A DNA stretch of 64,000 nt, taken from a virus. Taxonomy: Duplodnaviria > Caudoviricetes. The position numbers and the translations under genes were made by a program. The notes under the pieces were generated by a model. The model saw only the letters and a list, made by a program, of their open reading frames with translations. It made no database searches and was not told the DNA's origin. The stretch spans positions 32,001-96,000 of the IMG/VR virus record IMGVR_UViG_3300017911_001939; one strand, written 5' to 3'. Below are positions 1 to 64,000 of this stretch, one piece after another; the first letter of the stretch is position 1; each line of letters starts with the position of its first letter.

Positions 1-525
1 AATGCGTTCATCATCGGTTACGACAGAGATACATGCTTCTTTGATAAGTGCAAAGATTGCATCAGTCGCAGTCGCTGCTTCTGATAAATCGATGTTTTGC
101 ATATCGACAAACTTTGGCACTGCCATTTCAATATGAATGCTATCCGTCAATTCTAATGTCTTTTTTGGATATACGCCATTCATTTCGATATCGTCAATTG
201 CAATTTGCACATCATTTGCTGTATCACAGTTATAACACTTATATGACAAATCAATTGTTTCACCGACACTTTTTGATCTGATCTTCAAGAACAAATATTC
301 TACATCAGCGCCAGTTAATTTTGTTGTATCAAATCCTTCTTCAATGCAAGATTTAATAATATCAAGTACTGCATGTGAAATTTGCTTTGGCTCTTCAGAT
401 TCCAATGCAATTAACAGTACCTTCTCTTCTTTGACTAAGAACGGTCGAAACCGTGTTTCTTCGCCAGTCGAAGGGATAGTGACGTCGTACTTTGGTACGG
501 CACCACTCAGTTTTGGTAAAGCCAT
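1..525 (-). CDS. gp26: T4 gp26-like baseplate hub assembly protein (3' end outside window)
   Basis: Not in ORF track because it runs off the edge. Reverse strand from 525 reads MALPKLSGAVPKYDVTIPSTGEETRFRPFLVKEEKVLL, the typical gp26 N-terminus; AGGAG SD upstream. Confidence 0.85.
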   Translation of the reverse strand, partial: MALPKLSGAVPKYDVTIPSTGEETRFRPFLVKEEKVLLIALESEEPKQISHAVLDIIKSCIEEGFDTTKLTGADVEYLFLKIRSKSVGETIDLSYKCYNCDTANDVQIAIDDIEMNGVYPKKTLELTDSIHIEMAVPKFVDMQNIDLSEAATATDAIFALIKEACISVVTDDERI

Positions 526-534
526 AATTTACTC

Positions 535-1134
535 CTAAAAATTAAAACCAAACGACAACCCGCCTTTGGCTGTCTCCCAATTTGTATAAGACAACTGAAC
601 TGTCGTCTCTACATATGCATCCTGTTCATTGTTAAATTCAACCGAATTAATCGTAGTAGGAAATGCATCAATCAGATTTACTACGTACACTGATTGTGCT
701 ATATCAATTCCGCCAACTCTACTTGCAATTGCACCAATTGGTAGTGGCATTGCGAGCTGATGGATCTGTACATCTTTTGCGTAATCTTTTTTGTATTTTG
801 CCGTTTCTGTTTCTTCGTCGATAATAAGAGATCTCCACGTATCAAAATACTTTCGAATTGGATATGTACCTGTTTCCATAAAGGTAATCGATACATCATC
901 GATTGCATAACCATATGCAACCTTTTCGAATTCCATACCAATACGTCTATCAACTGTGGTGATCTGTTTGCCTGGTAATGTAGCAGATCGACAAAGAATA
1001 TCCATATTTCTTTGACCAAGAAAACCTGCGATACCTCCACCGCCAAGAGAAGGCAATGTTACCTTAAACCGATTGGTACGAGCTAAGCCACCGCCAAACG
1101 TAATAGATGTTTTAAGCTCAGAAATTGTACTCAT
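535..1134 (-). CDS. gp54: baseplate/tail tube initiator (gp54/gp19 fold)
   Basis: GLARTNRFKV, LCRSATLPG, FDTW, DAFPTTI, VQLSYTNW motifs of the tube-protein fold; position between gp26 and gp2. Confidence 0.7.
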   Translation of the reverse strand: MSTISELKTSITFGGGLARTNRFKVTLPSLGGGGIAGFLGQRNMDILCRSATLPGKQITTVDRRIGMEFEKVAYGYAIDDVSITFMETGTYPIRKYFDTWRSLIIDEETETAKYKKDYAKDVQIHQLAMPLPIGAIASRVGGIDIAQSVYVVNLIDAFPTTINSVEFNNEQDAYVETTVQLSYTNWETAKGGLSFGFNF

Positions 1135-1691
1135 ACCATTTTCCTTGTATCTCTATAGACCTGATTAGCACTTGCTTTATTCCAATCTGCTGTCGGAAGG
1201 AATGTTGCAATCTCCCATTCAGGTTTATCAACCAAAGCAAATCTACTTCTAACATGTTTAAACAAATAGTGTTTCATTGCTGGAGCGATAAACTTCTTTG
1301 GTATTGCACCTTCTTGTGCTAATACTGCATCGAGTACACGAGCTCTCATAACCTGTGGTAGATAATGTAGATTTAAACCATAGAATCCACCAGGTGCAGG
1401 ACCCATCATGATGATGAGTGGAAAGCCATCATAATATGGTAGAGTTTCTTTATGTTTAGGGTCATAGAAGTACATGTACATATTACCTACAGGACCACCG
1501 GTCGTAATAGGTTTGTTACGTAATTCAAGCGATGGATCTTTCATAATCTCATTGCGGCTTTTGACCACACGACCACGATACATCTCTCTCGCTTTTGTTC
1601 TAAACCACTCAATAGACTGCTTTGTCCGCGGTGTGATCCCAGCGCGGAATGCTTCAATCTCGAGTTCTCTAAATAAACTTTCTCCAGCCAT
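1131..1691 (-). CDS. gp2: DNA end protector protein
   Basis: MYFYDPKHKETLPYYDGFPLI and GLNLHYLP motifs. Confidence 0.92.
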   Translation of the reverse strand: MAGESLFRELEIEAFRAGITPRTKQSIEWFRTKAREMYRGRVVKSRNEIMKDPSLELRNKPITTGGPVGNMYMYFYDPKHKETLPYYDGFPLIIMMGPAPGGFYGLNLHYLPQVMRARVLDAVLAQEGAIPKKFIAPAMKHYLFKHVRSRFALVDKPEWEIATFLPTADWNKASANQVYRDTRKMV

Positions 1692-1696
1692 GAGAC

Positions 1697-1704
1697 TATT
1701 TATA
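1697..1704 (-). promoter_or_regulatory. T4-type late promoter TATAAATA for gp2-gp54-gp26
   Basis: TATTTATA on + strand, 5 nt upstream of gp2 ATG. Confidence 0.85.
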
Positions 1705-1705
1705 A

Positions 1706-2203
1706 TTATTTTCTACGCTTTTTGCGATATGGCTTGAGAGGCTTGAGTTTACCTGGTACCTTCTTCAATGGCTTAGTCATAATACCCATCGAATACAATG
1801 TTTCTTCGGTCCAAATCTGAAACTCCCACTTACGGTCTTTGCAAAAACTATTAGCAGCTTCCCACTTATTCATATTCTTGACATAAGTCAAGCCTTCGTT
1901 GATATACTGTTTGGTTTTTCTTGCGCCTTTTGGTGGTTCTGTTTCTTTTTTGGGTTTGATTTCGACGAGGATTGTTTTGTCTTCAAAGACAATTTTGAGG
2001 TCGGGATAATAGCGGTGATAGCGTTTGTCAACTTCATAGAGGTATGGTATCACGATCTCTTCTGAAGACCATGCTTTTACTTTCGGGTTAGAATCGCACC
2101 ACTTAAACGTGTCCCGTTCCCACAGAGAACGGAAGATTACGTTCGTATGATCGCCTTTGTACTTCTTCGGATTGAGTACAGTGTATCGTCCAGAATATGC
2201 CAT
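1706..2203 (-). CDS. gp4: head completion nuclease (TnsA-like)
   Basis: MAYSGRY..NPKKYKGD, RSLWE, WSSEE, RYYPD, VEIKP, KWEAA; start trimmed to MAYSG. Confidence 0.92.
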   Translation of the reverse strand: MAYSGRYTVLNPKKYKGDHTNVIFRSLWERDTFKWCDSNPKVKAWSSEEIVIPYLYEVDKRYHRYYPDLKIVFEDKTILVEIKPKKETEPPKGARKTKQYINEGLTYVKNMNKWEAANSFCKDRKWEFQIWTEETLYSMGIMTKPLKKVPGKLKPLKPYRKKRRK

Positions 2204-2209
2204 TTTGTA

Positions 2210-2217
2210 TATAAATA
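2210..2217 (+). promoter_or_regulatory. late promoter for the baseplate operon
   Basis: TATAAATA upstream of gp48. Confidence 0.85.
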
Positions 2218-2252
2218 GTTCCAAATTACTTTATATCTATAAGGATAAAAAC

Positions 2253-3344
2253 ATGACTATGGGTAAAAGCGGAAGAGGGAATTATAAATTTCCTATAGAT
2301 CTTGATAGTAAACAAAAAGGTTCTCGCATTTCGTTTCAAGCAATTCATGTTGAAGCGCCATCTATTACTGCCCGTTTTCTATCTAAAAAAGAATATGAGC
2401 AAAGACGTGCAGAAATTGCCGAGCTCGGCGCAAGCGGTGATAGAGCTTTAGCAAGTGCAGCATCAGCGCAATTAGAAAAAGACAATCAAGGATCTGGATT
2501 CCAAGGTGGTGTACAATCTACTAAATTTCATCGCATTGCTGGTGAAATATGTAATCTATATTTACCGGTATCTTTTCAAGTAAACGATGGCTTTGGTTAT
2601 CAACAAGCAAACCTAAATAATATTGGTGCTGCAGCTGCTGGTGCTCTTAATTCTGGTGAAAGCGTATTAGGTGCTACATTAGAAAATGCTATGCAAACAG
2701 GACAATCTGTATTAGATTTCTTTACAGGTGCAGCTGCTAGTGGTGAAGCCGCAAGACTTGCAGCAGTAAGAGGTATTACGGCTATTCCGCTTGTCGTTCC
2801 TCAAGAAGTAAAATCAGCAGTACAGGTAACAGCTCGTGTTGCTATGAATCCAAATATTCGTACGATGTTTAACGGTGTTGCGGTAAGAGAATTTAACTTT
2901 CAATTTAAATTTATTCCAACATCTGCACAAGAAGCTCAAGAGATTAAAAACATTGTAAACTTCTTTAGATACCATGCATATCCAGAAGAAATTGGTAAAA
3001 CTAAAAACTTTTCTTTGGCATACAACTATCCTAATATGTTTAAAATTGCATTGAAAGCAAAAGGTGCAAATGGTGAAGTAGATATTGGTACACCGATTAA
3101 ATTATGTTATCTTAAATCTATTTCTACTGTTTACAATCCACAGTCTCCAGTGTTACATGAAGATGGATCACCAACAGAAACAGATATCAATTTAACATTC
3201 ACTGAATACAAAGCTCTTAGCAGAACAGATGTGGTCAATCAACATAATCCAATATTGTTTGATCATGAATTGCAGACACCTGCTTCTGAAAAATATTCTA
3301 AAGAGAATGTACAAGGTGTAAGACCAGGCGCGACAGGATTTTAA
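2253..3344 (+). CDS. gp48: baseplate tail tube cap
   Basis: NPNIRTMFNGVAVREFNFQFKFIP, YP..F, CYLKSISTVYNP, LTFTE; start trimmed to the ATG after AAGGA. Confidence 0.85.
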   Translation: MTMGKSGRGNYKFPIDLDSKQKGSRISFQAIHVEAPSITARFLSKKEYEQRRAEIAELGASGDRALASAASAQLEKDNQGSGFQGGVQSTKFHRIAGEICNLYLPVSFQVNDGFGYQQANLNNIGAAAAGALNSGESVLGATLENAMQTGQSVLDFFTGAAASGEAARLAAVRGITAIPLVVPQEVKSAVQVTARVAMNPNIRTMFNGVAVREFNFQFKFIPTSAQEAQEIKNIVNFFRYHAYPEEIGKTKNFSLAYNYPNMFKIALKAKGANGEVDIGTPIKLCYLKSISTVYNPQSPVLHEDGSPTETDINLTFTEYKALSRTDVVNQHNPILFDHELQTPASEKYSKENVQGVRPGATGF

Positions 3345-4076
3345 ATGTCTAATTATTTTGCTCCATTCCCTCGGGTATTATACAATTTTGGTGAAGAAAC
3401 AGATCCAGTTGGATTTGAAAATATTGCCGTATATGCTGACACAGTTGATCAAATTCGTGATGCTGTAACTGCATATCAAAATTATTATATCAGACCAGAT
3501 CAAAGACCTGATCAGGTATCAACAGAATTGTATGGCACACCGATTTATCATTGGACATTTTATCTGATGAATGAACATTTGCGTGAAAGAGGTTGGCCGC
3601 TTTCCGATGGTGCCGCATTTGAGAAAGCCAAAAAAGATTATCACTATCGTGTGCTTACTACAAGAACAAAACTAACAGATCGATTTAAAGTAAATCAAAC
3701 TGTAACTGGTCTCGGTTCTGGTGCTACTGGTAAAATTATTCATAGAAATTTAGATTTAGGCCAATTGTTTATCGATGATGTGGTTGGCACATTTACTGCT
3801 GGCGAATCGATTCAGTCGACAAAGAGTGATGGTACATTAGAAACTATTTCGTTGCATTCTACCGAACTGCAATACAATGCCGCGCATCATTACGAGAATG
3901 CAGATAAAGAGGTTGTTGATATCGATCCGACTGTTGGACCAGGCGCACAACTAACAGAAGTTACGTTTCTCGATGAGCTAATCAAACAAAATAACGTGAT
4001 GAAGCAAATTCGTGTTATTAGAAACGAAATTATTGTAGACGTAGCTGATTCATTTAAGAGAGCGATTGAAGGTTAA
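3345..4076 (+). CDS. gp53: baseplate wedge subunit (LysM-like)
   Basis: YFAPFPRVLY, RPDQVSTELYG..YHW..N, WPLS, HHYE motifs. Confidence 0.88.
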   Translation: MSNYFAPFPRVLYNFGEETDPVGFENIAVYADTVDQIRDAVTAYQNYYIRPDQRPDQVSTELYGTPIYHWTFYLMNEHLRERGWPLSDGAAFEKAKKDYHYRVLTTRTKLTDRFKVNQTVTGLGSGATGKIIHRNLDLGQLFIDDVVGTFTAGESIQSTKSDGTLETISLHSTELQYNAAHHYENADKEVVDIDPTVGPGAQLTEVTFLDELIKQNNVMKQIRVIRNEIIVDVADSFKRAIEG

Positions 4077-5401
4077 TGAATACCTCAGACTATCAACTTA
4101 AAGAAGTACTATTGATTTCTGAAAGACTTGGTAATGATATCGAGTTAAAGAACAATGTGACTGATTTAGACATCTACGAAAGTATGGATAAACCATATTT
4201 GACTGGCCGTCTTTTACTTATGGATAATGAGTTTTTGTATGAGGATGGTGGCATTCTTGGTGGTGAAAGAATGCAAATCACCATCGAAAGTTTAAGAGGC
4301 GAGCAAGGTGAAACTGGTGTTGATGTTAAACCAATTACAAAAGTATTTTATATCGATAGAATTACAAATAATATTAAAGTACAAGATGATACATCAGTAT
4401 TGGTAATCGAACTTATCGAAGATGTATATTATCATTCTAGCTTACAAAATATCAATCGCTTTTATCAAGGTAAAATAACAGATATCGCTACAAAGATTTC
4501 TGATAATTTTTTGAATAAAACTTTAGAATCGTCTGTATCTTCTCGAGAGAATTATAAATTAATCGTACCAAATATGCATCCGCTTGATGCATTGACTTGG
4601 CTTTGTCATAGAGCACAAACTACTGAAGGATTTTTCCCTTTCTATTTGTTCTCTACATTTGCTAAAGAAGAATTGTTTATGATGGATTTAGAGACGATGC
4701 TTACTGCAGGTCCAATCAATCCCGATGATCCATTTGCATATGGCTCATTTGCAGAACAAGAAGCAGCTTCGTTTGGTAAAAAAAGAAATATCAAAGCATT
4801 TTCTTTGGCCGAAGCCGATGATATGTTGACTAAAATTAGAAAAGGTATCGTAGGATCTAACTATCAATATATCGATGCTGCTGACGAATCTGTTAATGAA
4901 TTTGAATTCGATGTAAAAATAGATATGTTCGATAGATTAAAAAATGATTATGATTTGATTAAAGAACCTAATTATTCTTCAAGATACGAATACGAAAACA
5001 AATCTTTTAATCAACATCGCGCGCGCTTGATTTCACAAATCGGTGGTGCATATGCATATCGTGAAAGTGATGCCGAAGATTTCGATTTGTCTCTTGGTGA
5101 ATCTCGTAGTTTGGCAGAATATAAAACTAAGATTAGCTCAAGATCTATGGATAATTTTCTTAAATCAAACTCATTATCGTTTGTTGTAGATGGTGTAGAT
5201 TTTATTGATGGTAATAAGCATTCTACTATTGGTACATTACTACAACTTATTATTCCTTCGACATCACCTGGCCATGAGACACACCACGTCGATGAAAGAT
5301 TGAGCGGTGATTATTTGATTTACAATGCAAAACATAGTTTCTCAAAAGAAGCATATGTACTTACACTTAACGGTGTAAAGATAAATGGATATAGCGCATG
5401 A
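4076..5401 (+). CDS. baseplate hub protein (gp27-like)
   Basis: DIYESMDKPYLTG at N-terminus and LSGDYLI..KHSF at C-terminus; sits between gp53 and gp5. Confidence 0.6.
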   Translation: MNTSDYQLKEVLLISERLGNDIELKNNVTDLDIYESMDKPYLTGRLLLMDNEFLYEDGGILGGERMQITIESLRGEQGETGVDVKPITKVFYIDRITNNIKVQDDTSVLVIELIEDVYYHSSLQNINRFYQGKITDIATKISDNFLNKTLESSVSSRENYKLIVPNMHPLDALTWLCHRAQTTEGFFPFYLFSTFAKEELFMMDLETMLTAGPINPDDPFAYGSFAEQEAASFGKKRNIKAFSLAEADDMLTKIRKGIVGSNYQYIDAADESVNEFEFDVKIDMFDRLKNDYDLIKEPNYSSRYEYENKSFNQHRARLISQIGGAYAYRESDAEDFDLSLGESRSLAEYKTKISSRSMDNFLKSNSLSFVVDGVDFIDGNKHSTIGTLLQLIIPSTSPGHETHHVDERLSGDYLIYNAKHSFSKEAYVLTLNGVKINGYSA

Positions 5402-6174
5402 CACCCGAACAATATCAAGATTTTTATGGAGATCAAACTCGTTGGTTTATCGGTAAAGTAGTAAGTATCGAAGATCCGATGCAGTTAGGCCGTATTCGTG
5501 TAAGGATTCATGGTATTCATACCGATAATACTCAGGAAATTCCTGATGACGGTTTACCATGGGCCCAAACTATAGTACCAATTACAGAAGGAGGTACAAA
5601 TGGACTTGGAAATATTACAGGCATTCAACCAAATGCACGCGTATTTGGCATCTTCCTCGATGGAGCCAACAGCCAACTCCCACTCATTCTTGGAAGCTTG
5701 CCAAAACTTGAAGAATCATCTGCCGGAGGCAGAAGTACGGATCAGCGAATTCGTGGCGGCGATGATGGAAAAAATTCACTCACCATTACTAAAAAACCAA
5801 ATTCAAACATTGGGGAACCAGATGACCCATATGCTGCAGTCTATCCAAACAATGCAGTGCATCGAACCCCAAGTGGCCACGTAATTGAATTAGACGATAC
5901 AGAAGACGCAGAACGTATTCACATCTATCATAGATCAGGTACACATATAGAAATGCATCCAAACGGTGATGTTGTGACCCATCATAAGAATGGATTTCGT
6001 ACTGTAACCGGTAATGATAAGTTAGAAGTAACAGAGAATATGGAAATCAAAGTTGGTAAGGATCTTAAGATTACAGTTGGTGGTAACATGACTCAGACCG
6101 TGACAGGAAATGAAACTGTCACTGTTGGTAAAGATCAGACAGTCACAACTGGAGGCAAGATCTTCTTGAACTAA
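5398..6174 (+). CDS. gp5: baseplate central spike, short form with no lysozyme domain
   Basis: OB-fold WFIGKVVSIEDPMQLGRIRVRIHG..LPWA; YP.N..TPSGHVIELDDT..ERIH; C-terminal V-G-x-D/N beta-helix repeats. Confidence 0.92.
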   Translation: MTPEQYQDFYGDQTRWFIGKVVSIEDPMQLGRIRVRIHGIHTDNTQEIPDDGLPWAQTIVPITEGGTNGLGNITGIQPNARVFGIFLDGANSQLPLILGSLPKLEESSAGGRSTDQRIRGGDDGKNSLTITKKPNSNIGEPDDPYAAVYPNNAVHRTPSGHVIELDDTEDAERIHIYHRSGTHIEMHPNGDVVTHHKNGFRTVTGNDKLEVTENMEIKVGKDLKITVGGNMTQTVTGNETVTVGKDQTVTTGGKIFLN

Positions 6175-6175
6175 T

Positions 6176-7183
6176 ATGCCAGGTGTAACACGTAAGGGAA
6201 CAGATTCACATGTAGGGCATGCAAGTCCAACACCTAATCCATTTCATAAGACTGCTTATGCTGCTGGATCAGGCAATGTGATAGTCAATGATGCAAGTGC
6301 AGTTCGTGTTGGTGATGCTACCTCGTGTGGTGATCCTGCCGTTGCAGGTTCTGCCAAAGTTGTAGTCAATGGAAAAAATGTGCACCGTAAAGGTGATGCA
6401 ACGGGTGGTCATGCATCATGGGTACCAAATTCATCTGCAGGTGGTTCAAGTAATGTAATTGCTGGTGATGGTAAAGCGCTCTCGTTTGGTGAGAACGAAG
6501 TCTATAATTCTCCTGCTGTCACATATCCTACTCGTATCTTACCTAAACTAACTGCAGCAGAAGTTCCACCAGAACATCCACGTAATTCAGAACAACAAGA
6601 TCCTGCTACAGAATCAGAGCCAACACCTCAATGCGGTGAGATTCCACAAAGAAATCCCTATGATGTGGCAGCCGAAGCATTGTCTTTAGGTGATGCCGCA
6701 TGGAGAGAAACAGGTTCGAATCCAAATATTACTGCATTATGGGACGAGATTGGATATCAAGGTTCTGCATATGCCGATGAAACTGCATGGTGTGCAGTTT
6801 TTGTTGGTGCAGTATTAAAACGAAGCGGCAATGAATTTATTCAGACAGCATCATCACAAGCATATCGTGGTTATGGTAAAGAAGTACAAATTGAAGATAT
6901 GCAGAAAGGTGACATCATTGTATTTTATCGTAAAGGCAGAAATTCTGGTTATGGTCATGTTGGCTTTGCAACCGGTGGATATACGTCTTCTACTATCGAA
7001 GTACTAGGCGGAAATCAAAGTAATAGTCTAAACGTAAAAACATTTCAGCGTAGAAACGATGCCAAAGGATGGGGTATCAGAACTATACGCAGAGCAATAT
7101 CTTGTGAAGACGGAGATACAGCACCTCCAGAGGCAACAGGTGCAACATTATCTTCGGTTGGAGCGGGTGATCAGGTCACATAA
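6176..7183 (+). CDS. PAAR spike-tip protein fused to a TIGR02594/CHAP-like cysteine peptidase
   Basis: N-terminal PAAR repeats (RKGTDSH, RVGDATSCG, HRKGDATGGH); Pro-rich linker; C-terminal DETAWCAVFV / GHVGF / LGGNQ. Confidence 0.82.
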   Translation: MPGVTRKGTDSHVGHASPTPNPFHKTAYAAGSGNVIVNDASAVRVGDATSCGDPAVAGSAKVVVNGKNVHRKGDATGGHASWVPNSSAGGSSNVIAGDGKALSFGENEVYNSPAVTYPTRILPKLTAAEVPPEHPRNSEQQDPATESEPTPQCGEIPQRNPYDVAAEALSLGDAAWRETGSNPNITALWDEIGYQGSAYADETAWCAVFVGAVLKRSGNEFIQTASSQAYRGYGKEVQIEDMQKGDIIVFYRKGRNSGYGHVGFATGGYTSSTIEVLGGNQSNSLNVKTFQRRNDAKGWGIRTIRRAISCEDGDTAPPEATGATLSSVGAGDQVT

Positions 7184-7187
7184 GTGG

Positions 7188-7195
7188 TATAAATA
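7188..7195 (+). promoter_or_regulatory. late promoter for gp25
   Basis: TATAAATA 5 nt upstream of ATG 7201. Confidence 0.85.
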
Positions 7196-7200
7196 AGAGC

Positions 7201-7641
7201 ATGGCAAGAGTATTTTCACAAGAAGACGGGAATCTAAATACAGCTCCCATTATTACGTCAAGAAAGGTAGCATATTCTGACGTAGACTTGACATTTGCGA
7301 AAAAGTCGAGTGGAGATGTATTTAAAAAATCTGATGCGGCATCTGTAAAGCAAGCCGTAAAGAATTTACTATTAACTAATAATGGAGAAAAACCATTTCA
7401 GCCACTTTTTGGTGGTGATTTAAATAGATTTTTATTTGATTTAGATACAGAATTTGACGAGTCAGAAATCGTTGACCAAATTGGCACAACTATTGCTAAC
7501 TATGAACCACGTGCCTTGTTTATGGGTGCCAAAGCTAAATTAAATCCTGATCAAAATAGTGTTGCTATTACTGTTAGATTTCAAGTAGTAAGCACGTTCG
7601 AAGTAGTAGACTTAAATGTTTCATTAACGAGGTTGAGATAA
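7201..7641 (+). CDS. gp25: baseplate wedge subunit
   Basis: YSDVDLTF, SVKQAVKNLLLT..GEKPFQP.FG, YEPR. Confidence 0.93.
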   Translation: MARVFSQEDGNLNTAPIITSRKVAYSDVDLTFAKKSSGDVFKKSDAASVKQAVKNLLLTNNGEKPFQPLFGGDLNRFLFDLDTEFDESEIVDQIGTTIANYEPRALFMGAKAKLNPDQNSVAITVRFQVVSTFEVVDLNVSLTRLR

Positions 7642-9473
7642 TGGCAGTCATTAAATCATCTGATCTTGATTTTGACAATATCAAGACCAATTTAAAAACG
7701 TATTTAAAGCAAAGTTCTGAGTTTGCCGATTATGATTTTGAGGCTTCAGGCTTATCAAATATTCTCGACGTATTGGCATATAATACGCACATTAACGGCC
7801 TCATTGCAAATATGGCTATTAATGAATCGTTTTTAAGTTCGGCACAATTAAGATCTTCTGCAGTATCTCATGCCGAAACGCTTGGTTATTATCCTCGTTC
7901 TAAAACAGGTTCTACGGCAACTGTTACGCTAAAAGCTGCAACCTCTGATACAACCACTGTGTCAGCAACTCTTCCTGCATATTCTTCATTTACCGCTAAT
8001 GTTGATGACGTATCTTATACATTCCAAACTACCGAAGCTTATACTGCATCAAATGATGGTAGTGGTAACTTTACATTTAAAACTACGGCAGGTAGTGACA
8101 ATATTATTATTAAAGAAGGTTCGCTTAAAACTAAAAACTTTATTGTGGGTGATACAGCAGATAATCAGGTCTATGTGATTCCTGATGAAAATATCGACAC
8201 ATCTACGATTGTTGTAAAAGTTTACGATACTACAACTAGTTCAACATTTACAACATACACAGATATTCAAAAGCAAGTTCGAATCAATACTACTTCGACA
8301 GTATTCATTGTGCGTGAAGTACCAAATGGCTATTTCGAACTGACATTCTCTGATGGTAATGTTCTTGGTAAATCGCCAGTTGCTGGCAATAAAATCGAAG
8401 TAACATATCTTCAAGTAAAAGGTGCAGTAGCTAATAATGCTACATCATTTGTGGCTGATAATAAAGTTACAGTTGGTGGCGTACAATATACACTGACTAC
8501 CACAAAAGTTGCTAACTCTGGTGGTGGCGCAGACAAAGAAACAATCTCGTCTATTAAGGCGAATGCACCTGTTGCCTTTGCTACTCAACAGCGTCTGGTA
8601 ACAGCTGAAGATTATAAAGCTTTGATCCTACAAAGATACTCATCGACAGTAGAAGATGTGATTGCATGGGGTGGTAACGATAATGTTCCTGCTACATATG
8701 GTAATGTATACGTCGCATTGAAGTTCAAAACAGGTGTTACAGCTGCTACACAGACTACCGTAAAAGATTCAATTAAATCAAATTTAGCAAATAACCTTGG
8801 TATCATGTCAATCGATACAATATTTTCTGATCCTCTCGATACATTCCTTGAGATTGCTACAACATTTAACTTTGATCCAGATTTGACGGGCGATACGGTT
8901 GATACTACACAGACAAATGCCCAAAATACTGTAAACAACTTCTTTACAGATAACCTTAATAAGTTTGGTGCAATCTTTAGAAAATCTCAATTGCTTACAA
9001 AAATTGATGCACTTTCTCCTGCGATTTTGAATACACAGCAATCGATTAAAGTACAACAAAGATTTAAGCCTACTCTTAATTCAAACACAAACGCAGATGT
9101 TAATTTCCCTGTCACATTGGCTACAGCAGATGATGTAAATTATCGAGTGACTACGACTAACTTCACTATGCTGGCTCAGAAGTGTTTTATTAGAAACACG
9201 CTAAAGAGTACGAAACTTGAGCTAATCAATGCAGAAACAAATGATGTAATTAGAGATAACATTGGATCGTATAATCCTGCGACAGGTGTTATTAGTTTTG
9301 TTGGGTTGAATGTAAGTGCATTCGAGGGTGAAAATATTAAAGTATCGGTAACACCTGCCGATGAAAATACAATCAAGCCATTAAGAAATTATATTCTGAA
9401 GGTTGATACTTCTAAGTCGTCTGCAAACGGCGTTACTGACTTCCAGAACACAGCGGTTACATTGAGCACATAA
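7641..9473 (+). CDS. gp6: baseplate wedge subunit
   Basis: LDFDNIK, FADYDFEASGL..LDVLAYNTH, ESFLSSAQLRSS, QQRLVTAEDY. Confidence 0.95.
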   Translation: MAVIKSSDLDFDNIKTNLKTYLKQSSEFADYDFEASGLSNILDVLAYNTHINGLIANMAINESFLSSAQLRSSAVSHAETLGYYPRSKTGSTATVTLKAATSDTTTVSATLPAYSSFTANVDDVSYTFQTTEAYTASNDGSGNFTFKTTAGSDNIIIKEGSLKTKNFIVGDTADNQVYVIPDENIDTSTIVVKVYDTTTSSTFTTYTDIQKQVRINTTSTVFIVREVPNGYFELTFSDGNVLGKSPVAGNKIEVTYLQVKGAVANNATSFVADNKVTVGGVQYTLTTTKVANSGGGADKETISSIKANAPVAFATQQRLVTAEDYKALILQRYSSTVEDVIAWGGNDNVPATYGNVYVALKFKTGVTAATQTTVKDSIKSNLANNLGIMSIDTIFSDPLDTFLEIATTFNFDPDLTGDTVDTTQTNAQNTVNNFFTDNLNKFGAIFRKSQLLTKIDALSPAILNTQQSIKVQQRFKPTLNSNTNADVNFPVTLATADDVNYRVTTTNFTMLAQKCFIRNTLKSTKLELINAETNDVIRDNIGSYNPATGVISFVGLNVSAFEGENIKVSVTPADENTIKPLRNYILKVDTSKSSANGVTDFQNTAVTLST

Positions 9474-10498
9474 TGCCTAAACATTTTACATCCAACGGAA
9501 GACGAGATCTAGTACTTACCACGTCCAAAACTGGTGAAGTATTACCTCAATATTATGAAAATGATAATTCTAAACTTATCAAATTACTTGATGAGTATTA
9601 TGATTTTTTGGATTCCGATGGATCTCAGGCATTTTCCGATACAATTAAAGAGATTGTATATGCTCGTGATACTGCCGAAACGAAGACAGAATTTCTTGAC
9701 GAATTAGTAAAAGAAATCGGTGATGGATTGCAGGTTTCTACATTCTTCCATCAACCAAGACTTATGGCTAAATTACTTGGTGGATTCTATAGATCAAAAG
9801 GTTCTATTGTATCGGCCGAAGGTTTCTTCCGCGGATTCTTTAATGAAGAAGTTACGGTCGAATATCCGAAGAAAGACATCTTTACGGTTGGCGAATCTCA
9901 AATTGGATTTGATTCGCAAAAGTTTATTCAGAATAACGGGATCTATCAGATTTTTTCTGTATTGCTTAAAGTTGGTATTTCTACACAAGACTACGAAACA
10001 CTTTATAAAAAGTTTGTACATCCTGCAGGATTTCACTTTGCTGGTGAGGTTACATCTGTTGAAGAAGGTGCGTTAACACTTTCAGGTCAAGGTCTAAATC
10101 CTCTCGATTCAGCAGCTGGTATTTCTACTCTTGCGTCTGAAGCAAATGTTATCTTCTCTACACCGTTCAGCGAACTTACCGCGTTCCTCGATTCTGGCGC
10201 AGATGAAGAAAGATATCGTGTTACTGTCGATCAACCAGTATCCGACTTCCAGGCTCTTACAGCAAATGAGATCTCGAAATTCTACCCAACGATTACAGCT
10301 CTTGTCGATCCAAACTCTTTCACATTCGACGACAGCGATACAACTGGCCGTCCAGACTTCTCACTGGCTGCCGAAACTATGGACAACGATCTCTACAGAA
10401 GAGATTTACCAACATTAACTCGATTCTTTATGTCTAACACTAATATCACATTCGATGATATCACAGAGACATTTGATGATGGTGGTGCTGGAAACTAG
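9473..10498 (+). CDS. gp7: baseplate wedge initiator (short gp7-like)
   Basis: LPQYY, YYDFL, FYRSKGS..FFR, KKFVHPAGF motifs; follows gp6. Confidence 0.75.
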   Translation: MPKHFTSNGRRDLVLTTSKTGEVLPQYYENDNSKLIKLLDEYYDFLDSDGSQAFSDTIKEIVYARDTAETKTEFLDELVKEIGDGLQVSTFFHQPRLMAKLLGGFYRSKGSIVSAEGFFRGFFNEEVTVEYPKKDIFTVGESQIGFDSQKFIQNNGIYQIFSVLLKVGISTQDYETLYKKFVHPAGFHFAGEVTSVEEGALTLSGQGLNPLDSAAGISTLASEANVIFSTPFSELTAFLDSGADEERYRVTVDQPVSDFQALTANEISKFYPTITALVDPNSFTFDDSDTTGRPDFSLAAETMDNDLYRRDLPTLTRFFMSNTNITFDDITETFDDGGAGN

Positions 10499-10499
10499 A

Positions 10500-10507
10500 T
10501 ATAAATA
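10500..10507 (+). promoter_or_regulatory. late promoter
   Basis: Intergenic TATAAATA followed by GAGG SD. Confidence 0.85.
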
Positions 10508-10539
10508 AAGTAAACCTTATTTTACAGAGGAATTAAAAA

Positions 10540-11361
10540 ATGGCAAGACAAAACATTGGTGTCGGCGCCTCCGCCAATGATGGTACTGGTGATACACTGC
10601 GCAGTGCAGGTACTAAGATCAATGATACCTTCGTTGAAATTTACCGTATGCTGGGTGGCGGAGACTCTGATAACCTTTCATCCCAAATCTCACTTGAAGA
10701 TAGTGCAATTGTATTCGAAGGCGCTTCTATCGATGCATTTGAAACTCGTCTGACAGTAGTAGATGCTACAGCCGATAGACAAATTCAATTACCTGATGCA
10801 GCTGGTATTGTTACGCTTAATGATGCTACACAGACATTAAGTAATAAGACTATTCAGGCTCCACAAATTAATTCACCAAAAATTGGTGCTGCGATCAACG
10901 ATTCAAATGGTAGCGAGTTAATTAGCTTTACATCTAATTCAACTGCGATTAACCAAATCAATATTGCAAATGCGGCAACAACAAATGCTCCTGTTCTTTC
11001 AGTAATTGGTACTGATGCGAATATCAATATGACAGTGAATTCAAAAGGTACTGGTTCGGTTGAGATTCGTAAAGCAGCATACACATCTTCTGAGATTACT
11101 GCAAACGGTGCAGCTTCTGCTAACGCTACTTACATCATCTGTAATAAAGCGACAGCATTGGCAATCTCTCTCGCTGATGGTACAACAACGGGTGAATACA
11201 AAATCTTTACGAACAAAGGTGCTGGTCTGGCAACAGTTACTCCTGCTAACTTCTCGGCTGGTTCATCTTTTGCAATCGCACAGAACGAAGCCGCTCAGTG
11301 TGTATGGGACGGAGCAAATTGGTTCCTTATCGGTAACCAAAGCGTCTGTACGGTAGTATAA
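10540..11361 (+). CDS. baseplate wedge/tail-fibre connector (gp9/gp10-type N-terminus)
   Basis: MARQNIGVGASANDGTGDTLRSAGTKINDTFVEIY N-terminal motif. Confidence 0.7.
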   Translation: MARQNIGVGASANDGTGDTLRSAGTKINDTFVEIYRMLGGGDSDNLSSQISLEDSAIVFEGASIDAFETRLTVVDATADRQIQLPDAAGIVTLNDATQTLSNKTIQAPQINSPKIGAAINDSNGSELISFTSNSTAINQINIANAATTNAPVLSVIGTDANINMTVNSKGTGSVEIRKAAYTSSEITANGAASANATYIICNKATALAISLADGTTTGEYKIFTNKGAGLATVTPANFSAGSSFAIAQNEAAQCVWDGANWFLIGNQSVCTVV

Positions 11362-11371
11362 GAGGTAAGTC

Positions 11372-12739
11372 ATGGTAGCAATTGTAACTGATCCACTGAA
11401 ACTAAAGTTCGCTGAATTTATTTTCAACGAAGCGACAAGCACTTCTGACAGTCATGAGTATTATATCGGTATCGGTAAGGCTGATACCTATGATAGCTCG
11501 GATACTGTTGCTACACCTGTTCGCACACTTCAAGAAGAAAGAGAAGCACGTAATAACCTACAATCTGTAAAGAAAGTAACTGGTACATCGTTCGTTATTC
11601 CACGATATAACTGGTCATCTGGTTCTACGTATTCTCCATGGCAAGATAATCAAACAGGTATTCCATCAAATACTTACTATGTAATGACAGAAGATAACGA
11701 AGTTTATATCTGTTTACAACAAGGTAAGTCTGCAACTGGTACATCGAATGCTTCTACTGTAAAGCCATCGTATACTGATGCTGGTGTGGCAGAAACGCAA
11801 GCCTTTGAAACATCTGATGGTTATCGCTGGAAGTTAATGTATGCGCTATCTGCATCGAGAGCAAATACATTCCTTTCTTCTGGTTTTATTCCATGTCAAA
11901 ATGTAACAATTGATTCTGGTTCGGCTAACGCATTTGAATTACAGCAGTTAAATATTCAAAACACCTCATTGCCTGGTGCAATTCTTGGTGTAGAAATTGT
12001 AGATGCTGGTACAGGTTATACATCTGCTCCTACTATTACATTCAAAGGCAACGGATCCGGTGCGACAGCAACTGCCACAATTTCTGGTGGTGCTATTGTA
12101 AAGGTTGAGATGGATAACGAATCTGCAGGTATGGGTTCTGGTTATGATTATGCTTCGGCCACTGTAACTGGTAACGCATCACTTCGACCAATCCTTGCAC
12201 CTCAAAAAGGTATTGGTAACGACGCTCGAGCAGATCTTAAATCATCTTCGATTATGTTTAACATTAAGCCGTCTGGTACTGAGAACGATACGTTCAATAT
12301 TACTAACGACTTTAGACAAATCTTATTGCTAAGAAATCTTGACGAAATGGATAGTGCACAAGATGGCAACCGCTATACAGGTACATCATCTAAAGCACAA
12401 AGATTCTTAACAATTACTGGTACAGTATCGGCATCAAACTTTGTTGTCGATGAAAAAATTACAGGCGGCACATCAGGTGTAACAGCGTTTGTTGACGAAC
12501 TCGATTCAAACTCTGGTAACAAGATTTTCTTCCATCAAAACAGCAATAATATTGCTGGTAACTTTACTGATGGAGAAACAATCACGGGTTCTGGTTCTGG
12601 TTCAGCAACTGTAGATAGTGGTGATAAACACACTGCGGTCGATAATCACTCTGGTGAAGTCTTATACATAGAGAACAGAGCACGTGTTATCCGCTCGAAC
12701 ACACAAACTGAAGATATTAAAGTAATTATTACGGTGTAA
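11372..12739 (+). CDS. gp8: baseplate wedge subunit
   Basis: VIPRYNWSSG..Y, YYVMT..VYICL, DGYRWKLMY, NDFRQI, SGEVLYIENR..QTEDIKVII. Confidence 0.9.
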   Translation: MVAIVTDPLKLKFAEFIFNEATSTSDSHEYYIGIGKADTYDSSDTVATPVRTLQEEREARNNLQSVKKVTGTSFVIPRYNWSSGSTYSPWQDNQTGIPSNTYYVMTEDNEVYICLQQGKSATGTSNASTVKPSYTDAGVAETQAFETSDGYRWKLMYALSASRANTFLSSGFIPCQNVTIDSGSANAFELQQLNIQNTSLPGAILGVEIVDAGTGYTSAPTITFKGNGSGATATATISGGAIVKVEMDNESAGMGSGYDYASATVTGNASLRPILAPQKGIGNDARADLKSSSIMFNIKPSGTENDTFNITNDFRQILLLRNLDEMDSAQDGNRYTGTSSKAQRFLTITGTVSASNFVVDEKITGGTSGVTAFVDELDSNSGNKIFFHQNSNNIAGNFTDGETITGSGSGSATVDSGDKHTAVDNHSGEVLYIENRARVIRSNTQTEDIKVIITV

Positions 12740-12742
12740 AGA

Positions 12743-15700
12743 ATGGCAACAACACTTACCAATACTACGTTCTCCACTACCTATAAGGACGACTATAAAG
12801 ACTCCGATAATTTTCATCGGATTCTCTTTAATAGTGGTAAGGCGTTGCAAGCTCGCGAACTTACGCAGATGCAAACTATTATCCAAAACGAGATTCAACG
12901 TTTTGGTTCTAACATCTTCGTAGATGGCGGGGTTGTACAGCCTGGTGGCTTAACAGTTAACAACAAACTAGAATATATTAGACTTGCAGCTTCACAGCTG
13001 CCAGTAAATCTTGACGATATTATTGGTAAGACATTTACTGTAAAATCTCCTGACCCTGCACTAAGAGTAAAAGTTCTCAAAGCGGTTAGAGCAGATGGTT
13101 CTGATCCTGATACATTATATGTAGAATACGTATCTACTTCTGCTGGTACATCTTCATCTGCACCCGTTCGCGTAGGTGCATCTCAAGTTCTTGAGAATAC
13201 AGATCTTGGCTCATCATATGATATGACAATTGCATCATCGAATGCGGTTGGTCAAGGCACAGAAGTTTCTATCGCTAAAGGTAGTTTCTTTGTACAAGGT
13301 CACTTTGTATTCTGCGCCAAACAATCTATTTTCGCCGAAAAGTATTCTACAAATGCTAACAAAGATGTTGGCCTTAAAGTAGAAGAAGAAATCATTGGTG
13401 CAACAGATGATGATGGTCTATACGATAACCAAGGTGCAACTCCAAACTTAGCAGCTCCTGGTGCCGATCGTTATAGAATTAAGTTAACTCTTACAACTCG
13501 TGACGCAATCGATTCTACTGACAACTTTGTATATCTTGCAAAGGTAAGTTCTGGTAAAATCGTAGACGAATCACGTACAGATAATTCTTACAATGTTCTT
13601 AACGATGTATTAGCATTGAGAACAAAAGAAGAATCTGGTAACTATATCGTTAAGCCGTTTAATGCACAGTTTAACTCAAAGAATGATTCGAATCTTGAGC
13701 TTGAAATTAGTGATGGTATTGTATATGTAGATGGTTATCGTTTGAATGCAGACGGTAAGAAAATCAACGTACCAAAAGCACAAGATACAATTACAATTAA
13801 TAATGAAACGATTGTTGTCCAGTATGGTAACTATATCATGGGCAGCAACAGCACATCTAAAGGTTTGCCTGAAATTGACACATTGGCAAAACTAACACTA
13901 AGATCTGCAGCTACATTCGGTGGCGATGATCTTGGCACATGTCGCTGTCGTTTCGTCGAAGAAGATAATAGTGGTGATTCTCGCTTCTATCTCTTTGACA
14001 TCCAAATGAGACCTGGCAAAAACTTCAGCTCAGTTCGTTCTTTCGGTACTAGCACATCTGACTATATCGATGTCGTACTCGAAGGTGGTGTTGCCGTATT
14101 GAAAAATACTGGCAATAACGATCTACTGATGCCTCTGCCGAGAACACGTCCTACGAATACTGGTATTACGCATGATACTATTACTTTCTTGAAGAAGTAT
14201 TCGATGACGACTAACACAAGCGGTAACTCTACTGCTAATATCGCGGCTGGCGCTGGTCTCACATTTACGAATCTAAACGCATGGATTGCTGCGGCTGATG
14301 ATAGTGCCATTGACGGTTCTATTAATCTACAGCTCGATGGTACACAAGAAAACTTCTTCGTTAACGATGGTTCTGGTGTAGCAAGTAAGACATACGAAGT
14401 ATTGGCATACGTAACTAAAGGTTCTCCATCAAAGAGAACAAAGTCACTTAACAATACAACAATTACTAAAGCATGGCCTGGTGATGTAGAATCCGATGGT
14501 ACAGGTGCAGGCATTGAATTCCTTGCACTCGATAAGGCTGATATTTTTGAAGTCGAAGCAATTAAGATTGAAGACTCTGATGGTGCCGATATCACGACTA
14601 ACTTCAACATCGATAACGGTCAAAGAGATAACTACTATGGCATTGGTCGTATTGTCAAGAAAGCTGGCTCTACGATTCCAACTGGTGACATCTTTGTAAG
14701 ATACAAGTACTTTACACACGGCAATGGTGATTTCTTCGATATCACTTCATATCCTACTGCTTCAGTACCATACGACAAAGTTCCATCACATACACAAAAT
14801 GACGGTACAGTTGTATCGCTGAGAGATGTGATTGATTTCAGACCAGTTGCTGTACGAGATGCAGACAATGCTGATTCATCTATCTTATCATTTAACTTTG
14901 ATTCAAACGGTGCTGGTGGTAATCCAATTATTCAGTCTCTGCCTCAGTCAACTGACACATTTACGGCAGACATCGTATATTATATGCCAAGAGCCGATCG
15001 CCTTGTAGCTACGTTCCTCAACGAGAAAGGTGAACGCCTTCCGCGCGGTCAGGTTAAAGTAGTACAAGGTGTATCTTCTCTTGATCCTCAGCTTCCTGCT
15101 ATTCCGACAGGATCGATGCCGCTTTACAATATGAACCTGAATCCATTCACGTTGAATGAGTCAGATTTGACAACAGCATTTATTCCTGCCAAGAGATTTA
15201 CGATGGCAGATATTGCTGAGTTAGAACAGCGTATCGATACATTACAAGAATTGACCACACTGTCACTGCTTGAGGTTGATACTTCTAACCTTACAGTTCT
15301 TGACTCTGCTGGTAACGAAAGAACAAAAGCTGGTTTCTTAGTTGATAACTTTAAAGACTTTGCATTCTCTGCTGTTGGTCGTGATGAGTATCGTGCAGGT
15401 GTTGATGAGCTTGCGGGTTTACTTGAGCCATTACAAGAAGCACACAATACTCGCCTTATCTTCGATTCTGCAGATGCAAACTCTACTGTAATTCGTAAAG
15501 GTGATAACTTATATCTGCCTATCGATTCAGATGTTATGATGATCAATCAGGCTCTTGCAACAGAAACTGAGAATATTAACCCATTCGCAGTGATTGTTTC
15601 TCAAGGTCATATGGAATTATCTCCTTCTTCTGACGAATGGGTAGAAACTCGCTATGCACCTGATAACATTGTACAAGGTGAAACAGTAACAGAAAGATTG

Positions 15701-17845
15701 GCTACACGTAGAATTGCTCGTATTCGCCAAAGACTTTCTGCATTCCGTGATCGCTGGATTGGTAACCCAACTGGTTCTCGAGTCCTTGTTCGTGGTGATG
15801 TAAGATCTCGCCGTGAAACAATTGCTGATCGCGTTATCGATGTATCGTTTATCCCATTCATGAGAGCACGTAAGATCTTCTTCCGTGTACAAGGTTTGCG
15901 TAGAGATACTAAGCACTTCCTCTTCTTTGGTGGTCAAGATATTTCAGATTATGCAAGAGAAGAAACAGTATTCGAAAGATTCGCTGCTCGCTCTGATAAT
16001 CCTGGCAGCATCTTTACAAATCATACTGCACACCCAAATGGTACTTCGGCTCTGACATCAGATTCTGCAGGTAAGTTAGTTGGTTCATTTATTATTCCAT
16101 CTAACAATGCTCTGAAGTTTAGAACAGGTGCACAAAGAGTTGAGCTGATGGATGTCACATCTGGTAATGCAGACGATGCTATCTCTAAAGCACAGACAAC
16201 ATTCCAATCAACTGGTATTCTAAACACTCGTCAAAGAACAGTCAGAAATACAAGAATTGAGACTGAGTTCTTTGTACAAGAATATGATCCATTAGCACAA
16301 ACATTCCGTGTTGATGCACAAGAAGATCCAAACGGTATCTACATTACAAAGTGTGATATTTTCTTCTCTACAAAAGAAGATAATTTTGGTGTTCCTGTAC
16401 AAATGCAAATCAGACCAGTTGAAAATGGTATTCCAACGTCTGCTCCGATTCCAGGTGCTGTTAAGTTCTTGAATCCACAAGATGTTAATATTCCATCTAA
16501 CTTAAATAGCTTGTCTACTATTCAGGCAACGCCAACAACATTTGAGTTTGATGAGCCTGTATATCTTGAGCCACAAAGAGATTATGCGATTGTTCTCCTT
16601 GCAGATACAACTGCATATAACGTGCATGTCGCTAAGACTTATGACTTCCTGATTGGTTCTACTGAACAGCGTGTTACTAAACAGCCAACGCTTGGTTCGA
16701 TGTTTATCTCTCAGAATGGTATTACTTGGACGCCTGATCAAGAACGTGATCTGATGTTCAGATTATATAGAGCACAGTTCGCTACTTCTGGTAAAGCTAT
16801 CCTTAATAACTCTGAGACAGAAAAACGTCTACTTGAGAATAATCCGCTTCTAACAGATTCTGCAGATCCTAGCAAGCTTCGTGTATTCCATGAAGGTCAT
16901 GGTTTTGCTAAGAACGATTATGTTACAATTAGTGGACTTGACTCAAGCACAACATATGCAGGTGTTATCGGTACAGACATTATGGGTTCAAGACAGATTA
17001 CCTCTGTCGACCATACTGGTTATACATTTACTATGGATTCATCTGCAAATGCAGCATTAAGACTTGGTGGTAACGGTGTCATCGCAACGCAAAATGCTAT
17101 GTATGATGCCTTTGTTCCTCAAATTCAAATCTTACAGCCTGATGATACAACTATCTCTGCTAAGATTAAACAAACTGAAGGATCTTCGTTTGGTAATCAA
17201 AGAAATACTGTATTCTCTCAAGCTGGTAAGCAATCTACATATACAGATATTACACTAAATGAATTTAACTTCAATGAGACACCTAAAGTTATCTTTAGCG
17301 ATTCAAACGAAACAGCAAATATTTCAAGTGCAAAATCTATGACAATGGAAATTACGCTTGGCACATCTGATAATAAGGTTTCACCAATTATCGATTTGCA
17401 ACGTGCGTCGATTGCATCGTTTGAAAATACGATTGATAGTGGTGGTTCTCATGCTATCACAACGATTGGTGAAACTGATCCTACTGAAGGTACCGCGGCT
17501 GCTAAGCATATCACAAAAGCAGTTACGCTTGAAGAGCCTGCGGTTGGTTTGAAGATCTTGTTTGCAGCTAACAGACCAGCTGCTGCAGGATTTAAGGTGT
17601 TTATTAAGACTGCGACATCTGATGAAACCTTAGATGATGTTGCATATGTAGAAATCACCGAAGAAACAAACAATCCAGCGGACGAAAACAAAGATCGCTT
17701 TAGACAATACGAATATCTTGCTGGTGGACAAGTTGGTAACCTCAACTCATTCACTCAGTTCCAAGTTAAGCTCGTAATGACAAGTACTAATACTTCTAAG
17801 ATCCCAACAGTAAAAGATCTGAGAGTAATTGCATTGGTGACATAA
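12743..17845 (+). CDS. large virion structural protein (DUF4815/VrlC-like, baseplate-associated)
   Basis: YKDDY..FHRILF..ALQARELTQMQ, APGADR, GFLVDNF, DPLAQTF motifs typical of this family in marine T4-like phages. Confidence 0.8.
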   Translation: MATTLTNTTFSTTYKDDYKDSDNFHRILFNSGKALQARELTQMQTIIQNEIQRFGSNIFVDGGVVQPGGLTVNNKLEYIRLAASQLPVNLDDIIGKTFTVKSPDPALRVKVLKAVRADGSDPDTLYVEYVSTSAGTSSSAPVRVGASQVLENTDLGSSYDMTIASSNAVGQGTEVSIAKGSFFVQGHFVFCAKQSIFAEKYSTNANKDVGLKVEEEIIGATDDDGLYDNQGATPNLAAPGADRYRIKLTLTTRDAIDSTDNFVYLAKVSSGKIVDESRTDNSYNVLNDVLALRTKEESGNYIVKPFNAQFNSKNDSNLELEISDGIVYVDGYRLNADGKKINVPKAQDTITINNETIVVQYGNYIMGSNSTSKGLPEIDTLAKLTLRSAATFGGDDLGTCRCRFVEEDNSGDSRFYLFDIQMRPGKNFSSVRSFGTSTSDYIDVVLEGGVAVLKNTGNNDLLMPLPRTRPTNTGITHDTITFLKKYSMTTNTSGNSTANIAAGAGLTFTNLNAWIAAADDSAIDGSINLQLDGTQENFFVNDGSGVASKTYEVLAYVTKGSPSKRTKSLNNTTITKAWPGDVESDGTGAGIEFLALDKADIFEVEAIKIEDSDGADITTNFNIDNGQRDNYYGIGRIVKKAGSTIPTGDIFVRYKYFTHGNGDFFDITSYPTASVPYDKVPSHTQNDGTVVSLRDVIDFRPVAVRDADNADSSILSFNFDSNGAGGNPIIQSLPQSTDTFTADIVYYMPRADRLVATFLNEKGERLPRGQVKVVQGVSSLDPQLPAIPTGSMPLYNMNLNPFTLNESDLTTAFIPAKRFTMADIAELEQRIDTLQELTTLSLLEVDTSNLTVLDSAGNERTKAGFLVDNFKDFAFSAVGRDEYRAGVDELAGLLEPLQEAHNTRLIFDSADANSTVIRKGDNLYLPIDSDVMMINQALATETENINPFAVIVSQGHMELSPSSDEWVETRYAPDNIVQGETVTERLATRRIARIRQRLSAFRDRWIGNPTGSRVLVRGDVRSRRETIADRVIDVSFIPFMRARKIFFRVQGLRRDTKHFLFFGGQDISDYAREETVFERFAARSDNPGSIFTNHTAHPNGTSALTSDSAGKLVGSFIIPSNNALKFRTGAQRVELMDVTSGNADDAISKAQTTFQSTGILNTRQRTVRNTRIETEFFVQEYDPLAQTFRVDAQEDPNGIYITKCDIFFSTKEDNFGVPVQMQIRPVENGIPTSAPIPGAVKFLNPQDVNIPSNLNSLSTIQATPTTFEFDEPVYLEPQRDYAIVLLADTTAYNVHVAKTYDFLIGSTEQRVTKQPTLGSMFISQNGITWTPDQERDLMFRLYRAQFATSGKAILNNSETEKRLLENNPLLTDSADPSKLRVFHEGHGFAKNDYVTISGLDSSTTYAGVIGTDIMGSRQITSVDHTGYTFTMDSSANAALRLGGNGVIATQNAMYDAFVPQIQILQPDDTTISAKIKQTEGSSFGNQRNTVFSQAGKQSTYTDITLNEFNFNETPKVIFSDSNETANISSAKSMTMEITLGTSDNKVSPIIDLQRASIASFENTIDSGGSHAITTIGETDPTEGTAAAKHITKAVTLEEPAVGLKILFAANRPAAAGFKVFIKTATSDETLDDVAYVEITEETNNPADENKDRFRQYEYLAGGQVGNLNSFTQFQVKLVMTSTNTSKIPTVKDLRVIALVT

Positions 17846-18069
17846 TGGATAAATACATAAATGTAGAAGGAAAAGCTGGTTTAGTAAGAAGTAAAGCTTC
17901 AGGCGCAATCATCAATGTGAATAGCAATGAGATGTCTCAAGCCAGACATAGAAAAAAAATCTGGAAAGATCAACAAGAAGAATTGCAAACTTTAAAAAAT
18001 GATGTAGCCGTGATGAAGGATTTGCTCTTACAACTAGTAGAGGAAAAGAATGGCCGTAACAACAATTAA
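17845..18069 (+). CDS. small conserved coiled-coil protein
   Basis: VEG..GLVR...SGAIIN motif plus coiled-coil C-terminus; commonly follows the large structural gene. Confidence 0.7.
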   Translation: MDKYINVEGKAGLVRSKASGAIINVNSNEMSQARHRKKIWKDQQEELQTLKNDVAVMKDLLLQLVEEKNGRNNN

Positions 18070-18580
18070 TCTGTCGGATCCAGTTTCTACCTGGGTTAAC
18101 AAGACTAATACAATCGCCACTAATGTTGGTGATTTGGCTACGCTATCGACATCCGATACAGCGAGTCTTGTTGCTGCCATTAACGAAATTAATGGTCTGA
18201 TAAATACAAATTTAAATGACTCAAACGAAATTAAAGGGATGTTCGTATCATCTACTTCTATTGAGTTTGATTCATCTGCCGGATCATTTAGCATTATTGA
18301 TTCAGCAGTTACTGGGGCAATGATAGATAATGATGCAATTGTAGAAAGGCATATTGCTGCAGCTTCAATTGTAAATAGTCATCTTTCACCTGGTGCGGTT
18401 GACACATTAGCACTTGCTGATGGAAATGTAACGAATGCTAAATTAGCTGATTCCTCTATCGGCTTCTCAAAAATTCAAGCTGGCGCAATTAAGTCAGTGA
18501 ATTTTGTTAATACAACTACGCTGTTGATTAAAGATTCTGCAGCTACAACATTGAAAACATTATATAGTCCTGGAAGTTAA
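18050..18580 (+). CDS. fibritin/whisker-like structural protein
   Basis: W..KTN, SLVAAINE motifs; repeated VT.AK(L/I)AD units. Confidence 0.55.
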   Translation: MAVTTINLSDPVSTWVNKTNTIATNVGDLATLSTSDTASLVAAINEINGLINTNLNDSNEIKGMFVSSTSIEFDSSAGSFSIIDSAVTGAMIDNDAIVERHIAAASIVNSHLSPGAVDTLALADGNVTNAKLADSSIGFSKIQAGAIKSVNFVNTTTLLIKDSAATTLKTLYSPGS

Positions 18581-18582
18581 TT

Positions 18583-19539
18583 ATGGCAGTTAGAAATCCT
18601 CTTTATTATTCGTCTGGTGATTTGCAAAAAATGACTGGTGCACAGATTAGTGCTATGATTGATATGGTAATCTATCAATATGGTTCTGATCCATCCGTTA
18701 CACTTACACAAGTTGGCAGTTCTGGTAATCTTGATGCAATGAGTGATACTCGTTTGCAAGCTGGTTCATATATTACTCGCGTAGATAGATATGCGACTGA
18801 AGCTGAAACAGCAGAACCATCAACGGTAACAGTAAGTTATGATCGTATCAATCAAACAAATGCAACCGTAGCACAACTTACATCTGGCGATACAGTTTCA
18901 GGTGCAGGCGAAGGTTCATTTCCATTCTACTATGATGGTGATGATCTAAGAACAATGACGCATACAGATATGCTTGACACGTTTATTCGTCCTGCTATCA
19001 CAAAGCTTACAACTGGTTCAACTGGTACAGATCAAGCTGGTACGTATAGAATTCACACGGCAACATCACTATCAGGCAATACACTAATTAGTTCAACGCC
19101 TGTCTTTATTGATACTCGTGCTAACACGGGTGCATATACGGCTGGTGGTATTCCTGAAACTCTTGATCAGCCTACGACTATTTCTAATTTCTATTTGATG
19201 AGAATTAATCAGGCATCTTCTGCACCAACCGTTGTAAATATGCTAAGACAGACATCGTCGAATGACTTGCAAGAATATACCGATACAGAACAAAACAATA
19301 TGCTTAAGAACATGGTTCGTTGGGCTGCTGTTAATGATACTGGTAATCGAATCCAATATCGTGTTGCTACATCTGGTACAGGAAATGCTCGTGGATCTGG
19401 TATGACAGATACAAAACTAAATGGTTCAGGTAACTATCAAACGCGCTTCGTTAATGCGAACGACTATCGTGCACAGGAATTTCCGAATGGTTCGGCTGTG
19501 ACGCAGAATACATATTATTTAAGAATCTATACAAACTAA
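18583..19539 (+). CDS. hypothetical virion protein with three internal repeats
   Basis: Long S/T/G-rich ORF; repeated DL(Q/R).(M/Y)T and DT(R/K) units. Confidence 0.6.
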   Translation: MAVRNPLYYSSGDLQKMTGAQISAMIDMVIYQYGSDPSVTLTQVGSSGNLDAMSDTRLQAGSYITRVDRYATEAETAEPSTVTVSYDRINQTNATVAQLTSGDTVSGAGEGSFPFYYDGDDLRTMTHTDMLDTFIRPAITKLTTGSTGTDQAGTYRIHTATSLSGNTLISSTPVFIDTRANTGAYTAGGIPETLDQPTTISNFYLMRINQASSAPTVVNMLRQTSSNDLQEYTDTEQNNMLKNMVRWAAVNDTGNRIQYRVATSGTGNARGSGMTDTKLNGSGNYQTRFVNANDYRAQEFPNGSAVTQNTYYLRIYTN

Positions 19540-19551
19540 AGGAATTGAAGA

Positions 19552-20085
19552 ATGGCTTTTCACTGGGAAGAAGGAATTGAATACGCCCGTTATATTGATG
19601 AAGATCGTCAAAATATCGAGGTAATGCATATTATTGAAGACGATGAAAATATTCATGGTCGTTCAGCCAAATTGCATGTATTACCTGCTGATGATAACGA
19701 TGTGCAATTCAAAGCTTTACTCGAGCATTTCACATATGATGATATTATGGAAATGACATATAGCTATAATCAAAATGCAGAACGTGCATTCGAAGAGCAA
19801 GTTATAGCAATCGCCCAAAAATCTGGAGTACTAGCTACTCTAGATGTTGACGTTGTTTCTTATGAATATGTCGATAAGCTTATCGATATTCTCTTCTTAG
19901 AAAAAGGTATTAAAGATAAAGAACTAAAAGAACTTATCTTTAAAACCAAACTTAGATTATTTGAAACTGATTTGGTTAAAAATAATAATAATAAAGAACT
20001 TAAAAGTTCATTACGCAAATCATCGTCACTAAAAGATATTTTTTATATTATGATGCAGATTGAGGAAGATACTCCTCAAACCTAG
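19552..20085 (+). CDS. hypothetical protein
   Basis: ORF with AAGGA SD; no motif recognised. Confidence 0.6.
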   Translation: MAFHWEEGIEYARYIDEDRQNIEVMHIIEDDENIHGRSAKLHVLPADDNDVQFKALLEHFTYDDIMEMTYSYNQNAERAFEEQVIAIAQKSGVLATLDVDVVSYEYVDKLIDILFLEKGIKDKELKELIFKTKLRLFETDLVKNNNNKELKSSLRKSSSLKDIFYIMMQIEEDTPQT

Positions 20086-20848
20086 AAAAATCTTTATTAA
20101 CCACATGATGAAGACTTGCGCCTAAATGCTTAGTCGAAAATGTGTTATCAATTATCCAATTCCAACTTAGTCCAATAGGATTAATTGGTATTTTATAAAA
20201 TTCTTTTATAAAAGAAAAATAGACCTCATTGTTCCTAGAGAATGATGAGGCTATTTCTTTTGGATAGATGTTATCAACTAGTGCTTCATCAAAAATAGTA
20301 TCTGCATAATCCAATCTTTCACTTAATCTAAAATCTTCAATAGCGTTTTTATTGCCAATTAACACGCCGGTGTTAGCAATTTGGTTATTACCGCTGATAC
20401 CTTCTAATAGTAACATTGCATTTTTGCAACATGCCTTTACTACCATATTCATTTTATCAAAATCAATTGTATCAATCCACCAATCACCATATACCCGTTC
20501 TCCCCAATTAGGCTTAGTATCGATAAAATGTGCACCTACATATTTGTGAGTAGCATGTTTATCAAAAATATTTTGAGCGCTTGTGGGTATTACGTCTAAG
20601 TCTAAATAAACTACTTCATCATATTCGTTTGCTAAGTCTTCAAACCTATATAATTTTTCAAACTGTAGGTCATCATAATCTGGAATAGAAGGAGTAAAAC
20701 AATGATATTCTGCATTACACAGATTAGCATAATCTTTGTGAGCAGATATTAATCGATCTTTATATTTTGCAAACGCATCTTTCTTTTCTTGTGGAGATGA
20801 AGTGTGCCTATGAACATCTGCCCAAATACTATAGATAATTCTTTTCAT
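20048..20848 (-). CDS. GT-A glycosyltransferase (DxD)
   Basis: VVYLDLDVIP, NTGV, W..HHVVNK; paralog of the upstream gene; start trimmed to MKRIIYS. Confidence 0.75.
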   Translation of the reverse strand: MKRIIYSIWADVHRHTSSPQEKKDAFAKYKDRLISAHKDYANLCNAEYHCFTPSIPDYDDLQFEKLYRFEDLANEYDEVVYLDLDVIPTSAQNIFDKHATHKYVGAHFIDTKPNWGERVYGDWWIDTIDFDKMNMVVKACCKNAMLLLEGISGNNQIANTGVLIGNKNAIEDFRLSERLDYADTIFDEALVDNIYPKEIASSFSRNNEVYFSFIKEFYKIPINPIGLSWNWIIDNTFSTKHLGASLHHVVNKDFSRFEEYLPQSAS

Positions 20849-21698
20849 AAAAATCAAAAACCTCTTTGAATTTTTTATTGATAACATGTACGAATTTGCT
20901 TTTGCGTGGAACTACTTTATACCTATCATAAAACATATGCCATGGCCAATCCAACCATTGAATAGGTATATTTCTAGTTTTAACTAAGTAAGACCATATC
21001 GTTTCATTATCCCATCCAAACATTTCTCTAATATCTTCAGGATACATTTCGTCGTTTTTTAGATTATCCATATCTTTAATTACGGCATCTAAATTATCGA
21101 AATATGCTAATTGCTTCATATGCTCTGACGATACTCCCACAATGCCTGTATTAAATACATCATTATCGGTGTTATATCCGTTCGATTCTAATAATGCAAA
21201 GCAATTCCAATATTTTGCAGTTGGGCTTCTATTAGATTCGACAGGCCGATTACGCAATTCTCTTAGAGTTTTCTTCGCTAGATTGTTATTATCTTTAATC
21301 GCGATGCCTTTAGATAAGTCGTGCACTTCAAAGAAATTTTCTTGAGTCATAGGAACTACGTCAAAATCTAAATAAAGAATTTCGTCGTAATGACGAGATA
21401 GCTCGTGTATGATTTGTAGCTTATAGAAATTTACTATATTATATTCGGTTATTTGCGGATATGTTTCGTTAAACCATTTTTTATATAATTTAAAATCTTC
21501 ATCATACTCGTACATCAAGAACGTTACACCAATATCATTGGCATATTTTTGTTTACATGCTAATAATTTATCATAATACTTTTGAAATTCTATTTTAGTT
21601 CTTTCGGTTTTAGGTATATCATCACCATAGTAAGGTGCTTGATAATCCAAATCTTCTTTTGGAATATCGATATACAAACTATAAATTACTCTACGCAT
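20829..21698 (-). CDS. GT-A glycosyltransferase (DxD)
   Basis: ILYLDFDVVP, FNTGIV, DNET, W..HVINKKF. Confidence 0.78.
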   Translation of the reverse strand: MRRVIYSLYIDIPKEDLDYQAPYYGDDIPKTERTKIEFQKYYDKLLACKQKYANDIGVTFLMYEYDEDFKLYKKWFNETYPQITEYNIVNFYKLQIIHELSRHYDEILYLDFDVVPMTQENFFEVHDLSKGIAIKDNNNLAKKTLRELRNRPVESNRSPTAKYWNCFALLESNGYNTDNDVFNTGIVGVSSEHMKQLAYFDNLDAVIKDMDNLKNDEMYPEDIREMFGWDNETIWSYLVKTRNIPIQWLDWPWHMFYDRYKVVPRKSKFVHVINKKFKEVFDFYEKNYL

Positions 21699-22356
21699 AA
21701 CCAATTACCATATATCTTTCATAACCGTTTGACATTTTTAATTTGCCAGAATATTTAATGTTAGATAATCCGCATTTATCTTCAAGTTCCCATCTTGAAT
21801 TTACACAATTGCTGTGGTCATCAATATGAAACATATTATTGCTTTGAATTGCAAATAATGGTATTTCATAATTACGTCTATGAAAAAATGGTTCGATATA
21901 CTTTTTTCGAATAATATTTTTCATGTCTGGCATATGTTCTGATGACGTGTTAATTATTAGATTAGCTTTTTCATCTAAAGGACCATTTTCTTGAACATCC
22001 CCGCATCGCTCAGCATAAGCATAGTTTTTTAATTTCATATAACGTCTAAAAACATTTAATGATTTAATATCTAAATCAATATTTTCTACAAAGGAAATAT
22101 CTAATGTAGAGTTTAATAATGCCACAATGGGAAAGCCTATCCATCCTCCAAATAGTTGAACATGAATATCGTCTTTTTCTAAAAGATGCGGTATAATTTT
22201 ATCTACTAGCCATACTTTCGATTCAATTTGATGTGGTGACATAGAATCAAGTAAATGTTTTATGTCATACTTTTCGCTTTCTGTATTTTCCCATAAAATT
22301 TGCCAAATATCTGGATCAATTCCAATAGTGTTCAAATCCATCATAGCCCTCATCAT
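21691..22356 (-). CDS. class I SAM-dependent methyltransferase-like protein
   Basis: SKVWL, GGWIG, IDLD, INTSSEHM, QSNN motifs. Confidence 0.65.
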   Translation of the reverse strand: MMRAMMDLNTIGIDPDIWQILWENTESEKYDIKHLLDSMSPHQIESKVWLVDKIIPHLLEKDDIHVQLFGGWIGFPIVALLNSTLDISFVENIDLDIKSLNVFRRYMKLKNYAYAERCGDVQENGPLDEKANLIINTSSEHMPDMKNIIRKKYIEPFFHRRNYEIPLFAIQSNNMFHIDDHSNCVNSRWELEDKCGLSNIKYSGKLKMSNGYERYMVIGYA

Positions 22357-23023
22357 CTAACAAATATTTGCCATTAATATATTCGGTATTCCGTCTCCAT
22401 CCGTTAAATATGCAGACAGGATATGTATCATCTTTAAAAAGAGGTTTAGATTTTGTGCCAGCTTTAAAGTAATTGTTTTCATCAATACCGTATAACCGGG
22501 AATAGATTTCACCTTTCGGAAATACATTAAGCTTATCGTAATGGTGATAATATAGATATGAATCTATACCATTATATTTTACCATATAATAATCAGGATC
22601 TTTCATAAATTCTGACCATATAGATGTTAGATCACCGTGCCATATCATAACAGACGAGTTATAGTTCATATCGGTACCAGTCAATTCGTATGGTTTCCAA
22701 TATGCCTCGATAAGTCTTAGCTTACTCTTCTCGCAATAATCTTTGAAGTGTGTAATGTCATTTTGCAGTACGACATCTAAGTCAAAGAACATTTCAGGAA
22801 CTACAGCTGGTTCTTTAAATAACCGTAGTTTCCACCACCAGTTTTCTAAATCATATTCTTGTTCGAGAGGTTTTCTTAGAATATATGGATGCAAACCGCG
22901 AGGATCATCAGTATAGCAAACGAATCTAAATGATTCGTTAAACTGTTTTGTGCACATAGCATATAATCGATTTACATGCTCGTACGAAAACTTATCACCC
23001 CATTTTACGCAAGATATAATCAT
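22316..23023 (-). CDS. GT-A (GT8-like) glycosyltransferase
   Basis: CVKWGDKF..VNRL, FVCYTD, WWKLRLF, FFDLDVV, NSSVM. Confidence 0.8.
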   Translation of the reverse strand: MIISCVKWGDKFSYEHVNRLYAMCTKQFNESFRFVCYTDDPRGLHPYILRKPLEQEYDLENWWWKLRLFKEPAVVPEMFFDLDVVLQNDITHFKDYCEKSKLRLIEAYWKPYELTGTDMNYNSSVMIWHGDLTSIWSEFMKDPDYYMVKYNGIDSYLYYHHYDKLNVFPKGEIYSRLYGIDENNYFKAGTKSKPLFKDDTYPVCIFNGWRRNTEYINGKYLLDDEGYDGFEHYWN

Positions 23024-24545
23024 TAATAACCAATAAATCTAATTCTGTTTTTTCAAATGTAGCTATAGCATCTTCAGGCGTTTCAACGATAGGTTCTTTA
23101 CAATTAAAACTAGTATTCAATAGCATTGGAATTCCAGTAATTTTATAGAACTCGTTAATAAGATCGTAATATTTGCGATTCTGTTTACGATTTAGTGTTT
23201 GAATGCGCGCAGTACCATCTACGTGCGTAACACCTGGAATTTTATCAGAAATAACAGGCATAATTCTAGACATATATGGACTCGGTTGATTAGTATCAAA
23301 ATATTCTTTGTAATGTTCTTCCATAACAGAAGGAGCAAATGGTCTAAAATCTTCTCGCTGTTTAATTGTATGATTAATTCTATCTTTAATATGAGGATCA
23401 CGAGGATCAGCTAAAATACTACGATTACCAAGAGCTCTATTACCCGATTCGCATTTTCCTTGATACCAACCAACTACTGCGCCATCGGCTATAGCTTGTG
23501 CTACTTCTTTATAGTCTACCCTTTCAGTGCCAATATATTTGTATTCTTTACCAGAATAAACTGTAGGCCTATGTCGATTTTTATTAAGAGTATAATCGGC
23601 ATGGATGTATGTGCCAATAGATTGACCCTCATCTCCAGGTGCCGGAGGTACATGAACCTTTTTATATGTTTTAGTAAATTCCTCATTCATATAACCGTTA
23701 TATGCTACACCTCCAGCAACGCATAGATTGTTGCAAGATTTTAAAGGTAACACATGCTCATCAATTAATTCTTGTGTTGCATATTGTAATGTATATGCAA
23801 CATCTTCTATCTTAGTATGATCTAAAGTTTTTTCTATATCTTCTGGAAATGGATCAATCTTTACATTGTATTCTCCACGTCTATTCTTTTTTAGCTCCAT
23901 TTTGTGCTTAAAAATATTTTTATTATATTCATCAATTATCATATGGATTTTTAAATTATATTCTCCATATCCAGCAAGACCCATAAGTTTACCAGCACCT
24001 AAATGTCCGAATCCCAATTGTTTCGAAAAATAATTCCATAGAATGCCGATATTCATTTTATCTGAAAGATCGGTCATACGCCCATCTTTATCAAAGAACA
24101 CACAGTTATAGTGCCAACCTCTACCATCAATGGCTAAAATATCAGACTTTCTAAATCCTGAATCCATATATGCATATGCGGCGTGTGATTGATGATGGTC
24201 AATGTAATATACATTATCAATCATAGCATAGTCCCATAAATTCTTTGGTTTAAAACCAAAGAACTCATAATATAATTCTCTATCAGCTAATAAGCTAACT
24301 CCACCTTTAGTGGTAGTAAAAGCAAAAACTTCATGTTCTTCTGGCTTATGATATTCATCATAAAATTTTAACATAAATTCATCATCATCTTGATTCATGC
24401 TAATTAGTTCTGATTGATGCGAATACACATCCACATGCCATGGAATATTATGTTTACGTCTGCTGTATCTTTCTATTTGATTGTGCAAAACACCATCATA
24501 AGTATTTTGGTCATGTGGACTTAGTGCGATACTAAAGATTTTCAT
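22995..24545 (-). CDS. carbamoyltransferase, NodU/CmcH/TobZ family
   Basis: HHQSHAA, DGRG, GKLMGLAGYG, GGVAYN, RALGNRSILADP, REDFRPFAP, HVDGTARIQT, LLNTSFN. Confidence 0.93.
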   Translation of the reverse strand: MKIFSIALSPHDQNTYDGVLHNQIERYSRRKHNIPWHVDVYSHQSELISMNQDDDEFMLKFYDEYHKPEEHEVFAFTTTKGGVSLLADRELYYEFFGFKPKNLWDYAMIDNVYYIDHHQSHAAYAYMDSGFRKSDILAIDGRGWHYNCVFFDKDGRMTDLSDKMNIGILWNYFSKQLGFGHLGAGKLMGLAGYGEYNLKIHMIIDEYNKNIFKHKMELKKNRRGEYNVKIDPFPEDIEKTLDHTKIEDVAYTLQYATQELIDEHVLPLKSCNNLCVAGGVAYNGYMNEEFTKTYKKVHVPPAPGDEGQSIGTYIHADYTLNKNRHRPTVYSGKEYKYIGTERVDYKEVAQAIADGAVVGWYQGKCESGNRALGNRSILADPRDPHIKDRINHTIKQREDFRPFAPSVMEEHYKEYFDTNQPSPYMSRIMPVISDKIPGVTHVDGTARIQTLNRKQNRKYYDLINEFYKITGIPMLLNTSFNCKEPIVETPEDAIATFEKTELDLLVINDYILRKMG

Positions 24546-25326
24546 AGATATAATCCGCTAATATTTTTTGGCCTTCTGCATTTGGGTGAGCATCTTCTTC
24601 TGATATTCTATATTTTTTATAATCATCAACTTCGTGTGATATAACGTAAAATGGTTTTTCTTTATTTTTATGATCTATACCTATAAAATCGATAGGAGAT
24701 AATCTTTTATAATAAGGAGAGTTTAATATAACACTAAGAGCTGCTTCATCAAAATCTGCTCGGTCTTCGAATTTAAAGTGATTCCACCACCTAGATGCAC
24801 CCCATCTTTCTTGTGATGCTGGCAATCCGCCGGAATTGCCAAACTGTTGTTTGAAATAATGGCTATATAATTGTATCATTTGGAATTGTTTTAATGGGAT
24901 TCTTTGACTAGCACAAATAGTTTGTATGCTATAAAAATATCTTAAGCTTTCTTTTATCCATCCAAGAATGTTTCCTTGAGGTTTTACTCTTTCGTTACGC
25001 CAAGTAAATTGATACTCTGTCATATTTCTATATCTATTATGGGCTTTATAAACGCTTTCGAAATCATATCTTTGAGCCTGTGACCATGCCAACATAACAT
25101 AGCCAATATCTTTAGGATCATACTCTTGCATAGCATCTAATACAGAACTATAAATCATATGATTTCCTTGTCCGCATTTGCCGACATTTACAACTTCCAT
25201 CCCTAATTTACTACCCACAAGCTCTGGCCATTTAGGCCAACTCGTATCTAATTTAGGATGGTAATCAGATGTGAAATTTTCATCTGTCCAACTATCACCG
25301 CCTGCTATTAGTATTTTTCTAGCCAT
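24532..25326 (-). CDS. SGNH/GDSL-fold protein (O-acyl transferase or esterase)
   Basis: Block I GGDSWT, block II GQGN, block V DAHP. Confidence 0.75.
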   Translation of the reverse strand: MARKILIAGGDSWTDENFTSDYHPKLDTSWPKWPELVGSKLGMEVVNVGKCGQGNHMIYSSVLDAMQEYDPKDIGYVMLAWSQAQRYDFESVYKAHNRYRNMTEYQFTWRNERVKPQGNILGWIKESLRYFYSIQTICASQRIPLKQFQMIQLYSHYFKQQFGNSGGLPASQERWGASRWWNHFKFEDRADFDEAALSVILNSPYYKRLSPIDFIGIDHKNKEKPFYVISHEVDDYKKYRISEEDAHPNAEGQKILADYIYENL

Positions 25327-25735
25327 GTAATTTTTTCCATTGCTTATTAAACGTAAGCATTCTTTCTTCTACTGATGGATAATACATATACGAATCTAAA
25401 TCTACCATATAAGGCTTCTTCGTATTTTCACATACGATATAATTTTGTCTATGGAAATCGTTGAATGTATAATCTGATTTATGATTTACAATATCCTCTA
25501 TTACTGTATTAGGTTCTGTAAAATAAAAACCTTTTATATAATCAATTATAATAGTAATCGTCTTATCTTCAATAGAATACTCATAATTAGGAATTAGTAT
25601 TCTATTAAAATTTTCACTTCTCAATCTAGTTAAATTATCATATACAATTTTTGCATAATCTACGGTTTGATATTCAATTACTTTAGTAAGAGTAAATGTT
25701 TTTATATTCGTTCTAAGCGAATCCACATAATACAT
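25319..25735 (-). CDS. small protein-kinase-like (PKL fold) protein
   Basis: DYIKG hinge, catalytic-loop-like DFHRQNY, metal-binding-like VDLD. Confidence 0.5.
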   Translation of the reverse strand: MYYVDSLRTNIKTFTLTKVIEYQTVDYAKIVYDNLTRLRSENFNRILIPNYEYSIEDKTITIIIDYIKGFYFTEPNTVIEDIVNHKSDYTFNDFHRQNYIVCENTKKPYMVDLDSYMYYPSVEERMLTFNKQWKKLHG

Positions 25736-25738
25736 ATT

Positions 25739-26563
25739 TTAAAATCCTAGTGTTCTATCATTTAGTGCCACGATAAGATTATCTAAAGTATGTTCTCCTT
25801 GTTCAGAAAGTTGCTCAGTGCATATTTTACAATATTCTTCATACTGAAATAAATCGAAATTCATCATCTTCTCGATGTTCTTTTTTGTTACATCAAATGT
25901 CTTAGAACCATTAATTACTTTTTTACTGCAGTGCCTTATTTTTTGCATTTCAAAGTCAATGACTGGAACTGAAGGATATTTGGCACAAAGCTTTCTAGTA
26001 ATTTCAGAAGCTTGCATATCTACATCATAAAACGGTGATCTTGCATTAAATTTTTTAAACATAGTATTATCATGATCTATATGTGATAAGTCATAATTTT
26101 CTCTAAATTTAAAATAATTAGGAGTTTGAATAATAACGTTATAGTTGTTATTATCATTTTGCTCTAAAAAATCATAGTTACCTAGTTTTTCAATGCGATC
26201 TTCATGAAAGTCTAGTACTAGGTGTTCGACATAATAAATTGAAGGATCTTCTAATATATGTGGATAACGCTTGCGCACAAACGAATTAGACAATACTGAA
26301 GGAATAAGAGTAGGATATTTTTTAATTTCAGCAATGACTTCATCCAAATTTTTTACTAGGCCTGGTTCTCCACCTAGCAAATTAATTTTTGCTTTGTATC
26401 TAGAAAGATATTTTAATGTTTTACTTAGAAAATCCATATCTACTTCTAGATTTCTCATTTCCAATGTCCATGCTGTACAGTAATGGCATGACTTATTGCA
26501 AGATTTTGTTAAATAAAAATCAATACCAAAATATCCATTCGCTTTTAAATCTTTATAATTCAT
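25739..26563 (-). CDS. radical SAM protein with C-terminal Cys motif
   Basis: CNKSCHYC (CxxxCxxC), GGEP, C-terminal C..HC..CKIC. Confidence 0.9.
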   Translation of the reverse strand: MNYKDLKANGYFGIDFYLTKSCNKSCHYCTAWTLEMRNLEVDMDFLSKTLKYLSRYKAKINLLGGEPGLVKNLDEVIAEIKKYPTLIPSVLSNSFVRKRYPHILEDPSIYYVEHLVLDFHEDRIEKLGNYDFLEQNDNNNYNVIIQTPNYFKFRENYDLSHIDHDNTMFKKFNARSPFYDVDMQASEITRKLCAKYPSVPVIDFEMQKIRHCSKKVINGSKTFDVTKKNIEKMMNFDLFQYEEYCKICTEQLSEQGEHTLDNLIVALNDRTLGF

Positions 26564-26919
26564 GTTGAATCCACTTTTTCGGGTTTGCCATCTGCTGACA
26601 AAACGATTTGCTTTTTATGGCTATCAGTTTCTCTCTTTTTACAGATATGATGGCATATGCCAAAACCTTTACCTTCTTTTAAATCTTCAAAAAACTTAAC
26701 CCATTCATCTTGTAAAATAATTTCATCTAAAGATTCGTAATCATCAATTTTACTGACAGCTAATAAATCTTTATACCTAGGTTCTTTTCTAGTATGCTGA
26801 TTATCACACCAACAACACGGAATAAGTTCTCCCAAATTTGTAACAGCAAACGCGTTTTGTTGATTATTAAAACATTTAGGCTCTATTTCATGTCGAGAAT
26901 CATATTTGTCTAATTCCAT
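26560..26919 (-). CDS. stand-alone SPASM/Twitch-like Fe-S domain
   Basis: PKC..GELIPCCWCD..ICHHIC. Confidence 0.65.
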   Translation of the reverse strand: MELDKYDSRHEIEPKCFNNQQNAFAVTNLGELIPCCWCDNQHTRKEPRYKDLLAVSKIDDYESLDEIILQDEWVKFFEDLKEGKGFGICHHICKKRETDSHKKQIVLSADGKPEKVDST

Positions 26920-26922
26920 AAT

Positions 26923-27573
26923 TTAATTTCTCCTCAGTGAAAGAGCCATCTCTTTATTTTTTGGTTTCAATGGATCATTTTTTCCTTCCCATCGAGAAGA
27001 ATATAATAGTCTAAATTTGATATTAGGAAGGTCTGCAATTAAACTTCTAGCTTCTTCTATATGATGTTCATTATAACTAAATACAATATATTGCCAATCT
27101 GCGCGATCTAAATATTTAGCAGATTCCCTAATAAGTCTAAGCATCTTATGACCGTCTTGATTTTTTCGGTATTTGTCGCTTTCATCAGGTAATCCGTCTA
27201 ATCCAAAAAACCATACTGCATGTGGATTTGCTTTCCAAGCTTTAGGATACCAACTTTCTGGTTTAGCCGCAGATGCGTGGTGTACTGTTACAGAATTTCC
27301 ATTTTTGTATGCCATTTCTAGCATTTCTATAAACTTGGGATGGTGCACTGGATCTGATACTTGACCACAAAAATTAATATGATAAAAATGATTTAAAATT
27401 TTTTCATATCTATCCAAAGGCATATCTTCTCCAGTTACTTTTAATCCCTTAGAAGTAAATGAAGTGTATCTTTGGCATCTTAAACATTCTAACGGACATC
27501 TATGCGTGATATCAATATTACACGCTGGTCTGTGATGAAATGTATTTGGATCTACTGGTAATTTTTCTCCCAT
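26923..27573 (-). CDS. radical SAM protein (core only)
   Basis: CPLECLRC, FCGQVSDP, FGLDG, WQYIVFSYNEH. Confidence 0.88.
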   Translation of the reverse strand: MGEKLPVDPNTFHHRPACNIDITHRCPLECLRCQRYTSFTSKGLKVTGEDMPLDRYEKILNHFYHINFCGQVSDPVHHPKFIEMLEMAYKNGNSVTVHHASAAKPESWYPKAWKANPHAVWFFGLDGLPDESDKYRKNQDGHKMLRLIRESAKYLDRADWQYIVFSYNEHHIEEARSLIADLPNIKFRLLYSSRWEGKNDPLKPKNKEMALSLRRN

Positions 27574-27580
27574 ATAATCC

Positions 27581-27940
27581 TCACATATAATTAATTTTGT
27601 CTATAGACTTATTAAGAGAAGTTTCACACCATATTTTAAATTGTTTATTTAAAGCAGTTAGAAGATTATATTCTACTATATGATTGAAATGTTCTATAAA
27701 ATATTTAGCATTTGCATTGTTAAAAGATAAGTAAGTCTTTTCGACTATTAAATCATAAATTTCTGGACATACACCTTTAGTATATTCTTCATTAATTATA
27801 AATTCTTCATAACAATGTTCACTAAAAATTTTATGCAGATGTACTTCTTTTTTAAGTCTATCAGACACATCTATTAAATTAAAGTTTTCGTCAAGAATAC
27901 AAAATTTATCTATTTCTTTGTCAATTAATAATTCTACCAT
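27581..27940 (-). CDS. hypothetical protein
   Basis: Tightly packed ORF within the operon. Confidence 0.6.
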   Translation of the reverse strand: MVELLIDKEIDKFCILDENFNLIDVSDRLKKEVHLHKIFSEHCYEEFIINEEYTKGVCPEIYDLIVEKTYLSFNNANAKYFIEHFNHIVEYNLLTALNKQFKIWCETSLNKSIDKINYM

Positions 27941-27941
27941 A

Positions 27942-29006
27942 TCAGACTCTTAATGCAACTGTGTTGATGACATGTTCAATTTCCTCATCTTTTAACCAAG
28001 CATGAATAGGTAACGAAAGTACGGTGTCTGCAGTATGCCGTGCTACTGCACAATATCCGCTACGATATTGGATATGGTTGTACATTGAATTATCGGGAAT
28101 AACTCGCTCATAATGTACTGATCCACCTAAAGCTTTCTTTACTTCGTTACGCGTTTCTTTATCCTCGAATTGTATTACGTATTTATGATAGTTGTGGTTG
28201 TCATGTTTTTGCGGAGTCTTTACAAGACCATCGAATTCATAATCATATTCTTTTGCAATTTCTTGTCTACGCTTTTGCCATTGTTCCATAAACTGAAAGC
28301 GATGTAGAATAACATCTGCATTAAAGTTATACATCTTTGAGTTGTAGCCCAACATAGCAAAGTCTTTATCTTTACCATGCTTAGCAAGCATACGTACTGT
28401 CTTGGCAATCTGATCGTCATCTGTCATAAACATGCCACCGCCTGAGATACCAGCAATGACTTTATTACCATTAAAGCTGTACGAACTACAATCACCAATT
28501 GTACCAGCCTTGCGGCCATTTAGACTTACACCTAATGACTGAGCCGCATCTTCAATAAAGACAATATCATTTTCTTTACAATAGTTCTCAATCTCGGTAG
28601 TATCGGTCATATTACCAAAAAGGTGTGTATAGATGAGAGCGCAGTTACCATCACGCTTCATCTTTTTTACAGACTCAAGTGTCATATGATAAGAGTCAGG
28701 ATCAATATCACAAAAGACTGGCATTGCACCCGCCATAGAGATACAACTTGCTGATGAGATCCATGAAAAACCAGTCACAAAGACTTGCCAACCTGGACCA
28801 ATGCCATGTGCTTTCAAAGAAAAATACAATGCATCGGTTGCACTACTTACAGGCACACAGTGTTTACGACCTGTATAATCTCTGAACGCTTGCTCTAGCT
28901 CTTCGGTTGGCCCTTCTGGTTCTTTTGCCATAGCCTTGTCAAAGAGTTCATAATATAGTTCTTTATTCTCGAGATATTCTCTATCCCAACCGTTGTAGTT
29001 CATCAT
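27942..29006 (-). CDS. DegT/DnrJ/EryC1/StrS PLP-dependent sugar aminotransferase
   Basis: SATDAL, PVFCDID, HLFG, IEDAAQSLG, SFNGNKVI (PLP Lys), GYNSKM, LSLPIH. Confidence 0.93.
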   Translation of the reverse strand: MMNYNGWDREYLENKELYYELFDKAMAKEPEGPTEELEQAFRDYTGRKHCVPVSSATDALYFSLKAHGIGPGWQVFVTGFSWISSASCISMAGAMPVFCDIDPDSYHMTLESVKKMKRDGNCALIYTHLFGNMTDTTEIENYCKENDIVFIEDAAQSLGVSLNGRKAGTIGDCSSYSFNGNKVIAGISGGGMFMTDDDQIAKTVRMLAKHGKDKDFAMLGYNSKMYNFNADVILHRFQFMEQWQKRRQEIAKEYDYEFDGLVKTPQKHDNHNYHKYVIQFEDKETRNEVKKALGGSVHYERVIPDNSMYNHIQYRSGYCAVARHTADTVLSLPIHAWLKDEEIEHVINTVALRV

Positions 29007-29826
29007 ATGCTTTCATAATAGGTTCAATATTGGGCTTTTCTATAGAACGTCGACTATAAACCCAACCGCCATCTCTAATTTTTGTAGATCTATTATACTC
29101 TATTTTCTTATCGAAGTACATGCATTCTTGCAAAATTCTTGGCGCAGGATCAAATTGCTCTTTCGCATACACATACGTATTAAACATGCCTAATAAATTA
29201 TCTACAGGTGCGAAAATATTTTGTAAAAGGGGGTTTACAAACGCTTCTTTATATGTTATAATAAAGTATGACTTGTAGGAGGGAGCCAGTATACCCGCCC
29301 TTTCGTAGTACTGTTTTCCAGTCCCTAAAAACATATGTTCTGCTTTTAGATCTGGAACAGGATCTTTGTAAATATCAAAATTAATTCTTTTTTCGAAGTG
29401 ATCACCTACACCATTCACATACACATCAGTGTCACATAGATCATATACATGTCGTGGTCTAAAATAGTCTAAAGCATAATTATACTCTATAGGATGATTT
29501 TCAGAATATACTGATATTAGTTTGTGCGAAAACGCATCTATTAGAGAGAATAGTTGGTCATGACTATACTTATCTTTTAATTTCCACGCGTGAGTAAGCA
29601 TACTTCTACCCATAATAAGGGTAACATCGGTTTCTTCATAGAAATATTCGAATGATACATTTTTACAATGTACATACTTTTTTTCTAAAGAAGTGATATA
29701 ATCATTTACTTTGAAATCTGGATGTGGTATAATAATAAGTCGAGCATCGAGTAAAGATGCATATTCATAACTATAATATAACAAACCATCGCACGGCTTA
29801 CTCGTACATAGAATGTTCAATCTCAT
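28981..29826 (-). CDS. hypothetical protein, possibly a divergent GT-B glycosyltransferase
   Basis: C-terminal FDPAPRILQEC resembles the GT-B Ex7E region; weak. Confidence 0.4.
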   Translation of the reverse strand: MRLNILCTSKPCDGLLYYSYEYASLLDARLIIIPHPDFKVNDYITSLEKKYVHCKNVSFEYFYEETDVTLIMGRSMLTHAWKLKDKYSHDQLFSLIDAFSHKLISVYSENHPIEYNYALDYFRPRHVYDLCDTDVYVNGVGDHFEKRINFDIYKDPVPDLKAEHMFLGTGKQYYERAGILAPSYKSYFIITYKEAFVNPLLQNIFAPVDNLLGMFNTYVYAKEQFDPAPRILQECMYFDKKIEYNRSTKIRDGGWVYSRRSIEKPNIEPIMKAYDELQRLG

Positions 29827-30563
29827 TGCGAATCAAATGCCCATTTCTTTTCATAACACCAAAAACAATGACCACACTCTTTTGCAAAATAATCTGTTTC
29901 TCTTGCTGTACCCACGCACGAACCAGTAATTGGATAAAGAGTTTTCATTAAGCCTTCTTCTTTATAAACACCTGCTACAAATTTTTTATCAACATTTATA
30001 TATGGCCTATATTCATCACCTTTTCCTGCCCAATTTTCTTGTGTATACGATCTTCTTTTTTCAGCAAGGTGATCAAAACCAATATTTTTCATAATATCTT
30101 GTGGCGGATTTTTTGTTATACCAGTGACGATTAAACACTCGTGCATTTTTTCGCAAATTTCTAAATGTTTTTGTTTTTCTAAAACTTTTACTAGACCTTC
30201 AATGTTATTACATCTATCAACATATTGGCCATCTATTAATACGCGTTCATCATTCCAACGCTCTTTAGCATATTCTTGCAATTCTTGATCATAAATGTCG
30301 AATTCATAGATATAGTGTTGACCGATTTTATGATTTGGAAATGTATCTTTCATAAATTCTACAATATCTAATGAGCAGAGCGCATCAAATGGAGCAGTCA
30401 AATCTTTTCCCGTAAAAGGAATAATTTCGACATTTGGAAAATGTTTACAGATTAAGTATAACAGAGATGCCGAATCAAGTCCTCCAGATAGCGATAAGAT
30501 AATTTTATCAGGAACATACTTATCGAATAGATCTATCGTTTGGTTTCCATAACTAATTTTCAT
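29823..30563 (-). CDS. QueC-like PP-loop ATP pyrophosphatase
   Basis: SLSGGLDSA PP-loop; C-terminal SC...CGHCFWC Zn site. Confidence 0.75.
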   Translation of the reverse strand: MKISYGNQTIDLFDKYVPDKIILSLSGGLDSASLLYLICKHFPNVEIIPFTGKDLTAPFDALCSLDIVEFMKDTFPNHKIGQHYIYEFDIYDQELQEYAKERWNDERVLIDGQYVDRCNNIEGLVKVLEKQKHLEICEKMHECLIVTGITKNPPQDIMKNIGFDHLAEKRRSYTQENWAGKGDEYRPYINVDKKFVAGVYKEEGLMKTLYPITGSCVGTARETDYFAKECGHCFWCYEKKWAFDSQ

Positions 30564-30583
30564 TATTAAAACTCCATTTTATA

Positions 30584-31219
30584 TCATTTTATCCAATTGA
30601 TAACTTCGTCATAATCAGGCTTATGTTCTCCTGCATTTTTTATATATTTTTGCGGATAACGTCCAGAATGTTTATATCCGAATTGCATAGAAAATATTAC
30701 TTTTTCGTTATCAAGAAATTTCAATTCTTTTTGTAACATTTCGGATTTATAGCATAGCAAATAAGAAACTTGTAAACCGGCTTCAATACAAAGGCCAGAT
30801 AATATGGTAGAAAACATTCCAATTTCTATAGCATTTTCTCTCATTTGAGTATCACCATTGTATCTCTGTGGATCTACACAATAATGCTCAAATACTCTTT
30901 TTCTTTGAAATATACGTAACACAGAATCATTAGGAAAGGTTAGCCTAGAAGTAAAAAGAAGAACATAAGGAGCATATACATTTTTATTGATAAAGGTGCC
31001 ATTATGTGTAGATGCCTCATACAAGATTTCTTTTTCTTTTTTGTGTTTAGGCTGCAATACGTGAACTGTGTATGGCATTAAAGATTGTTTAGACGGTACT
31101 AATTCGTACGTTTTTTTAAGCAATTCTTCTACTAATTCTTGAGGTGGTTCTTCTCGGCCGTAATATCGAATTTGAGTCCTTTTACTAAATACGTCTTCTA
31201 TCGGCATCTTTCTCTCCAT
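30584..31219 (-). CDS. nitroreductase-family FMN protein
   Basis: KRTQIRYY, VPSKQSLMPY, IEIGM..GL.VSY..C, FGY. Confidence 0.72.
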   Translation of the reverse strand: MERKMPIEDVFSKRTQIRYYGREEPPQELVEELLKKTYELVPSKQSLMPYTVHVLQPKHKKEKEILYEASTHNGTFINKNVYAPYVLLFTSRLTFPNDSVLRIFQRKRVFEHYCVDPQRYNGDTQMRENAIEIGMFSTILSGLCIEAGLQVSYLLCYKSEMLQKELKFLDNEKVIFSMQFGYKHSGRYPQKYIKNAGEHKPDYDEVINWIK

Positions 31220-31280
31220 ATAAATACCATCACCAATTTATTTATATGTATAAATAGGTCTGTATGGTTTTGTATAAATA
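31219..31280. promoter_or_regulatory. divergent late promoter cluster: TATAAATA on + at 31219, 31249, 31273 and on - at 31239-31246
   Basis: Four exact T4 late boxes in 62 bp between two divergent operons. Confidence 0.88.
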
Positions 31281-31309
31281 TAGACAAACAACGTAAAGAG
31301 TATTTGTGA

Positions 31310-31660
31310 ATGGCCCAATACGAAGAAATTACAATTGATCAAGGTGCGGATGCATCTATTGAACTACATCTTGTGAATACAGATGGCTCTAAGAAAAATC
31401 TTACGAACCACACCGTCACAGCGAAAATGAAAAAGAATTATACGAGCGACAGTTCAGACACAACCGATTTTGTGTCAACAATCGCAAATGCTCTTGACGG
31501 TATTGCAACTATTTCATTAACAAATCTACAAACAGATGCCCTTAAAGCAGGTCGATACGTTTATGATGTTGAGCTATCATTTCAAGATAGCGATGGTGAT
31601 ACGATTATTGAAAGGGTGTTAGAAGGTAAAATTACAATCACGCCGTCTGTAACGAGGTAA
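31310..31660 (+). CDS. conserved Ig/BppU-like small virion protein
   Basis: IDQGAD, GRYVYDVE, RVLEGKITITPSVT motif family of marine T4-like phages. Confidence 0.7.
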   Translation: MAQYEEITIDQGADASIELHLVNTDGSKKNLTNHTVTAKMKKNYTSDSSDTTDFVSTIANALDGIATISLTNLQTDALKAGRYVYDVELSFQDSDGDTIIERVLEGKITITPSVTR

Positions 31661-31663
31661 GTC

Positions 31664-31924
31664 ATGGCAATAAGAGTCGGTACAGGTCAGACTACTCAAA
31701 TAAAGACGGTTAGAGGCGTTGGTCAAACAACACAAGTTCGAAAGGTTGTTGTTGGTCGACCAGTAAGAAACGTTAGTTCGGGTGCTACAGATATTAATAA
31801 CCTTTTAGGTGTTGATACTTCAGGCAGAGTTGATGGCGCTATCTTACAGTTTGACGCGGCTCTTGGTGTATTTGTGGCAAATGCCGAACTAACAAAACAG
31901 GACATTAACGGAGGCAATTATTAA
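31664..31924 (+). CDS. small fibre-associated protein
   Basis: L.GVDT..DGAILQFD and terminal INGGNY motif. Confidence 0.6.
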   Translation: MAIRVGTGQTTQIKTVRGVGQTTQVRKVVVGRPVRNVSSGATDINNLLGVDTSGRVDGAILQFDAALGVFVANAELTKQDINGGNY

Positions 31925-33585
31925 TGGCCACTATTATTAGAATCAAAAGATCGACGGGTACCAGCGCTCCAGGGTCATTAAAATCAGGCGAACTCGCCTA
32001 CTCCTCAGGTGCCGGTACTCAAGGAAACGGCGGTGATCGACTTTACTTTGGTAAAGGTGATGACGGCTCAGGTAACGCAACAACCGTAGAAGTTATCGGC
32101 GGTGCTTATTTCTCTAACTTGCTGGATCATGTAGCTGGTACCCTTACAGCAAGTAGTGCAATTATCGTTGATGCGTCTTCTAAGATTGACAACCTTAAAG
32201 TTGACAACTTAGATCTTAACGGCAACACAATTAGTTCTACAGACACTAACGGTAATATCGTACTTGATCCAAATGGTGCAGGTACAGTCGATGTTAATAC
32301 ATCGAAGATCGTTAATGTTACAGATCCTACCGCAGCACAAGACGCTGCGACCAAGAAATACGTAGATGATCAAAATGCTGCTGGTAGCTTAGACATCTCT
32401 ACTGATTCTGGTGGTACTCATACATTAATGCTTCAAGACTCTGACCTTACCATCGTTGGTGGTACAGGTATTGGTACTCGTCTTGATGCACATCAAATTA
32501 CAGTCGAACTCGATAATACTGCGGTTTCTGCTGGCACATATGGTAGTGCTACTGCGATTCCTGCTATTACTGTTGATGCACAAGGTCGAATCACGTCTGC
32601 CTCTACTAATAACGTGGCTACAGACCTTACAGTCGCAGCTGATGCTGGTACAAATGCGACGGTCTCACTCTTAACAGATACACTGACAATTCAAGGTGGC
32701 ACAAACATTAACACTACTGTTGGTGGTGATGTTGTTACAGTTCACCTGGATTCTTCTGTTTCGATTAATACTCAGTTAACTGTTGACAATATTAAAATTA
32801 ATGGTAACACGATTAGTTCAACCGACGGTTCTAATCAGTTATACCTCGATCCGGCTCCTGAAGATTCTGATGGTGGTGATCTTATTGTTCGTGGTAACCT
32901 ACAAGTTAATGGTACAACCACGACAATCAATTCTGTCAACTTGTCAGTTAATGATAAACTCATTACACTTGCCGATTCTGCCGCAGACTCCGCTGCTTCA
33001 GATGGTGCGGGTATTGAGGTCGCAGGTTCGAATGCGTCTATCAAATATGATAATGCGACTGGTCGATGGGACTTTAACAGAGACATTGAAGCCGATGCAT
33101 TCCACGGTAATGTAACTGGTGATATTACGGGTGATGTTACTGGTAACGTAACAGGCAATGTGACTGGTAATATCGATGGTGACTCTGGTGACCTGAGAAC
33201 ATTTACTGCAAATACTATTACATCTGGTTCATTAACCACAGATTCTGCAACAATTGACGGTGACCTACGATTAACTGGTAACCTACTTGATGCTACAACC
33301 GACAATATCACTGAAGGTTCTTCTAACCTTTACTTTACTGACGAACGTGTCGATGATCGATTAAATAACCTCTTATTAGCAGGTGAAGGTATCGATCTTA
33401 CCTATGACGATGCAGCAAACTCACTTACTATTGATGGTGAAGATGCTACGTTAACGAATAAAGGTATTGCTTCATTTGGTGGTTATGCTGACTCGGCTAA
33501 TGCTCCTGTTCCGGGTAATGCAAGACAGTTTAGCTTGACAAACGGAGATGTTACTATCGCAGTGATTGACGGCGGAACATATTAA
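31924..33585 (+). CDS. tail fibre protein
   Basis: IRIKRS..P..L..GELAY N-terminus, DAATKKYVD, GNVTG repeats, TTDNITEGSSNLYFTDER, terminal IDGGTY. Confidence 0.85.
   Translation: MATIIRIKRSTGTSAPGSLKSGELAYSSGAGTQGNGGDRLYFGKGDDGSGNATTVEVIGGAYFSNLLDHVAGTLTASSAIIVDASSKIDNLKVDNLDLNGNTISSTDTNGNIVLDPNGAGTVDVNTSKIVNVTDPTAAQDAATKKYVDDQNAAGSLDISTDSGGTHTLMLQDSDLTIVGGTGIGTRLDAHQITVELDNTAVSAGTYGSATAIPAITVDAQGRITSASTNNVATDLTVAADAGTNATVSLLTDTLTIQGGTNINTTVGGDVVTVHLDSSVSINTQLTVDNIKINGNTISSTDGSNQLYLDPAPEDSDGGDLIVRGNLQVNGTTTTINSVNLSVNDKLITLADSAADSAASDGAGIEVAGSNASIKYDNATGRWDFNRDIEADAFHGNVTGDITGDVTGNVTGNVTGNIDGDSGDLRTFTANTITSGSLTTDSATIDGDLRLTGNLLDATTDNITEGSSNLYFTDERVDDRLNNLLLAGEGIDLTYDDAANSLTIDGEDATLTNKGIASFGGYADSANAPVPGNARQFSLTNGDVTIAVIDGGTY
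33106..33180 (+). repeat. 12-nt coding tandem repeat (G-N/D-V/I-T)n
   Basis: GNVTGDITGDVTGNVTGNVTGNIDG. Confidence 0.8.
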
Positions 33586-33590
33586 TACCA

Positions 33591-33626
33591 TAGCCTGAGT
33601 TTTTACTCACTAAGGCTACCTTTTTT
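33591..33626 (+). terminator. bulged hairpin with U-tract (possible intrinsic terminator or attenuator)
   Basis: TAGCCT-GAGT-TTTT-ACTC-ACTA-AGGCTA-CC-TTTTTT, intergenic. Confidence 0.5.
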
Positions 33627-33637
33627 AAGGACTGGAA

Positions 33638-35236
33638 ATGGCAACTGATATTAGGCTCAAGAAATCCTCCGTAGCCGGTAGGATTCCTGACTCATCGGAT
33701 CTTGAATATGGCGAATTGGCCATTAACTATGCCGATGAGAAATTATATTTTAAAAATTCATCTAACGTAATCAAATCGATTGGCGGTAGTGGTATTGACT
33801 CTGCTACCATCACGACTATTGTCGATTCTGATTACGTACTGAATAGATCATCTGCATCATTCCCAATCCATAACGAAGATTCCAGCCTTTCTCATTACGA
33901 GAAAATGTCCTTTACTGTTAAAACGGACGCTGGTGGTATTGTTGTACTACAACCTCAAGTAACATATCAAGATTCTGGCGGAACAGATGTCCTTGTTGAT
34001 ATTAATTTATCAAAAGGTGTATTTAGCGATTCAAATCCTGTTATCGATCTTATCGATTCTGCATATATTCAGGCAAGACAACAGCTCGTAGACTCTGCTT
34101 CTATTATTGCATTGGTCGATTCTGATTATGTCCGCGCAAGACAAATTCGTACTATTGACTCTGCACTTGCAGAATATCGATTTATGGATTCTGGCGAGGT
34201 TATTACACTTGTAGATTCTGCATATGTTCAGGCTCGATCAATTACTATCGATTCTGATTATGTACAACTACGGGTACCTGAAACATATCTTGCGACTATC
34301 ATTGACTCTGATTATATTTCTGACAGACAAGCTGCAGGTACTGATTCGTCTACAGTTATTAATCTTATCCAATCTACTGTTGATTCATCATATGTTGCCG
34401 TCAGATCGTCAGACGGTGGAGATGTTGTAAATGGTTCTGTAACTACTCATACGGCAAATCAATTTACTGGTGATGGGTCGACAACATTATTTACAATTGA
34501 CAATTCGATTAGTAATACTGCTCAGCTATATGTTACTATTAATGGTGTCTTACAGCATACTGACACATATAGTTTCTCAGGTGCAAACGTTACACTTGAC
34601 TCTGCGCCAGAAGATGGTGATGATGTAGAAATCAGACTAAATAATACGCAGTCAACTAATGTTACATTGCGTGATTACCAATCATATTTCTATACACCTG
34701 ATTCCGCAACATCTGTATTCAGCGGCCAAGATAATCGTGGTAATTCCTTATCATATAAACGTGGTAAAATTGAGGTATATCTTAACGGTTCAAAACTTGT
34801 TGACTCTGATGACTACACCGCACAGAATGGTTCACAAGTTACAATTCTCGGTGATGCAGTTGACAGCGGTGATACACTTGAAATTATTTCTTTGCAGTCT
34901 GCAGCAATTTATGATGGTATTATTTTCTCGGTTAGTAAAGACTTTACTACCGATTCTGCAGACCAACGAGTAGACACATTCTCTAAAACTCTATATCGTA
35001 CTACAAAATACATCGTACAAATTGAACATGATTCTGATAATAAATACCACAGTGAAGAGATATTGCTTTCGCATACTGGAACAAAGGTTGGTATGGTAAC
35101 ATATGCACAGCTGTTACTTGACTCAAACCTTGGTACATTCGATGCAGAATTAGACGGAGATAATTGTAGATTGTTGTTTAGTCCAACATATACGAATACA
35201 AGTGTGAAGGTCAGAGCTATAAGGACTGGTGTATAA
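33638..35236 (+). CDS. Asp-Ser-repeat tail fibre-like protein
   Basis: IRLKKS..P..L.YGELAINYAD N-terminus; 23 DS dipeptides; GDGSTTLF and NGVLQ Ig-like modules. Confidence 0.8.
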   Translation: MATDIRLKKSSVAGRIPDSSDLEYGELAINYADEKLYFKNSSNVIKSIGGSGIDSATITTIVDSDYVLNRSSASFPIHNEDSSLSHYEKMSFTVKTDAGGIVVLQPQVTYQDSGGTDVLVDINLSKGVFSDSNPVIDLIDSAYIQARQQLVDSASIIALVDSDYVRARQIRTIDSALAEYRFMDSGEVITLVDSAYVQARSITIDSDYVQLRVPETYLATIIDSDYISDRQAAGTDSSTVINLIQSTVDSSYVAVRSSDGGDVVNGSVTTHTANQFTGDGSTTLFTIDNSISNTAQLYVTINGVLQHTDTYSFSGANVTLDSAPEDGDDVEIRLNNTQSTNVTLRDYQSYFYTPDSATSVFSGQDNRGNSLSYKRGKIEVYLNGSKLVDSDDYTAQNGSQVTILGDAVDSGDTLEIISLQSAAIYDGIIFSVSKDFTTDSADQRVDTFSKTLYRTTKYIVQIEHDSDNKYHSEEILLSHTGTKVGMVTYAQLLLDSNLGTFDAELDGDNCRLLFSPTYTNTSVKVRAIRTGV

Positions 35237-35676
35237 TGGCAACAAAGATTAAATCAGGCAATTTTAGTATTGATGCCAATCAACATATTAGATTAGAATC
35301 ACCATTCGGTAGATTTGCTGCAGAAAACTATCCGACTTCTGCTGATAGTGCTACTGCACCTGGTGCAAGTGCAATCGCGTTAGGTGCTAGTGCAAATGCA
35401 GGTCATACAAATTCTACTGCAATTGGTATTGATGCACATACCAATGATAGCAGTCAAGTTATGCTTGGTGGTCCATCTATTAATTCTATTCGTGTTGGCA
35501 ATAGTTCGTATACACCAACCGATAGCGCAGATTTGGTCACAAAAAAATATGTAGATGATAATGAAATTGCAGGCATTGATTCTGCCGCTACAATTGCATT
35601 GATTGATAGTGATTATATCAGAACACGAGAAACACCATCTGACTCATTACTTAATGCATTGATTTTTGGAGGTTAA
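35236..35676 (+). CDS. fibre module with YadA-head-like repeats
   Basis: SAIALGASANA..STAIG, VTKKYVD neck motif, C-terminal LNALIFGG. Confidence 0.65.
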   Translation: MATKIKSGNFSIDANQHIRLESPFGRFAAENYPTSADSATAPGASAIALGASANAGHTNSTAIGIDAHTNDSSQVMLGGPSINSIRVGNSSYTPTDSADLVTKKYVDDNEIAGIDSAATIALIDSDYIRTRETPSDSLLNALIFGG

Positions 35677-35677
35677 C

Positions 35678-35917
35678 ATGGTATCAAAGGCAAGACATCT
35701 AGCATCATTAGCGAAAGCTCTGAATACAAATTCAAATGGAGCGGTAGAAATGTCTGGTGACATGATTCCAGAGAATGCTATTACTCAAGCTAAAATTGCT
35801 CCAGGTGCAGTTAATTTTACGGAAATGGCAGATAGCGCAGGTTATGCAACAGGTGCGCTTGATAGTGCATTCGGTATTATGATGGACGAATTAATTAATA
35901 TTGCGGAGAACAGATAA
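35678..35917 (+). CDS. small virion protein
   Basis: SKAR.LA N-terminus; ITQAKIA repeat; GGAGG SD. Confidence 0.6.
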   Translation: MVSKARHLASLAKALNTNSNGAVEMSGDMIPENAITQAKIAPGAVNFTEMADSAGYATGALDSAFGIMMDELINIAENR

Positions 35918-36888
35918 TGGGTAGAAGGAATTTTACCAACTTCTTTGCCAATAAACGGGCTTTGCTAAGAACAGAGATCGACGAATTTGTTACGTTTAAA
36001 ACAAACGAACGTAATACTGCTATTACAAATACAAGTGCTCGTAAAGACGAAGCAGACTCTGCCGCAACAGAAGCAATTTCATTTAAAGACGAAATTCAGG
36101 CATTTAAAGATAGTGCAGATACACTTTTGGCCCAGCTTCAAGCTGGTGGTATGACTGCGGCAGAGGCCGAATATAAACGTGGTCTAATGGAGCAATTATC
36201 TCGAGCCGCTGCAGCATCATTTAAAAGAGCGGAAGAAGCACGTATCGAGGCCGAAACGAAAGCACTTGATGCGGCAAAATTCTTTGAAAATACTCGAAGT
36301 AGTACGACTGCACAAGCAGACAAAGAGGATGCAGACTCTGCAAAACAAGCAGCGATTGATGCACTCGAAACTGCCTCTTCATTAAAGGCAATGATTGATA
36401 CTAAACTGACTCTTGCAGTTGAGGAAGTAAGTGATATTAAATTAAGTGCACAATTACAAAATGTTAATGTGACAGAAATTACTGGCGATACATTTATTGC
36501 AGGAAACTTAAGAGTTGGTGATTCTTCTGCGGCATCTTATCCATTGCATGTAGTAGGTCATGCATATGCAAGTGGCGATATGATTTCTGCATCTGATATT
36601 AGGCTTAAAGATCAGATTGAAGCAATTAATAACGCAGCAGATATTATTGCATCTCTTGAAGGTAAAAGATATATTAAAGATGGCGAGCCAAGTGTTGGTC
36701 TTATTGCACAAGAGGTTGAAGCAGTTTTACCTGAGGTTGTGCATACTGCTAATGATGAAATGGGACTTAAATCAGTTTCGTATGGTAATCTTGTCGCGGT
36801 ATTGATTGAGGCACATAAAGAGCTAACAGATAAGGTCGAAATTCTTGAAGACGAGGTTAGACGCCTGAAATATGGAGAAGATTACTAA
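35917..36888 (+). CDS. coiled-coil fibre protein with C-terminal peptidase S74 intramolecular chaperone
   Basis: SDIRLK, GLIAQEVEAVLPEVV, SVSYGNLVAVLIEAHKEL. Confidence 0.88.
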   Translation: MGRRNFTNFFANKRALLRTEIDEFVTFKTNERNTAITNTSARKDEADSAATEAISFKDEIQAFKDSADTLLAQLQAGGMTAAEAEYKRGLMEQLSRAAAASFKRAEEARIEAETKALDAAKFFENTRSSTTAQADKEDADSAKQAAIDALETASSLKAMIDTKLTLAVEEVSDIKLSAQLQNVNVTEITGDTFIAGNLRVGDSSAASYPLHVVGHAYASGDMISASDIRLKDQIEAINNAADIIASLEGKRYIKDGEPSVGLIAQEVEAVLPEVVHTANDEMGLKSVSYGNLVAVLIEAHKELTDKVEILEDEVRRLKYGEDY

Positions 36889-38048
36889 TGGCATTTAAAC
36901 TTGATCAAAGCGGTACTTTAGTCCAACAGGCAAACGTGCCATCATCAACTGCTGCGGGCCGTGGTTCTTATCTTGTATCGGATGGTGCTGGTGGTGCCTT
37001 TTGGGCATATTTAGGAAATACTGCAACTGCAGGCCAAGTTGACAATTCTCAATGGTTATATAGAACGATTTATACTCATGGCTATTTGGCGTGTGGATAC
37101 AAAGGTTCTAATCCATGGAGAACACTCAATAAAACTTGGCATCCAACAGAAACGACAATTTATTGTGGCGAACAAATATCTGGAACACAAGGATATACGA
37201 ATGGTAATTGGTCTGATTACTATGGATATATTATTGCTGGTTCTGGGTTTAACGTTGCATCATCGGTGATTAGTTCATATAACCTACATAGCGGTGCTAT
37301 CAGAACATTTTCTGCTGATGGTTATTCATCAGATGGTGTTACATATGGCTATCAAGGACATGATCCTAAAAACGAAGGTGTAGAATACGGTACTGCGGGT
37401 TATGGTGGTGATGTTGGTGGTATGAGAATGCATGCTACAAGATTAGATGGTCAATCAACTCAAGATATTAAAGGCCAACATGGTTATCACGCTGGTGGTC
37501 AGAGATCCGCAGACGGAGATAGCAGACACCATTTCCCGACAGAGGTAATGTATAAAATGAGTAATGCACCTCATAATGGTAGAGGTGATGCAGCATATGG
37601 CGAATTAAAAGGATTTTTTAGGTCTGACGGTAATAATGTCACATACACTCTTACATGGTCAAATACTTCATGGTCAAATGGGGGTTGGACGTCTGGTTCT
37701 GTAGATGTGCATGGCAAAATGATGGGATCTAAACATGGTCATTTCTATGCAGAAAATAGTACGAATGTAACATGGCCAAAAATTAAAGTTAATTCAAGCA
37801 CTGGTGCTACTATTTCTTCATTCAATAAAGTTCGTGCGTATGGTGAATCGAATAATGAAGATGGGCAAGATAACGGTTATGTGATGGGACATTATGACGG
37901 TCAACAAAATAACCATACAATTAGACAAAGTTATTCTACAGACACTGAAGTAACGCTTGGTGCTGCAGCTCAACCAAAAGGACATTATGGTCAATCATCT
38001 GGTGCCTGTTCTACGGCCGCTGCAACTGTTGCTGTATTGGGGAATTAA
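36888..38048 (+). CDS. Gly/Tyr-rich beta-propeller-like virion protein
   Basis: Repeating GY..GG/GH blades; N-terminal YLVSDG.GG.FW fibre linker. Confidence 0.55.
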   Translation: MAFKLDQSGTLVQQANVPSSTAAGRGSYLVSDGAGGAFWAYLGNTATAGQVDNSQWLYRTIYTHGYLACGYKGSNPWRTLNKTWHPTETTIYCGEQISGTQGYTNGNWSDYYGYIIAGSGFNVASSVISSYNLHSGAIRTFSADGYSSDGVTYGYQGHDPKNEGVEYGTAGYGGDVGGMRMHATRLDGQSTQDIKGQHGYHAGGQRSADGDSRHHFPTEVMYKMSNAPHNGRGDAAYGELKGFFRSDGNNVTYTLTWSNTSWSNGGWTSGSVDVHGKMMGSKHGHFYAENSTNVTWPKIKVNSSTGATISSFNKVRAYGESNNEDGQDNGYVMGHYDGQQNNHTIRQSYSTDTEVTLGAAAQPKGHYGQSSGACSTAAATVAVLGN

Positions 38049-38891
38049 ATGAAATATATTATTACTAAGACAGATCCATTAAGACCATATTTTGGTGGTA
38101 ACCAAGATCAAACCGACGATAACTTCTATTGTCGCGATTTGTATACGCTTTTTGATTTAAGTTGTGTTGCAATTGCAGAACCGCTTTTTGATACAATCTA
38201 TCCTCTTATTCCGGCAGGATACGAAGAGGTATCTGAAGATGAGGCTTTATATGGCTCACAGTTTTTCTCTGAAGTCAGAGATATTGTAAAGCTAAAAGGT
38301 CCAGCAGAACATGATGAAACACTTGATTCTTCAGGTAGTTTACTTACAACCGGTAGTTTTACTCTTTACACAATTCCAGATTCTGTGAAAACTCATGTTC
38401 TAAATTTCATGTTTAAATTTGCAAAAGAGATTATTGAGAACGAATATAATTATAGATTTAAACATAATATTCGTAAAACAACAGAATTGGAACAAGCATC
38501 GTGGGAAATTCAAAAGCATGAAGCCAACGAATGGTTAACATATGGTCAAGACTCTGATCATCTTACGCCATTCTTGGATTATATTGCTACTGAGCGTAGT
38601 ATAAATAAAACGACATTAGCAAATAAAATTTTAACAAAGGCAGAATCGTACCAAGATAATTTGTCTACCGAGCTTGTTAAATACCAAAAGCTTTTAAAAG
38701 AGTTTGAAGGGTGTACTACAATTAGGCAGATGAATACAAAATACGAAAAGTATTTCGGAATTATGGTTCCTGCTTTGCAGGCACAAGAAGAAAATCTACA
38801 AGATTCTGATGGTCGTAGAATTTTTGACTCTGATGGAACAACATATTGGGATATAAATAATCCTAGATTTGGTAATAAATTAAATTTTTAG
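38049..38891 (+). CDS. hypothetical (fibre-assembly-like) protein
   Basis: LEQASW..Q..EA..W, TPFLDYIA..R..LANKI motif. Confidence 0.55.
   Translation: MKYIITKTDPLRPYFGGNQDQTDDNFYCRDLYTLFDLSCVAIAEPLFDTIYPLIPAGYEEVSEDEALYGSQFFSEVRDIVKLKGPAEHDETLDSSGSLLTTGSFTLYTIPDSVKTHVLNFMFKFAKEIIENEYNYRFKHNIRKTTELEQASWEIQKHEANEWLTYGQDSDHLTPFLDYIATERSINKTTLANKILTKAESYQDNLSTELVKYQKLLKEFEGCTTIRQMNTKYEKYFGIMVPALQAQEENLQDSDGRRIFDSDGTTYWDINNPRFGNKLNF
38852..38859 (+). promoter_or_regulatory. candidate internal late promoter
   Basis: TATAAATA about 40 nt before ORF 38899; another copy at 38600-38607. Confidence 0.45.
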
Positions 38892-38898
38892 GTGATGT

Positions 38899-39696
38899 AT
38901 GAATGACGTTATTGTCCCTATTAGGGAAGAACTTGATATCTTAAATTTGTCTGACGATGATCGTAACGTATTAGAAAAAGCACTCAATCAAACCGGCGCG
39001 GGTCAAACAACCTTTCAATCAAAATATTTTGTTGCTGGTTCACAATTAACCCCATATCGAATGGCAAAACAGTGTCTGCTCGAGCTCGAGTCAAGGCATC
39101 ATTCTTATGTGGGTATTCAGGCAAAACAGAAGAGAGCTAGCTACGAGAAGGCTATTGCAGAACGAGCACTTGCTAATGAACCAGATGAATTGAAAAAAGG
39201 TTTGATTCAGTGTGACATTGATGATATTGATTATGACCTTAAAGTATGGGAAAGAAAAAAGAGACAGTGCGAAGATGAATTACGTGACTATCTTGGCATC
39301 TTTGAACAAGTAAAACAACTTGATCCTGTTGCTGCTGAGAAAGCTTTTGAATACGATGAGGAAGAAGAACGACAATATTGGATTACCAGAATGGCTAAAC
39401 AGGCTGCGATGGATATGGTATCATATGGTCGCATCGGTACTGGCAACATGGATTCGATCGCTATGATGAATGATGAAGATCAGGTTATGACTCTTGCGAC
39501 CACTTTACAATATCACGAAAGACTTGGCCAAGGTATGCAACAAATTCATGGTGCAGTGAATGAAGGACTGTTAGAAAATAAGGAACATCTGCCAAAATTT
39601 GATATTCCTAATTTTACAGATAAATTATTGTCAAAGGATTTAATTGAAAATGTTCAGCGTGCCGTTGAACCCAAAACTGGACCAGAAACAGTTTGA
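38899..39696 (+). CDS. coiled-coil hypothetical protein
   Basis: FQSKYFV..TPYR..QCLLE; EEE..YWI.RMAKQAAMD..G.IG.GN. Confidence 0.6.
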   Translation: MNDVIVPIREELDILNLSDDDRNVLEKALNQTGAGQTTFQSKYFVAGSQLTPYRMAKQCLLELESRHHSYVGIQAKQKRASYEKAIAERALANEPDELKKGLIQCDIDDIDYDLKVWERKKRQCEDELRDYLGIFEQVKQLDPVAAEKAFEYDEEEERQYWITRMAKQAAMDMVSYGRIGTGNMDSIAMMNDEDQVMTLATTLQYHERLGQGMQQIHGAVNEGLLENKEHLPKFDIPNFTDKLLSKDLIENVQRAVEPKTGPETV

Positions 39697-40702
39697 GGGA
39701 TTCTTAGGGTTTCTCCGAGCCCATCAGCATTTAATCTATGATGTTTACTTTACTAGTCGTATTGCTCCGTTCGAGCAAGACGCGATGGGTGATGTGTTCA
39801 TTAATGACCCGATTGATCTAATCAATAATGCTCTTATTATTCAAGATGAGCTTGGCATTAAGGCAAGCGCTACCTTTAATAATATTCAGGTTAGACCAGA
39901 TCAAAAAAATCTTAATATGTGGATGGACAACTTTAGAGAGTTGTATAATCGTGGTATTCATTCTGCGACAATCCCGCATACACATTGGATTATGACTGGT
40001 GAAATTCAAAAAAGATTCCCAAAACTTTTTATCAAAAATACAATTTTAAGAGAAGTAAATACGGCATCGGATGTTGCGAAACAAGCCGAAGCAGGATTTC
40101 ATTACATTAATATTGATCGAGATCTAATTCGTAATAGAGATGAATTAGAAAAAATTAAAAGAGTTCGTGAGAAATATAATGTAAAGGTCGCTATACTTGG
40201 TAATGAAGGGTGTCTCGGTGGATGTCCTGTTATGGCAGAACATTTTCATTTTAATAACACTCGCACAGATGGTCCTCAATATTTTAATGATACAATAAGC
40301 CGTGTATCATGTCCAAAATGGGATATTACAGAACCAGTGACTCCTCTTAAAACTGCAAACATTGCACCGTGGAGAGAAGACTGGGAAGAAATGTTCCAAT
40401 ATGTAGATGTGATTAAAATGCATGGCAGAGAATCGATTCATCAAATGGCTAGCACTATGGATATTATTGCAAGATATAGAAACGGTGATCAGATACTCTT
40501 CGATGATTTTAATTCATATATTAATGATACAAATTTGGCAGGCAAACCTATCGAGGCATGGAGACAGTTTATAAAAAACTGTAAGTTTGATTGCTGGGAT
40601 TGTAATAAATGCGATAAGTTATATGAGGCCAAAAATGGTCTGCCTGAAACTACATTAGAAAAATTAGTGGTGGAATCAATATGCACGGCATACCTGGATT
40701 AA
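39650..40702 (+). CDS. peptidase U32-like (UbiU/UbiV/TrhP/RlhA-type) Fe-S protein
   Basis: NIDRDLIR, NEGCLGGCP, SCP, IKMHGRE, C-terminal CKFDCWDCNKC. Confidence 0.65.
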   Translation: MFSVPLNPKLDQKQFEGFLGFLRAHQHLIYDVYFTSRIAPFEQDAMGDVFINDPIDLINNALIIQDELGIKASATFNNIQVRPDQKNLNMWMDNFRELYNRGIHSATIPHTHWIMTGEIQKRFPKLFIKNTILREVNTASDVAKQAEAGFHYINIDRDLIRNRDELEKIKRVREKYNVKVAILGNEGCLGGCPVMAEHFHFNNTRTDGPQYFNDTISRVSCPKWDITEPVTPLKTANIAPWREDWEEMFQYVDVIKMHGRESIHQMASTMDIIARYRNGDQILFDDFNSYINDTNLAGKPIEAWRQFIKNCKFDCWDCNKCDKLYEAKNGLPETTLEKLVVESICTAYLD

Positions 40703-41235
40703 CATCTAAAAAAGTTCAAAATTTTATAAATGATATGTGCAAATATGCAGAGACATATTTGGAAGTAGGTTGTTATTTGGGTGCAACTGCATGTGCAGCA
40801 TTGCATAAAAACAATATTGAGGTTTATCTAGTTGATAATTGGAAAGAAGACATACAACCTTTTAGAGATGATCTGCCTAATTTGCCACCAAACGATAAAG
40901 AGTTATTTCGTCAATTTATCAAAAACAGCAAGGGTGACAATAAAGTAAATGTCTTTGATTGTGATATGTTTGATGTCGATTTAACACAAATAAAACCGAT
41001 TGATGTATTTTTTTATGATGCTGATAAAACAAAGGTAAAGGAAGCTATAGAATATTATTGGCCTGTTTTATCTGATACAGCAATCATTATTATTGATGAC
41101 GCAAATGATAAGTCAATTGTCGAAGCAGCGCAAAGCGCATTAACAGGTATATCATACGAAAGAATTATTATGAATGATATAGAAGATGAAAAGGAATGGT
41201 GGAATGGAATCTACATTGCAATTATTAACAAATAA
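40681..41235 (+). CDS. class I SAM methyltransferase (Methyltransf_24-like)
   Basis: YLEVGCYLGAT, VDNW, FFYDAD, IIDD. Confidence 0.8.
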   Translation: MHGIPGLTSKKVQNFINDMCKYAETYLEVGCYLGATACAALHKNNIEVYLVDNWKEDIQPFRDDLPNLPPNDKELFRQFIKNSKGDNKVNVFDCDMFDVDLTQIKPIDVFFYDADKTKVKEAIEYYWPVLSDTAIIIIDDANDKSIVEAAQSALTGISYERIIMNDIEDEKEWWNGIYIAIINK

Positions 41236-42109
41236 TCAGTGGTATCTATTTTATTTGGCTGCAATTATGATCCTTGCAGGATATGCGAGAGATCTTCGTT
41301 TATTTGCGCCAGTTTATAGACTTATCTTATCAAAGGTAAAATCTAAACGAGCAGTCGTAGCATTAATCTCTATGATTACTGGTGTGCTACCTATTACTGG
41401 TCGTGTAAGTGTTTCGGCTGGTTTCCTCGATACTATTGCGCCAAAAGATAAGAAAAAACGAGAGATCTTTGGCATTATCGACTATCTCTCGACTCATCAT
41501 TATTATCTGTGGTCACCAATCGAGAAGTCTGTCATCATTCCAATGGCTGCACTCGGTATTGCATACAGTACATTTATGTGGCATATGCTACCTCTTCTTA
41601 TCGTAATTTTTGCTGTTATCTTTTTCTATATCTTTTATGTAATGCAAGAAGAAGAAGTTGATATTAGTACAGAAAAATTTGAGACTGGTGAAAAGTATTT
41701 TGAGAAAAATCCAAGTAAATATATTAGTTGGACTACACTTGCAGTGTTAGCCGCAATTATTGTATTAGGTAACTTCGCAAAAGGATATACTGATGAGATT
41801 AAACAATTTGTTGAATCAGATGTTGCAAGCTTTGCTGTGGTATCAGCCCTCGCTTTTTGTGGCTCGCTTGCTTTGGGTTCTTCTTCTCGGTTTGCTGCTA
41901 TTACTGCCATATGTGTAACCGTATATGGTATCGAATATTTGCCATGGTTCTTTGCAATTGATTACGCAGGTTATATGCTATCACCTGCCCATAAATGCCT
42001 GACAATCGGTAAGATGTATTTCGGTACACCAATCGTACGATACTATAGATCTGTTATCGTATTATGTGGTGCATTGTTTTTTACGGCTTTGGCGACATTA
42101 ATCGTATAA
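41186..42109 (+). CDS. multi-pass membrane protein (DUF401/ion-transporter superfamily-like)
   Basis: Multiple hydrophobic helices; GVLPITG, HHYYLWSPIE, GYMLSPAHKCL. Confidence 0.65.
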   Translation: MKRNGGMESTLQLLTNNQWYLFYLAAIMILAGYARDLRLFAPVYRLILSKVKSKRAVVALISMITGVLPITGRVSVSAGFLDTIAPKDKKKREIFGIIDYLSTHHYYLWSPIEKSVIIPMAALGIAYSTFMWHMLPLLIVIFAVIFFYIFYVMQEEEVDISTEKFETGEKYFEKNPSKYISWTTLAVLAAIIVLGNFAKGYTDEIKQFVESDVASFAVVSALAFCGSLALGSSSRFAAITAICVTVYGIEYLPWFFAIDYAGYMLSPAHKCLTIGKMYFGTPIVRYYRSVIVLCGALFFTALATLIV

Positions 42110-42112
42110 ATA
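42105..42112 (+). promoter_or_regulatory. late promoter
   Basis: TATAAATA then GGAGG SD. Confidence 0.85.
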
Positions 42113-42140
42113 GATTTGATAATCTATTTGGAGGCAATAT

Positions 42141-42476
42141 ATGGCCAATACGCTCAAAAATGTTCAACTGAACAATATTAGTACAACCGCGACCACGCTA
42201 TATACCACTCCTGCAAACACCACTACGATCGTAATTGGTGCCACTGCTGCTAACATTCTTGCAAATAATAACATTAATTTCAGTATGACAATGCATGATT
42301 CGGCATCTGCCCCTGGTGTGCATGTCGTTAAGAATGCTACTATTGCACCAGGTGGTTCATTGGTTCCTATTGGTGGTGATCAAAAAGTAATTGTAGAAAC
42401 CGGACATTATTTAAAAGCCTCGAGCTCTGACTCTGATTCGGTTGATCTCATCTTATCAATCGTAGAGCAGACATAA
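42141..42476 (+). CDS. small beta-sandwich virion protein (paralog of 47720)
   Basis: TLYTTPA.TTTIVIG, GGDQKV, LSIVEQT. Confidence 0.75.
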   Translation: MANTLKNVQLNNISTTATTLYTTPANTTTIVIGATAANILANNNINFSMTMHDSASAPGVHVVKNATIAPGGSLVPIGGDQKVIVETGHYLKASSSDSDSVDLILSIVEQT

Positions 42477-42477
42477 C

Positions 42478-43257
42478 ATGGCAGTTATTGGTAATAAACC
42501 TAATCCAAACGATATATCTGTTTTTAAAACCGTAAACAAGCAAACGATTACGGGAACAGGTGATAGCTCGTATAATTTATCCTATAATGTATCGGCACCT
42601 GAAGAAATTGAGGTTTTTGTCAATAATGTAAGACAGGAGCCTAGAATTGCATATGATGTTGGATCAGGCCAAATTACGTTTGATGAAGGTATTGATAGTA
42701 CAGATGGTTGTTATATTATATTTCAAGGATCTCGCGTAGGTACTATTGCACCTGCAGATAATACCATTACTACCGATATGATGAAAGATAACTCTGTTAC
42801 GGCATCAAAGTTGGTAGATAGTTCAATTACAAGCTCAAAATTATCTGACACTTATGTAGATATTGTTGGATCTGTCGGTAAGGTAAAACTGCAAAGAGTA
42901 TCAGCTACTCTTAGTTCTGATACAACTTTTAATGTTACTACTGATACTGCCATTGTAAGTGTTAACATTACGGTTGACTCAGGTTCGGATGTGTTTGTGA
43001 CATTTAATGGCGAGCAAAATGGTCAAGTTGGTGATGCCTGGCAATGGGTACAATTATTTAGAGGTACTACTGCACTTGGTACATCAACCATATCTGTTGT
43101 GCGAAGCGGCTGGAATGAACACATTAGTTTACAATACTGGGATGAAAACTTGTCGGCAGGAACATATACTTATTCGTGTAAAGTAAGAAATGGTGCAAAC
43201 TATTGTAACTGGGGTGAACATAGCACACCAATCATTCAATGTACAGAGTTCGGATAA
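42478..43257 (+). CDS. fibre module (Ig-like linker plus C-terminal head)
   Basis: MAVIGNKP, VFVNNVRQEP, VTASKL repeats, AGTYTY head. Confidence 0.7.
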   Translation: MAVIGNKPNPNDISVFKTVNKQTITGTGDSSYNLSYNVSAPEEIEVFVNNVRQEPRIAYDVGSGQITFDEGIDSTDGCYIIFQGSRVGTIAPADNTITTDMMKDNSVTASKLVDSSITSSKLSDTYVDIVGSVGKVKLQRVSATLSSDTTFNVTTDTAIVSVNITVDSGSDVFVTFNGEQNGQVGDAWQWVQLFRGTTALGTSTISVVRSGWNEHISLQYWDENLSAGTYTYSCKVRNGANYCNWGEHSTPIIQCTEFG

Positions 43258-43260
43258 GAT

Positions 43261-44280
43261 ATGTCATTAAGTAAGGTAAACAATAAACAAACATCAGTTC
43301 CAGCAAGTTCAACTGCTCCTTCAAGCCCATCTGTTGGTGATTTCTGGTTTGACACTGATGAAACACTAATGAAAGTTTGGAATGGATCACAATGGGATAC
43401 TGTTTCAAATAGCTTTTCTGCTACTGGTGGTACTCAAGAAGAATATAGTTCTGGAAATACTACATATAAGGTACATATCTTTAAATCTTCTGGTAACTTT
43501 ATTGTTCAATCTGGAAGTAAACAAGTTGATTATCTTATTGTAGCTGGTGGTGGCGGAGGATCTAGTGATGACTCTGGTGGTGCTGGTGCCGGCGGTCATT
43601 TAAGTGGAACTTATACAGTAGCTCCAGGAAGTCACGCAGTTGTTATTGGCGCCGGTGGTGCAAAAACACCAAGTGGATCATCATCCAATGGTGGTAATGG
43701 AGGTAACTCTTCTGTGTTTGGTTTTACTTCTATTGGAGGAGGCGGCGGAGCCTATCAATCAGGACCTACTGGTAATAGCGGCGGCTCTGGTGGAGGTGGT
43801 GGTCACGCTCCTAGCGCTGGAGGAAGCTCACCCGGCGGCTCTGGAACATCTGGTCAAGGCAACAACGGTGGAGCCGGCCGCGGTTACGGAGATCCATGGG
43901 CCGCTGGCGGCGGCGGTGGAGCTGGAGCAGTAGGTTCAGATGGTGTTAACGGTAATAATCCAACTTCTTTTGGTGGAGTGGGGTTAACAACAAATCTTAT
44001 TACAACATCACTTGCAACAACTCATTCGGTAGGTGAAGTATCGGGTGGTAGTGTGTATGTTGCTGGAGGCGGTGGTGGTCAATACCGTGATGGATATACC
44101 GGTAGTGGAACAAATCTAGGTGGTCTTGGTGGTGGTGGGGATGGAGGTCATGTCTCTACTGCTGGAACTAATGGAACGGCAAACACCGGTGGAGGTGGCG
44201 GTGGTGGAGGCAACCAAACCAATAACTATCTTGGTGGTAATGGTGGTTCAGGTCTAGTAATTATAAGGTATGAAGTATAA
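43261..44280 (+). CDS. glycine-rich domain virion protein
   Basis: APSSPSVGDFWFD, YLIVAGGGGG, ANTGGGGGG, GGSGLVIIRY. Confidence 0.8.
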   Translation: MSLSKVNNKQTSVPASSTAPSSPSVGDFWFDTDETLMKVWNGSQWDTVSNSFSATGGTQEEYSSGNTTYKVHIFKSSGNFIVQSGSKQVDYLIVAGGGGGSSDDSGGAGAGGHLSGTYTVAPGSHAVVIGAGGAKTPSGSSSNGGNGGNSSVFGFTSIGGGGGAYQSGPTGNSGGSGGGGGHAPSAGGSSPGGSGTSGQGNNGGAGRGYGDPWAAGGGGGAGAVGSDGVNGNNPTSFGGVGLTTNLITTSLATTHSVGEVSGGSVYVAGGGGGQYRDGYTGSGTNLGGLGGGGDGGHVSTAGTNGTANTGGGGGGGGNQTNNYLGGNGGSGLVIIRYEV

Positions 44281-44618
44281 TGGCACACTACGCAAAAGTA
44301 TTAAATGGCAAAGTAGTTGATATGATTGTAGCTGAAGAAAGTTTCTTTGATACATTTCAAGATACATCCCCTGGTGAATGGATTCAAACATCATATAATA
44401 CATTTGGTGGAGTTCACACACAAGGTGGCACGCCGCTAAGAAAAAATTATGCTGCAGTAGGTCACACCTATGATAGAGACAAAGATGCATTTATTGCGCC
44501 TCAACCATATCCAAGTTGGATTTTAAACGAAACAAGTTGTTTATGGGAAGCACCAGTAGATAGACCAGAAGGTGACTGGCTCTGGAATGATTCAGATCAA
44601 AGTTGGGATAGCGCATAA
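44280..44618 (+). CDS. conserved partner of the Gly-rich protein
   Basis: MAHYAK, WIQTSYNT, RKNYA..G.TYD..DAFIAPQPYPSW. Confidence 0.75.
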   Translation: MAHYAKVLNGKVVDMIVAEESFFDTFQDTSPGEWIQTSYNTFGGVHTQGGTPLRKNYAAVGHTYDRDKDAFIAPQPYPSWILNETSCLWEAPVDRPEGDWLWNDSDQSWDSA

Positions 44619-45088
44619 TGGCAGTAATTGGTAACGAACCTAGATATGCAAGGATTTTTAAACTGGACCAAATACTTGGTACCGGTGATAGTTCCTATAC
44701 ACTTACATATAATGGTAATCAGGAAAGAAATCTAATTGCCGAACAATTACTTGTGTCTATTAATGGTACAATGCAGAATCCAAACTCTGCTTTTACAATT
44801 AGTGGTTCGACGATTACATTTTCAGAGGCAATTGATTCTGATGATACGATTGACTTTATTACGGTCATTGGTGAGGCACACAACGTTGCCACTGTATCAG
44901 ATGGTGGTGTTACGGCAAACAAATTAAACGATGCGATTGGTGTAACAGACACACCTGTTCGTAAAAATAGAAATAGAATTAGTCAAGGATTTACTCTTGA
45001 CTCTGCAGATAATGCTATGGCAGCAGGTCCTATTACGATAGACTCTGGTGTATCTGTTGTTCTTCATGGTTCATTCACGGTGGTATAA
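44618..45088 (+). CDS. fibre adaptor module 1
   Basis: LVSINGTMQ.P; C-terminal NAMAAGPITIDSG...GSFTVV. Confidence 0.7.
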   Translation: MAVIGNEPRYARIFKLDQILGTGDSSYTLTYNGNQERNLIAEQLLVSINGTMQNPNSAFTISGSTITFSEAIDSDDTIDFITVIGEAHNVATVSDGGVTANKLNDAIGVTDTPVRKNRNRISQGFTLDSADNAMAAGPITIDSGVSVVLHGSFTVV

Positions 45089-45646
45089 ATGGGATCTACA
45101 TTATCAGTAACACATCTTAGAGGTTTGACATCGGGTAACGATGCTAATACAATTTACTTGGATAGTGGTCATGAATTGCATGCGCCGGGTCATATCATTC
45201 AGACAGTTCAAAATACCTTTGGCGGTTATGATACTATTACATCTACAACATTGACAAATACAAGTTTAAATGCTACAATTACACCTAAATTTTCAACATC
45301 AAAAATTTTGGTTAAAGCATCATTTTTATTTGGTCAAACAAGATCCGCGCAAAATCAAGATAATATGAAATATTTTACTATAAAAAGAGGTAGTACAAAT
45401 ATTGCACCACATAATAGTCGCTTCTTTGCTCATCAAAACGAGACTTCTGGTAGCATTGATTTTAATGAGCAAACACAGGTTGCCACAATTGAATACCTTG
45501 ACTCACCTGCAACGACGTCTGCAACTACCTATACATTGGCATGCTCGTGTGATAATTCTGCAGTAACCATTTCATTAAATAGTAGAGCAGATGGTGGTGG
45601 TCAAAAGGGATCTTGTACAATGATTTTACAGGAGATTGCACAATGA
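45089..45646 (+). CDS. fibre head module, type A
   Basis: PGHIIQTV, ITPKFSTSKILV, DSPATTSATTY, LQEIAQ. Confidence 0.7.
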   Translation: MGSTLSVTHLRGLTSGNDANTIYLDSGHELHAPGHIIQTVQNTFGGYDTITSTTLTNTSLNATITPKFSTSKILVKASFLFGQTRSAQNQDNMKYFTIKRGSTNIAPHNSRFFAHQNETSGSIDFNEQTQVATIEYLDSPATTSATTYTLACSCDNSAVTISLNSRADGGGQKGSCTMILQEIAQ

Positions 45647-46299
45647 CCAGTGAATTAAGAGTTGATGCAATTAAAAATGTTGCCGGTGAAGAGATAGCAG
45701 ATCTCGGTGATCAATTCGTGCCGAAGTATAAAATGCCGGATGGAACATATGCTAGCACACCACACTTTGAAGCGTATTCACAAATAGGTGGATATAATCA
45801 TTCGTTTACCACAACAGATTCTACGTCATTTGGTGCAACAAGCGGTAGACAAGCATATCTAACATTTAATAATGTTCATGGTGGTAATACTACAGGATTT
45901 ACGACTAGTAGTACAAAAGGTGCATCAAAGTATAAGGTACCTGTGACAGGAATTTATACATTATCATTTAGATGTCTTGTTAATACGCAAGTAACATCGC
46001 ACTATGATACCGCATTTTATATTACAGATAAAGATGATACCTTTTCAGATATTAGTGGATTATATCCATGGAGTGCGCAAGTTACAGAGTTTACATCATC
46101 ATCAAGTCATGGCGTAAGAGGTTTTACCCGTATATCAGAAAGTGATGGATTATCCAGCGGACCTGGCCAATCTATTACAATTAAATTATACAAAGATCAA
46201 CATGTAAGGCCGGCAATTGTTATGAACGCAACTGAAACTGTGTCAATTTACCTATCTAATCATAACTATTTTCACGGCGTATTGGTGGCAGCACTATGA
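45643..46299 (+). CDS. fibre head module, C1q/TNF-like
   Basis: YKVPVTGIYTL, terminal FHGVLV; start trimmed. Confidence 0.65.
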   Translation: MTSELRVDAIKNVAGEEIADLGDQFVPKYKMPDGTYASTPHFEAYSQIGGYNHSFTTTDSTSFGATSGRQAYLTFNNVHGGNTTGFTTSSTKGASKYKVPVTGIYTLSFRCLVNTQVTSHYDTAFYITDKDDTFSDISGLYPWSAQVTEFTSSSSHGVRGFTRISESDGLSSGPGQSITIKLYKDQHVRPAIVMNATETVSIYLSNHNYFHGVLVAAL

Positions 46300-46898
46300 G
46301 TACTCTATTCGTAAACAAATTAAAAGCAGCGGTTGGTTCGTTAATTAAATTGGACCATAATCTTGATGCAAATGGTAACGAAATATATGCACCAGGTCAT
46401 GTCATACAGGTAAAATCAACAATTATTACATCAAAGGTTACTGCAACTAGTACAAATGTCAACTCGGGTGTTGGTGCAGATATGGGTCTAAATGTCACAA
46501 TTACCCCAAAAAGAACCGGTAGTCATTTTTTAATTCAATGCCATGTTGGTATTGCTGCAACAACCAGTGGTAATACATATGCTGCAATATTATCCAGAGG
46601 TGGATCAAGAATTGGTGTGGGTGATACTGTATCTTCAAAATTAGGGGTATGGTTTAAAGGTCCTGACCATGCTGGTAACAATGGGGCGGATACAAATCAT
46701 GGTGTTGGTAATGGTGGTGTTTATTATGATTCGACAGCAAATGCCGTGGCAGGTACCGCAATAACGTATAAGGTTGGATTCTCAGGCGAGGGTGGTCAAG
46801 TACAAATTAACCACAATGAAGGTAGTTATTCTGGTAGTTCATATCCTGTTGAGGCGCTGACAAGTTCATCACTTATTGTTCAGGAGATCGCACAGTAA
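46296..46898 (+). CDS. fibre head module, type A
   Basis: PGHVIQV, ITPK, ITYKV, VQEIAQ. Confidence 0.7.
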   Translation: MSTLFVNKLKAAVGSLIKLDHNLDANGNEIYAPGHVIQVKSTIITSKVTATSTNVNSGVGADMGLNVTITPKRTGSHFLIQCHVGIAATTSGNTYAAILSRGGSRIGVGDTVSSKLGVWFKGPDHAGNNGADTNHGVGNGGVYYDSTANAVAGTAITYKVGFSGEGGQVQINHNEGSYSGSSYPVEALTSSSLIVQEIAQ

Positions 46899-47398
46899 TG
46901 CCACTTACACGACCTAATTTAAAGTTTGCTGCAACAGGTTCTGTTATTCAAACTGTATCTGCTAATTGGAATAGTACAATTGATATTACTGGAACAACGG
47001 TCAGCGCGACAGGATTAAAAGCCTCCATTACACCGTTATATAGTAATTCAAAAATAGAAATTCATATTCAAGCACACATTAATAACCGAAGAGAAAGTGG
47101 TAGTGGAGCAATTGGACAAAAATTAGAACTTCAGAAAAAAGTTGGTTCCGGTTCATACTCATATTTGCATCAATTTGCACAAGCTGGAGTTGACTATCAA
47201 ATTTATCATAATATTCCTGATAGTACGGGTGATAAGGATATTTGGTATCCATGGACTGTTTTTTATACTGACACGCCTGGAACAACATCCACATTAGAAT
47301 TTCAACTGTATGGTTGTGAAAGACCAGCAAACGCGGGTGCGACCACTAGACTTAGAGTTCGTGGTGGAAATATGATTTTAAAAGAAATTAAAGTATAA
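46898..47398 (+). CDS. fibre head module, type A
   Basis: GSVIQTV, ITPLYSNSKI, DTPGTTS, LKEIKV. Confidence 0.7.
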   Translation: MPLTRPNLKFAATGSVIQTVSANWNSTIDITGTTVSATGLKASITPLYSNSKIEIHIQAHINNRRESGSGAIGQKLELQKKVGSGSYSYLHQFAQAGVDYQIYHNIPDSTGDKDIWYPWTVFYTDTPGTTSTLEFQLYGCERPANAGATTRLRVRGGNMILKEIKV

Positions 47399-47411
47399 AT
47401 AGAATAAAGTT
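47393..47411 (+). promoter_or_regulatory. late promoter with extended 19-nt repeat
   Basis: GTATAAATAGAATAAAGTT, identical to 56325-56343. Confidence 0.85.
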
Positions 47412-47431
47412 CATACGGGGATAGGGAACCG

Positions 47432-47716
47432 ATGGCAGCAGAGCATCATAATTTTAAGGTCAAGAATGGCCTTGAGGTTGCAGGTGATACCACGCTCAGT
47501 GGATCCTTGACAATCAATAATACCACAGTAACAAGACTACTTGACTCTGCAGACGTGACTGCTATTGCACAAGCAGCATCTCTTGATTCTGCCGAAGCTC
47601 TTCAAATTCTTCTCGATTCCTCAGAAATTATACAATTAATTGATTCCGATTATGTCACTGCACGTGCACCTGCTGGTGGTGATGGTGGCATCGCGATGGC
47701 AATTGCATTGGGGTAA
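47432..47716 (+). CDS. small DS-repeat fibre protein
   Basis: NFKVKNGL N-terminus, 4 DS, IDSDYVTAR, terminal AMAIALG. Confidence 0.7.
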   Translation: MAAEHHNFKVKNGLEVAGDTTLSGSLTINNTTVTRLLDSADVTAIAQAASLDSAEALQILLDSSEIIQLIDSDYVTARAPAGGDGGIAMAIALG

Positions 47717-47719
47717 AAC

Positions 47720-48049
47720 ATGGCAAACGCATTTAAATTAGTTACATTATCAGGTGTTGATGATTCTGCCGCCACAGTGTACACTTGTCCTGCGGCAACA
47801 GAGACTACTATCATCGGCCTAAACTTAGCAAACACAACTAACGCATCTATTACGGCATCTGTTCAAGTAGAGAACAATGATGGCGATAATGTGTATGTGG
47901 TCAAAGACGCACCTATTCCGATTGGCTCATCGCTGGTTGCCGTAGGTGGTGACCAAAAATATGTCCTGAATGCGAGTGACCTATTAAAGGTTACATCAAG
48001 CGATTCAGATTCAATTGATGTGTCTATGAGTATTCTGGAGATTACTTAA
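47720..48049 (+). CDS. small beta-sandwich virion protein (paralog of 42141)
   Basis: MANAFK, TVYTCPA.TETTIIG, GGDQKY, MSILEIT. Confidence 0.75.
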   Translation: MANAFKLVTLSGVDDSAATVYTCPAATETTIIGLNLANTTNASITASVQVENNDGDNVYVVKDAPIPIGSSLVAVGGDQKYVLNASDLLKVTSSDSDSIDVSMSILEIT

Positions 48050-48639
48050 TGGCTGGTACTCTTTCGGTCCAACAAATTCAAGGCTTGGCAACTGCGACAG
48101 ATCCTACTACCGTAACAATTCCTACTGGGCATAAACTTGTAGGTGAGGATGCGGCATCAATTGCAGCACCTGGTACACCTATTCAGATGTTTCAGCATTC
48201 AACAAATGCTACATTATCCGGAACATTGGGATTTAATAATAATCCTAATTCTACACACGGTACATCGTTTACAACATTCAATTTTACACCTAAAAGATCG
48301 GATAGTGATTTATATGTTTGGTCAAGTCCAGTTGCAGTTTATGAAACAAGCAATGTTGCCGATCAAAGTTTTATTTCTGCTTGGTACGATACAACAAAAG
48401 TTGCATTAAATTATGTCCCTATTAAATATAGTTCATTTAACAGCGCGCTAAACGCTGCAGCGTTATGCCTTTTTGGTAAAATATCTTCATGGGGTAAAAA
48501 GAAAAAAACAATTACTGTTAGAGTGGGCATGAATGGTGGTTCTGCTATTGTTAATTATGATAATGAATATTCATCTCAACACGGTGGGCAAAACGGCAAT
48601 AACTATGTCTACTTTAATATGATGGAGGTAGCTACATAA
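48049..48639 (+). CDS. fibre head module, type A
   Basis: TLSVQQIQG, PGTPIQ, FTPKRSDS, MMEVAT. Confidence 0.7.
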   Translation: MAGTLSVQQIQGLATATDPTTVTIPTGHKLVGEDAASIAAPGTPIQMFQHSTNATLSGTLGFNNNPNSTHGTSFTTFNFTPKRSDSDLYVWSSPVAVYETSNVADQSFISAWYDTTKVALNYVPIKYSSFNSALNAAALCLFGKISSWGKKKKTITVRVGMNGGSAIVNYDNEYSSQHGGQNGNNYVYFNMMEVAT

Positions 48640-49196
48640 TGGCATATCTCGGTCAAGGAAATAATAATGTAGTAGAACTAAGAAATACTCGGTTCCGTTA
48701 TACTGCAACAGAGGGTCAAACCTCCTTTACAGGCGCTGATGCAAATGGCACTTCATTGGTTAATATTGATAGTGGTTCTGCTGTTTTTCTTAATGGCTCA
48801 CGTCTATCAATTGATGGAGATTATTCTGTTAGTGGTGGTAATACACTTACACTCACAACTGCTGCTTACCTTAATGACATTATTGAAATCGTAGAGATTA
48901 CAAGGGTAACAGTTGCTGATGCAGGTGGTGCTGCAAAAAGATCAGGTGATACATTTACTGGTAATGCAATCGCTCCTGATTTTAGAATGAATAGATCCAC
49001 ACAGGCAACTGATACAAGTGCGGTCAAAAGATCTGAGTCGCCGTGGGTTGGATCTAATTCTATTATTAGAACAAATGCAAATAATATTGCAGAGAATATT
49101 ACAATTGATTCGAGCACAAACGGTATGAGTGCAGGCCCTATTGAAATTGATTCAGGTTTTACAGTGACCGTAAATGGTGAATGGAGTATCGTATGA
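48639..49196 (+). CDS. fibre adaptor module 2
   Basis: TATEGQTSF, VFLNG..L, GDTFTG, NGMSAGPIEIDSG...GEWSIV. Confidence 0.7.
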   Translation: MAYLGQGNNNVVELRNTRFRYTATEGQTSFTGADANGTSLVNIDSGSAVFLNGSRLSIDGDYSVSGGNTLTLTTAAYLNDIIEIVEITRVTVADAGGAAKRSGDTFTGNAIAPDFRMNRSTQATDTSAVKRSESPWVGSNSIIRTNANNIAENITIDSSTNGMSAGPIEIDSGFTVTVNGEWSIV

Positions 49197-49870
49197 GTAG
49201 ATTAATTGTAAATCAAATTCAAGGCGATGCGGTTAGTAAAGAAATTGAGATTCCTACAGGTCACACGGTAAAGGTAGAAGGTGTTTTAGATACGACATCT
49301 GCAACTCGCACAGTAGGTAATGGTGAAATTATTGAACAACTAACAGCACCATGCGATGGCAGAACAGTTACCGGCATTGAAAGATCATATACATGGCCAA
49401 ATGTAACTGGAAGATATACTTCATCTAGTACTAGTTATGCTGATCTTCCTGGTTCATCAATATCATATACTGCTCCTGCTGGTACAAAAAAGGTTATATA
49501 TGATTTTTATTTTAAATTTGGCGATAGAGGTTATGGTGGTATTTCACATCACGAATTTCATTTAGCTGGTTCTGCTGTAACCTCACGGAGAGGTAGACGA
49601 ACACTTACCTTTAGTTATGATAACAATAACCAACATGCCGAGCTAATGATACATATGAATTATGTTATTGAAAAAGCCGCATCCGATGATGTAGATAATT
49701 TAAAATTAGCCAATTTAGAAACAGCGAATACATATAAGATTCGATCAAGAAATTATGATGGTGGTTACATGTTTGAGGCTCATAAAAATACATGGTGGAA
49801 TGGCACTGGGGCAAGCGGTGATGATCAACAAATTGTAGTTCCAACACTAACAATGACGGCGATAGGATAA
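49193..49870 (+). CDS. fibre head module (type A-related)
   Basis: MSRLIVNQI, GEIIEQL, GSSISYTAP, PTLTMTAI; start at ATGA overlap. Confidence 0.65.
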   Translation: MSRLIVNQIQGDAVSKEIEIPTGHTVKVEGVLDTTSATRTVGNGEIIEQLTAPCDGRTVTGIERSYTWPNVTGRYTSSSTSYADLPGSSISYTAPAGTKKVIYDFYFKFGDRGYGGISHHEFHLAGSAVTSRRGRRTLTFSYDNNNQHAELMIHMNYVIEKAASDDVDNLKLANLETANTYKIRSRNYDGGYMFEAHKNTWWNGTGASGDDQQIVVPTLTMTAIG

Positions 49871-50415
49871 TGAGTAAGTTAAGAGTCAAAGAGATTGCAC
49901 ATTCAAACGGTACCCAAGCCATGACCATTAATACGAGTGGCCATGTCTTAAAACCTCAAGTGCCTGCATGGATGGTAGGAATTTCTGCGTCATATACACA
50001 CACCGCTGGTAATGACGTTCAATATAATACTTCATCTGGTAATGGTGGATTTGATCAAGGTAGTAATTGGGACTTTTCGACTTATGAATATGTTGTTCCT
50101 ACAACCGGTGTTTATTTTATGTATGCTACTGCGTCAATTAATTCTGGTGAGGAAACAAGATCAGCACAGATTGGTATGAAGGTTAATGGAACTGCTGATG
50201 ATGCAAACTATGTAGGTCGCGGTCAAATTGATGCAACCTTATCAGGTGGTGGTAGTTATAATAGGGTATTTGGATCATGGACAAGAAGCCTTACTGCTGG
50301 TGATAGAGTCAAATTTAGATTATCTTGGGAAACAGATGGCGGTGGAGATGGTTTTGATTCAACAGAAAGTGTCCATACTCATGCAACATATTGCACAGGA
50401 TATTTAGTAGGATGA
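49870..50415 (+). CDS. fibre head module, C1q-like
   Basis: PAW, YVVPTTGVYF, LTAGDRV, GYLVG. Confidence 0.7.
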   Translation: MSKLRVKEIAHSNGTQAMTINTSGHVLKPQVPAWMVGISASYTHTAGNDVQYNTSSGNGGFDQGSNWDFSTYEYVVPTTGVYFMYATASINSGEETRSAQIGMKVNGTADDANYVGRGQIDATLSGGGSYNRVFGSWTRSLTAGDRVKFRLSWETDGGGDGFDSTESVHTHATYCTGYLVG

Positions 50416-51119
50416 CAACAAGAGTAAGAGCAGGCGGTATCGCAGGTAATACAATATCCAACGCAATGTTGAAGGACGACTCTGTTGATTCTGATATCCT
50501 TGCCAATGCGATTAATATTACTGCAGGCCAGATTGTGTATCCCGGCATGCCTTTGCAAATCCAGAATACTAATTTTACGGATCATTTATCATATGGAAGC
50601 TCTGATAGTACAGGTGCCGCAACAGGGGTAGGAAATGGATTTTCAGTTATTCCATCCAACATATATGTTAATGTAACTGCAGTAAGATCAAATTCAAAAT
50701 ATTTTTGTATGTTTGATGGTAATGCTAGTTGTTCTGCTGATAGCACAGCATTAGGTGATTGGATTGGTGGTTTTGGATTTGTAGTGGACCCAGCCGGTGG
50801 TACTTCGTGGACACAGTTTGGCAGTGGTACTAATACATCAAATACAAATAACATAAAATTTTTCTCGGCAAGAGCAGATGCATCCGGCGCCGGAAATGAT
50901 AGTTGGTGGTCAATGCAATTGAATGGAAATGCAATGTATACGTCAACTGCTGCGGCTGGTGCAACTCTTAGATTTGCAATTGAATATTTTCACTATGATG
51001 GTATACACCATGAAACAATGTATATAAATCGTAGAACAAATTCAGCAGCGCAAGCTGGTAATTCAGCATATCAAGGTGGTTTGGCGACAAGTCTTACAGT
51101 ATGGGAAATCGCAACTTAA
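50412..51119 (+). CDS. fibre head module, type A
   Basis: PGMPLQI, RSNSKY, MYINR, VWEIAT; start trimmed. Confidence 0.65.
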   Translation: MTTRVRAGGIAGNTISNAMLKDDSVDSDILANAINITAGQIVYPGMPLQIQNTNFTDHLSYGSSDSTGAATGVGNGFSVIPSNIYVNVTAVRSNSKYFCMFDGNASCSADSTALGDWIGGFGFVVDPAGGTSWTQFGSGTNTSNTNNIKFFSARADASGAGNDSWWSMQLNGNAMYTSTAAAGATLRFAIEYFHYDGIHHETMYINRRTNSAAQAGNSAYQGGLATSLTVWEIAT

Positions 51120-51167
51120 TTTATAATAAATAGAAACACAACAACTTAACTTAAGGAGTTAAAACAA

Positions 51168-51563
51168 ATGGCGAAATATGGTATTCCTGACGCGCTTCAA
51201 AAGCTTCGCCCAAATGCACAGTGGGTGCTTCGGGGTGATGCATATTCTGGTCTTGAGTGGCTTGATTCCTCAGGGAATGAAGACAACACAATGTGGGGTG
51301 GTAAACCTACAGAAGATTCATGTAATGCAAAAATTGCAGACCTTGATTCTGATGAACCACTGCGCCTGCTTCGTGTAGAACGCGATAAAAAACTTGCTGA
51401 CCTTGATTGGGAAGTTATTAGACATCAAACAAAAGATGAATCTATTGACTCCGATCTGAAGGTCTACATGAATGCATTGCGTGATCTGCCTTCGACTGCA
51501 AATCCTACTATTGATTCTGCAGGCGATTTGGTGGCATCTTCATTTACCTGGCCGACCAGATAA
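51168..51563 (+). CDS. tail fibre assembly chaperone-like protein
   Basis: ALQKLRPNAQW, LRVERDKKLADLDW, ALRDLP, TWPT. Confidence 0.75.
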   Translation: MAKYGIPDALQKLRPNAQWVLRGDAYSGLEWLDSSGNEDNTMWGGKPTEDSCNAKIADLDSDEPLRLLRVERDKKLADLDWEVIRHQTKDESIDSDLKVYMNALRDLPSTANPTIDSAGDLVASSFTWPTR

Positions 51564-51772
51564 TGACAAGAGCTAGAGAAACAGCACGGGCCGGATTTAT
51601 GACCGAAAAGACTTTCGGTTCGGCCAGCGAGAGCGTGGTATTCAGATTGAATGACACAAATCTTGCCAACGACTTCACTATTGATTCCGATAGGAATGCA
51701 ATGGTGGCCGGTCCGTTGTCTGTCGATTCTGGCAAAACACTAACGCTAAACGGTAACCTGAGTATTGTATAA
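51563..51772 (+). CDS. fibre adaptor module 3 (minimal)
   Basis: MTRARETA; NAMVAGPLSVDSG...GNLSIV. Confidence 0.7.
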   Translation: MTRARETARAGFMTEKTFGSASESVVFRLNDTNLANDFTIDSDRNAMVAGPLSVDSGKTLTLNGNLSIV

Positions 51773-52344
51773 TGGCTGGAATAGTTAGAGCAGATACATT
51801 TAGAATGAACACTATCAAAAGTCAGGATAGTGATGTCACTGCTATGACTATTGATGGTGTTGGTCGAATTTCATTACCTACTCATGTAATGTTTCAATGT
51901 TATCTTCGTGGCGCACCAAATGGTGCGTATACAACTGGAACACCAAGTACACTGACTGCAACTTCAAGTGGTTTGTCATTTAGTTCTAGCACGGAATGGG
52001 TTTGTGTAGATACACATGTTAATAATGGAAACCATTATTCAACATCTACCGGTAGATTTACTGCACCTGTTAATGGAACATATAAATTTTGGTGGAGGTT
52101 TCTTGGTGATTATTCACAAAATTCAGTTAGCGAAATTCATACTGAATTAAGAAAAAATGGTGCAAATGATAGTATGCTTGGGTCCGAGTCTTATAGTGAA
52201 ATGGCATCAAGTGCTCCAAATAGATATAATGATGTATCTGGTGAAATTCTTTTTACATTGGATGCAAATGATTATGTTAGTATTTGGCTCACGGGTGGAT
52301 TCCATCAAAGGTATAGTGGTTGGGGTGGAGAATTAATCGGATGA
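51772..52344 (+). CDS. fibre head module, C1q-like
   Basis: YSTSTGRFTAPVNGTYKF, LDANDYV, GELIG. Confidence 0.72.
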   Translation: MAGIVRADTFRMNTIKSQDSDVTAMTIDGVGRISLPTHVMFQCYLRGAPNGAYTTGTPSTLTATSSGLSFSSSTEWVCVDTHVNNGNHYSTSTGRFTAPVNGTYKFWWRFLGDYSQNSVSEIHTELRKNGANDSMLGSESYSEMASSAPNRYNDVSGEILFTLDANDYVSIWLTGGFHQRYSGWGGELIG

Positions 52345-52844
52345 GTAAACTAATCGTAAATACTATCGAGGCACAGACATACAAGTATGACTCTGATACG
52401 ACTGGTATGACCATTGATAATGCGGGTAGAATTGTTACTGAGGATGTAAGACCAGCATTTAAGGCATACTACAATGCAAATAATTGGGCATTAAGCACTG
52501 GCGATGTTTTTGTATTTGATAGAACAGAATTTAATGTAGGTAGTTGTTATGATACATCAAATGGTAAATTTACTGCACCACGAGATGGAATATATCATTT
52601 TAATTATTATACAATTTATACTGGTAATGCTGGTAATGATTGGATCAGTTTACAAAAAAATGGTAGTAGAATTAGAGGAGGTGATCTTCATTTTTCCACC
52701 ACTCCAGGAGGTAATTGGGATACGATTGGTAGTTCAACTCTTTTACAGCTCTCAAGCGGTGATGAAATAACAATGGTTGCCGGTACTGCACACACATATC
52801 ATGGAGGTAATTGGAGTGAATTTAGCGGGTTTTTTGTAGGATAG
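52341..52844 (+). CDS. fibre head module, C1q-like
   Basis: PAF, FNVGSCYDTSNGKFTAPRDGIYHF, LSSGD, FSGFFVG. Confidence 0.78.
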   Translation: MSKLIVNTIEAQTYKYDSDTTGMTIDNAGRIVTEDVRPAFKAYYNANNWALSTGDVFVFDRTEFNVGSCYDTSNGKFTAPRDGIYHFNYYTIYTGNAGNDWISLQKNGSRIRGGDLHFSTTPGGNWDTIGSSTLLQLSSGDEITMVAGTAHTYHGGNWSEFSGFFVG

Positions 52845-52847
52845 GTT

Positions 52848-53429
52848 ATGGTAGCAACATTACAAACATCTAAGATTGCACATAATAATGGTACCGAGGC
52901 AATGACCATTCAATCGGATGGCCGCGTTGTACCTGTCATGGCTGGTAGTATTATTCAAATGCAATATTCACAGTATACTGGTACCACAACACAGGCAATT
53001 ACTGCAGACACTGATACTGTGATGGATTTTATCAGTGTGAATATTACACCAGTAAGTACCTCAAGTAAAATTCATATACAAGCACATATTTTTTACGAAC
53101 ACGGTGATAATAATCCTAATTCTTGGAATCATGTTTGGTTCTTTTACAGAGATAGCACAAAATTAGCACATCCGGCCGCAGGAAATAGATTATGTGGTAT
53201 TTCGATGGGTAACTTAACATATTATGCTGATGATAATGGTAGCACGGCAGAAATTGCAAGATATGACTATTTTGATGAGCCAAATACGACTGATCAAATA
53301 ACGTACAAAATAGGCTATAGATGCTACAGCGGAGAAACACTTTATATCAATAGAACAGTTAGTACTGTTGATGGTAATGAGTATGAGCGTGGGGTGTCGA
53401 TGATTAGTGTTACGGAGATTGCAGGTTAA
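52848..53429 (+). CDS. fibre head module, type A
   Basis: GSIIQ, ITPVSTSSKI, PNTTDQITYK, YINR, TEIAG. Confidence 0.7.
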   Translation: MVATLQTSKIAHNNGTEAMTIQSDGRVVPVMAGSIIQMQYSQYTGTTTQAITADTDTVMDFISVNITPVSTSSKIHIQAHIFYEHGDNNPNSWNHVWFFYRDSTKLAHPAAGNRLCGISMGNLTYYADDNGSTAEIARYDYFDEPNTTDQITYKIGYRCYSGETLYINRTVSTVDGNEYERGVSMISVTEIAG

Positions 53430-54154
53430 TGCCGTATATTGGACGCGAACCAACACAAGGTGAATTTAAAAAGGTTGATGTTTCGGCATGGACTTTTGAT
53501 GACTCGTCGACATCATTTCCAATTGGCTTTCAGGTAGGTGAAGTCAATCAGTTAGTCGTGTCCTTAAATGGTGTTATTCAGGAACCTACATCAGACTTTG
53601 TTCTTGCAGATGGCGGTACTAATTTAGTATTCGTTACTGCACCTGAAACTGGTGACTCATGCTTTGTATTAACATATGGTGATGTTGGCGGTGTATCGGT
53701 ACCTGATGCATCCATCACACTTGCCAAATTAGAAACAAATCTAAAATCATTTACCGAAGATCACTTTACTGCATCAGGCGATTCAGATACATATACACTT
53801 TCTGAAACACCACCATCAAAGAGTTCTATTCTTGTATCAATTGATGGTATTGTTCAGGCAGAGACAAACTATTATCTGACCACAAATCAATTATCATTTG
53901 ATTCTAACTTGGATTCGGATGCAAGTCTTAGAGTTGTACATATGGGTATGGTATCAGGTGTGACCAATCCATTGAATGGTACTGTAGCAAATAAACATAT
54001 GTCGTCCGATATTATGAAGGCAGCAGGTATTCGAGTGAATAGAAATGAATTAACAGAAGATGTGACGATTGGTACTAACGAACGTGCATCAGTGGCAGGT
54101 GATTTTAAGATCTCTGCAACATTGACAGTGAATGGAGTATTTACAATTGTCTAA
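53429..54154 (+). CDS. fibre adaptor module 4 (two Ig-like units)
   Basis: VSLNGVIQEP, VSIDGIVQ; C-terminal ASVAG...GVFTIV. Confidence 0.7.
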   Translation: MPYIGREPTQGEFKKVDVSAWTFDDSSTSFPIGFQVGEVNQLVVSLNGVIQEPTSDFVLADGGTNLVFVTAPETGDSCFVLTYGDVGGVSVPDASITLAKLETNLKSFTEDHFTASGDSDTYTLSETPPSKSSILVSIDGIVQAETNYYLTTNQLSFDSNLDSDASLRVVHMGMVSGVTNPLNGTVANKHMSSDIMKAAGIRVNRNELTEDVTIGTNERASVAGDFKISATLTVNGVFTIV

Positions 54155-54671
54155 GGTTTATGTAAACAACATTCATAATAAAGCCGGTACTCAGGCAATG
54201 AGTATTGATGGCAATGGTGTTGTAAAAGAAACAAATAAAATTATGTGGCAAGTTCATGGAAGCAATAATGCCTATGTTTCAGCTGACGGGGTAAAAGTTG
54301 CGTTTGATGATGTAACTCTTGATACTCATAGCGGATTTGATACTGCAACAAATGGATATACCGCACCAGTTACTGGAACATATCATGTTCATGCCAATAT
54401 CTATCTTAGGGTTGATAATAATGAAGCTGTGGCTTTAAGAATTAAAGTTGATGGATCGGCTTGGTTAGGGGTGGACGGCACTATACAAACTAACGGTCCT
54501 TACGCTTATCATTATTGGGCTGGGGTAACACAGTCACACCATAATATGACATATAGTACTTTAATAAAACTAAATGCTGGTGAAGAAATGACATGGCACC
54601 TTTCAGGCTCAAACACTGAATATTATTCTGGTGGTAGAGAATGTTGGACTCATGGATATTTGGTAGGATAA
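54147..54671 (+). CDS. fibre head module, C1q-like (probable TTG start)
   Basis: GGAG SD 9 nt before TTG 54147 gives MSKVYVNNI like its paralogs; YTAPVTGTY, LNAGE, GYLVG. Confidence 0.68.
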   Translation: MSKVYVNNIHNKAGTQAMSIDGNGVVKETNKIMWQVHGSNNAYVSADGVKVAFDDVTLDTHSGFDTATNGYTAPVTGTYHVHANIYLRVDNNEAVALRIKVDGSAWLGVDGTIQTNGPYAYHYWAGVTQSHHNMTYSTLIKLNAGEEMTWHLSGSNTEYYSGGRECWTHGYLVG

Positions 54672-54675
54672 TGAT

Positions 54676-55179
54676 ATGACAAATAGTGTATTAGGTGTAA
54701 GAAATATTCAGCATACCAACGGTACCGATGCGATGACCATTGATACCGCAGGTAATATTGATGTTAAAGGTTTTTTGACAAAACAAAAACCCATTGTTTG
54801 GGAAACATCCAGAAATAGTACGCTTTCAACTGATAATGCAGTTTGGGTTCCAAATAGAATCGAAATTGATACCGCAAGTGCAATTAATACATCCACAGGA
54901 AAATTCGTCGCACCTGTTGCCGGATATTATTATACACAGTTTACATGGTTATCTAGAAGTACTGCAGAACTGTCAGATGTTTATATTAAATGGACAGGTA
55001 GTGTTACCAATACAATGAAAAGAATAAGAAGCCAAGGACACTCAAATCATATTTCAATGTCTGGTCATAGAATTATGTATTTAAATGTAAATGATGAACT
55101 TTGGATTGAAAATGGCACTGGTTATATTTATGGTGATAGCAATTGGTGGACATCATGGTCCGGACATTTTATAGGATAA
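54676..55179 (+). CDS. fibre head module, C1q-like
   Basis: TSTGKFVAPVAGYY, LNVND, WSGHFIG. Confidence 0.72.
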   Translation: MTNSVLGVRNIQHTNGTDAMTIDTAGNIDVKGFLTKQKPIVWETSRNSTLSTDNAVWVPNRIEIDTASAINTSTGKFVAPVAGYYYTQFTWLSRSTAELSDVYIKWTGSVTNTMKRIRSQGHSNHISMSGHRIMYLNVNDELWIENGTGYIYGDSNWWTSWSGHFIG

Positions 55180-55183
55180 GAGA

Positions 55184-55738
55184 ATGACAAGCGTTTTATT
55201 AGTAGATACAATTAAAAATTCTCTGGATTCTGCGGACACTGTTGCGTTTACTGGTGGTATTCATTCACCTGGTACACCAATCCAGGTAAAAACTGGGGTA
55301 TTAAGAGGAACTGTTGCTCATTCCACTAGTACCTTTACGGATATTGGTTTATCAGTAACAATTACCCCAAAATTATCTAATAGTCATATGATGATTTTGG
55401 CATCTATTGCTGGAGGATCTAAAACATCTTCTGCCACAACATTGCAACTTTTAAGAGATAGTACTGTAATTTTACCAGATAATCCAACTAGCCCAGGAAA
55501 TAGGCAGGTAGGCATGTATGACATGTACACTGGTAATAACGGATATAATATTAATTCGTACAGTTTTATGTATGTCGATACTGGCAGAAGTGCAGGAACT
55601 TCAGCAATTACTTACAAATTTCAATTAAAAACTCACAATACTGGCACGGTTTTTATTAATAGAAGCGGTGATGATACAGATGTAAATAATTATGTAAGAA
55701 GCACATCCCATATTCAAGTATTGGAGATACCACAGTAA
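55184..55738 (+). CDS. fibre head module, type A
   Basis: PGTPIQV, ITPKLSNS, ITYKFQ, FINR, LEIPQ. Confidence 0.7.
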   Translation: MTSVLLVDTIKNSLDSADTVAFTGGIHSPGTPIQVKTGVLRGTVAHSTSTFTDIGLSVTITPKLSNSHMMILASIAGGSKTSSATTLQLLRDSTVILPDNPTSPGNRQVGMYDMYTGNNGYNINSYSFMYVDTGRSAGTSAITYKFQLKTHNTGTVFINRSGDDTDVNNYVRSTSHIQVLEIPQ

Positions 55739-56319
55739 TGCCTATTCAAAGAGCCAAACCAATTGCTGCAGATTTGCCTATAATTCCTAGCGATAAATTA
55801 TCACTAGGAGCTTCTGATATGCCATCAGGTTCTATTATTCAGACAGTAAGAACGGAATTAGCATCATCTTTACAATACACAGATGCTGATGGAGATATTA
55901 TGTCTGTTAATATCACACCTTTATTGAGCGATTCAAATTTATTAATTTCTGCGTATTTGCAATGGTCAATTATGGAAAATGAAGGTGGCGACTGGGGTAT
56001 CAGATTAAGAGAAAATAGTTCAGGAAGTGAAACGACTATTTTAGGTGATGATCAAAATGGATATTTTATATCTGGTGGGGGTGTTGACACTTACGACTGG
56101 GTTGGTCAAGGCAGTAATGCATATGGTGTAAATTTTGCATCTAAAACAGATTATTATACAGGAAGAACTGCAGGCACGTCTCAATTTACTGTAAAATTAA
56201 GACACGAATCACAACAGAATAATACTAATGTAAGATACATGCGCGATGGTTGGGGCGGTGCAGGAGTTGAATCTCAAAGAAGTAGATGCGTTCTTCTTGT
56301 CCATGAGATTGCAGGGTAA
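55738..56319 (+). CDS. fibre head module, type A
   Basis: MPSGSIIQTV, ITPLLSDS, HEIAG. Confidence 0.7.
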   Translation: MPIQRAKPIAADLPIIPSDKLSLGASDMPSGSIIQTVRTELASSLQYTDADGDIMSVNITPLLSDSNLLISAYLQWSIMENEGGDWGIRLRENSSGSETTILGDDQNGYFISGGGVDTYDWVGQGSNAYGVNFASKTDYYTGRTAGTSQFTVKLRHESQQNNTNVRYMRDGWGGAGVESQRSRCVLLVHEIAG

Positions 56320-56324
56320 TTTTT

Positions 56325-56343
56325 GTATAAATAGAATAAAGTT
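56325..56343 (+). promoter_or_regulatory. late promoter with extended 19-nt repeat
   Basis: GTATAAATAGAATAAAGTT then GAGG SD. Confidence 0.85.
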
Positions 56344-56361
56344 TTTTAGAGAGAGGTTTTA

Positions 56362-57378
56362 ATGGCCAACAGAGTACCACTCGTTGTAGCAAATCAAAAG
56401 ATGCGGGAAATCGCCGACGGGGATACTCTTGACCTAACAGGCAATCCGCTTATCGTTGGTGGTGATCTTACACCATCTGTCGATTCCGCATACGATCTTG
56501 GTAGCTCATCAAAGAAATGGAAAGACCTGCATCTTTCAGGTTCTACAATCCATTTGGGCAATATTCTTCTGCAAGATAGCGGAGGAAAATTTGTTACGCG
56601 TGATTCTGCAAATGGTCCAGTTACATCATTCCAACTTTCAAATAATACCACAGACGATGTAGCAGAAGGTTCATCCAATCTTTATCATACAACAGCGAGA
56701 GCAAGAAATGCTATCAACGTTGTAGATGCTGGTGGAGATGGTTCATTCGCATATGACTCTTCGCTTGGTAAGTTAACTTATACTGGGCCTTCGGCTTCTG
56801 AAGTAAGAGCACACTTCACGGGTGGTTCTGGTATTGGTATCACTAACGGTACTATTGATCTCGATTCTGATCTTACAGTTACTGGTAACTTAATCGTTAC
56901 ACAGAACCTGACTGTTCAAGGTACAGAAACTATTATTAATTCAACGACTCTTTCGGTTAATGATAAGACAATTATTTTGGCAGATAGTGCGGCTGACTCA
57001 GCTGCTGCAAGTGGAGCTGGTATCGAGGTGTATGCAGCTGGTGCTTCTATCACATACGATCATTCAAATGTAGAATGGGATATTAATCGTAAGATTAATG
57101 TACGTGGTACTACTGTGGATGATGGTGGTATTCAAATTAAAACAACTACAGGTTCTGTTGCATATGTAGATTTATTCTGTGAATCAGGTAACTCTCATAG
57201 AGTACGGGTTAAATCACCTACACATTCACAATATTCTGGAAATATTGATGTTATTCTTCCTGCAGAAGCGGGTACATTGGCTACAGTTGGTAATGATTCG
57301 ACTGATCGCTTACTTATTAAAGATTCAAGTGGTTCAACAATTAAAACAATTCAAGGCGTCGGTAACTCGGCATTATAA
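56362..57378 (+). CDS. fibre/collar protein upstream of the neck genes
   Basis: YDLGSSSKKWKDLHLSG, TDDVAEGSSNLY, shared segment with ORF 31924. Confidence 0.75.
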   Translation: MANRVPLVVANQKMREIADGDTLDLTGNPLIVGGDLTPSVDSAYDLGSSSKKWKDLHLSGSTIHLGNILLQDSGGKFVTRDSANGPVTSFQLSNNTTDDVAEGSSNLYHTTARARNAINVVDAGGDGSFAYDSSLGKLTYTGPSASEVRAHFTGGSGIGITNGTIDLDSDLTVTGNLIVTQNLTVQGTETIINSTTLSVNDKTIILADSAADSAAASGAGIEVYAAGASITYDHSNVEWDINRKINVRGTTVDDGGIQIKTTTGSVAYVDLFCESGNSHRVRVKSPTHSQYSGNIDVILPAEAGTLATVGNDSTDRLLIKDSSGSTIKTIQGVGNSAL

Positions 57379-57381
57379 TAG

Positions 57382-58137
57382 ATGGCAAATCCTAATTCAA
57401 GAGCTACATTGATCGATTATTGCAAGCGCCGTTTAGGTGATCCTGTAATTGAGATTAATGTAGACGAAGACCAAATCGAAGATCGCATTGACGAAGCGAT
57501 TCAGTATTACCAAGAGTTTCATTCTGATGCGACTCGTCGTGGTTATCTGAAGCATCAGTTGACAGCGACAGATATTGCGAACGAGTATATTACTCTTTCG
57601 ACAGATATTCAATTTGTCTCGAGGATTTTTAGATTTAACTCATCATTTGCCCAAACAGGTAACATGTTTGATATCAAATATCAAATGGCTCTTAACGATA
57701 TTTGGGACATGACTAAGTTTGCGGGCGATTTGGCATATTACGATCAGTTGCAACAATACTTATCGACTCTCGATATGAAATTAAATGGTCAACCAATTGT
57801 TGACTTTACGCGTAAACAAAATAGACTCTATATTCACGGTAATATTCCAGACAAAGATGTCGCAGTAGACGAATATGTCATCTTAGAGATCTATGAAACG
57901 ATTGATCCCGATACGTTTACTTCGATTTACAATGACATGTGGCTAAAACAGTATGCGACTTCACTGATTAAACTGCAGTGGGGCATGAACTTGATCAAGT
58001 TTGAGGGTATGCAATTACCAGGAGGAGTCATTATTAACGGCAGACAGATCTATGATGATGCTCAGGCAGAGATACAAGAATTGCAGGAGAAGATTCGTAT
58101 AGAGCACGAGATGCCCGCAGACTTTTTTGTAGGATGA
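57382..58137 (+). CDS. gp13: neck protein
   Basis: LIDYCKRRLGDPVIEINVDEDQ, WLKQYAT, QWGMNLIKF..LPGGV..NG. Confidence 0.95.
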   Translation: MANPNSRATLIDYCKRRLGDPVIEINVDEDQIEDRIDEAIQYYQEFHSDATRRGYLKHQLTATDIANEYITLSTDIQFVSRIFRFNSSFAQTGNMFDIKYQMALNDIWDMTKFAGDLAYYDQLQQYLSTLDMKLNGQPIVDFTRKQNRLYIHGNIPDKDVAVDEYVILEIYETIDPDTFTSIYNDMWLKQYATSLIKLQWGMNLIKFEGMQLPGGVIINGRQIYDDAQAEIQELQEKIRIEHEMPADFFVG

Positions 58138-58138
58138 T

Positions 58139-58732
58139 ATGGCTAGAAATATTTACTTCACCGACAAATTCAAAGGTGAGACAGAATTATATGAAAACAT
58201 AGTCATAGAATCACTCAAGATCTATGGTCAAGATGTTTATTACATTCCACGAGACATCGTAAACGAAGATAAAATCTTCGGCGATGATATCGAGTCGTCT
58301 TTTAATTCCTCATATAAAGTAGAAATGTACCTCGACAACATTGAAGGTTTTGAGGGCGAAGGAGATTTGTTCACTCGTTTTGGCGTAGAGATTCGAGACG
58401 AATGCACATTTGTAGTTGCGCGGCGTAGATGGTCGCAGACGGTATCACGCTATGATAATGATATTAACAGTGATAGACCTCGTGAAGGTGACTTAGTCTA
58501 TCTTCCGCTATCTAATTCGCTTTTCCAAATTACACACGTTGAACATGAGGCACCTTTCTATCAGGTATCAAACCTCAATGTGTATAAACTACGTGCACAA
58601 TTATTCGAATATACTGGCGAAGATCTCGATACGGGCGTAGAAGCTATCGATGATATCGAAGTAGATTACGCGCATCAATATAAAGTTAAGGTCGCTGCAC
58701 CGAAGACAGCGAAAGGCACGGCGGTATTGTAA
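58139..58732 (+). CDS. gp14: neck/head-closure protein, N-terminal part
   Basis: ESLKIYGQDVYYIPR, GDLFTRFG.EIRD, RPREGDLVY, PFYQ, FEY..E..DTG. Confidence 0.92.
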   Translation: MARNIYFTDKFKGETELYENIVIESLKIYGQDVYYIPRDIVNEDKIFGDDIESSFNSSYKVEMYLDNIEGFEGEGDLFTRFGVEIRDECTFVVARRRWSQTVSRYDNDINSDRPREGDLVYLPLSNSLFQITHVEHEAPFYQVSNLNVYKLRAQLFEYTGEDLDTGVEAIDDIEVDYAHQYKVKVAAPKTAKGTAVL

Positions 58733-59940
58733 TGGCACAGATCAAGCATTTAACAGATATTACACTTACCGATTCTGGCCTTATGTACAGTCAGGCACCA
58801 ACAGTTACATTTACTGGTGGTTTTGCTGATTCGTCTGATCATATTAAGTTTGGTAATAACTCGCTTGATATGGCGGCTAATCATTATATCTACGAATTAG
58901 ATAGTGGTGAGGCATCAAGCCCGGATGGATTCTTTGCATTCTGGTTGTGGGTTGATAGTGATGCACTACCTGATTCTGCTGGTTCAAATCTAAAACCACT
59001 TGTAGAATTTGGCGATGGTCCAAACCTTAATCGTAGGCGACTTGGCGTTGATAATTTGGGTAGATTAAAGTCTACATTAAAATATGCAAATGCTAATTCA
59101 TTCTTTACCTGGGAAAACCAAGGTTCATATGGACGTATTACAGAAAATCAATGGAACCATGTAATCTTTGGATTTAGTGGTGCTGATCAAGGCCCGGGAA
59201 CAAGAAGGGCAGAGATTGCCATTAATGGTATTAGAACATATTACACAAATTCAACAGCATTCTCTGGAATGTTTGGAGAATCTGGCACTGTATTCGGTTC
59301 TCTTAATCAGGGTGCATATGGAATTGGTGATGTAGTATTTGACTCACCAACTGGCATGTATATGGATAATCTGTATCTTGACAGTGACGATGCAACATTT
59401 ACACTTAGCACAGAAATTGCTGCGCTATACACTAATGATTCTGGCGGAGGTAACTGGTTTAGTAATTCGCTTACAAAACATATGACCTTTGATAATGATT
59501 CTGCTGAGGTATCAACTACAATCGATTCTGACGGTAAAGTATCTAGTATCACAGTCACAAATGGTGGTAATTATATTAGCGCGCCAACAGTAGCATTTAC
59601 AACAGTACCCGCATCTGATGTCAGACAAGGCGATAGCGCATCTCAAGTATTATCTTCAGGTGTTATTGTAAGGGGTGAAGTACTCAAGTATTCTGACTCT
59701 GACGGCATTATCCATATTGGTCATGTTGGTGCAGATGATGGAAAATATCATGACTTCCAAACAGGAAGAACAATTACATTCGGTGGTTTAGATCGTACAT
59801 ATTATAGAGAAGTTGTATTTGTAGGTGATTCAGATCTTAAGTTATCAGAGAACGAACAGAATAGAGACTTTAGCTCTATCTCTGATGACTTCCTTGACTT
59901 TACCGAAGATAATCCATTTGGTGAAGTGGAGAATAATTAA
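58732..59940 (+). CDS. gp14 C-terminal part with LamG/ConA-like insertion
   Basis: KFGNNSL, FWLW, NQWNHV (LamG-like); ends with the gp14-type DFLDFTEDNPFGE. Confidence 0.72.
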   Translation: MAQIKHLTDITLTDSGLMYSQAPTVTFTGGFADSSDHIKFGNNSLDMAANHYIYELDSGEASSPDGFFAFWLWVDSDALPDSAGSNLKPLVEFGDGPNLNRRRLGVDNLGRLKSTLKYANANSFFTWENQGSYGRITENQWNHVIFGFSGADQGPGTRRAEIAINGIRTYYTNSTAFSGMFGESGTVFGSLNQGAYGIGDVVFDSPTGMYMDNLYLDSDDATFTLSTEIAALYTNDSGGGNWFSNSLTKHMTFDNDSAEVSTTIDSDGKVSSITVTNGGNYISAPTVAFTTVPASDVRQGDSASQVLSSGVIVRGEVLKYSDSDGIIHIGHVGADDGKYHDFQTGRTITFGGLDRTYYREVVFVGDSDLKLSENEQNRDFSSISDDFLDFTEDNPFGEVENN

Positions 59941-60734
59941 TGTTTGGTACACACTTTTACCACGAAAAGACTAGAAAATGCGTAGCAGCATTCGGACGGC
60001 TGTTTAACAACATTTATGTTGTTCGTAAAACCAACAGCGGCACAGGTTTGTCTCAACTCAAAGTTCCTTTGTCTTATGCTCCTAAAGCAAAATACTTAGA
60101 TCGTATTCGAGAAAACCCAGACCTTGACACAGATACAAAAGTTGCACTAAAGTTACCTCGTATGTCGTTCGAGATTACGAGCATTAATTACGATACGACT
60201 CGACAACTTTCTAAACTTAATAGCGTGCAAGGTTCAAATAGTAATACTGCACGTAATAAGTTGTTTACTGGTGTCCCATATGTTTTAGGATTCCAGTTAA
60301 ACATTTATGCAAAATCTCAAGATGATGCTTTACAAATTATGGAGCAAATCTTACCAACTTTTAATCCACAATATACACTTACAATGTTGCCATTGAAAGC
60401 TGACTATCCTACATTTAAGGAAGATATTCCTATTAGTATCGCGGGTGTAGGGTTTACAGATGATTTCGATGGCGAGTTAGCAGCACGAAGAACGATTGTT
60501 TATACTATCGACTTCGAAATGAGAATTCAATATCATAGCGGAATCAGTAGTTCTTCTATTATTCGCCAATCAAATGCACGCATCTTCGACCAAGGTGGAG
60601 GCGTGAGCGGCGATTCAGATACAAGACTTGAAACAATTCAGGTAAATCCTGATCCGTTAACAACTATAGGACTAGCAGACAGTGACTTCGGATTCACAAC
60701 AACCATCTTCGACGCAGATTCAGACTACAGATAA
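59940..60734 (+). CDS. gp15: tail sheath stabilizer/terminator
   Basis: MFGTHFYH, FGRLFNNI, VPLSYAPK, LPRMSFE, QILPTFNP. Confidence 0.95.
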   Translation: MFGTHFYHEKTRKCVAAFGRLFNNIYVVRKTNSGTGLSQLKVPLSYAPKAKYLDRIRENPDLDTDTKVALKLPRMSFEITSINYDTTRQLSKLNSVQGSNSNTARNKLFTGVPYVLGFQLNIYAKSQDDALQIMEQILPTFNPQYTLTMLPLKADYPTFKEDIPISIAGVGFTDDFDGELAARRTIVYTIDFEMRIQYHSGISSSSIIRQSNARIFDQGGGVSGDSDTRLETIQVNPDPLTTIGLADSDFGFTTTIFDADSDYR

Positions 60735-61065
60735 CGACTACGATTATAGTCGTGAGACGTACTATGAGTTGATCGAAAAGGGCAAAGATGCACTCGAGGA
60801 CATGATTAACGTGGCTCGAGAGTCTGAGCATCCACGTGCATTCGAAGTATTGTCCGGTATGATTAAGAATATTTCAGACGTCAATGATAGATTGATGGAT
60901 CTGAATAAAAAGAAAAAAGAACTTGATCGTAAAGATGAAACAGTAAAACAGATCGAGAACCAACAAAATAATTTTTATCTTAGTACTTCTGAATTACAAA
61001 AGATGATGGCACAAGGCGAAGTAGTTGATGCAGATCCAGACCCAAAGTTACTTAGGGAATCCTAA
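60682..61065 (+). CDS. gp16: terminase small subunit
   Basis: DYDYSRETYY.LIEKG, ESEHPRAFEV, STSELQK. Confidence 0.92.
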   Translation: MTSDSQQPSSTQIQTTDNDYDYSRETYYELIEKGKDALEDMINVARESEHPRAFEVLSGMIKNISDVNDRLMDLNKKKKELDRKDETVKQIENQQNNFYLSTSELQKMMAQGEVVDADPDPKLLRES

Positions 61066-62614
61066 TGTCAAGAGAGACGGTGTTCAAGAATCGTGGACTC
61101 CTGAAAAAGTTCAGGAGTACAAAAAATGCATGCTGGACCCCGTGTATTTCGCAGAGAAATATGTTAAAGTTATATCTCTTGACTCTGGTCTGGTAGATTT
61201 TAAGTTATATCCCTATCAAAGGGAAATGTTTAAACACTTTAACGAAAACCGGTTCAATGTCGTTCTCGCATGTCGTCAATCTGGCAAGTCAATATCTGCC
61301 TGCGCCTACCTCTTATGGTTCGCGTTATTCAATCCTGAAAAGACAGTTGCGATTCTTGCAAACAAAGGTGCAACTGCGAGAGAAATGCTCTCTCGTATTA
61401 CACTCATGCTTGAGAACATTCCGTTCTTCCTTCAACCAGGTGCTAAGGCTCTCAATAAAGGTAGTATTGAGTTTGGCAATAATAGTCGTATTCTCGCCGC
61501 TGCTACTAGCGGGTCTTCTATCCGTGGTCTCTCTGTTAACTTACTTTATCTAGACGAGTTTGCCTTCGTTGAGCGTGCAGCCGAGTTCTACACCTCGACA
61601 TATCCTGTGGTATCTGCAGGTAAGGACACAAAAATTATTATTACCTCTACTGCAAATGGCATTGGTAATATGTTCTATAAAATTTGGGAAGGTGCAGTAC
61701 AAGAAGTAAACGAGTTTAAATCATTTCGTGTTGATTGGTGGGATGTACCAGGTCGAGACGAAGAATGGAAGAAACAAACGATTGGCAATACAAGCCAACT
61801 ACAGTTTGATCAGGAATTTGGTAATACATTCTTTGGTACAGGTGATACGCTTATCAATGCAGAAACATTGATGTCACTAAAGGCCAAACAACCGGAAACT
61901 GCCCTCGAGGGTGGGGATCTATTAGTATATGAGAAAGTAGAAAAAGGCCACGAATATGTGATGTGTGTAGATGTGGCGAAGGGAAGAGGACAGGACTATT
62001 CAACTTTTAATTTGATCGATATTAGCGTTCGCCCGTTTAGACAGGTTGCTGTATATCGCAATAACACTATTTCTCCAATACTCTTCCCGAATATTATCTA
62101 TAAATATGCGAAAGTCTACAATGAGGCATATATCGTTGTAGAATCAAATGATCAAGGAAGCGTCGTGTGTAATGGATTATATCATGATTTTGAATACGAG
62201 AATTTGCATGCAGAATCTACTGTAAGAGCAAATGATCTAGGTATCAATATGAATCGTAAAGTTAAGAGACTCGGTTGTTCAGCTATCAAAGATATTCTCG
62301 AGACTCAGAAACTAAAGATTGTTGACGAAAATACGATTCTTGAGTGTAGTACATTTGAAGCCAAAGGACAATCATATGAGGCATCTGACGGTAACCACGA
62401 TGACCTTATGATGAATTTAGTTTTATTTGGTTATTTTGTATCTACATCGTATTTTGGAGATATGACTGATATTGACGTAAAGAAAATGCTATTTGACCAA
62501 AAGATGAAAGAAATCGAAGATGATGTTGTGCCATTCGGATTCATCGATGACGCAAGTGACTATGTACCAGAAGATGAAAAACCTGATTGGTACGTCGAAT
62601 ACGATATAAATTAA
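61028..62614 (+). CDS. gp17: terminase large subunit
   Basis: YLGNPNVK, Walker A RQSGKS, Walker B LYLDEFAF, DVAKGRGQDYS, HDDL. Confidence 0.97.
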   Translation: MQIQTQSYLGNPNVKRDGVQESWTPEKVQEYKKCMLDPVYFAEKYVKVISLDSGLVDFKLYPYQREMFKHFNENRFNVVLACRQSGKSISACAYLLWFALFNPEKTVAILANKGATAREMLSRITLMLENIPFFLQPGAKALNKGSIEFGNNSRILAAATSGSSIRGLSVNLLYLDEFAFVERAAEFYTSTYPVVSAGKDTKIIITSTANGIGNMFYKIWEGAVQEVNEFKSFRVDWWDVPGRDEEWKKQTIGNTSQLQFDQEFGNTFFGTGDTLINAETLMSLKAKQPETALEGGDLLVYEKVEKGHEYVMCVDVAKGRGQDYSTFNLIDISVRPFRQVAVYRNNTISPILFPNIIYKYAKVYNEAYIVVESNDQGSVVCNGLYHDFEYENLHAESTVRANDLGINMNRKVKRLGCSAIKDILETQKLKIVDENTILECSTFEAKGQSYEASDGNHDDLMMNLVLFGYFVSTSYFGDMTDIDVKKMLFDQKMKEIEDDVVPFGFIDDASDYVPEDEKPDWYVEYDIN

Positions 62615-62620
62615 AAAAAT

Positions 62621-62628
62621 TATAAATA
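62621..62628 (+). promoter_or_regulatory. late promoter for gp18
   Basis: Intergenic TATAAATA. Confidence 0.88.
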
Positions 62629-62688
62629 GTTACGATAGTTGAATAACCGTATTATGAGTCATATAATTTTTAACCGAAGAGGAAAGCA

Positions 62689-64000
62689 ATGGCACTTTTT
62701 ACTCCATCACAATCTCCTGCGGTAGTAGTCAAAGAAGTAGATCTGACAGGCGGCGTGCCTAATGTACAGTCTACTACTGGTGCTATTGTAGGTAATTACC
62801 GGTGGGGTCCTGTAGATGAGAGAACACTCATCACAAATGAAGCAGGTCTTATCGAGACTTTTGCTACACCGGACACCACTAATAACATCGATTTCATGAA
62901 TGCTGCGATGTTCCTGCAGTATTCTAACTCTCTACAAGTTGTTCGCGGGAATAACGGCGGAACAAACTCGACTGCAAATATCGGTCAAACTAGCAGCTAC
63001 AATCCTGCTAATTATACTGATCCTGTAGTCAAGAACAAATCAAATTTCGATACTCAATTGGCTGCTCTCGACTCTGACGAGCACACGTTTGTAGCGAGAT
63101 TCCCTGGCGATCTTGGTAACTCATTAAGAGTTTCAATTTGCCCGAAATCAACTGACGACTCTGCATTTGATAACTGGGTTTATAAATCTAGCTTTGACGG
63201 TGCACCAAGCGAATCATTTTACGATTCAAATCGTGACGGTTCTGCTACAGAAGTACACGTCGCAGTTGTCGATAAAAACGGCAAATTCTCTGGAACAAAA
63301 GGTACAGTTCTTGAAACATATCCATATGTCTCACTGGCCTCTAACTCAAAGAACTCAAACGGTTCTACAGCGTTCGTTAAAGACATTATTAACGGTCGTT
63401 CAGAATACGTTTATCTTGTTGGATTCGACTCTGACTTTAACGCTGGTAACGCTGGTACAGATCTTACACCTGGCACAGCAAAATCATATGCGACTGCAGA
63501 CGCTGCAGTAGTTAACTATGATTTTGACTCAGGCGCAAATTCATCTGCACTGACTCAAGGCATTTTCCAGACAGCATACGATTTGTTCGATGATAAAGAA
63601 CAAGTTGAAGTAGACTTCCTTATTGCACCAGGTCTTAATGACTCTGCAGATCAAAAGAGCATGGTTAATAGCTTGATTGGTGCGGCAGTTACTCGTAAAG
63701 ACTGTATGGTTGTTGCTTCACCACACCGTGACGCAATTGTTGGTCAGACTAACGAAGCTACAATTACAACAAACATTACAGGCTATGCTAATACACTGCT
63801 TCAGTCTTCTTACCTCGTCAACGATGGTAACTACCTGAAAGTTTACGATAAGCATAACGATCAATTCATCGAGATTCCTGCGGCATCTTCAACTGCTGGT
63901 ATTATGGCGCTGACAGATAGAGATGCAGCTCCTTGGTTCTCACCTGCAGGCGTACGCCGTGGTCAATATCTTGGTGTGACATCGCTGAGCTACAACCCTG
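62689..64000 (+). CDS. gp18: tail sheath protein (3' end outside window)
   Basis: Open frame from ATG 62689: SPAVVVKEVDLT, WGPV, ARFPGDLGNSL, RKDCMVVASP, PWFSPAG.RRG. Confidence 0.95.
   Translation, partial: MALFTPSQSPAVVVKEVDLTGGVPNVQSTTGAIVGNYRWGPVDERTLITNEAGLIETFATPDTTNNIDFMNAAMFLQYSNSLQVVRGNNGGTNSTANIGQTSSYNPANYTDPVVKNKSNFDTQLAALDSDEHTFVARFPGDLGNSLRVSICPKSTDDSAFDNWVYKSSFDGAPSESFYDSNRDGSATEVHVAVVDKNGKFSGTKGTVLETYPYVSLASNSKNSNGSTAFVKDIINGRSEYVYLVGFDSDFNAGNAGTDLTPGTAKSYATADAAVVNYDFDSGANSSALTQGIFQTAYDLFDDKEQVEVDFLIAPGLNDSADQKSMVNSLIGAAVTRKDCMVVASPHRDAIVGQTNEATITTNITGYANTLLQSSYLVNDGNYLKVYDKHNDQFIEIPAASSTAGIMALTDRDAAPWFSPAGVRRGQYLGVTSLSYNP

What the first reader, a model, noticed from the sequence alone, without database searches (positions are those of the whole stretch)
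9473..64000. Virion-wide Asp-Ser (D-S) signature on exposed structural proteins: candidate sequon of a phage-encoded virion-modification ('cloaking') system
Seen (manual DS counts): 23 in the 532-aa fibre (33638), 13 in the 402-aa gp14 C-part, about 17 in the 1700-aa protein, 9 in each of the 553-aa and 338-aa fibres, 6 in gp8 and 6 in the 146-aa ORF 35236. There are 5 each in gp7 and the 176-, 131-, 241- and 280-aa ORFs, 4 in the 94-aa ORF, at least 6 in the partial sheath, and 3 clustered at the gp15 C-terminus. Controls: gp6 (610 aa, D/S/T-rich) has 1, the 318-aa S/T-rich protein 0, gp13 0, gp14-N 0 and gp17 1. The usual context is (I/L/V/F/A/D)-D-S-(A/D/G/S/N). Both TCN and AGY Ser codons are used, so selection acts on the protein. 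DS also recurs at equivalent positions of paralogous motifs (AGPITIDSG / AGPIEIDSG / AGPLSVDSG; SSDSDS in both small paralogs). Known: D-(S/T)-x is the O-glycosylation sequon in Bacteroidota, and staphylococcal Ser-Asp repeats are glycosylated by SdgA/SdgB. Inference: the phage has dotted its fibres, baseplate, neck and sheath with a recognition site for its own late-expressed glycosyltransferase/tailoring operon (20048-31219), giving a densely decorated particle that may resist proteases, grazing or anti-phage sensing, or tune adsorption.
Basis: partly seen in the sequence, partly recalled or inferred. Interest (0 to 1): 0.93.

Follow-up and report, generated by a model that had tools for sequence, protein, structure and literature searches.

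The report
Asp-Ser motif on phage tail proteins
The outer tail, baseplate and fibre proteins of this uncultured marine T4-like phage carry the motif Asp-Ser-(Ala/Asp) about six times more often than chance; the excess is real and selected, and may mark sites where the phage modifies its tail, but no modification is shown and the neighbouring sugar-enzyme genes do not track it.

Summary
DS is the most over-represented of 391 dipeptides in the window (195 observed, 119 expected). In the plus-strand genes from 9473 onward it is 176 against 90 (z about 10). DSA and DSD are each about 6-fold enriched, while DS followed by L/I/V/K/E is depleted. TCN and AGY serine codons are equally enriched, so the bias is in the protein.

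The signature is not virion-wide. It covers fibres, outer baseplate, a neck-associated protein, the gp15 tail and the outer sheath domains. Head, inner baseplate, gp13 and gp14-N lack it.

It is clade-specific: six other T4-like genomes score 0.8-1.0. In the conserved sheath, gp15, gp8 and VrlC-like proteins, DS[AD] is 16 against 2.9 here but not in distant orthologs. DS sites are better conserved than other dipeptides and sit at strand ends and helix starts.

The cassette holds three GT8-like transferases and sugar-tailoring enzymes behind a late-promoter motif. It does not track the motif: phage Mosig has the cassette without the motif, and relatives with other islands have the motif.

My reading is a selected recognition motif, possibly a modification site (about 0.4), against a purely structural cap/turn idiom (about 0.3). 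This scan has noted the same signature on other marine phage DNA.

The parts
9473..10498 (+). gp7-like outer baseplate wedge protein (341 aa), 5 DS against 2.5 expected
10540..11361 (+). Baseplate-to-fibre connector-like protein (273 aa), 3 DS against 1.4 expected
11372..12739 (+). gp8 baseplate wedge protein (455 aa), 6 DS against 3.1 expected
12743..17845 (+). VrlC-like giant baseplate protein (1700 aa). 17 DS against 10.2 expected; 8 DS[AD] against 1.6, while orthologs have 1-2
18050..18580 (+). 176-aa fibre-like protein, 5 DS against 1.6 expected
20048..21704 (-). Two overlapping paralogous GT8-like glycosyltransferase genes (279 and 291 aa). Neither is DS-rich
22316..23023 (-). 235-aa retaining GT-A glycosyltransferase (GT8/GT6/GT24-like fold) with D81-L-D83
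22995..24545 (-). NodU/CmcH-type carbamoyltransferase
27942..29006 (-). DegT/PseC/LegC-like sugar aminotransferase
29823..30563 (-). QueC-like PP-loop ATPase (SGGLDS motif, C-terminal CxxCxxC). Present in most but not all motif-rich relatives
31239..31246 (-). TATAAATA (T4 late-promoter consensus) about 20 nt upstream of the first cassette gene
31924..33585 (+). 553-aa fibre protein, 9 DS against 5.4 expected, including LADSAADSAA
33638..35236 (+). 532-aa fibre with a gp9/tailspike-type N-terminal anchor. 23 DS against 7.4 expected. Residues ~50-260 hold repeats of DSxxhhxLh-DS(A/D)Yhxx R type; the C-terminal domain is beta-rich
35236..35676 (+). 146-aa ORF carrying the same DS repeat, 6 DS against 1.6 expected
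47432..47716 (+). 94-aa ORF made of four DS-initiated repeat units, 4 DS against 0.7 expected
56362..57378 (+). 338-aa fibre protein, 9 DS against 3.3 expected
58732..59940 (+). 402-aa neck-associated protein downstream of gp14-N, 13 DS against 4.2 expected. Orthologs in relatives are also DS-rich (L007: 18 against 6.3)
59940..60734 (+). gp15 with three DSD in its last 40 residues. These are conserved in the clade and absent from distant orthologs
62689..64000 (+). Tail sheath (partial in the window). 6 DS, 4 of them DS[AD], aligning mostly to T4 gp18 outer domains I/II

Best explanation
Asp-Ser-(Ala/Asp, less often Ser/Gly/Asn), usually preceded by Leu/Ile/Phe, is a short linear motif under protein-level selection. 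It has been installed in many unrelated, surface-exposed tail proteins of one clade of uncultured marine T4-like (pelagimyophage-related) phages. The marked proteins are fibres, small fibre modules, outer baseplate, a neck-associated protein, the gp15 C-terminus and the outer sheath domains.

The motif occupies polar turn and helix-start positions. In distant relatives these positions hold other cap or turn residues (D-G, D-A, D-T, N-S), and in this clade they have been re-tuned to D-S.

The reading I think most likely is that the motif is recognised by a trans-acting factor. The leading candidate is an enzyme that modifies the Ser (O-glycosylation) during late infection, in the cytoplasm, before or during tail assembly.

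Shown: the statistics, the clade specificity, the positional conservation, the location in predicted structure, and the presence of late-promoter-linked GT-A and sugar-tailoring genes.

Inferred and untested: that any modification occurs, which enzyme does it, and what it is for. The specific claim that the whole 20-31 kb cassette is the cognate system is not supported.
For: - DS is the top dipeptide (z 10) and DSA/DSD are 6x enriched.
- AGY and TCN serine codons are equally enriched.
- Six comparator T4-like genomes have DS O/E 0.82-0.96 and DS[AD] about 1x.
- In the non-homologous core proteins sheath, gp15, gp8 and VrlC, DS[AD] is 16 against 2.9 (p 7e-8). Close relatives (L003, L005, L006, L007) show the same. 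Distant orthologs show 0-3 against 0.7-3.6.
- At those sites, distant orthologs already have D at position 1 at 3.2x background, and S/T/A/G at position 2 in 59% of cases.
- Only 39 of 173 sites fall in recurrent longer motifs. The three most enriched proteins contribute 36% of the excess, against 42-79% (six of seven above 50%) for the idiom dipeptides of comparator phages.
- DS is conserved in 65% of cases against 40% for all dipeptides at 45-65% ortholog identity.
- The motif is strict: E cannot replace D (ES 0.65), T cannot replace S (DT 0.36-0.66 on the fibre side), and DSE is 0 against 3.8.
- Sheath sites align to the outer domains of T4 gp18.
- Three GT8-like GT-A genes and sugar-tailoring genes sit beside the fibre genes behind a TATAAATA motif.
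- From my own knowledge: cytoplasmic Ser glycosylation at turns of beta-rich adhesins, and of staphylococcal Ser-Asp repeats, are precedents. Phage virion glycosylation is reported for mycobacteriophages (Freeman et al. 2023, seen only as reference 61 of PMC12801897).
Against: - No candidate enzyme tracks the motif. Mosig has the orthologous cassette but no motif. L075 has a homolog of the 235-aa transferase but no motif. The PP-loop gene is missing at the syntenic place in motif-rich L070.
- No Maf-type transferase (PF01973, PF20157) was found in the 123-kb record.
- DS[AD] is not avoided in the phage's non-virion proteins (12 against 13.0). A promiscuous tripeptide-specific cytoplasmic enzyme would be expected to cause avoidance.
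- A tail-fibre assembly chaperone homolog, usually not a virion component, is also DS-rich (5 against 1.4).
- Sites are positionally conserved rather than turning over. In the fibre model 21 of 23 sit exactly at strand ends or helix starts, as a purely structural cap or turn would.
- Comparator phages also show strong lineage-specific dipeptide idioms in their fibres (FE z 8.2 and TL z 7.5 in HTVC008M).
- The published reading of such islands is host O-chain modification (PMC7029224).
Confidence: 0.4

Rival explanations
1. Purely structural idiom. Hydrophobic-Asp-Ser-small is an Asx/ST-type cap that ends beta-strands and starts short helices in the fibre building blocks of this clade. It spread by duplication and shuffling of fibre modules, and no modification is involved.
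For: - In the AlphaFold model of the 532-aa fibre, 21 of 23 DS lie at strand C-ends or helix N-termini.
- The fibre holds a repeat in which every unit starts with DS, and the same repeat recurs in the 94-aa and 146-aa ORFs.
- All 120 listed homologs of that fibre are DS-rich (O/E 3.1), with nearly invariant DS columns.
- DS columns are more conserved than other D or S columns (0.61-0.64 against 0.43).
- The +1 preference for D/S/G/N matches type I turn propensities (my own knowledge).
- Comparator phages have their own fibre dipeptide idioms.
- Non-virion proteins show no avoidance of the motif.
Against: - It does not explain why conserved, non-homologous core proteins (sheath, gp15, VrlC) gained DS[AD] only in this clade (16 against 2.9, p 7e-8). 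These gains are at positions where relatives manage with D-G, D-A, D-T or N-S.
- Most sites (134 of 173) are in unique contexts.
- Exclusion of Glu, Thr and Pro-type alternatives is stricter than generic capping rules require.
- The helical repeat region of the model has pLDDT around 30.
Confidence: 0.3
2. The late-expressed 20048-31219 glycosyltransferase/tailoring operon is the cognate system that glycosylates DS serines across the whole virion as a cloak.
For: The operon has three GT8-like GT-A enzymes, a sugar aminotransferase, a carbamoyltransferase, a methyltransferase-like protein and radical SAM enzymes. A TATAAATA motif lies upstream. It sits between the VrlC-like gene and the fibre genes. 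The closest relatives L070, L073 and L074 share both the cassette and the motif.
Against: - Mosig has an orthologous syntenic cassette but DS O/E 0.76-1.02.
- L071 and L072 have 2.3-2.6x DS with mostly different islands.
- L075 has the 235-aa transferase homolog without the motif.
- Head proteins carry no motif.
- GT8 enzymes mostly extend glycans or LPS. The authors who described these islands propose host O-chain modification (PMC7029224).
Confidence: 0.12
3. The motif is a ligand-binding site rather than a modification site. For example, it could be a carboxylate-hydroxyl site for Ca2+/Mg2+ that stiffens fibres in sea water, or a docking site for the many small adaptor proteins encoded at 42-56 kb.
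For: - The motif is acidic and small (DSD, DSDG, DSN), exposed and positionally conserved.
- This would also explain acquisition in unrelated exposed proteins.
- It would explain the lack of avoidance in cytoplasmic proteins.
Against: - Relatives living in the same sea water lack the motif.
- Only 8 of 43 DSD are DSDG, and none forms a canonical DxDxDG loop.
- DSA, the commonest form, has only one acidic ligand.
- There is no direct evidence.
Confidence: 0.12
4. Artefact of composition, DNA-level signal or paralogy. Candidate causes are local D/S-rich composition, selection for GANTC sites, or a few repeated motifs counted many times.
For: - GANTC is 1.57x enriched in the fibre region.
- Some DS lie in paralogous motifs.
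- D and S are abundant in these proteins.
Against: - Within-protein shuffles control for composition. SD is 1.1 and DD 0.75.
- GANTC excess is confined to codon phase 0, and DS encoded with AGY serine codons is equally enriched.
- Removing the three most enriched proteins leaves O/E 1.81.
- 134 of 173 sites are in unique contexts.
Confidence: 0.03

Closest known systems
Host recognition cluster (HRC) of pelagimyophages and cyanomyophages (Zaragoza-Solas et al. 2020, PMC7029224)
   Same: A hypervariable region between the VrlC-like gene and neck gene gp14 that mixes tail-fibre genes with GT8 glycosyltransferases, LPS-type sugar genes and radical SAM cassettes. The window has exactly this layout, and phage Mosig has an orthologous cassette.
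   Different: In the passages of the paper that I searched for glycosyltransferases, modification and tail fibres, I found no sequence motif on the fibres. It proposes that the transferases alter the host O-chain. The Asp-Ser signature is an additional, clade-restricted feature.
General protein O-glycosylation of Bacteroidota, sequon D-(S/T)-(A/I/L/V/M/T/S/G/F/C) (PMC8729774)
   Same: Asp immediately before the modified hydroxy-amino acid, and Ala, Ser or Gly accepted at +1.
   Different: Here Thr is not used (DT about 1.0 or lower). L/I/V at +1 are depleted and Asp at +1 is 6x enriched. The Bacteroidota system acts on extracytoplasmic proteins, whereas tails assemble in the cytoplasm. The nearest cultured relatives infect SAR11 and OM43, not Bacteroidota.
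Virion glycosylation of mycobacteriophages (Freeman et al. 2023, Cell Host Microbe; seen only as reference 61 of PMC12801897, details from my own knowledge)
   Same: Phage-encoded glycosyltransferases next to structural genes, and a virion surface proposed or shown to be sugar-coated.
   Different: As I recall it, capsid and tail-tube subunits are modified there. Here capsid and tube lack the motif, and the marked proteins are fibres, outer baseplate, neck and sheath. Nothing is shown biochemically here.
Cytoplasmic Ser glycosylation of bacterial adhesins: SdgA/SdgB on staphylococcal Ser-Asp repeats, and autotransporter heptosyltransferases (my own knowledge)
   Same: Ser next to Asp, or Ser at turns of beta-rich surface proteins, modified in the cytoplasm before export or assembly.
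   Different: There are no long (SD)n arrays here, only SSDSDS hexapeptides and dispersed single sites. The transferases present are GT8-like GT-A enzymes and were not found to be related to those enzymes.
Helix N-cap and Asx/ST-turn motifs of protein structure (my own knowledge)
   Same: Asp or Ser at the first position of a helix or tight turn, a hydrophobic residue before and small or polar residues after. This is the position of DS in the predicted fibre structure.
   Different: Generic caps tolerate N, T, G, P and E alternatives. Here one exact dipeptide dominates, and only in one clade.

Membership tests
Pelagimyophage/cyanomyophage host recognition cluster (HRC) | Variable region lying between the VrlC-like gene and neck gene gp14 | tested here: met
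   VrlC-like gene at 12743-17845 (phrog_358; DUF4815 in relatives) and gp13/gp14 at 57382-58732. The island and fibre genes lie between them (PMC7029224).
Pelagimyophage/cyanomyophage host recognition cluster (HRC) | Contains tail-fibre genes together with GT8 glycosyltransferases, LPS-type sugar genes and radical SAM genes | tested here: met
   Three GT8-like proteins, an aminotransferase, a carbamoyltransferase and radical SAM enzymes, and fibre genes.
Bacteroidota O-glycosylation sequon | Asp at -1 of the acceptor | tested here: met
   DS O/E 1.95; ES 0.65 and NS about 1.0.
Bacteroidota O-glycosylation sequon | Ser or Thr both serve as acceptor | tested here: not met
   DT O/E 0.99 in the window and 0.36-0.66 on the fibre side of relatives.
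Bacteroidota O-glycosylation sequon | +1 residue A/I/L/V/M/T (extended: S/G/F/C) | tested here: not met
   DSL, DSV and DSI total 6 against 18.3 expected. DSD is 44 against 7.1, and Asp is not in the sequon (PMC8729774).
Bacteroidota O-glycosylation sequon | Targets are extracytoplasmic proteins of a Bacteroidota host | not testable with these tools
   The host is unknown. The nearest cultured relatives infect SAR11 and OM43. That phage tails assemble in the cytoplasm is established knowledge.
SdgA/SdgB-type Ser-Asp repeat glycosylation | Long tandem (Ser-Asp)n arrays as substrate | tested here: not met
   Only SSDSDS in two small paralogs. SD O/E is 1.1 and sites are dispersed.
Maf-type (PF01973) flagellin-like O-glycosyltransferase systems, proposed for this motif in earlier notes of this scan | A PF01973 or Maf_flag10 domain protein encoded by the phage | tested here: not met
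   No match at E <= 1 for PF01973 or PF20157 in the 123-kb record. The record is estimated 73% complete, and very divergent members could be missed.
Phage virion glycosylation (mycobacteriophage type) | Phage-encoded glycosyltransferases in or beside the structural module | tested here: met
   Three GT-A genes at 20048-23023, with a late-promoter motif at 31239-31246.
Phage virion glycosylation (mycobacteriophage type) | Glycan mass on virion proteins | not testable with these tools
   This needs mass spectrometry or glycan staining of virions or co-expressed proteins.
Helix N-cap / Asx-ST turn structural motif | Sites lie at the first residues of helices or directly after beta-strands | tested here: met
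   21 of 23 DS in the AlphaFold model of the 532-aa fibre. The beta-rich C-terminal half has pLDDT 80-90, but the helical repeat region is only about 30.
Helix N-cap / Asx-ST turn structural motif | Interchangeable with other cap or turn residues in homologs | tested here: inconclusive
   Distant orthologs use D-G, D-A, D-T, N-S and similar at the same columns. Within the clade, however, DS is held far more tightly than other dipeptides.

The most novel reading that the evidence does not exclude
A clade of abundant, uncultured marine T4-like phages encodes its own sequon, Asp-Ser-(Ala/Asp). It has been written into dozens of exposed tail, baseplate, neck and fibre proteins and is read in the cytoplasm by a phage-encoded late enzyme that attaches a tailored sugar to the Ser. 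This would be the first sequon-directed glycosylation of a phage tail, and it could tune adsorption or protect the tail in sea water.
Probability: 0.25. Interest if true: 0.85.

Novelty: new variant of a known kind. Interest (0 to 1): 0.6.

Why it matters
If the motif is a modification site, it would show that very abundant ocean phages chemically decorate their host-recognition apparatus. Such decoration is invisible to gene annotation, yet it could shape host range, particle stability and grazing losses.

It would also suggest a testable function for some of the puzzling sugar-tailoring genes that sit among the fibre genes of marine myophages.

If the motif is only structural, it is still a useful marker. 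It is a simple sequence flag for exposed fibre modules of this clade, and a reminder that strong motif statistics alone do not prove a sequon.

Either way, the tests are concrete, because short DS-rich fragments and single candidate enzymes can be expressed together.

Tried and rejected
1. A DNA-level cause. D-S encoded GAY-TCN creates GANTC, and GANTC is 1.57x enriched in the fibre region. But the excess is confined to codon phase 0, and AGY-encoded DS is just as enriched. Rejected.

2. Local D/S-rich composition. SD is 1.1 and DD 0.75. Rejected.

3. A few repeats or paralogous motifs. Only 39 of 173 sites cluster, and O/E is still 1.81 without the three most enriched proteins. This explains part of the signal, not all.

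4. A general property of T4-like structural proteins. Six comparator genomes show none. Rejected.

5. Co-occurrence with the cassette, with the 235-aa transferase and with the QueC-like PP-loop gene. None tracks the motif cleanly. The sample is small and phylogenetically non-independent.

6. The Maf-type transferase lead from earlier notes of this scan. No PF01973 or PF20157 match in the record.

7. A 7-deazaguanine pathway reading of the QueC-like and radical SAM genes. Only weak, N-terminal or generic matches were found. Left open.

8. Literature search for the repeat strings (DSAYV and similar). Only irrelevant hits.

9. Foldseek of the fibre model. It identified only the N-terminal gp9/tailspike-type anchor and said nothing about DS sites.

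10. A profile search of the 235-aa transferase against solved-structure sequences found nothing. The fold search was needed.

11. Whole-record searches of the ENA contigs behind L070-L072 were not possible.

12. Near-identity DNA search in the cultured phage collection found nothing.

13. The Freeman et al. paper is not held in the library.

Caveats: ORFs were called mechanically (longest ATG ORFs), so some starts may be off.

Full report
WHAT THE WINDOW IS. The window lies in a 123-kb virus record, at record coordinates 32001-96000. CheckV estimates the record as 73% complete. The gene order is T4-like: hub and inner baseplate genes, gp6, a gp7-like gene, gp8, and a 1700-aa VrlC-like protein. 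Next comes a minus-strand enzyme island, then fibre genes and about 30 small fibre-module ORFs, then gp13, gp14-N, a 402-aa ORF, gp15, terminase and sheath. The sheath is only about 37% identical to its best cultured matches: Pelagibacter phages Mosig and HTVC008M, Methylophilales phage Melnitz, Caulobacter phage Cr30 and cyanophages. Uncultured relatives with 56-70% identical sheaths and many fibre homologs occur in marine metagenomes.

With residues shuffled within each protein, DS is the most over-represented of 391 dipeptides (195 against 118.7, z 8.2). In the plus-strand ORFs from 9473 onward it is 176 against 90.2 (z 10.1). In the remaining ORFs of the window DS ranks 335 of 345.

The bias is directional and residue-specific. 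SD is 1.1, DT 1.0, ES 0.78 and DD 0.75.

The context is hydrophobic (L/I/F) at -1 and small or acidic at +1. Only 5% of +1 residues are hydrophobic, against a 31% background. As tripeptides, DSA is 47 against 7.3 and DSD 44 against 7.1. DSS and DSG are about 3x. DS followed by L, V, I, K or E totals 6 against 25.5.

Serine codons in DS are used in proportion to overall use. D-S(TCN) is 1.92x and D-S(AGY) 2.00x. The 1.57x excess of GANTC in this region is a by-product, confined to codon phase 0. Selection therefore acts on the protein.

WHERE IT IS AND IS NOT. Across the whole record the excess is confined to record positions 40-48 kb and 64-96 kb. Capsid, portal, tube, prohead proteins, gp6, gp25, the hub proteins, gp13, gp14-N, the 318-aa protein, terminase and a 12-member family of ~180-aa ORFs are not enriched. 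So the signature is not virion-wide. It marks the tail periphery.

Only the 532-aa fibre and the 402-aa ORF pass multiple-test correction individually. Observed exceeds expected in 36 of 54 ORFs of the region, against 37 of 112 elsewhere. The three most enriched proteins account for only 36% of the excess, and without them O/E is still 1.81.

IT IS CLADE-SPECIFIC. I fetched six whole comparator genomes: HTVC008M, Mosig, Cr30, Melnitz, T4 and P-SSM2. Their DS O/E is 0.82-0.96, and no 10-kb bin exceeds about 1.4. Their tail and fibre modules give DS z between -1.8 and 0.7 and DS[AD] about 1x.

The comparators do have their own strong fibre idioms: FE z 8.2 and TL z 7.5 in HTVC008M, and GG z 7.0 in Melnitz. 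For most of these, however, over half of the excess sits in three large repetitive proteins (share 0.42-0.79, six of seven above 0.5).

Uncultured relatives of this phage share the signature. The gp14-downstream protein of L007 has 18 DS against 6.3. The fibre sides of L070, L071 and L072 are at 2.3-2.6x, with DT at 0.36-0.66, and DSA/DSD at 6-9x. All 120 listed homologs of the 532-aa fibre are DS-rich (O/E 3.1).

THE MOST TELLING TEST. Sheath, gp15, gp8 and the VrlC-like protein are conserved, mutually non-homologous T4-type tail proteins. In them, DS[AD] occurs 16 times against 2.9 expected here (p 7e-8). It is similarly enriched in the close relatives L003, L005, L006 and L007. It occurs 0-3 times against 0.7-3.6 in Mosig, Melnitz, HTVC008M, P-SSM2, T4 and Cr30. 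gp6, gp13, portal, capsid and terminase of this phage have none.

At these sites distant orthologs often already carry Asp at the first position (3.2x background). They carry Ser, Thr, Ala or Gly at the second position in 59% of cases. Pre-existing polar turn positions were therefore re-tuned to Asp-Ser in this clade.

The six sheath sites align to T4 gp18 residues 109, 127, 224, 312, 341 and 380. By my recollection of the gp18 structure, five of these lie in the outward-facing domains I and II.

Inheritance of a fibre-module idiom cannot explain this pattern. It points to a clade-specific force acting on the motif itself in exposed tail proteins.

STRUCTURAL CONTEXT. An AlphaFold model of the 532-aa fibre, built from a 41-sequence alignment, has a confident beta-rich C-terminal half (pLDDT 80-90). 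Its repeat region at residues 126-268 is poorly defined (pLDDT about 30). Of the 23 DS, 21 lie directly after a strand or at the first residues of a helix.

The repeat reads DSxxhhxLh-DS(A/D)Yhxx R, where h is hydrophobic, and every unit begins with DS. It recurs in the 94-aa and 146-aa ORFs. DS columns are more conserved than other Asp or Ser columns (0.61-0.64 against 0.43).

Across clade orthologs at 45-65% identity, DS is retained in 65% of cases, against 40% for all dipeptides. Sites are thus exposed but positionally fixed. That fits both a structural cap and a site-specific modification. It does not look like the shifting sites of a glycan shield.

THE CASSETTE. The island at 20048-31219 has lower G+C (0.31 against 0.38-0.40). 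It encodes two paralogous GT8-like proteins of 279 and 291 aa. It also encodes a 235-aa protein that matches phrog_1962. That protein folds with pLDDT 94 as a retaining GT-A enzyme. Its nearest folds are LARGE1, the UGGT catalytic domain, glycogenin, LgtC and GT6 enzymes, and it has an invariant D81-x-D83.

Other genes are a NodU-like carbamoyltransferase, a GDSL-like protein, two radical SAM enzymes and a PseC/LegC-like aminotransferase. There are also a QueC-like PP-loop ATPase, a nitroreductase-like protein and several unknowns. A TATAAATA motif lies about 20 nt upstream of the first gene, on its strand. Late expression is therefore plausible but inferred.

This is the host recognition cluster described for pelagimyophages: fibres plus GT8 transferases and radical SAM cassettes between VrlC and gp14. 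Its authors read it as host O-chain modification (PMC7029224).

DOES THE CASSETTE TRACK THE MOTIF? It does not.
- Mosig carries a syntenic orthologous cassette: carbamoyltransferase 59%, aminotransferase 50%, radical SAMs 51-59% and the 291-aa transferase 46% identical. Its structural genes have DS O/E 0.76-1.02.
- L071 and L072 have largely different islands yet strong DS enrichment.
- Homologs of the 235-aa transferase are present in every motif-rich relative seen. They are also present in L075 (43% identity), whose fibre-side genes have DS O/E 0.96, and more remotely in Mosig.
- The QueC-like gene is present in L071 (three copies), L072, L073 (two) and L074, and absent from all motif-poor genomes and from cultured phages. 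It is missing at the syntenic place in motif-rich L070. The sample is one clade, so this is only a lead.
- Earlier notes of this scan on other genomes proposed a small Maf-like transferase as the co-varying enzyme. No PF01973 or PF20157 match exists in this record.
- DS[AD] is not avoided in the phage's other proteins (12 against 13.0).
- A tail-fibre assembly chaperone homolog is also DS-rich.

COMPARISON WITH KNOWN SYSTEMS. The Bacteroidota sequon D-(S/T)-(A/I/L/V/M/T/S/G/F/C) shares only the Asp. Thr is not used here, hydrophobic +1 residues are depleted and Asp at +1 is favoured. That system also acts outside the cytoplasm (PMC8729774).

There are no long Ser-Asp arrays of the staphylococcal kind. 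Phage virion glycosylation is known for mycobacteriophages; I saw this only as a citation, and the paper is not held.

VERDICT. A selected, exposed, sequon-like motif and a neighbouring late glycosyltransferase operon both exist, but the operon does not co-vary with the motif and no modification is shown.

My probabilities are as follows:
- Recognition by a trans-acting factor, most likely a modifying enzyme: about 0.4.
- A purely structural cap/turn idiom: about 0.3.
- A ligand or metal site: about 0.12.
- Artefact: below 0.05.
- The remainder (about 0.15) is unassigned.

The same signature has been noted repeatedly by this scan in other marine T4-like phage DNA, with follow-ups split between the same two readings. 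I found no paper describing it.

Noticed in passing
window 36888-42109: A second enzyme cassette lies inside the fibre operon. It holds a 352-aa U32-like (Fe-S hydroxylase-type) protein and a 184-aa SAM methyltransferase, which together match the fused 519-aa family phrog_1458. It also holds a 307-aa DUF401/CitMHS-like membrane protein, a phrog_1417 protein and two unknowns. These ORFs are Ser-poor and carry almost no DS.
   Followed up: partly
window 29823-30563 (-); L071 3949-6337; L073 1105-2579: A QueC-like PP-loop ATPase with an SGGLDS motif and a C-terminal CxxCxxC has no homolog in cultured phages. It is present in one to three copies in most motif-rich relatives. Its substrate is unknown.
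   Followed up: partly
window 45089-56319: A family of 12 paralogous ~170-200-aa ORFs is interleaved with other small fibre-module ORFs. This family itself is not DS-enriched (14 against about 11.5).
   Followed up: partly
window 31219-31280: Four TATAAATA late-promoter motifs, three on the plus strand and one on the minus, are packed into the 90-nt divergent gap between the cassette and the fibre genes.
   Followed up: partly
window 58139-59940: The neck gene gp14 is short (197 aa, T4_neck-protein domain). It is followed by a separate 402-aa DS-rich ORF that matches the C-terminal part of a 'head closure Hc2' family (phrog_460). In relative L007 this ORF is 566 aa.
   Followed up: no
window 63300-64000 region and the whole fibre block (record 63.3-96 kb): GANTC sites, the motif methylated by CcrM-type enzymes, are 1.57x over-represented. 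This is purely a side effect of GAY-TCN coding for Asp-Ser.
   Followed up: yes
HTVC008M (loci L012-L013, record 44-55 kb); Mosig structural genes: Comparator phages have their own strong fibre dipeptide or tripeptide idioms: FE and TL in three giant HTVC008M fibres, and DSS 17 against 6.7 in Mosig. These were not explained.
   Followed up: no
   Followed up: partly
window 20001-32000: The cassette has lower G+C (0.31-0.35) than the flanking structural genes (0.38-0.40). This is consistent with a mobile or separately evolving island.
   Followed up: no

Follow-up and report, generated by a model that had tools for sequence, protein, structure and literature searches.

Giant-virus virions bear unusual, aminotransferase-based sugars, and mycobacteriophage virion glycosylation, as reportedly described by Freeman et al. 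2023, relies on one or two transferases, with a proven glycan and no tailoring enzymes. Temperate phages keep seroconversion genes beside their tailspike genes. In marine T4-like phages, the host recognition cluster island of pelagimyophages was described by Zaragoza-Solas et al. 2020 (PMC7029224), and both GT8 transferases and radical-SAM cassettes have been noted in such islands (PMC7029224). The literature leans to a change of the host O-chain for this island type (PMC7029224), and "LPS clusters" of cyanophages have also been discussed (PMC3037559). The operon described here belongs to this already published and widespread type of island.

The window analysed (64,000 nucleotides of an IMG/VR virus record) derives from an uncultured marine T4-like phage, with the gene block inserted amid tail-fibre genes.

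Gene content of the operon

The block consists of 15 translationally coupled ORFs on the minus strand (20048-31219; junctions of -59 to +20 nt). Its GC content is 0.295-0.33, compared with 0.36-0.43 for the flanks, with the DegT gene (orf4, 0.39) as the single exception. On both flanks lie baseplate and fibre genes, encoding a gp6-like wedge, a 1700-aa protein resembling VrlC, and fibre proteins. The features, in the order of transcription of the operon, are as follows.

31239..31246, minus strand: T4 late-type promoter box TATAAATA, 31 nt before ATG 31207
30584..31219, minus strand: orf1, nitroreductase-like flavoprotein (PF00881, profile search); likely start 31207
29823..30563, minus strand: orf2, PP-loop ATPase with SGGxDS loop and C-terminal Cys cluster
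28981..29826, minus strand: orf3, candidate compact GT-B (GT4-like) glycosyltransferase (ESM Atlas)
27942..29006, minus strand: orf4, DegT/PseC-type PLP sugar aminotransferase (PF01041)
27581..27940, minus strand: orf5, no family assignment in family searches; GC 0.22
26923..27573, minus strand: orf6, radical-SAM core, CPLECLRC (profile matches)
26560..26919, minus strand: orf7, detached SPASM/twitch-like Cys-rich subunit of orf6 (Cys motifs, fused homologs)
25739..26563, minus strand: orf8, second radical-SAM enzyme, CNKSCHYC, conserved C-terminal cysteines (PF04055 at 7.5e-8)
25319..25735, minus strand: orf9, no family assignment in family searches
24532..25326, minus strand: orf10, SGNH/GDSL-type esterase or acyltransferase (PF13472, conserved motifs)
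22995..24545, minus strand: orf11, NodU/CmcH/TobZ-family carbamoyltransferase (PF16861 at 3e-68, PF02543 at 1e-24)
22316..23023, minus strand: orf12, retaining GT-A (GT8-like) glycosyltransferase, DLD motif (AF2, Foldseek, phrog_1962)
21691..22356, minus strand: orf13, class-I SAM-dependent transferase, closest to spermidine synthases (profile search)
20829..21704, minus strand: orf14, retaining GT-A (GT8-like) glycosyltransferase (AF2, Foldseek); likely start 21698
20048..20887, minus strand: orf15, orf14 paralog (25% identity); likely start 20848
18583..20085, plus strand: genes for 318-aa and 177-aa proteins that constantly accompany the cassette; convergent with orf15, 38 nt overlap

Four of the products are glycosyltransferases: one compact GT-B enzyme (orf3) and three retaining GT-A enzymes of the GT8-like type (orf12, orf14 and orf15). 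Pfam and PDB sequence searches gave no match for orf3, which is 46% identical to its homolog in the cultured Pelagibacter phage Mosig (MT647606); against Glycos_transf_1 clusters in the ESM Atlas it showed a features score of 0.90 and structure TM values of 0.6-0.66. The AF2 model of orf12 (pLDDT 83) matched LgtC, glycogenin and GT6 enzymes in Foldseek at 6e-7, and the protein matched the glycosyltransferase family phrog_1962 at 8e-16. The model of orf14 (pLDDT 94.4) matched PBCV-1 A64R, LARGE1, XXYLT1 and LgtC at 1e-6, and PF01501 is present in some orf14 homologs. In homolog alignments, D113/D115 and D81/D83 of the DxD motif were invariant. The GT-A fold and DxD motif place these proteins in the GT8-like set, with orf15 assigned by paralogy only; it shares with orf14 the columns S9, D13, YLDxD, NTG, NE and H..NK and has homologs in 39 of 80 related loci.

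Tailoring is assigned to a pair of radical-SAM enzymes, an aminotransferase (DegT), a carbamoyltransferase, an SGNH enzyme, an alkyl transferase that depends on SAM, a flavoprotein and a PP-loop ATPase. Membership of orf4 in the DegT/DnrJ/EryC1 family was apparent from a match to PF01041 at 2e-79 over residues 34-350 and from the catalytic lysine in SFNGNK; the PseC and LegC models matched at 1e-50, and these and every other equivalog model remained below their cut-offs. The protein encoded by orf11 contains the Kae1-like N-terminal and YrdC-like C-terminal domains of the NodU/CmcH/TobZ family and is 59% identical to Mosig_00089, and it was rejected as a NodU equivalog (144 bits versus a cut-off of 1000). 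The CxxxCxxC signature of radical-SAM enzymes is invariant in orf6 and orf8, both supported by PF04055 and PDB profile matches; the orf6 profile matched GDGT-MAS at 2e-5, and orf8 weakly matched viperin and BtrN over the core only (BtrN E 0.07). In orf7, CX13GX4C is followed by atypical CCWC and CHHIC (CX3C), compared with the SPASM pattern CX9-15GX4C + CX2CX5CX3C...C, and no SPASM-family model matched orf7 itself. Given that fused homologs of 300-330 aa align with orf6 at the N terminus and with orf7 at the C terminus, orf7 corresponds to the C-terminal domain of an orf6-type enzyme.

The match of orf1 to PF00881 (1e-4) was slightly under the cut-off, and a profile of 21 homologs matched PDB nitroreductases and iodotyrosine deiodinase at 1e-5; the protein is 38% identical to its Mosig homolog. 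Similarly, orf10 matched PF13472 at 4e-5, under the cut-off, with GDS Ser12, Gly52/54 and D245-x-H247-P-N invariant among 21 homologs. A profile of 28 homologs of orf13 matched not only spermidine synthases (2e-6) but also methyltransferases and CntL, and its invariant NTS(C)EH aligns with the spermidine synthase DSSD motif. Residues C216, C230, C233 and C236 of orf2 are invariant. As a QueC candidate this protein scored 17.5 bits (cut-off 150), matching over only about 30 residues around SGGLDS, and QueD, QueE and FolE were not recognised. Family searches gave no match for orf5, which has homologs in 8 related loci, or for orf9, which has them in just one or two. None of the 15 proteins contains a membrane-helix-type hydrophobic stretch, and the operon encodes soluble cytoplasmic enzymes only.

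An earlier note on this DNA had described 15 tightly coupled, AT-rich minus-strand genes within the tail gene cluster, in agreement with the ORF junctions, the GC contrast and the flanking genes at both ends. Most of its gene calls also held in family, profile and fold searches: the DegT aminotransferase, the NodU-type carbamoyltransferase, the SGNH protein, the three GT-A enzymes, the nitroreductase (as nitroreductase-like) and, as a candidate, the GT-B-like protein. Its series of radical SAM, SPASM and radical SAM proteins was confirmed, with orf6 and orf7 forming one enzyme split into a core and a SPASM-like subunit of atypical pattern. The "methyltransferase" orf13 does have a SAM-dependent fold, but its closest matches are spermidine synthases; the "QueC-like PP-loop" protein orf2 is a PP-loop protein but not a member of QueC; and the label "kinase-like" for orf9 found no family match. 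The confirmed enzyme identities support the proposed glycan-building and tailoring operon.

Promoter and start codons

In T4-type late units a TATAAATA box at about -10 is read by the gp55-type late sigma factor. The 123-kb contig contains 20 copies of TATAAATA, 15 of them intergenic, and most intergenic copies are located 5-60 nt ahead of a same-strand start codon. The perfect late box that had been noted ahead of the first gene has a spacing (31 nt) typical of this genome, with other boxes lying 28-32 nt ahead of start codons; the homologous operon of Mosig likewise starts 5 nt downstream of a TATAAATA. A sigma-70-like site was not found at the operon head (best 7/12 matches), and the T4 late box is the only promoter signal predicted for the operon in this phage. 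Alignment places the probable start of orf1 at ATG 31207, preceded by GGAGAG, rather than at 31219, where GGTGATGG had been noted as the Shine-Dalgarno sequence. The start of orf14 is probably ATG 21698 (homologs, 289 aa) and that of orf15 is probably 20848.

A near-consensus sigma-70 promoter (at least 11/12 matches) precedes the cassette in 11 of 39 relatives (28%), compared with 2.3% of other gene starts, and early expression is therefore suggested for these 11 relatives. The argument of the earlier note that late expression implies a virion target is weakened by these promoters. The late-type box itself is present both here and in Mosig.

Distribution of the cassette

The glycosyltransferase family was found in at least 445 IMG/VR contigs, most at the post-VrlC site, whereas among 185,579 bacterial species genomes it turned up on only four MAG contigs. 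The cassette is not unique, and the present operon is one working copy of a phage-specific cassette that occurs widely. In marine T4-like phages the cassette has a fixed place within the hypervariable host recognition cluster, following VrlC and the 318-aa gene, and the position adjoining VrlC and fibre genes is kept in 45-58 of the 80 loci. The 318-aa gene is present in 55 and the 177-aa gene in 58 of these loci; the 318-aa protein shows 51% identity to its Mosig counterpart, compared with 29-40% in backbone relatives. In backbone relatives G001-G003, the core orf12-13-14 trio is on the same strand as, and in line with, the fibre genes.

Possible acceptors of the glycan

We tentatively propose, at somewhat less than an even chance, that the operon builds a tailored sugar chain on an acceptor other than DNA, most probably a tail or fibre protein on the outside of the virion, encoded by the late genes nearby and produced in the same period. 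The four transferases would build a short chain from host nucleotide sugars. Given that the operon encodes no dehydratase, BtrN/BtrS logic would be needed, with a radical-SAM dehydrogenase creating a keto group that the DegT enzyme then aminates; the chain would next be carbamoylated, alkylated and acylated or deacylated. Enzyme identities, the lack of membrane helices, the late box, linkage to fibre genes, the phage-specific glycosyltransferase family and the carriers without gp42 all favour a virion acceptor, whereas the 11 of 39 relatives with sigma-70 promoters, the absence of Asp-Ser enrichment from Mosig and most full-operon loci, the generic A64R match and the literature speak against it. 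The Asp-Ser motif is enriched on virion proteins of this lineage and was not found in the 318-aa protein; since it is absent from Mosig virion proteins and most full-operon loci, it cannot be claimed as the sequon of the operon. The top match of orf14, the PBCV-1 capsid-glycan transferase A64R, scored no better than LPS or blood-group transferases.

Hypermodification of DNA, in which the transferases would put a tailored sugar on 5-hydroxymethylcytosine of the phage DNA, appears highly improbable. The phage does encode a dCMP hydroxymethylase (gp42) that shares about 50% identity with the T4 protein, the GT-B fold of orf3 is that of the T4 glucosyltransferases, and in a few relatives orf6/orf7-like radical-SAM pairs lie beside gp42, accompanied in one locus by a carbamoyltransferase-like gene. 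However, the operon does not depend on co-occurrence with a hydroxymethylase, being present in the complete genomes of Mosig (11/15 genes), which uses ThyX, and G008, both without gp42. Moreover, gp42-bearing relatives have a dedicated cassette after gp42 and dCMP deaminase, which begins near the end of this contig, with DNA alpha-glucosyltransferase, UDP-glucose dehydrogenase and epimerase genes adjoining gp42, and the operon itself has a late-type box and lies amid fibre genes. DNA is thus an unlikely acceptor, as the earlier note had held, and the gp42-less carriers together with the separate gp42 cassette make a stronger case than timing alone.

Conversion of the host surface, the alternative named in the earlier note, is a serious though doubtful possibility, about as likely as a virion acceptor. 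The enzymes would act from the cytoplasm to remodel a glycan of the host envelope, be it LPS core, O-chain or capsule, which would mask the receptor against superinfection or keep progeny off debris. GT8-like enzymes are typical LPS transferases, LgtC is among the top fold matches of orf12 and orf14, a host O-chain change is the published reading of this island type (PMC7029224), and early-type sigma-70 promoters occur in the relatives mentioned above. The operon, however, lacks genes for any membrane protein, for a flippase, for a polymerase and for a polyprenyl-phosphate transferase; its helix-free proteins differ from Gtr/Oac-type O-antigen conversion systems, with their membrane-embedded transferases and flippase, but are still compatible with an LPS-core reaction at the cytoplasmic face. 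Given its near absence from bacterial genomes, the glycosyltransferase family is not a recent acquisition from the LPS loci of hosts, and the late box as sole signal in this phage and Mosig would leave little time to change the surface.

Aminoglycoside tailoring uses a radical-SAM dehydrogenase, a DegT aminotransferase, a TobZ-like carbamoyltransferase and glycosyltransferases, a logic that the operon resembles. Peptide maturation, too, can involve SPASM enzymes, PP-loop ATPases and nitroreductase-like proteins of the SagB type, and peptide maturases were among the weak matches. A soluble product instead of a decoration nevertheless seems improbable, whether a small glycoside (aminoglycoside-like or other) or a modified peptide, and whether it left the cell or served inside it: no gene was recognised for a cyclitol synthase, a precursor peptide, an exporter or resistance, and the fixed linkage to fibre genes would have no explanation.

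Such cassettes are present in hundreds of abundant ocean phages, including SAR11 phages. With a virion target, marine phage particles would carry self-made glycans, with a bearing on host range, grazing and particle stability; with a host-surface target, the cassettes would be a major receptor-masking route. The question can be answered at the bench, because Mosig (host, Pelagibacter HTCC1062) carries its share of the operon behind the same late box.

Comparison with known systems

If the virion is the target, the operon may, although we hold this doubtful, represent the first virion-glycosylation pathway of T4-like phages: late, phage-specific, attaching to tail-fibre or outer-baseplate proteins an oligosaccharide that bears amino, carbamoyl and alkyl groups, with radical-SAM enzymes replacing the usual nucleotide-sugar dehydratases, and passed between phage lineages along with the neighbouring fibre gene. 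The mycobacteriophage systems likewise have glycosyltransferases beside structural genes and candidate action on virion proteins, but their glycan is proven, and they lack the tailoring enzymes that the present operon includes. Giant viruses (PBCV-1 A64R, Mimivirus fibril glycans) share virus-encoded GT-A enzymes, with A64R topping the fold matches of orf14; their hosts are eukaryotic, and the fold similarity is generic (TM ~0.45), such that orthology is not claimed. The inferred oxidation of a sugar hydroxyl by a radical-SAM enzyme, transamination by a PLP enzyme and ATP-dependent O-carbamoylation recall the BtrN/BtrS and TobZ steps of aminoglycoside synthesis, a resemblance of logic and not membership, given the weak BtrN match and the absence of cyclitol genes. 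Glucosylation of hydroxymethylcytosine in T4 (gp42 plus alpha/beta-glucosyltransferase) is comparable in that this T4-like phage has a true gp42 homolog and relatives have a PF11440 AGT beside gp42, but the T4 system lies in the replication module and the present operon also occurs without gp42.

The likeness to Mosig (Mosig_00082-00094) extends to the post-VrlC site, the orientation antisense to structural genes and the late box heading the operon; of the 15 genes here, 11 have Mosig homologs that are 28-59% identical. Direct Mosig counterparts are lacking for orf2, orf5, orf9 and orf15, the gene order is unlike, and the backbone here is another one, that of a gp42-bearing lineage with Asp-Ser-rich virion proteins. 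Given that the block is both Mosig-like and AT-richer, it appears to have been exchanged.

Operon layout and enzyme identities

The source, a marine T4-like phage, is represented by a linear IMG/VR contig of 123,209 bp with an estimated completeness of 73%, of which the window covers bases 32001–96000, and its gp6-like wedge protein shares 46% identity with that of phage C48C1 and 32–34% identity with those of Methylophilales Melnitz phages and Pelagibacter myophages (HTVC008M and Mosig). The features of the operon region are as follows.

20048–31219, minus strand: fifteen ORFs, orf1 (head) to orf15, which fill the block with junctions of –59 to +20 nt
26560–27573, minus strand: radical-SAM enzyme in two pieces, a 216-aa core (orf6) and a 119-aa SPASM/twitch-like subunit (orf7)

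The GC content of the block is 0.295–0.33 versus 0.36–0.43 outside it. Baseplate and fibre genes flank the operon on either side, and the block is the sole long minus-strand run in the contig. Membrane helices were found in none of the 15 operon proteins.

Searches with Pfam and NCBIfam models directly confirmed the assignments in the earlier note of a DegT aminotransferase (orf4, 2e-79), a NodU/CmcH-type carbamoyltransferase with two domains (orf11), and two radical-SAM enzymes, and they gave weaker matches of operon proteins to nitroreductase, PP-loop, and GDSL models. Most of the remaining ORFs were settled with the use of alignments made from related loci. Orf1 matched structures of nitroreductase and iodotyrosine deiodinase, and orf10 retains the catalytic motifs expected from its designation as an SGNH protein. 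Orf2, which had been called a QueC-like PP-loop protein, is not QueC; it is a PP-loop ATPase whose C-terminal part has four invariant cysteines. A 7-deazaguanine (QueC/D/E) modification of DNA was rejected, given that the PP-loop match stands alone and that neither of the two 119-aa ORFs is QueD. No identity was found for orf5 or orf9, and the description of the latter as kinase-like was without support. Orf7 contains CX13GX4C. The split between orf6 and orf7 is kept in Mosig-type operons, and a fused form of 300–330 aa is present in other relatives; because orf7 is fused to an orf6-type core in these relatives, the two proteins constitute a split radical-SAM/SPASM-like enzyme.

The model for orf14 (pLDDT of 94) showed a retaining GT-A fold and matched PBCV-1 A64R, LARGE1, XXYLT1, LgtC, and GT6 enzymes, and that for orf12 (pLDDT of 83) matched LgtC and glycogenin. 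Orf12 also matched a glycosyltransferase family in PHROG, and orf15 is a paralog of orf14. Sequence-profile searches of PDB with orf14, orf12, and orf3 yielded no matches, and the glycosyltransferase identity of these proteins came from predicted folds or the ESM Atlas, in which orf3 showed a likeness to compact GT-B/GT4 enzymes that is a lead rather than proof. The earlier name of methyltransferase for orf13 is consistent with its class-I SAM fold but may be too narrow, because its best matches were spermidine synthases (2e-6) and CntL, above plain methyltransferases, and its invariant NTS(C)EH aligns to the DSSD motif of these proteins. The operon is real, and its interpretation as a unit that builds and tailors a glycan was correct.

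Promoter and timing

The control region of the operon is arranged as follows.

31220–31309, both strands: 90-bp divergent control region serving the operon and a 116-aa fibre-assembly-like gene, with TATAAATA on the minus strand at 31239–31246 and on the plus strand at 31219, 31249, and 31273

The TATAAATA octamer at 31239–31246 precedes the operon. The contig contains 20 copies of it, 15 of which are intergenic, with most of the latter being located 5–60 nt before a same-strand start codon, and for this reason we regard it as a genuine late-type signal. Comparison with homologs placed the start of orf1 at the second ATG (31207), behind GGAGAG; the box lies 31 nt upstream of this ATG, and five other genes show a spacing of 28–32 nt. 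Motif and spacing agree with the T4 late promoter proposed earlier, at the level of a predicted late-type box. No sigma-70-like site was apparent before the operon (best match, 7/12). Such sites (11/12) do precede genes in the nonstructural parts of the contig, and the number of sites returned by a generic scan of the region for sigma-70 promoters was that expected by chance (74 found versus 74.1 expected).

Examination of the sequence upstream of the cassette in 39 distinct relatives revealed matches to the sigma-70 consensus (at least 11/12) in 11, four of them perfect; among the remaining gene starts of these loci, the proportion is 2.3%. A NATAAATA box precedes the cassette in 13 of the 39, often nested within the sigma-70 spacer. 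With a sigma-70 consensus in 11 relatives, the cassette family would not be uniformly late. The late box only was present in this phage and Mosig. A perfect or near-perfect TTGACA-N17-TATAAT was observed upstream of the cassette at loci L127, L142, L160, L173, L152, L136, L151, and L169, and the spacer of several of these promoters encloses an (N)ATAAATA late box. In minimal loci, the two GT-A genes lie divergent to an NDP-sugar epimerase/dehydratase-like gene.

Relatives and mosaic origin

A megablast search of 50,697 phage records with the operon as the query returned no match, and the only homolog of orf14 among these records was in the cultured Pelagibacter phage Mosig (MT647606). Mosig has counterparts of orf1, 3, 4, 6, 7, 8, 10, 11, 12, 13, and 14, and its operon adjoins VrlC (a VrlC-like protein of the baseplate/fibre region) at the equivalent site, antisense to the structural genes, and begins 5 nt past a TATAAATA. 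An IMG/VR scan with orf14 as a single protein gave no match, and an alignment-based scan showed the orf14 family to be encoded by at least 445 contigs. Among the best 80 of these at least 445 loci, 45–58 had VrlC and the two neighbours of 318 aa and 177 aa, on the opposite strand, and 20–53 had each of orf1, 3, 4, 6, 7, 8, 10, 11, 12, 13, and 15. The orf14 family has 1362 metagenomic homologs, and it was detected in only four MAG contigs from 185,579 species genomes of bacteria and archaea. The 318-aa family diverges too much for its alignment to serve as a scan query, and nothing was found for this neighbour in the ESM Atlas. Mosig also has a partner operon.

Mosig locus L001:551–6804, facing opposite to the cassette with which it is paired: genes for Asp/Arg hydroxylase-like, TauD-like, and desaturase-like proteins, acetyltransferase, methylase, peroxiredoxin, and FMN-reductase

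Proteins are frequent substrates of such enzymes. The partner operon has no counterpart in the window.

Among backbone proteins, the gp6, gp8-like, VrlC, and 116-aa proteins and one fibre share 42–63% identity with the gp42-bearing IMG/VR relatives G001/G003 versus 31–39% with Mosig; the 318-aa and 177-aa proteins, orf13, and orf14 are nearer to Mosig. At the equivalent site, an orf12-13-14 trio is all that G001–G003 possess, and it lies on the strand of the structural genes. This identity pattern, together with the bare trio and the low GC content of the block, indicates exchange of the block from approximately 18583 to 31219 with a Mosig-like lineage.

Candidate acceptors of the glycan

Elsewhere in the contig, outside the window, lies a gene for a homolog of the dCMP hydroxymethylase gp42 that is ~50% identical to that of T4 over its full length; its neighbours are genes for DUF1599 (Nmad1), cytidylyltransferase-like, and dCMP deaminase proteins.

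G000:C1:119660–123177 (this contig, beyond the window; L003): hydroxymethylcytosine locus, in which the contig end falls, with a 389-aa unknown protein of a family occupying the DNA alpha-glucosyltransferase slot of relatives

In 80 related gp42 loci, a variable cassette comes after the gp42 group and is in turn followed by UvsX and DnaB. The cassette contains either PF11440 DNA alpha-glucosyltransferase or members of unknown families, together with UDP-glucose dehydrogenase, epimerase, and C5-methylase-like genes. Neither AGT nor an epimerase was found in the sequenced part of the gp42-adjacent cassette, where the contig ends. Hypermodification of DNA by the operon is very improbable, given that the complete genomes of Mosig and a second relative, G008, harbor the full operon without gp42, and the operon would therefore work without hydroxymethylcytosine. 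This finding agrees with the earlier reading against DNA modification, and DNA is an unlikely acceptor. A few relatives have orf6/7-like and carbamoyltransferase-like genes beside gp42, which makes it probable that sugars are the substrates of these enzyme families whatever the acceptor.

The dipeptide DS was the most enriched in outer virion proteins (111 observed versus 47 expected, z = 9.7). A motif of Asp-Ser plus a small residue was strongly enriched in outer virion proteins encoded at 9473–18580, 31310–38891, and 42141–62689, with up to 23 of 23 DS dipeptides of one fibre fitting it (z = 11), and it was not found in enzymes or inner virion parts.

33638–35236: fibre protein with many (I/V)DS(D/A)Y(V/I)xxR repeats, the densest Asp-Ser carrier

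No support was found for a link between this motif and the operon. The motif is common to G001–G003 and G006 and is absent from Mosig, C48C1, and most full-operon loci (z of about –1), despite the presence of orf13 and orf14 in the latter. Asp-Ser status also showed no significant association with promoter type (p = 0.41). The motif tracks the gp42-bearing lineage, not the operon, and is thus no evidence on the operon's acceptor. Seven Asp-Ser motifs occur in the G003 homolog of the 318-aa protein, whereas the imported protein has none.

We tentatively favor glycosylation of virion proteins as the role of the operon on four grounds: the promoter box is of late type, the fibre-gene context is fixed, the transferase family is specific to phages, and all of the enzymes are soluble. 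Formation of a soluble product is improbable, and conversion of the host envelope, the alternative in the earlier note, is possible but on the doubtful side. Cultured Mosig provides a direct experimental route to the acceptor. An island of this type, situated between VrlC and gp14, has been published as the "host recognition cluster"; GT8 transferases and radical-SAM cassettes were noted in it, and a change in the host O-chain was proposed (PMC7029224). The operon thus belongs to a known island type, putative in function.
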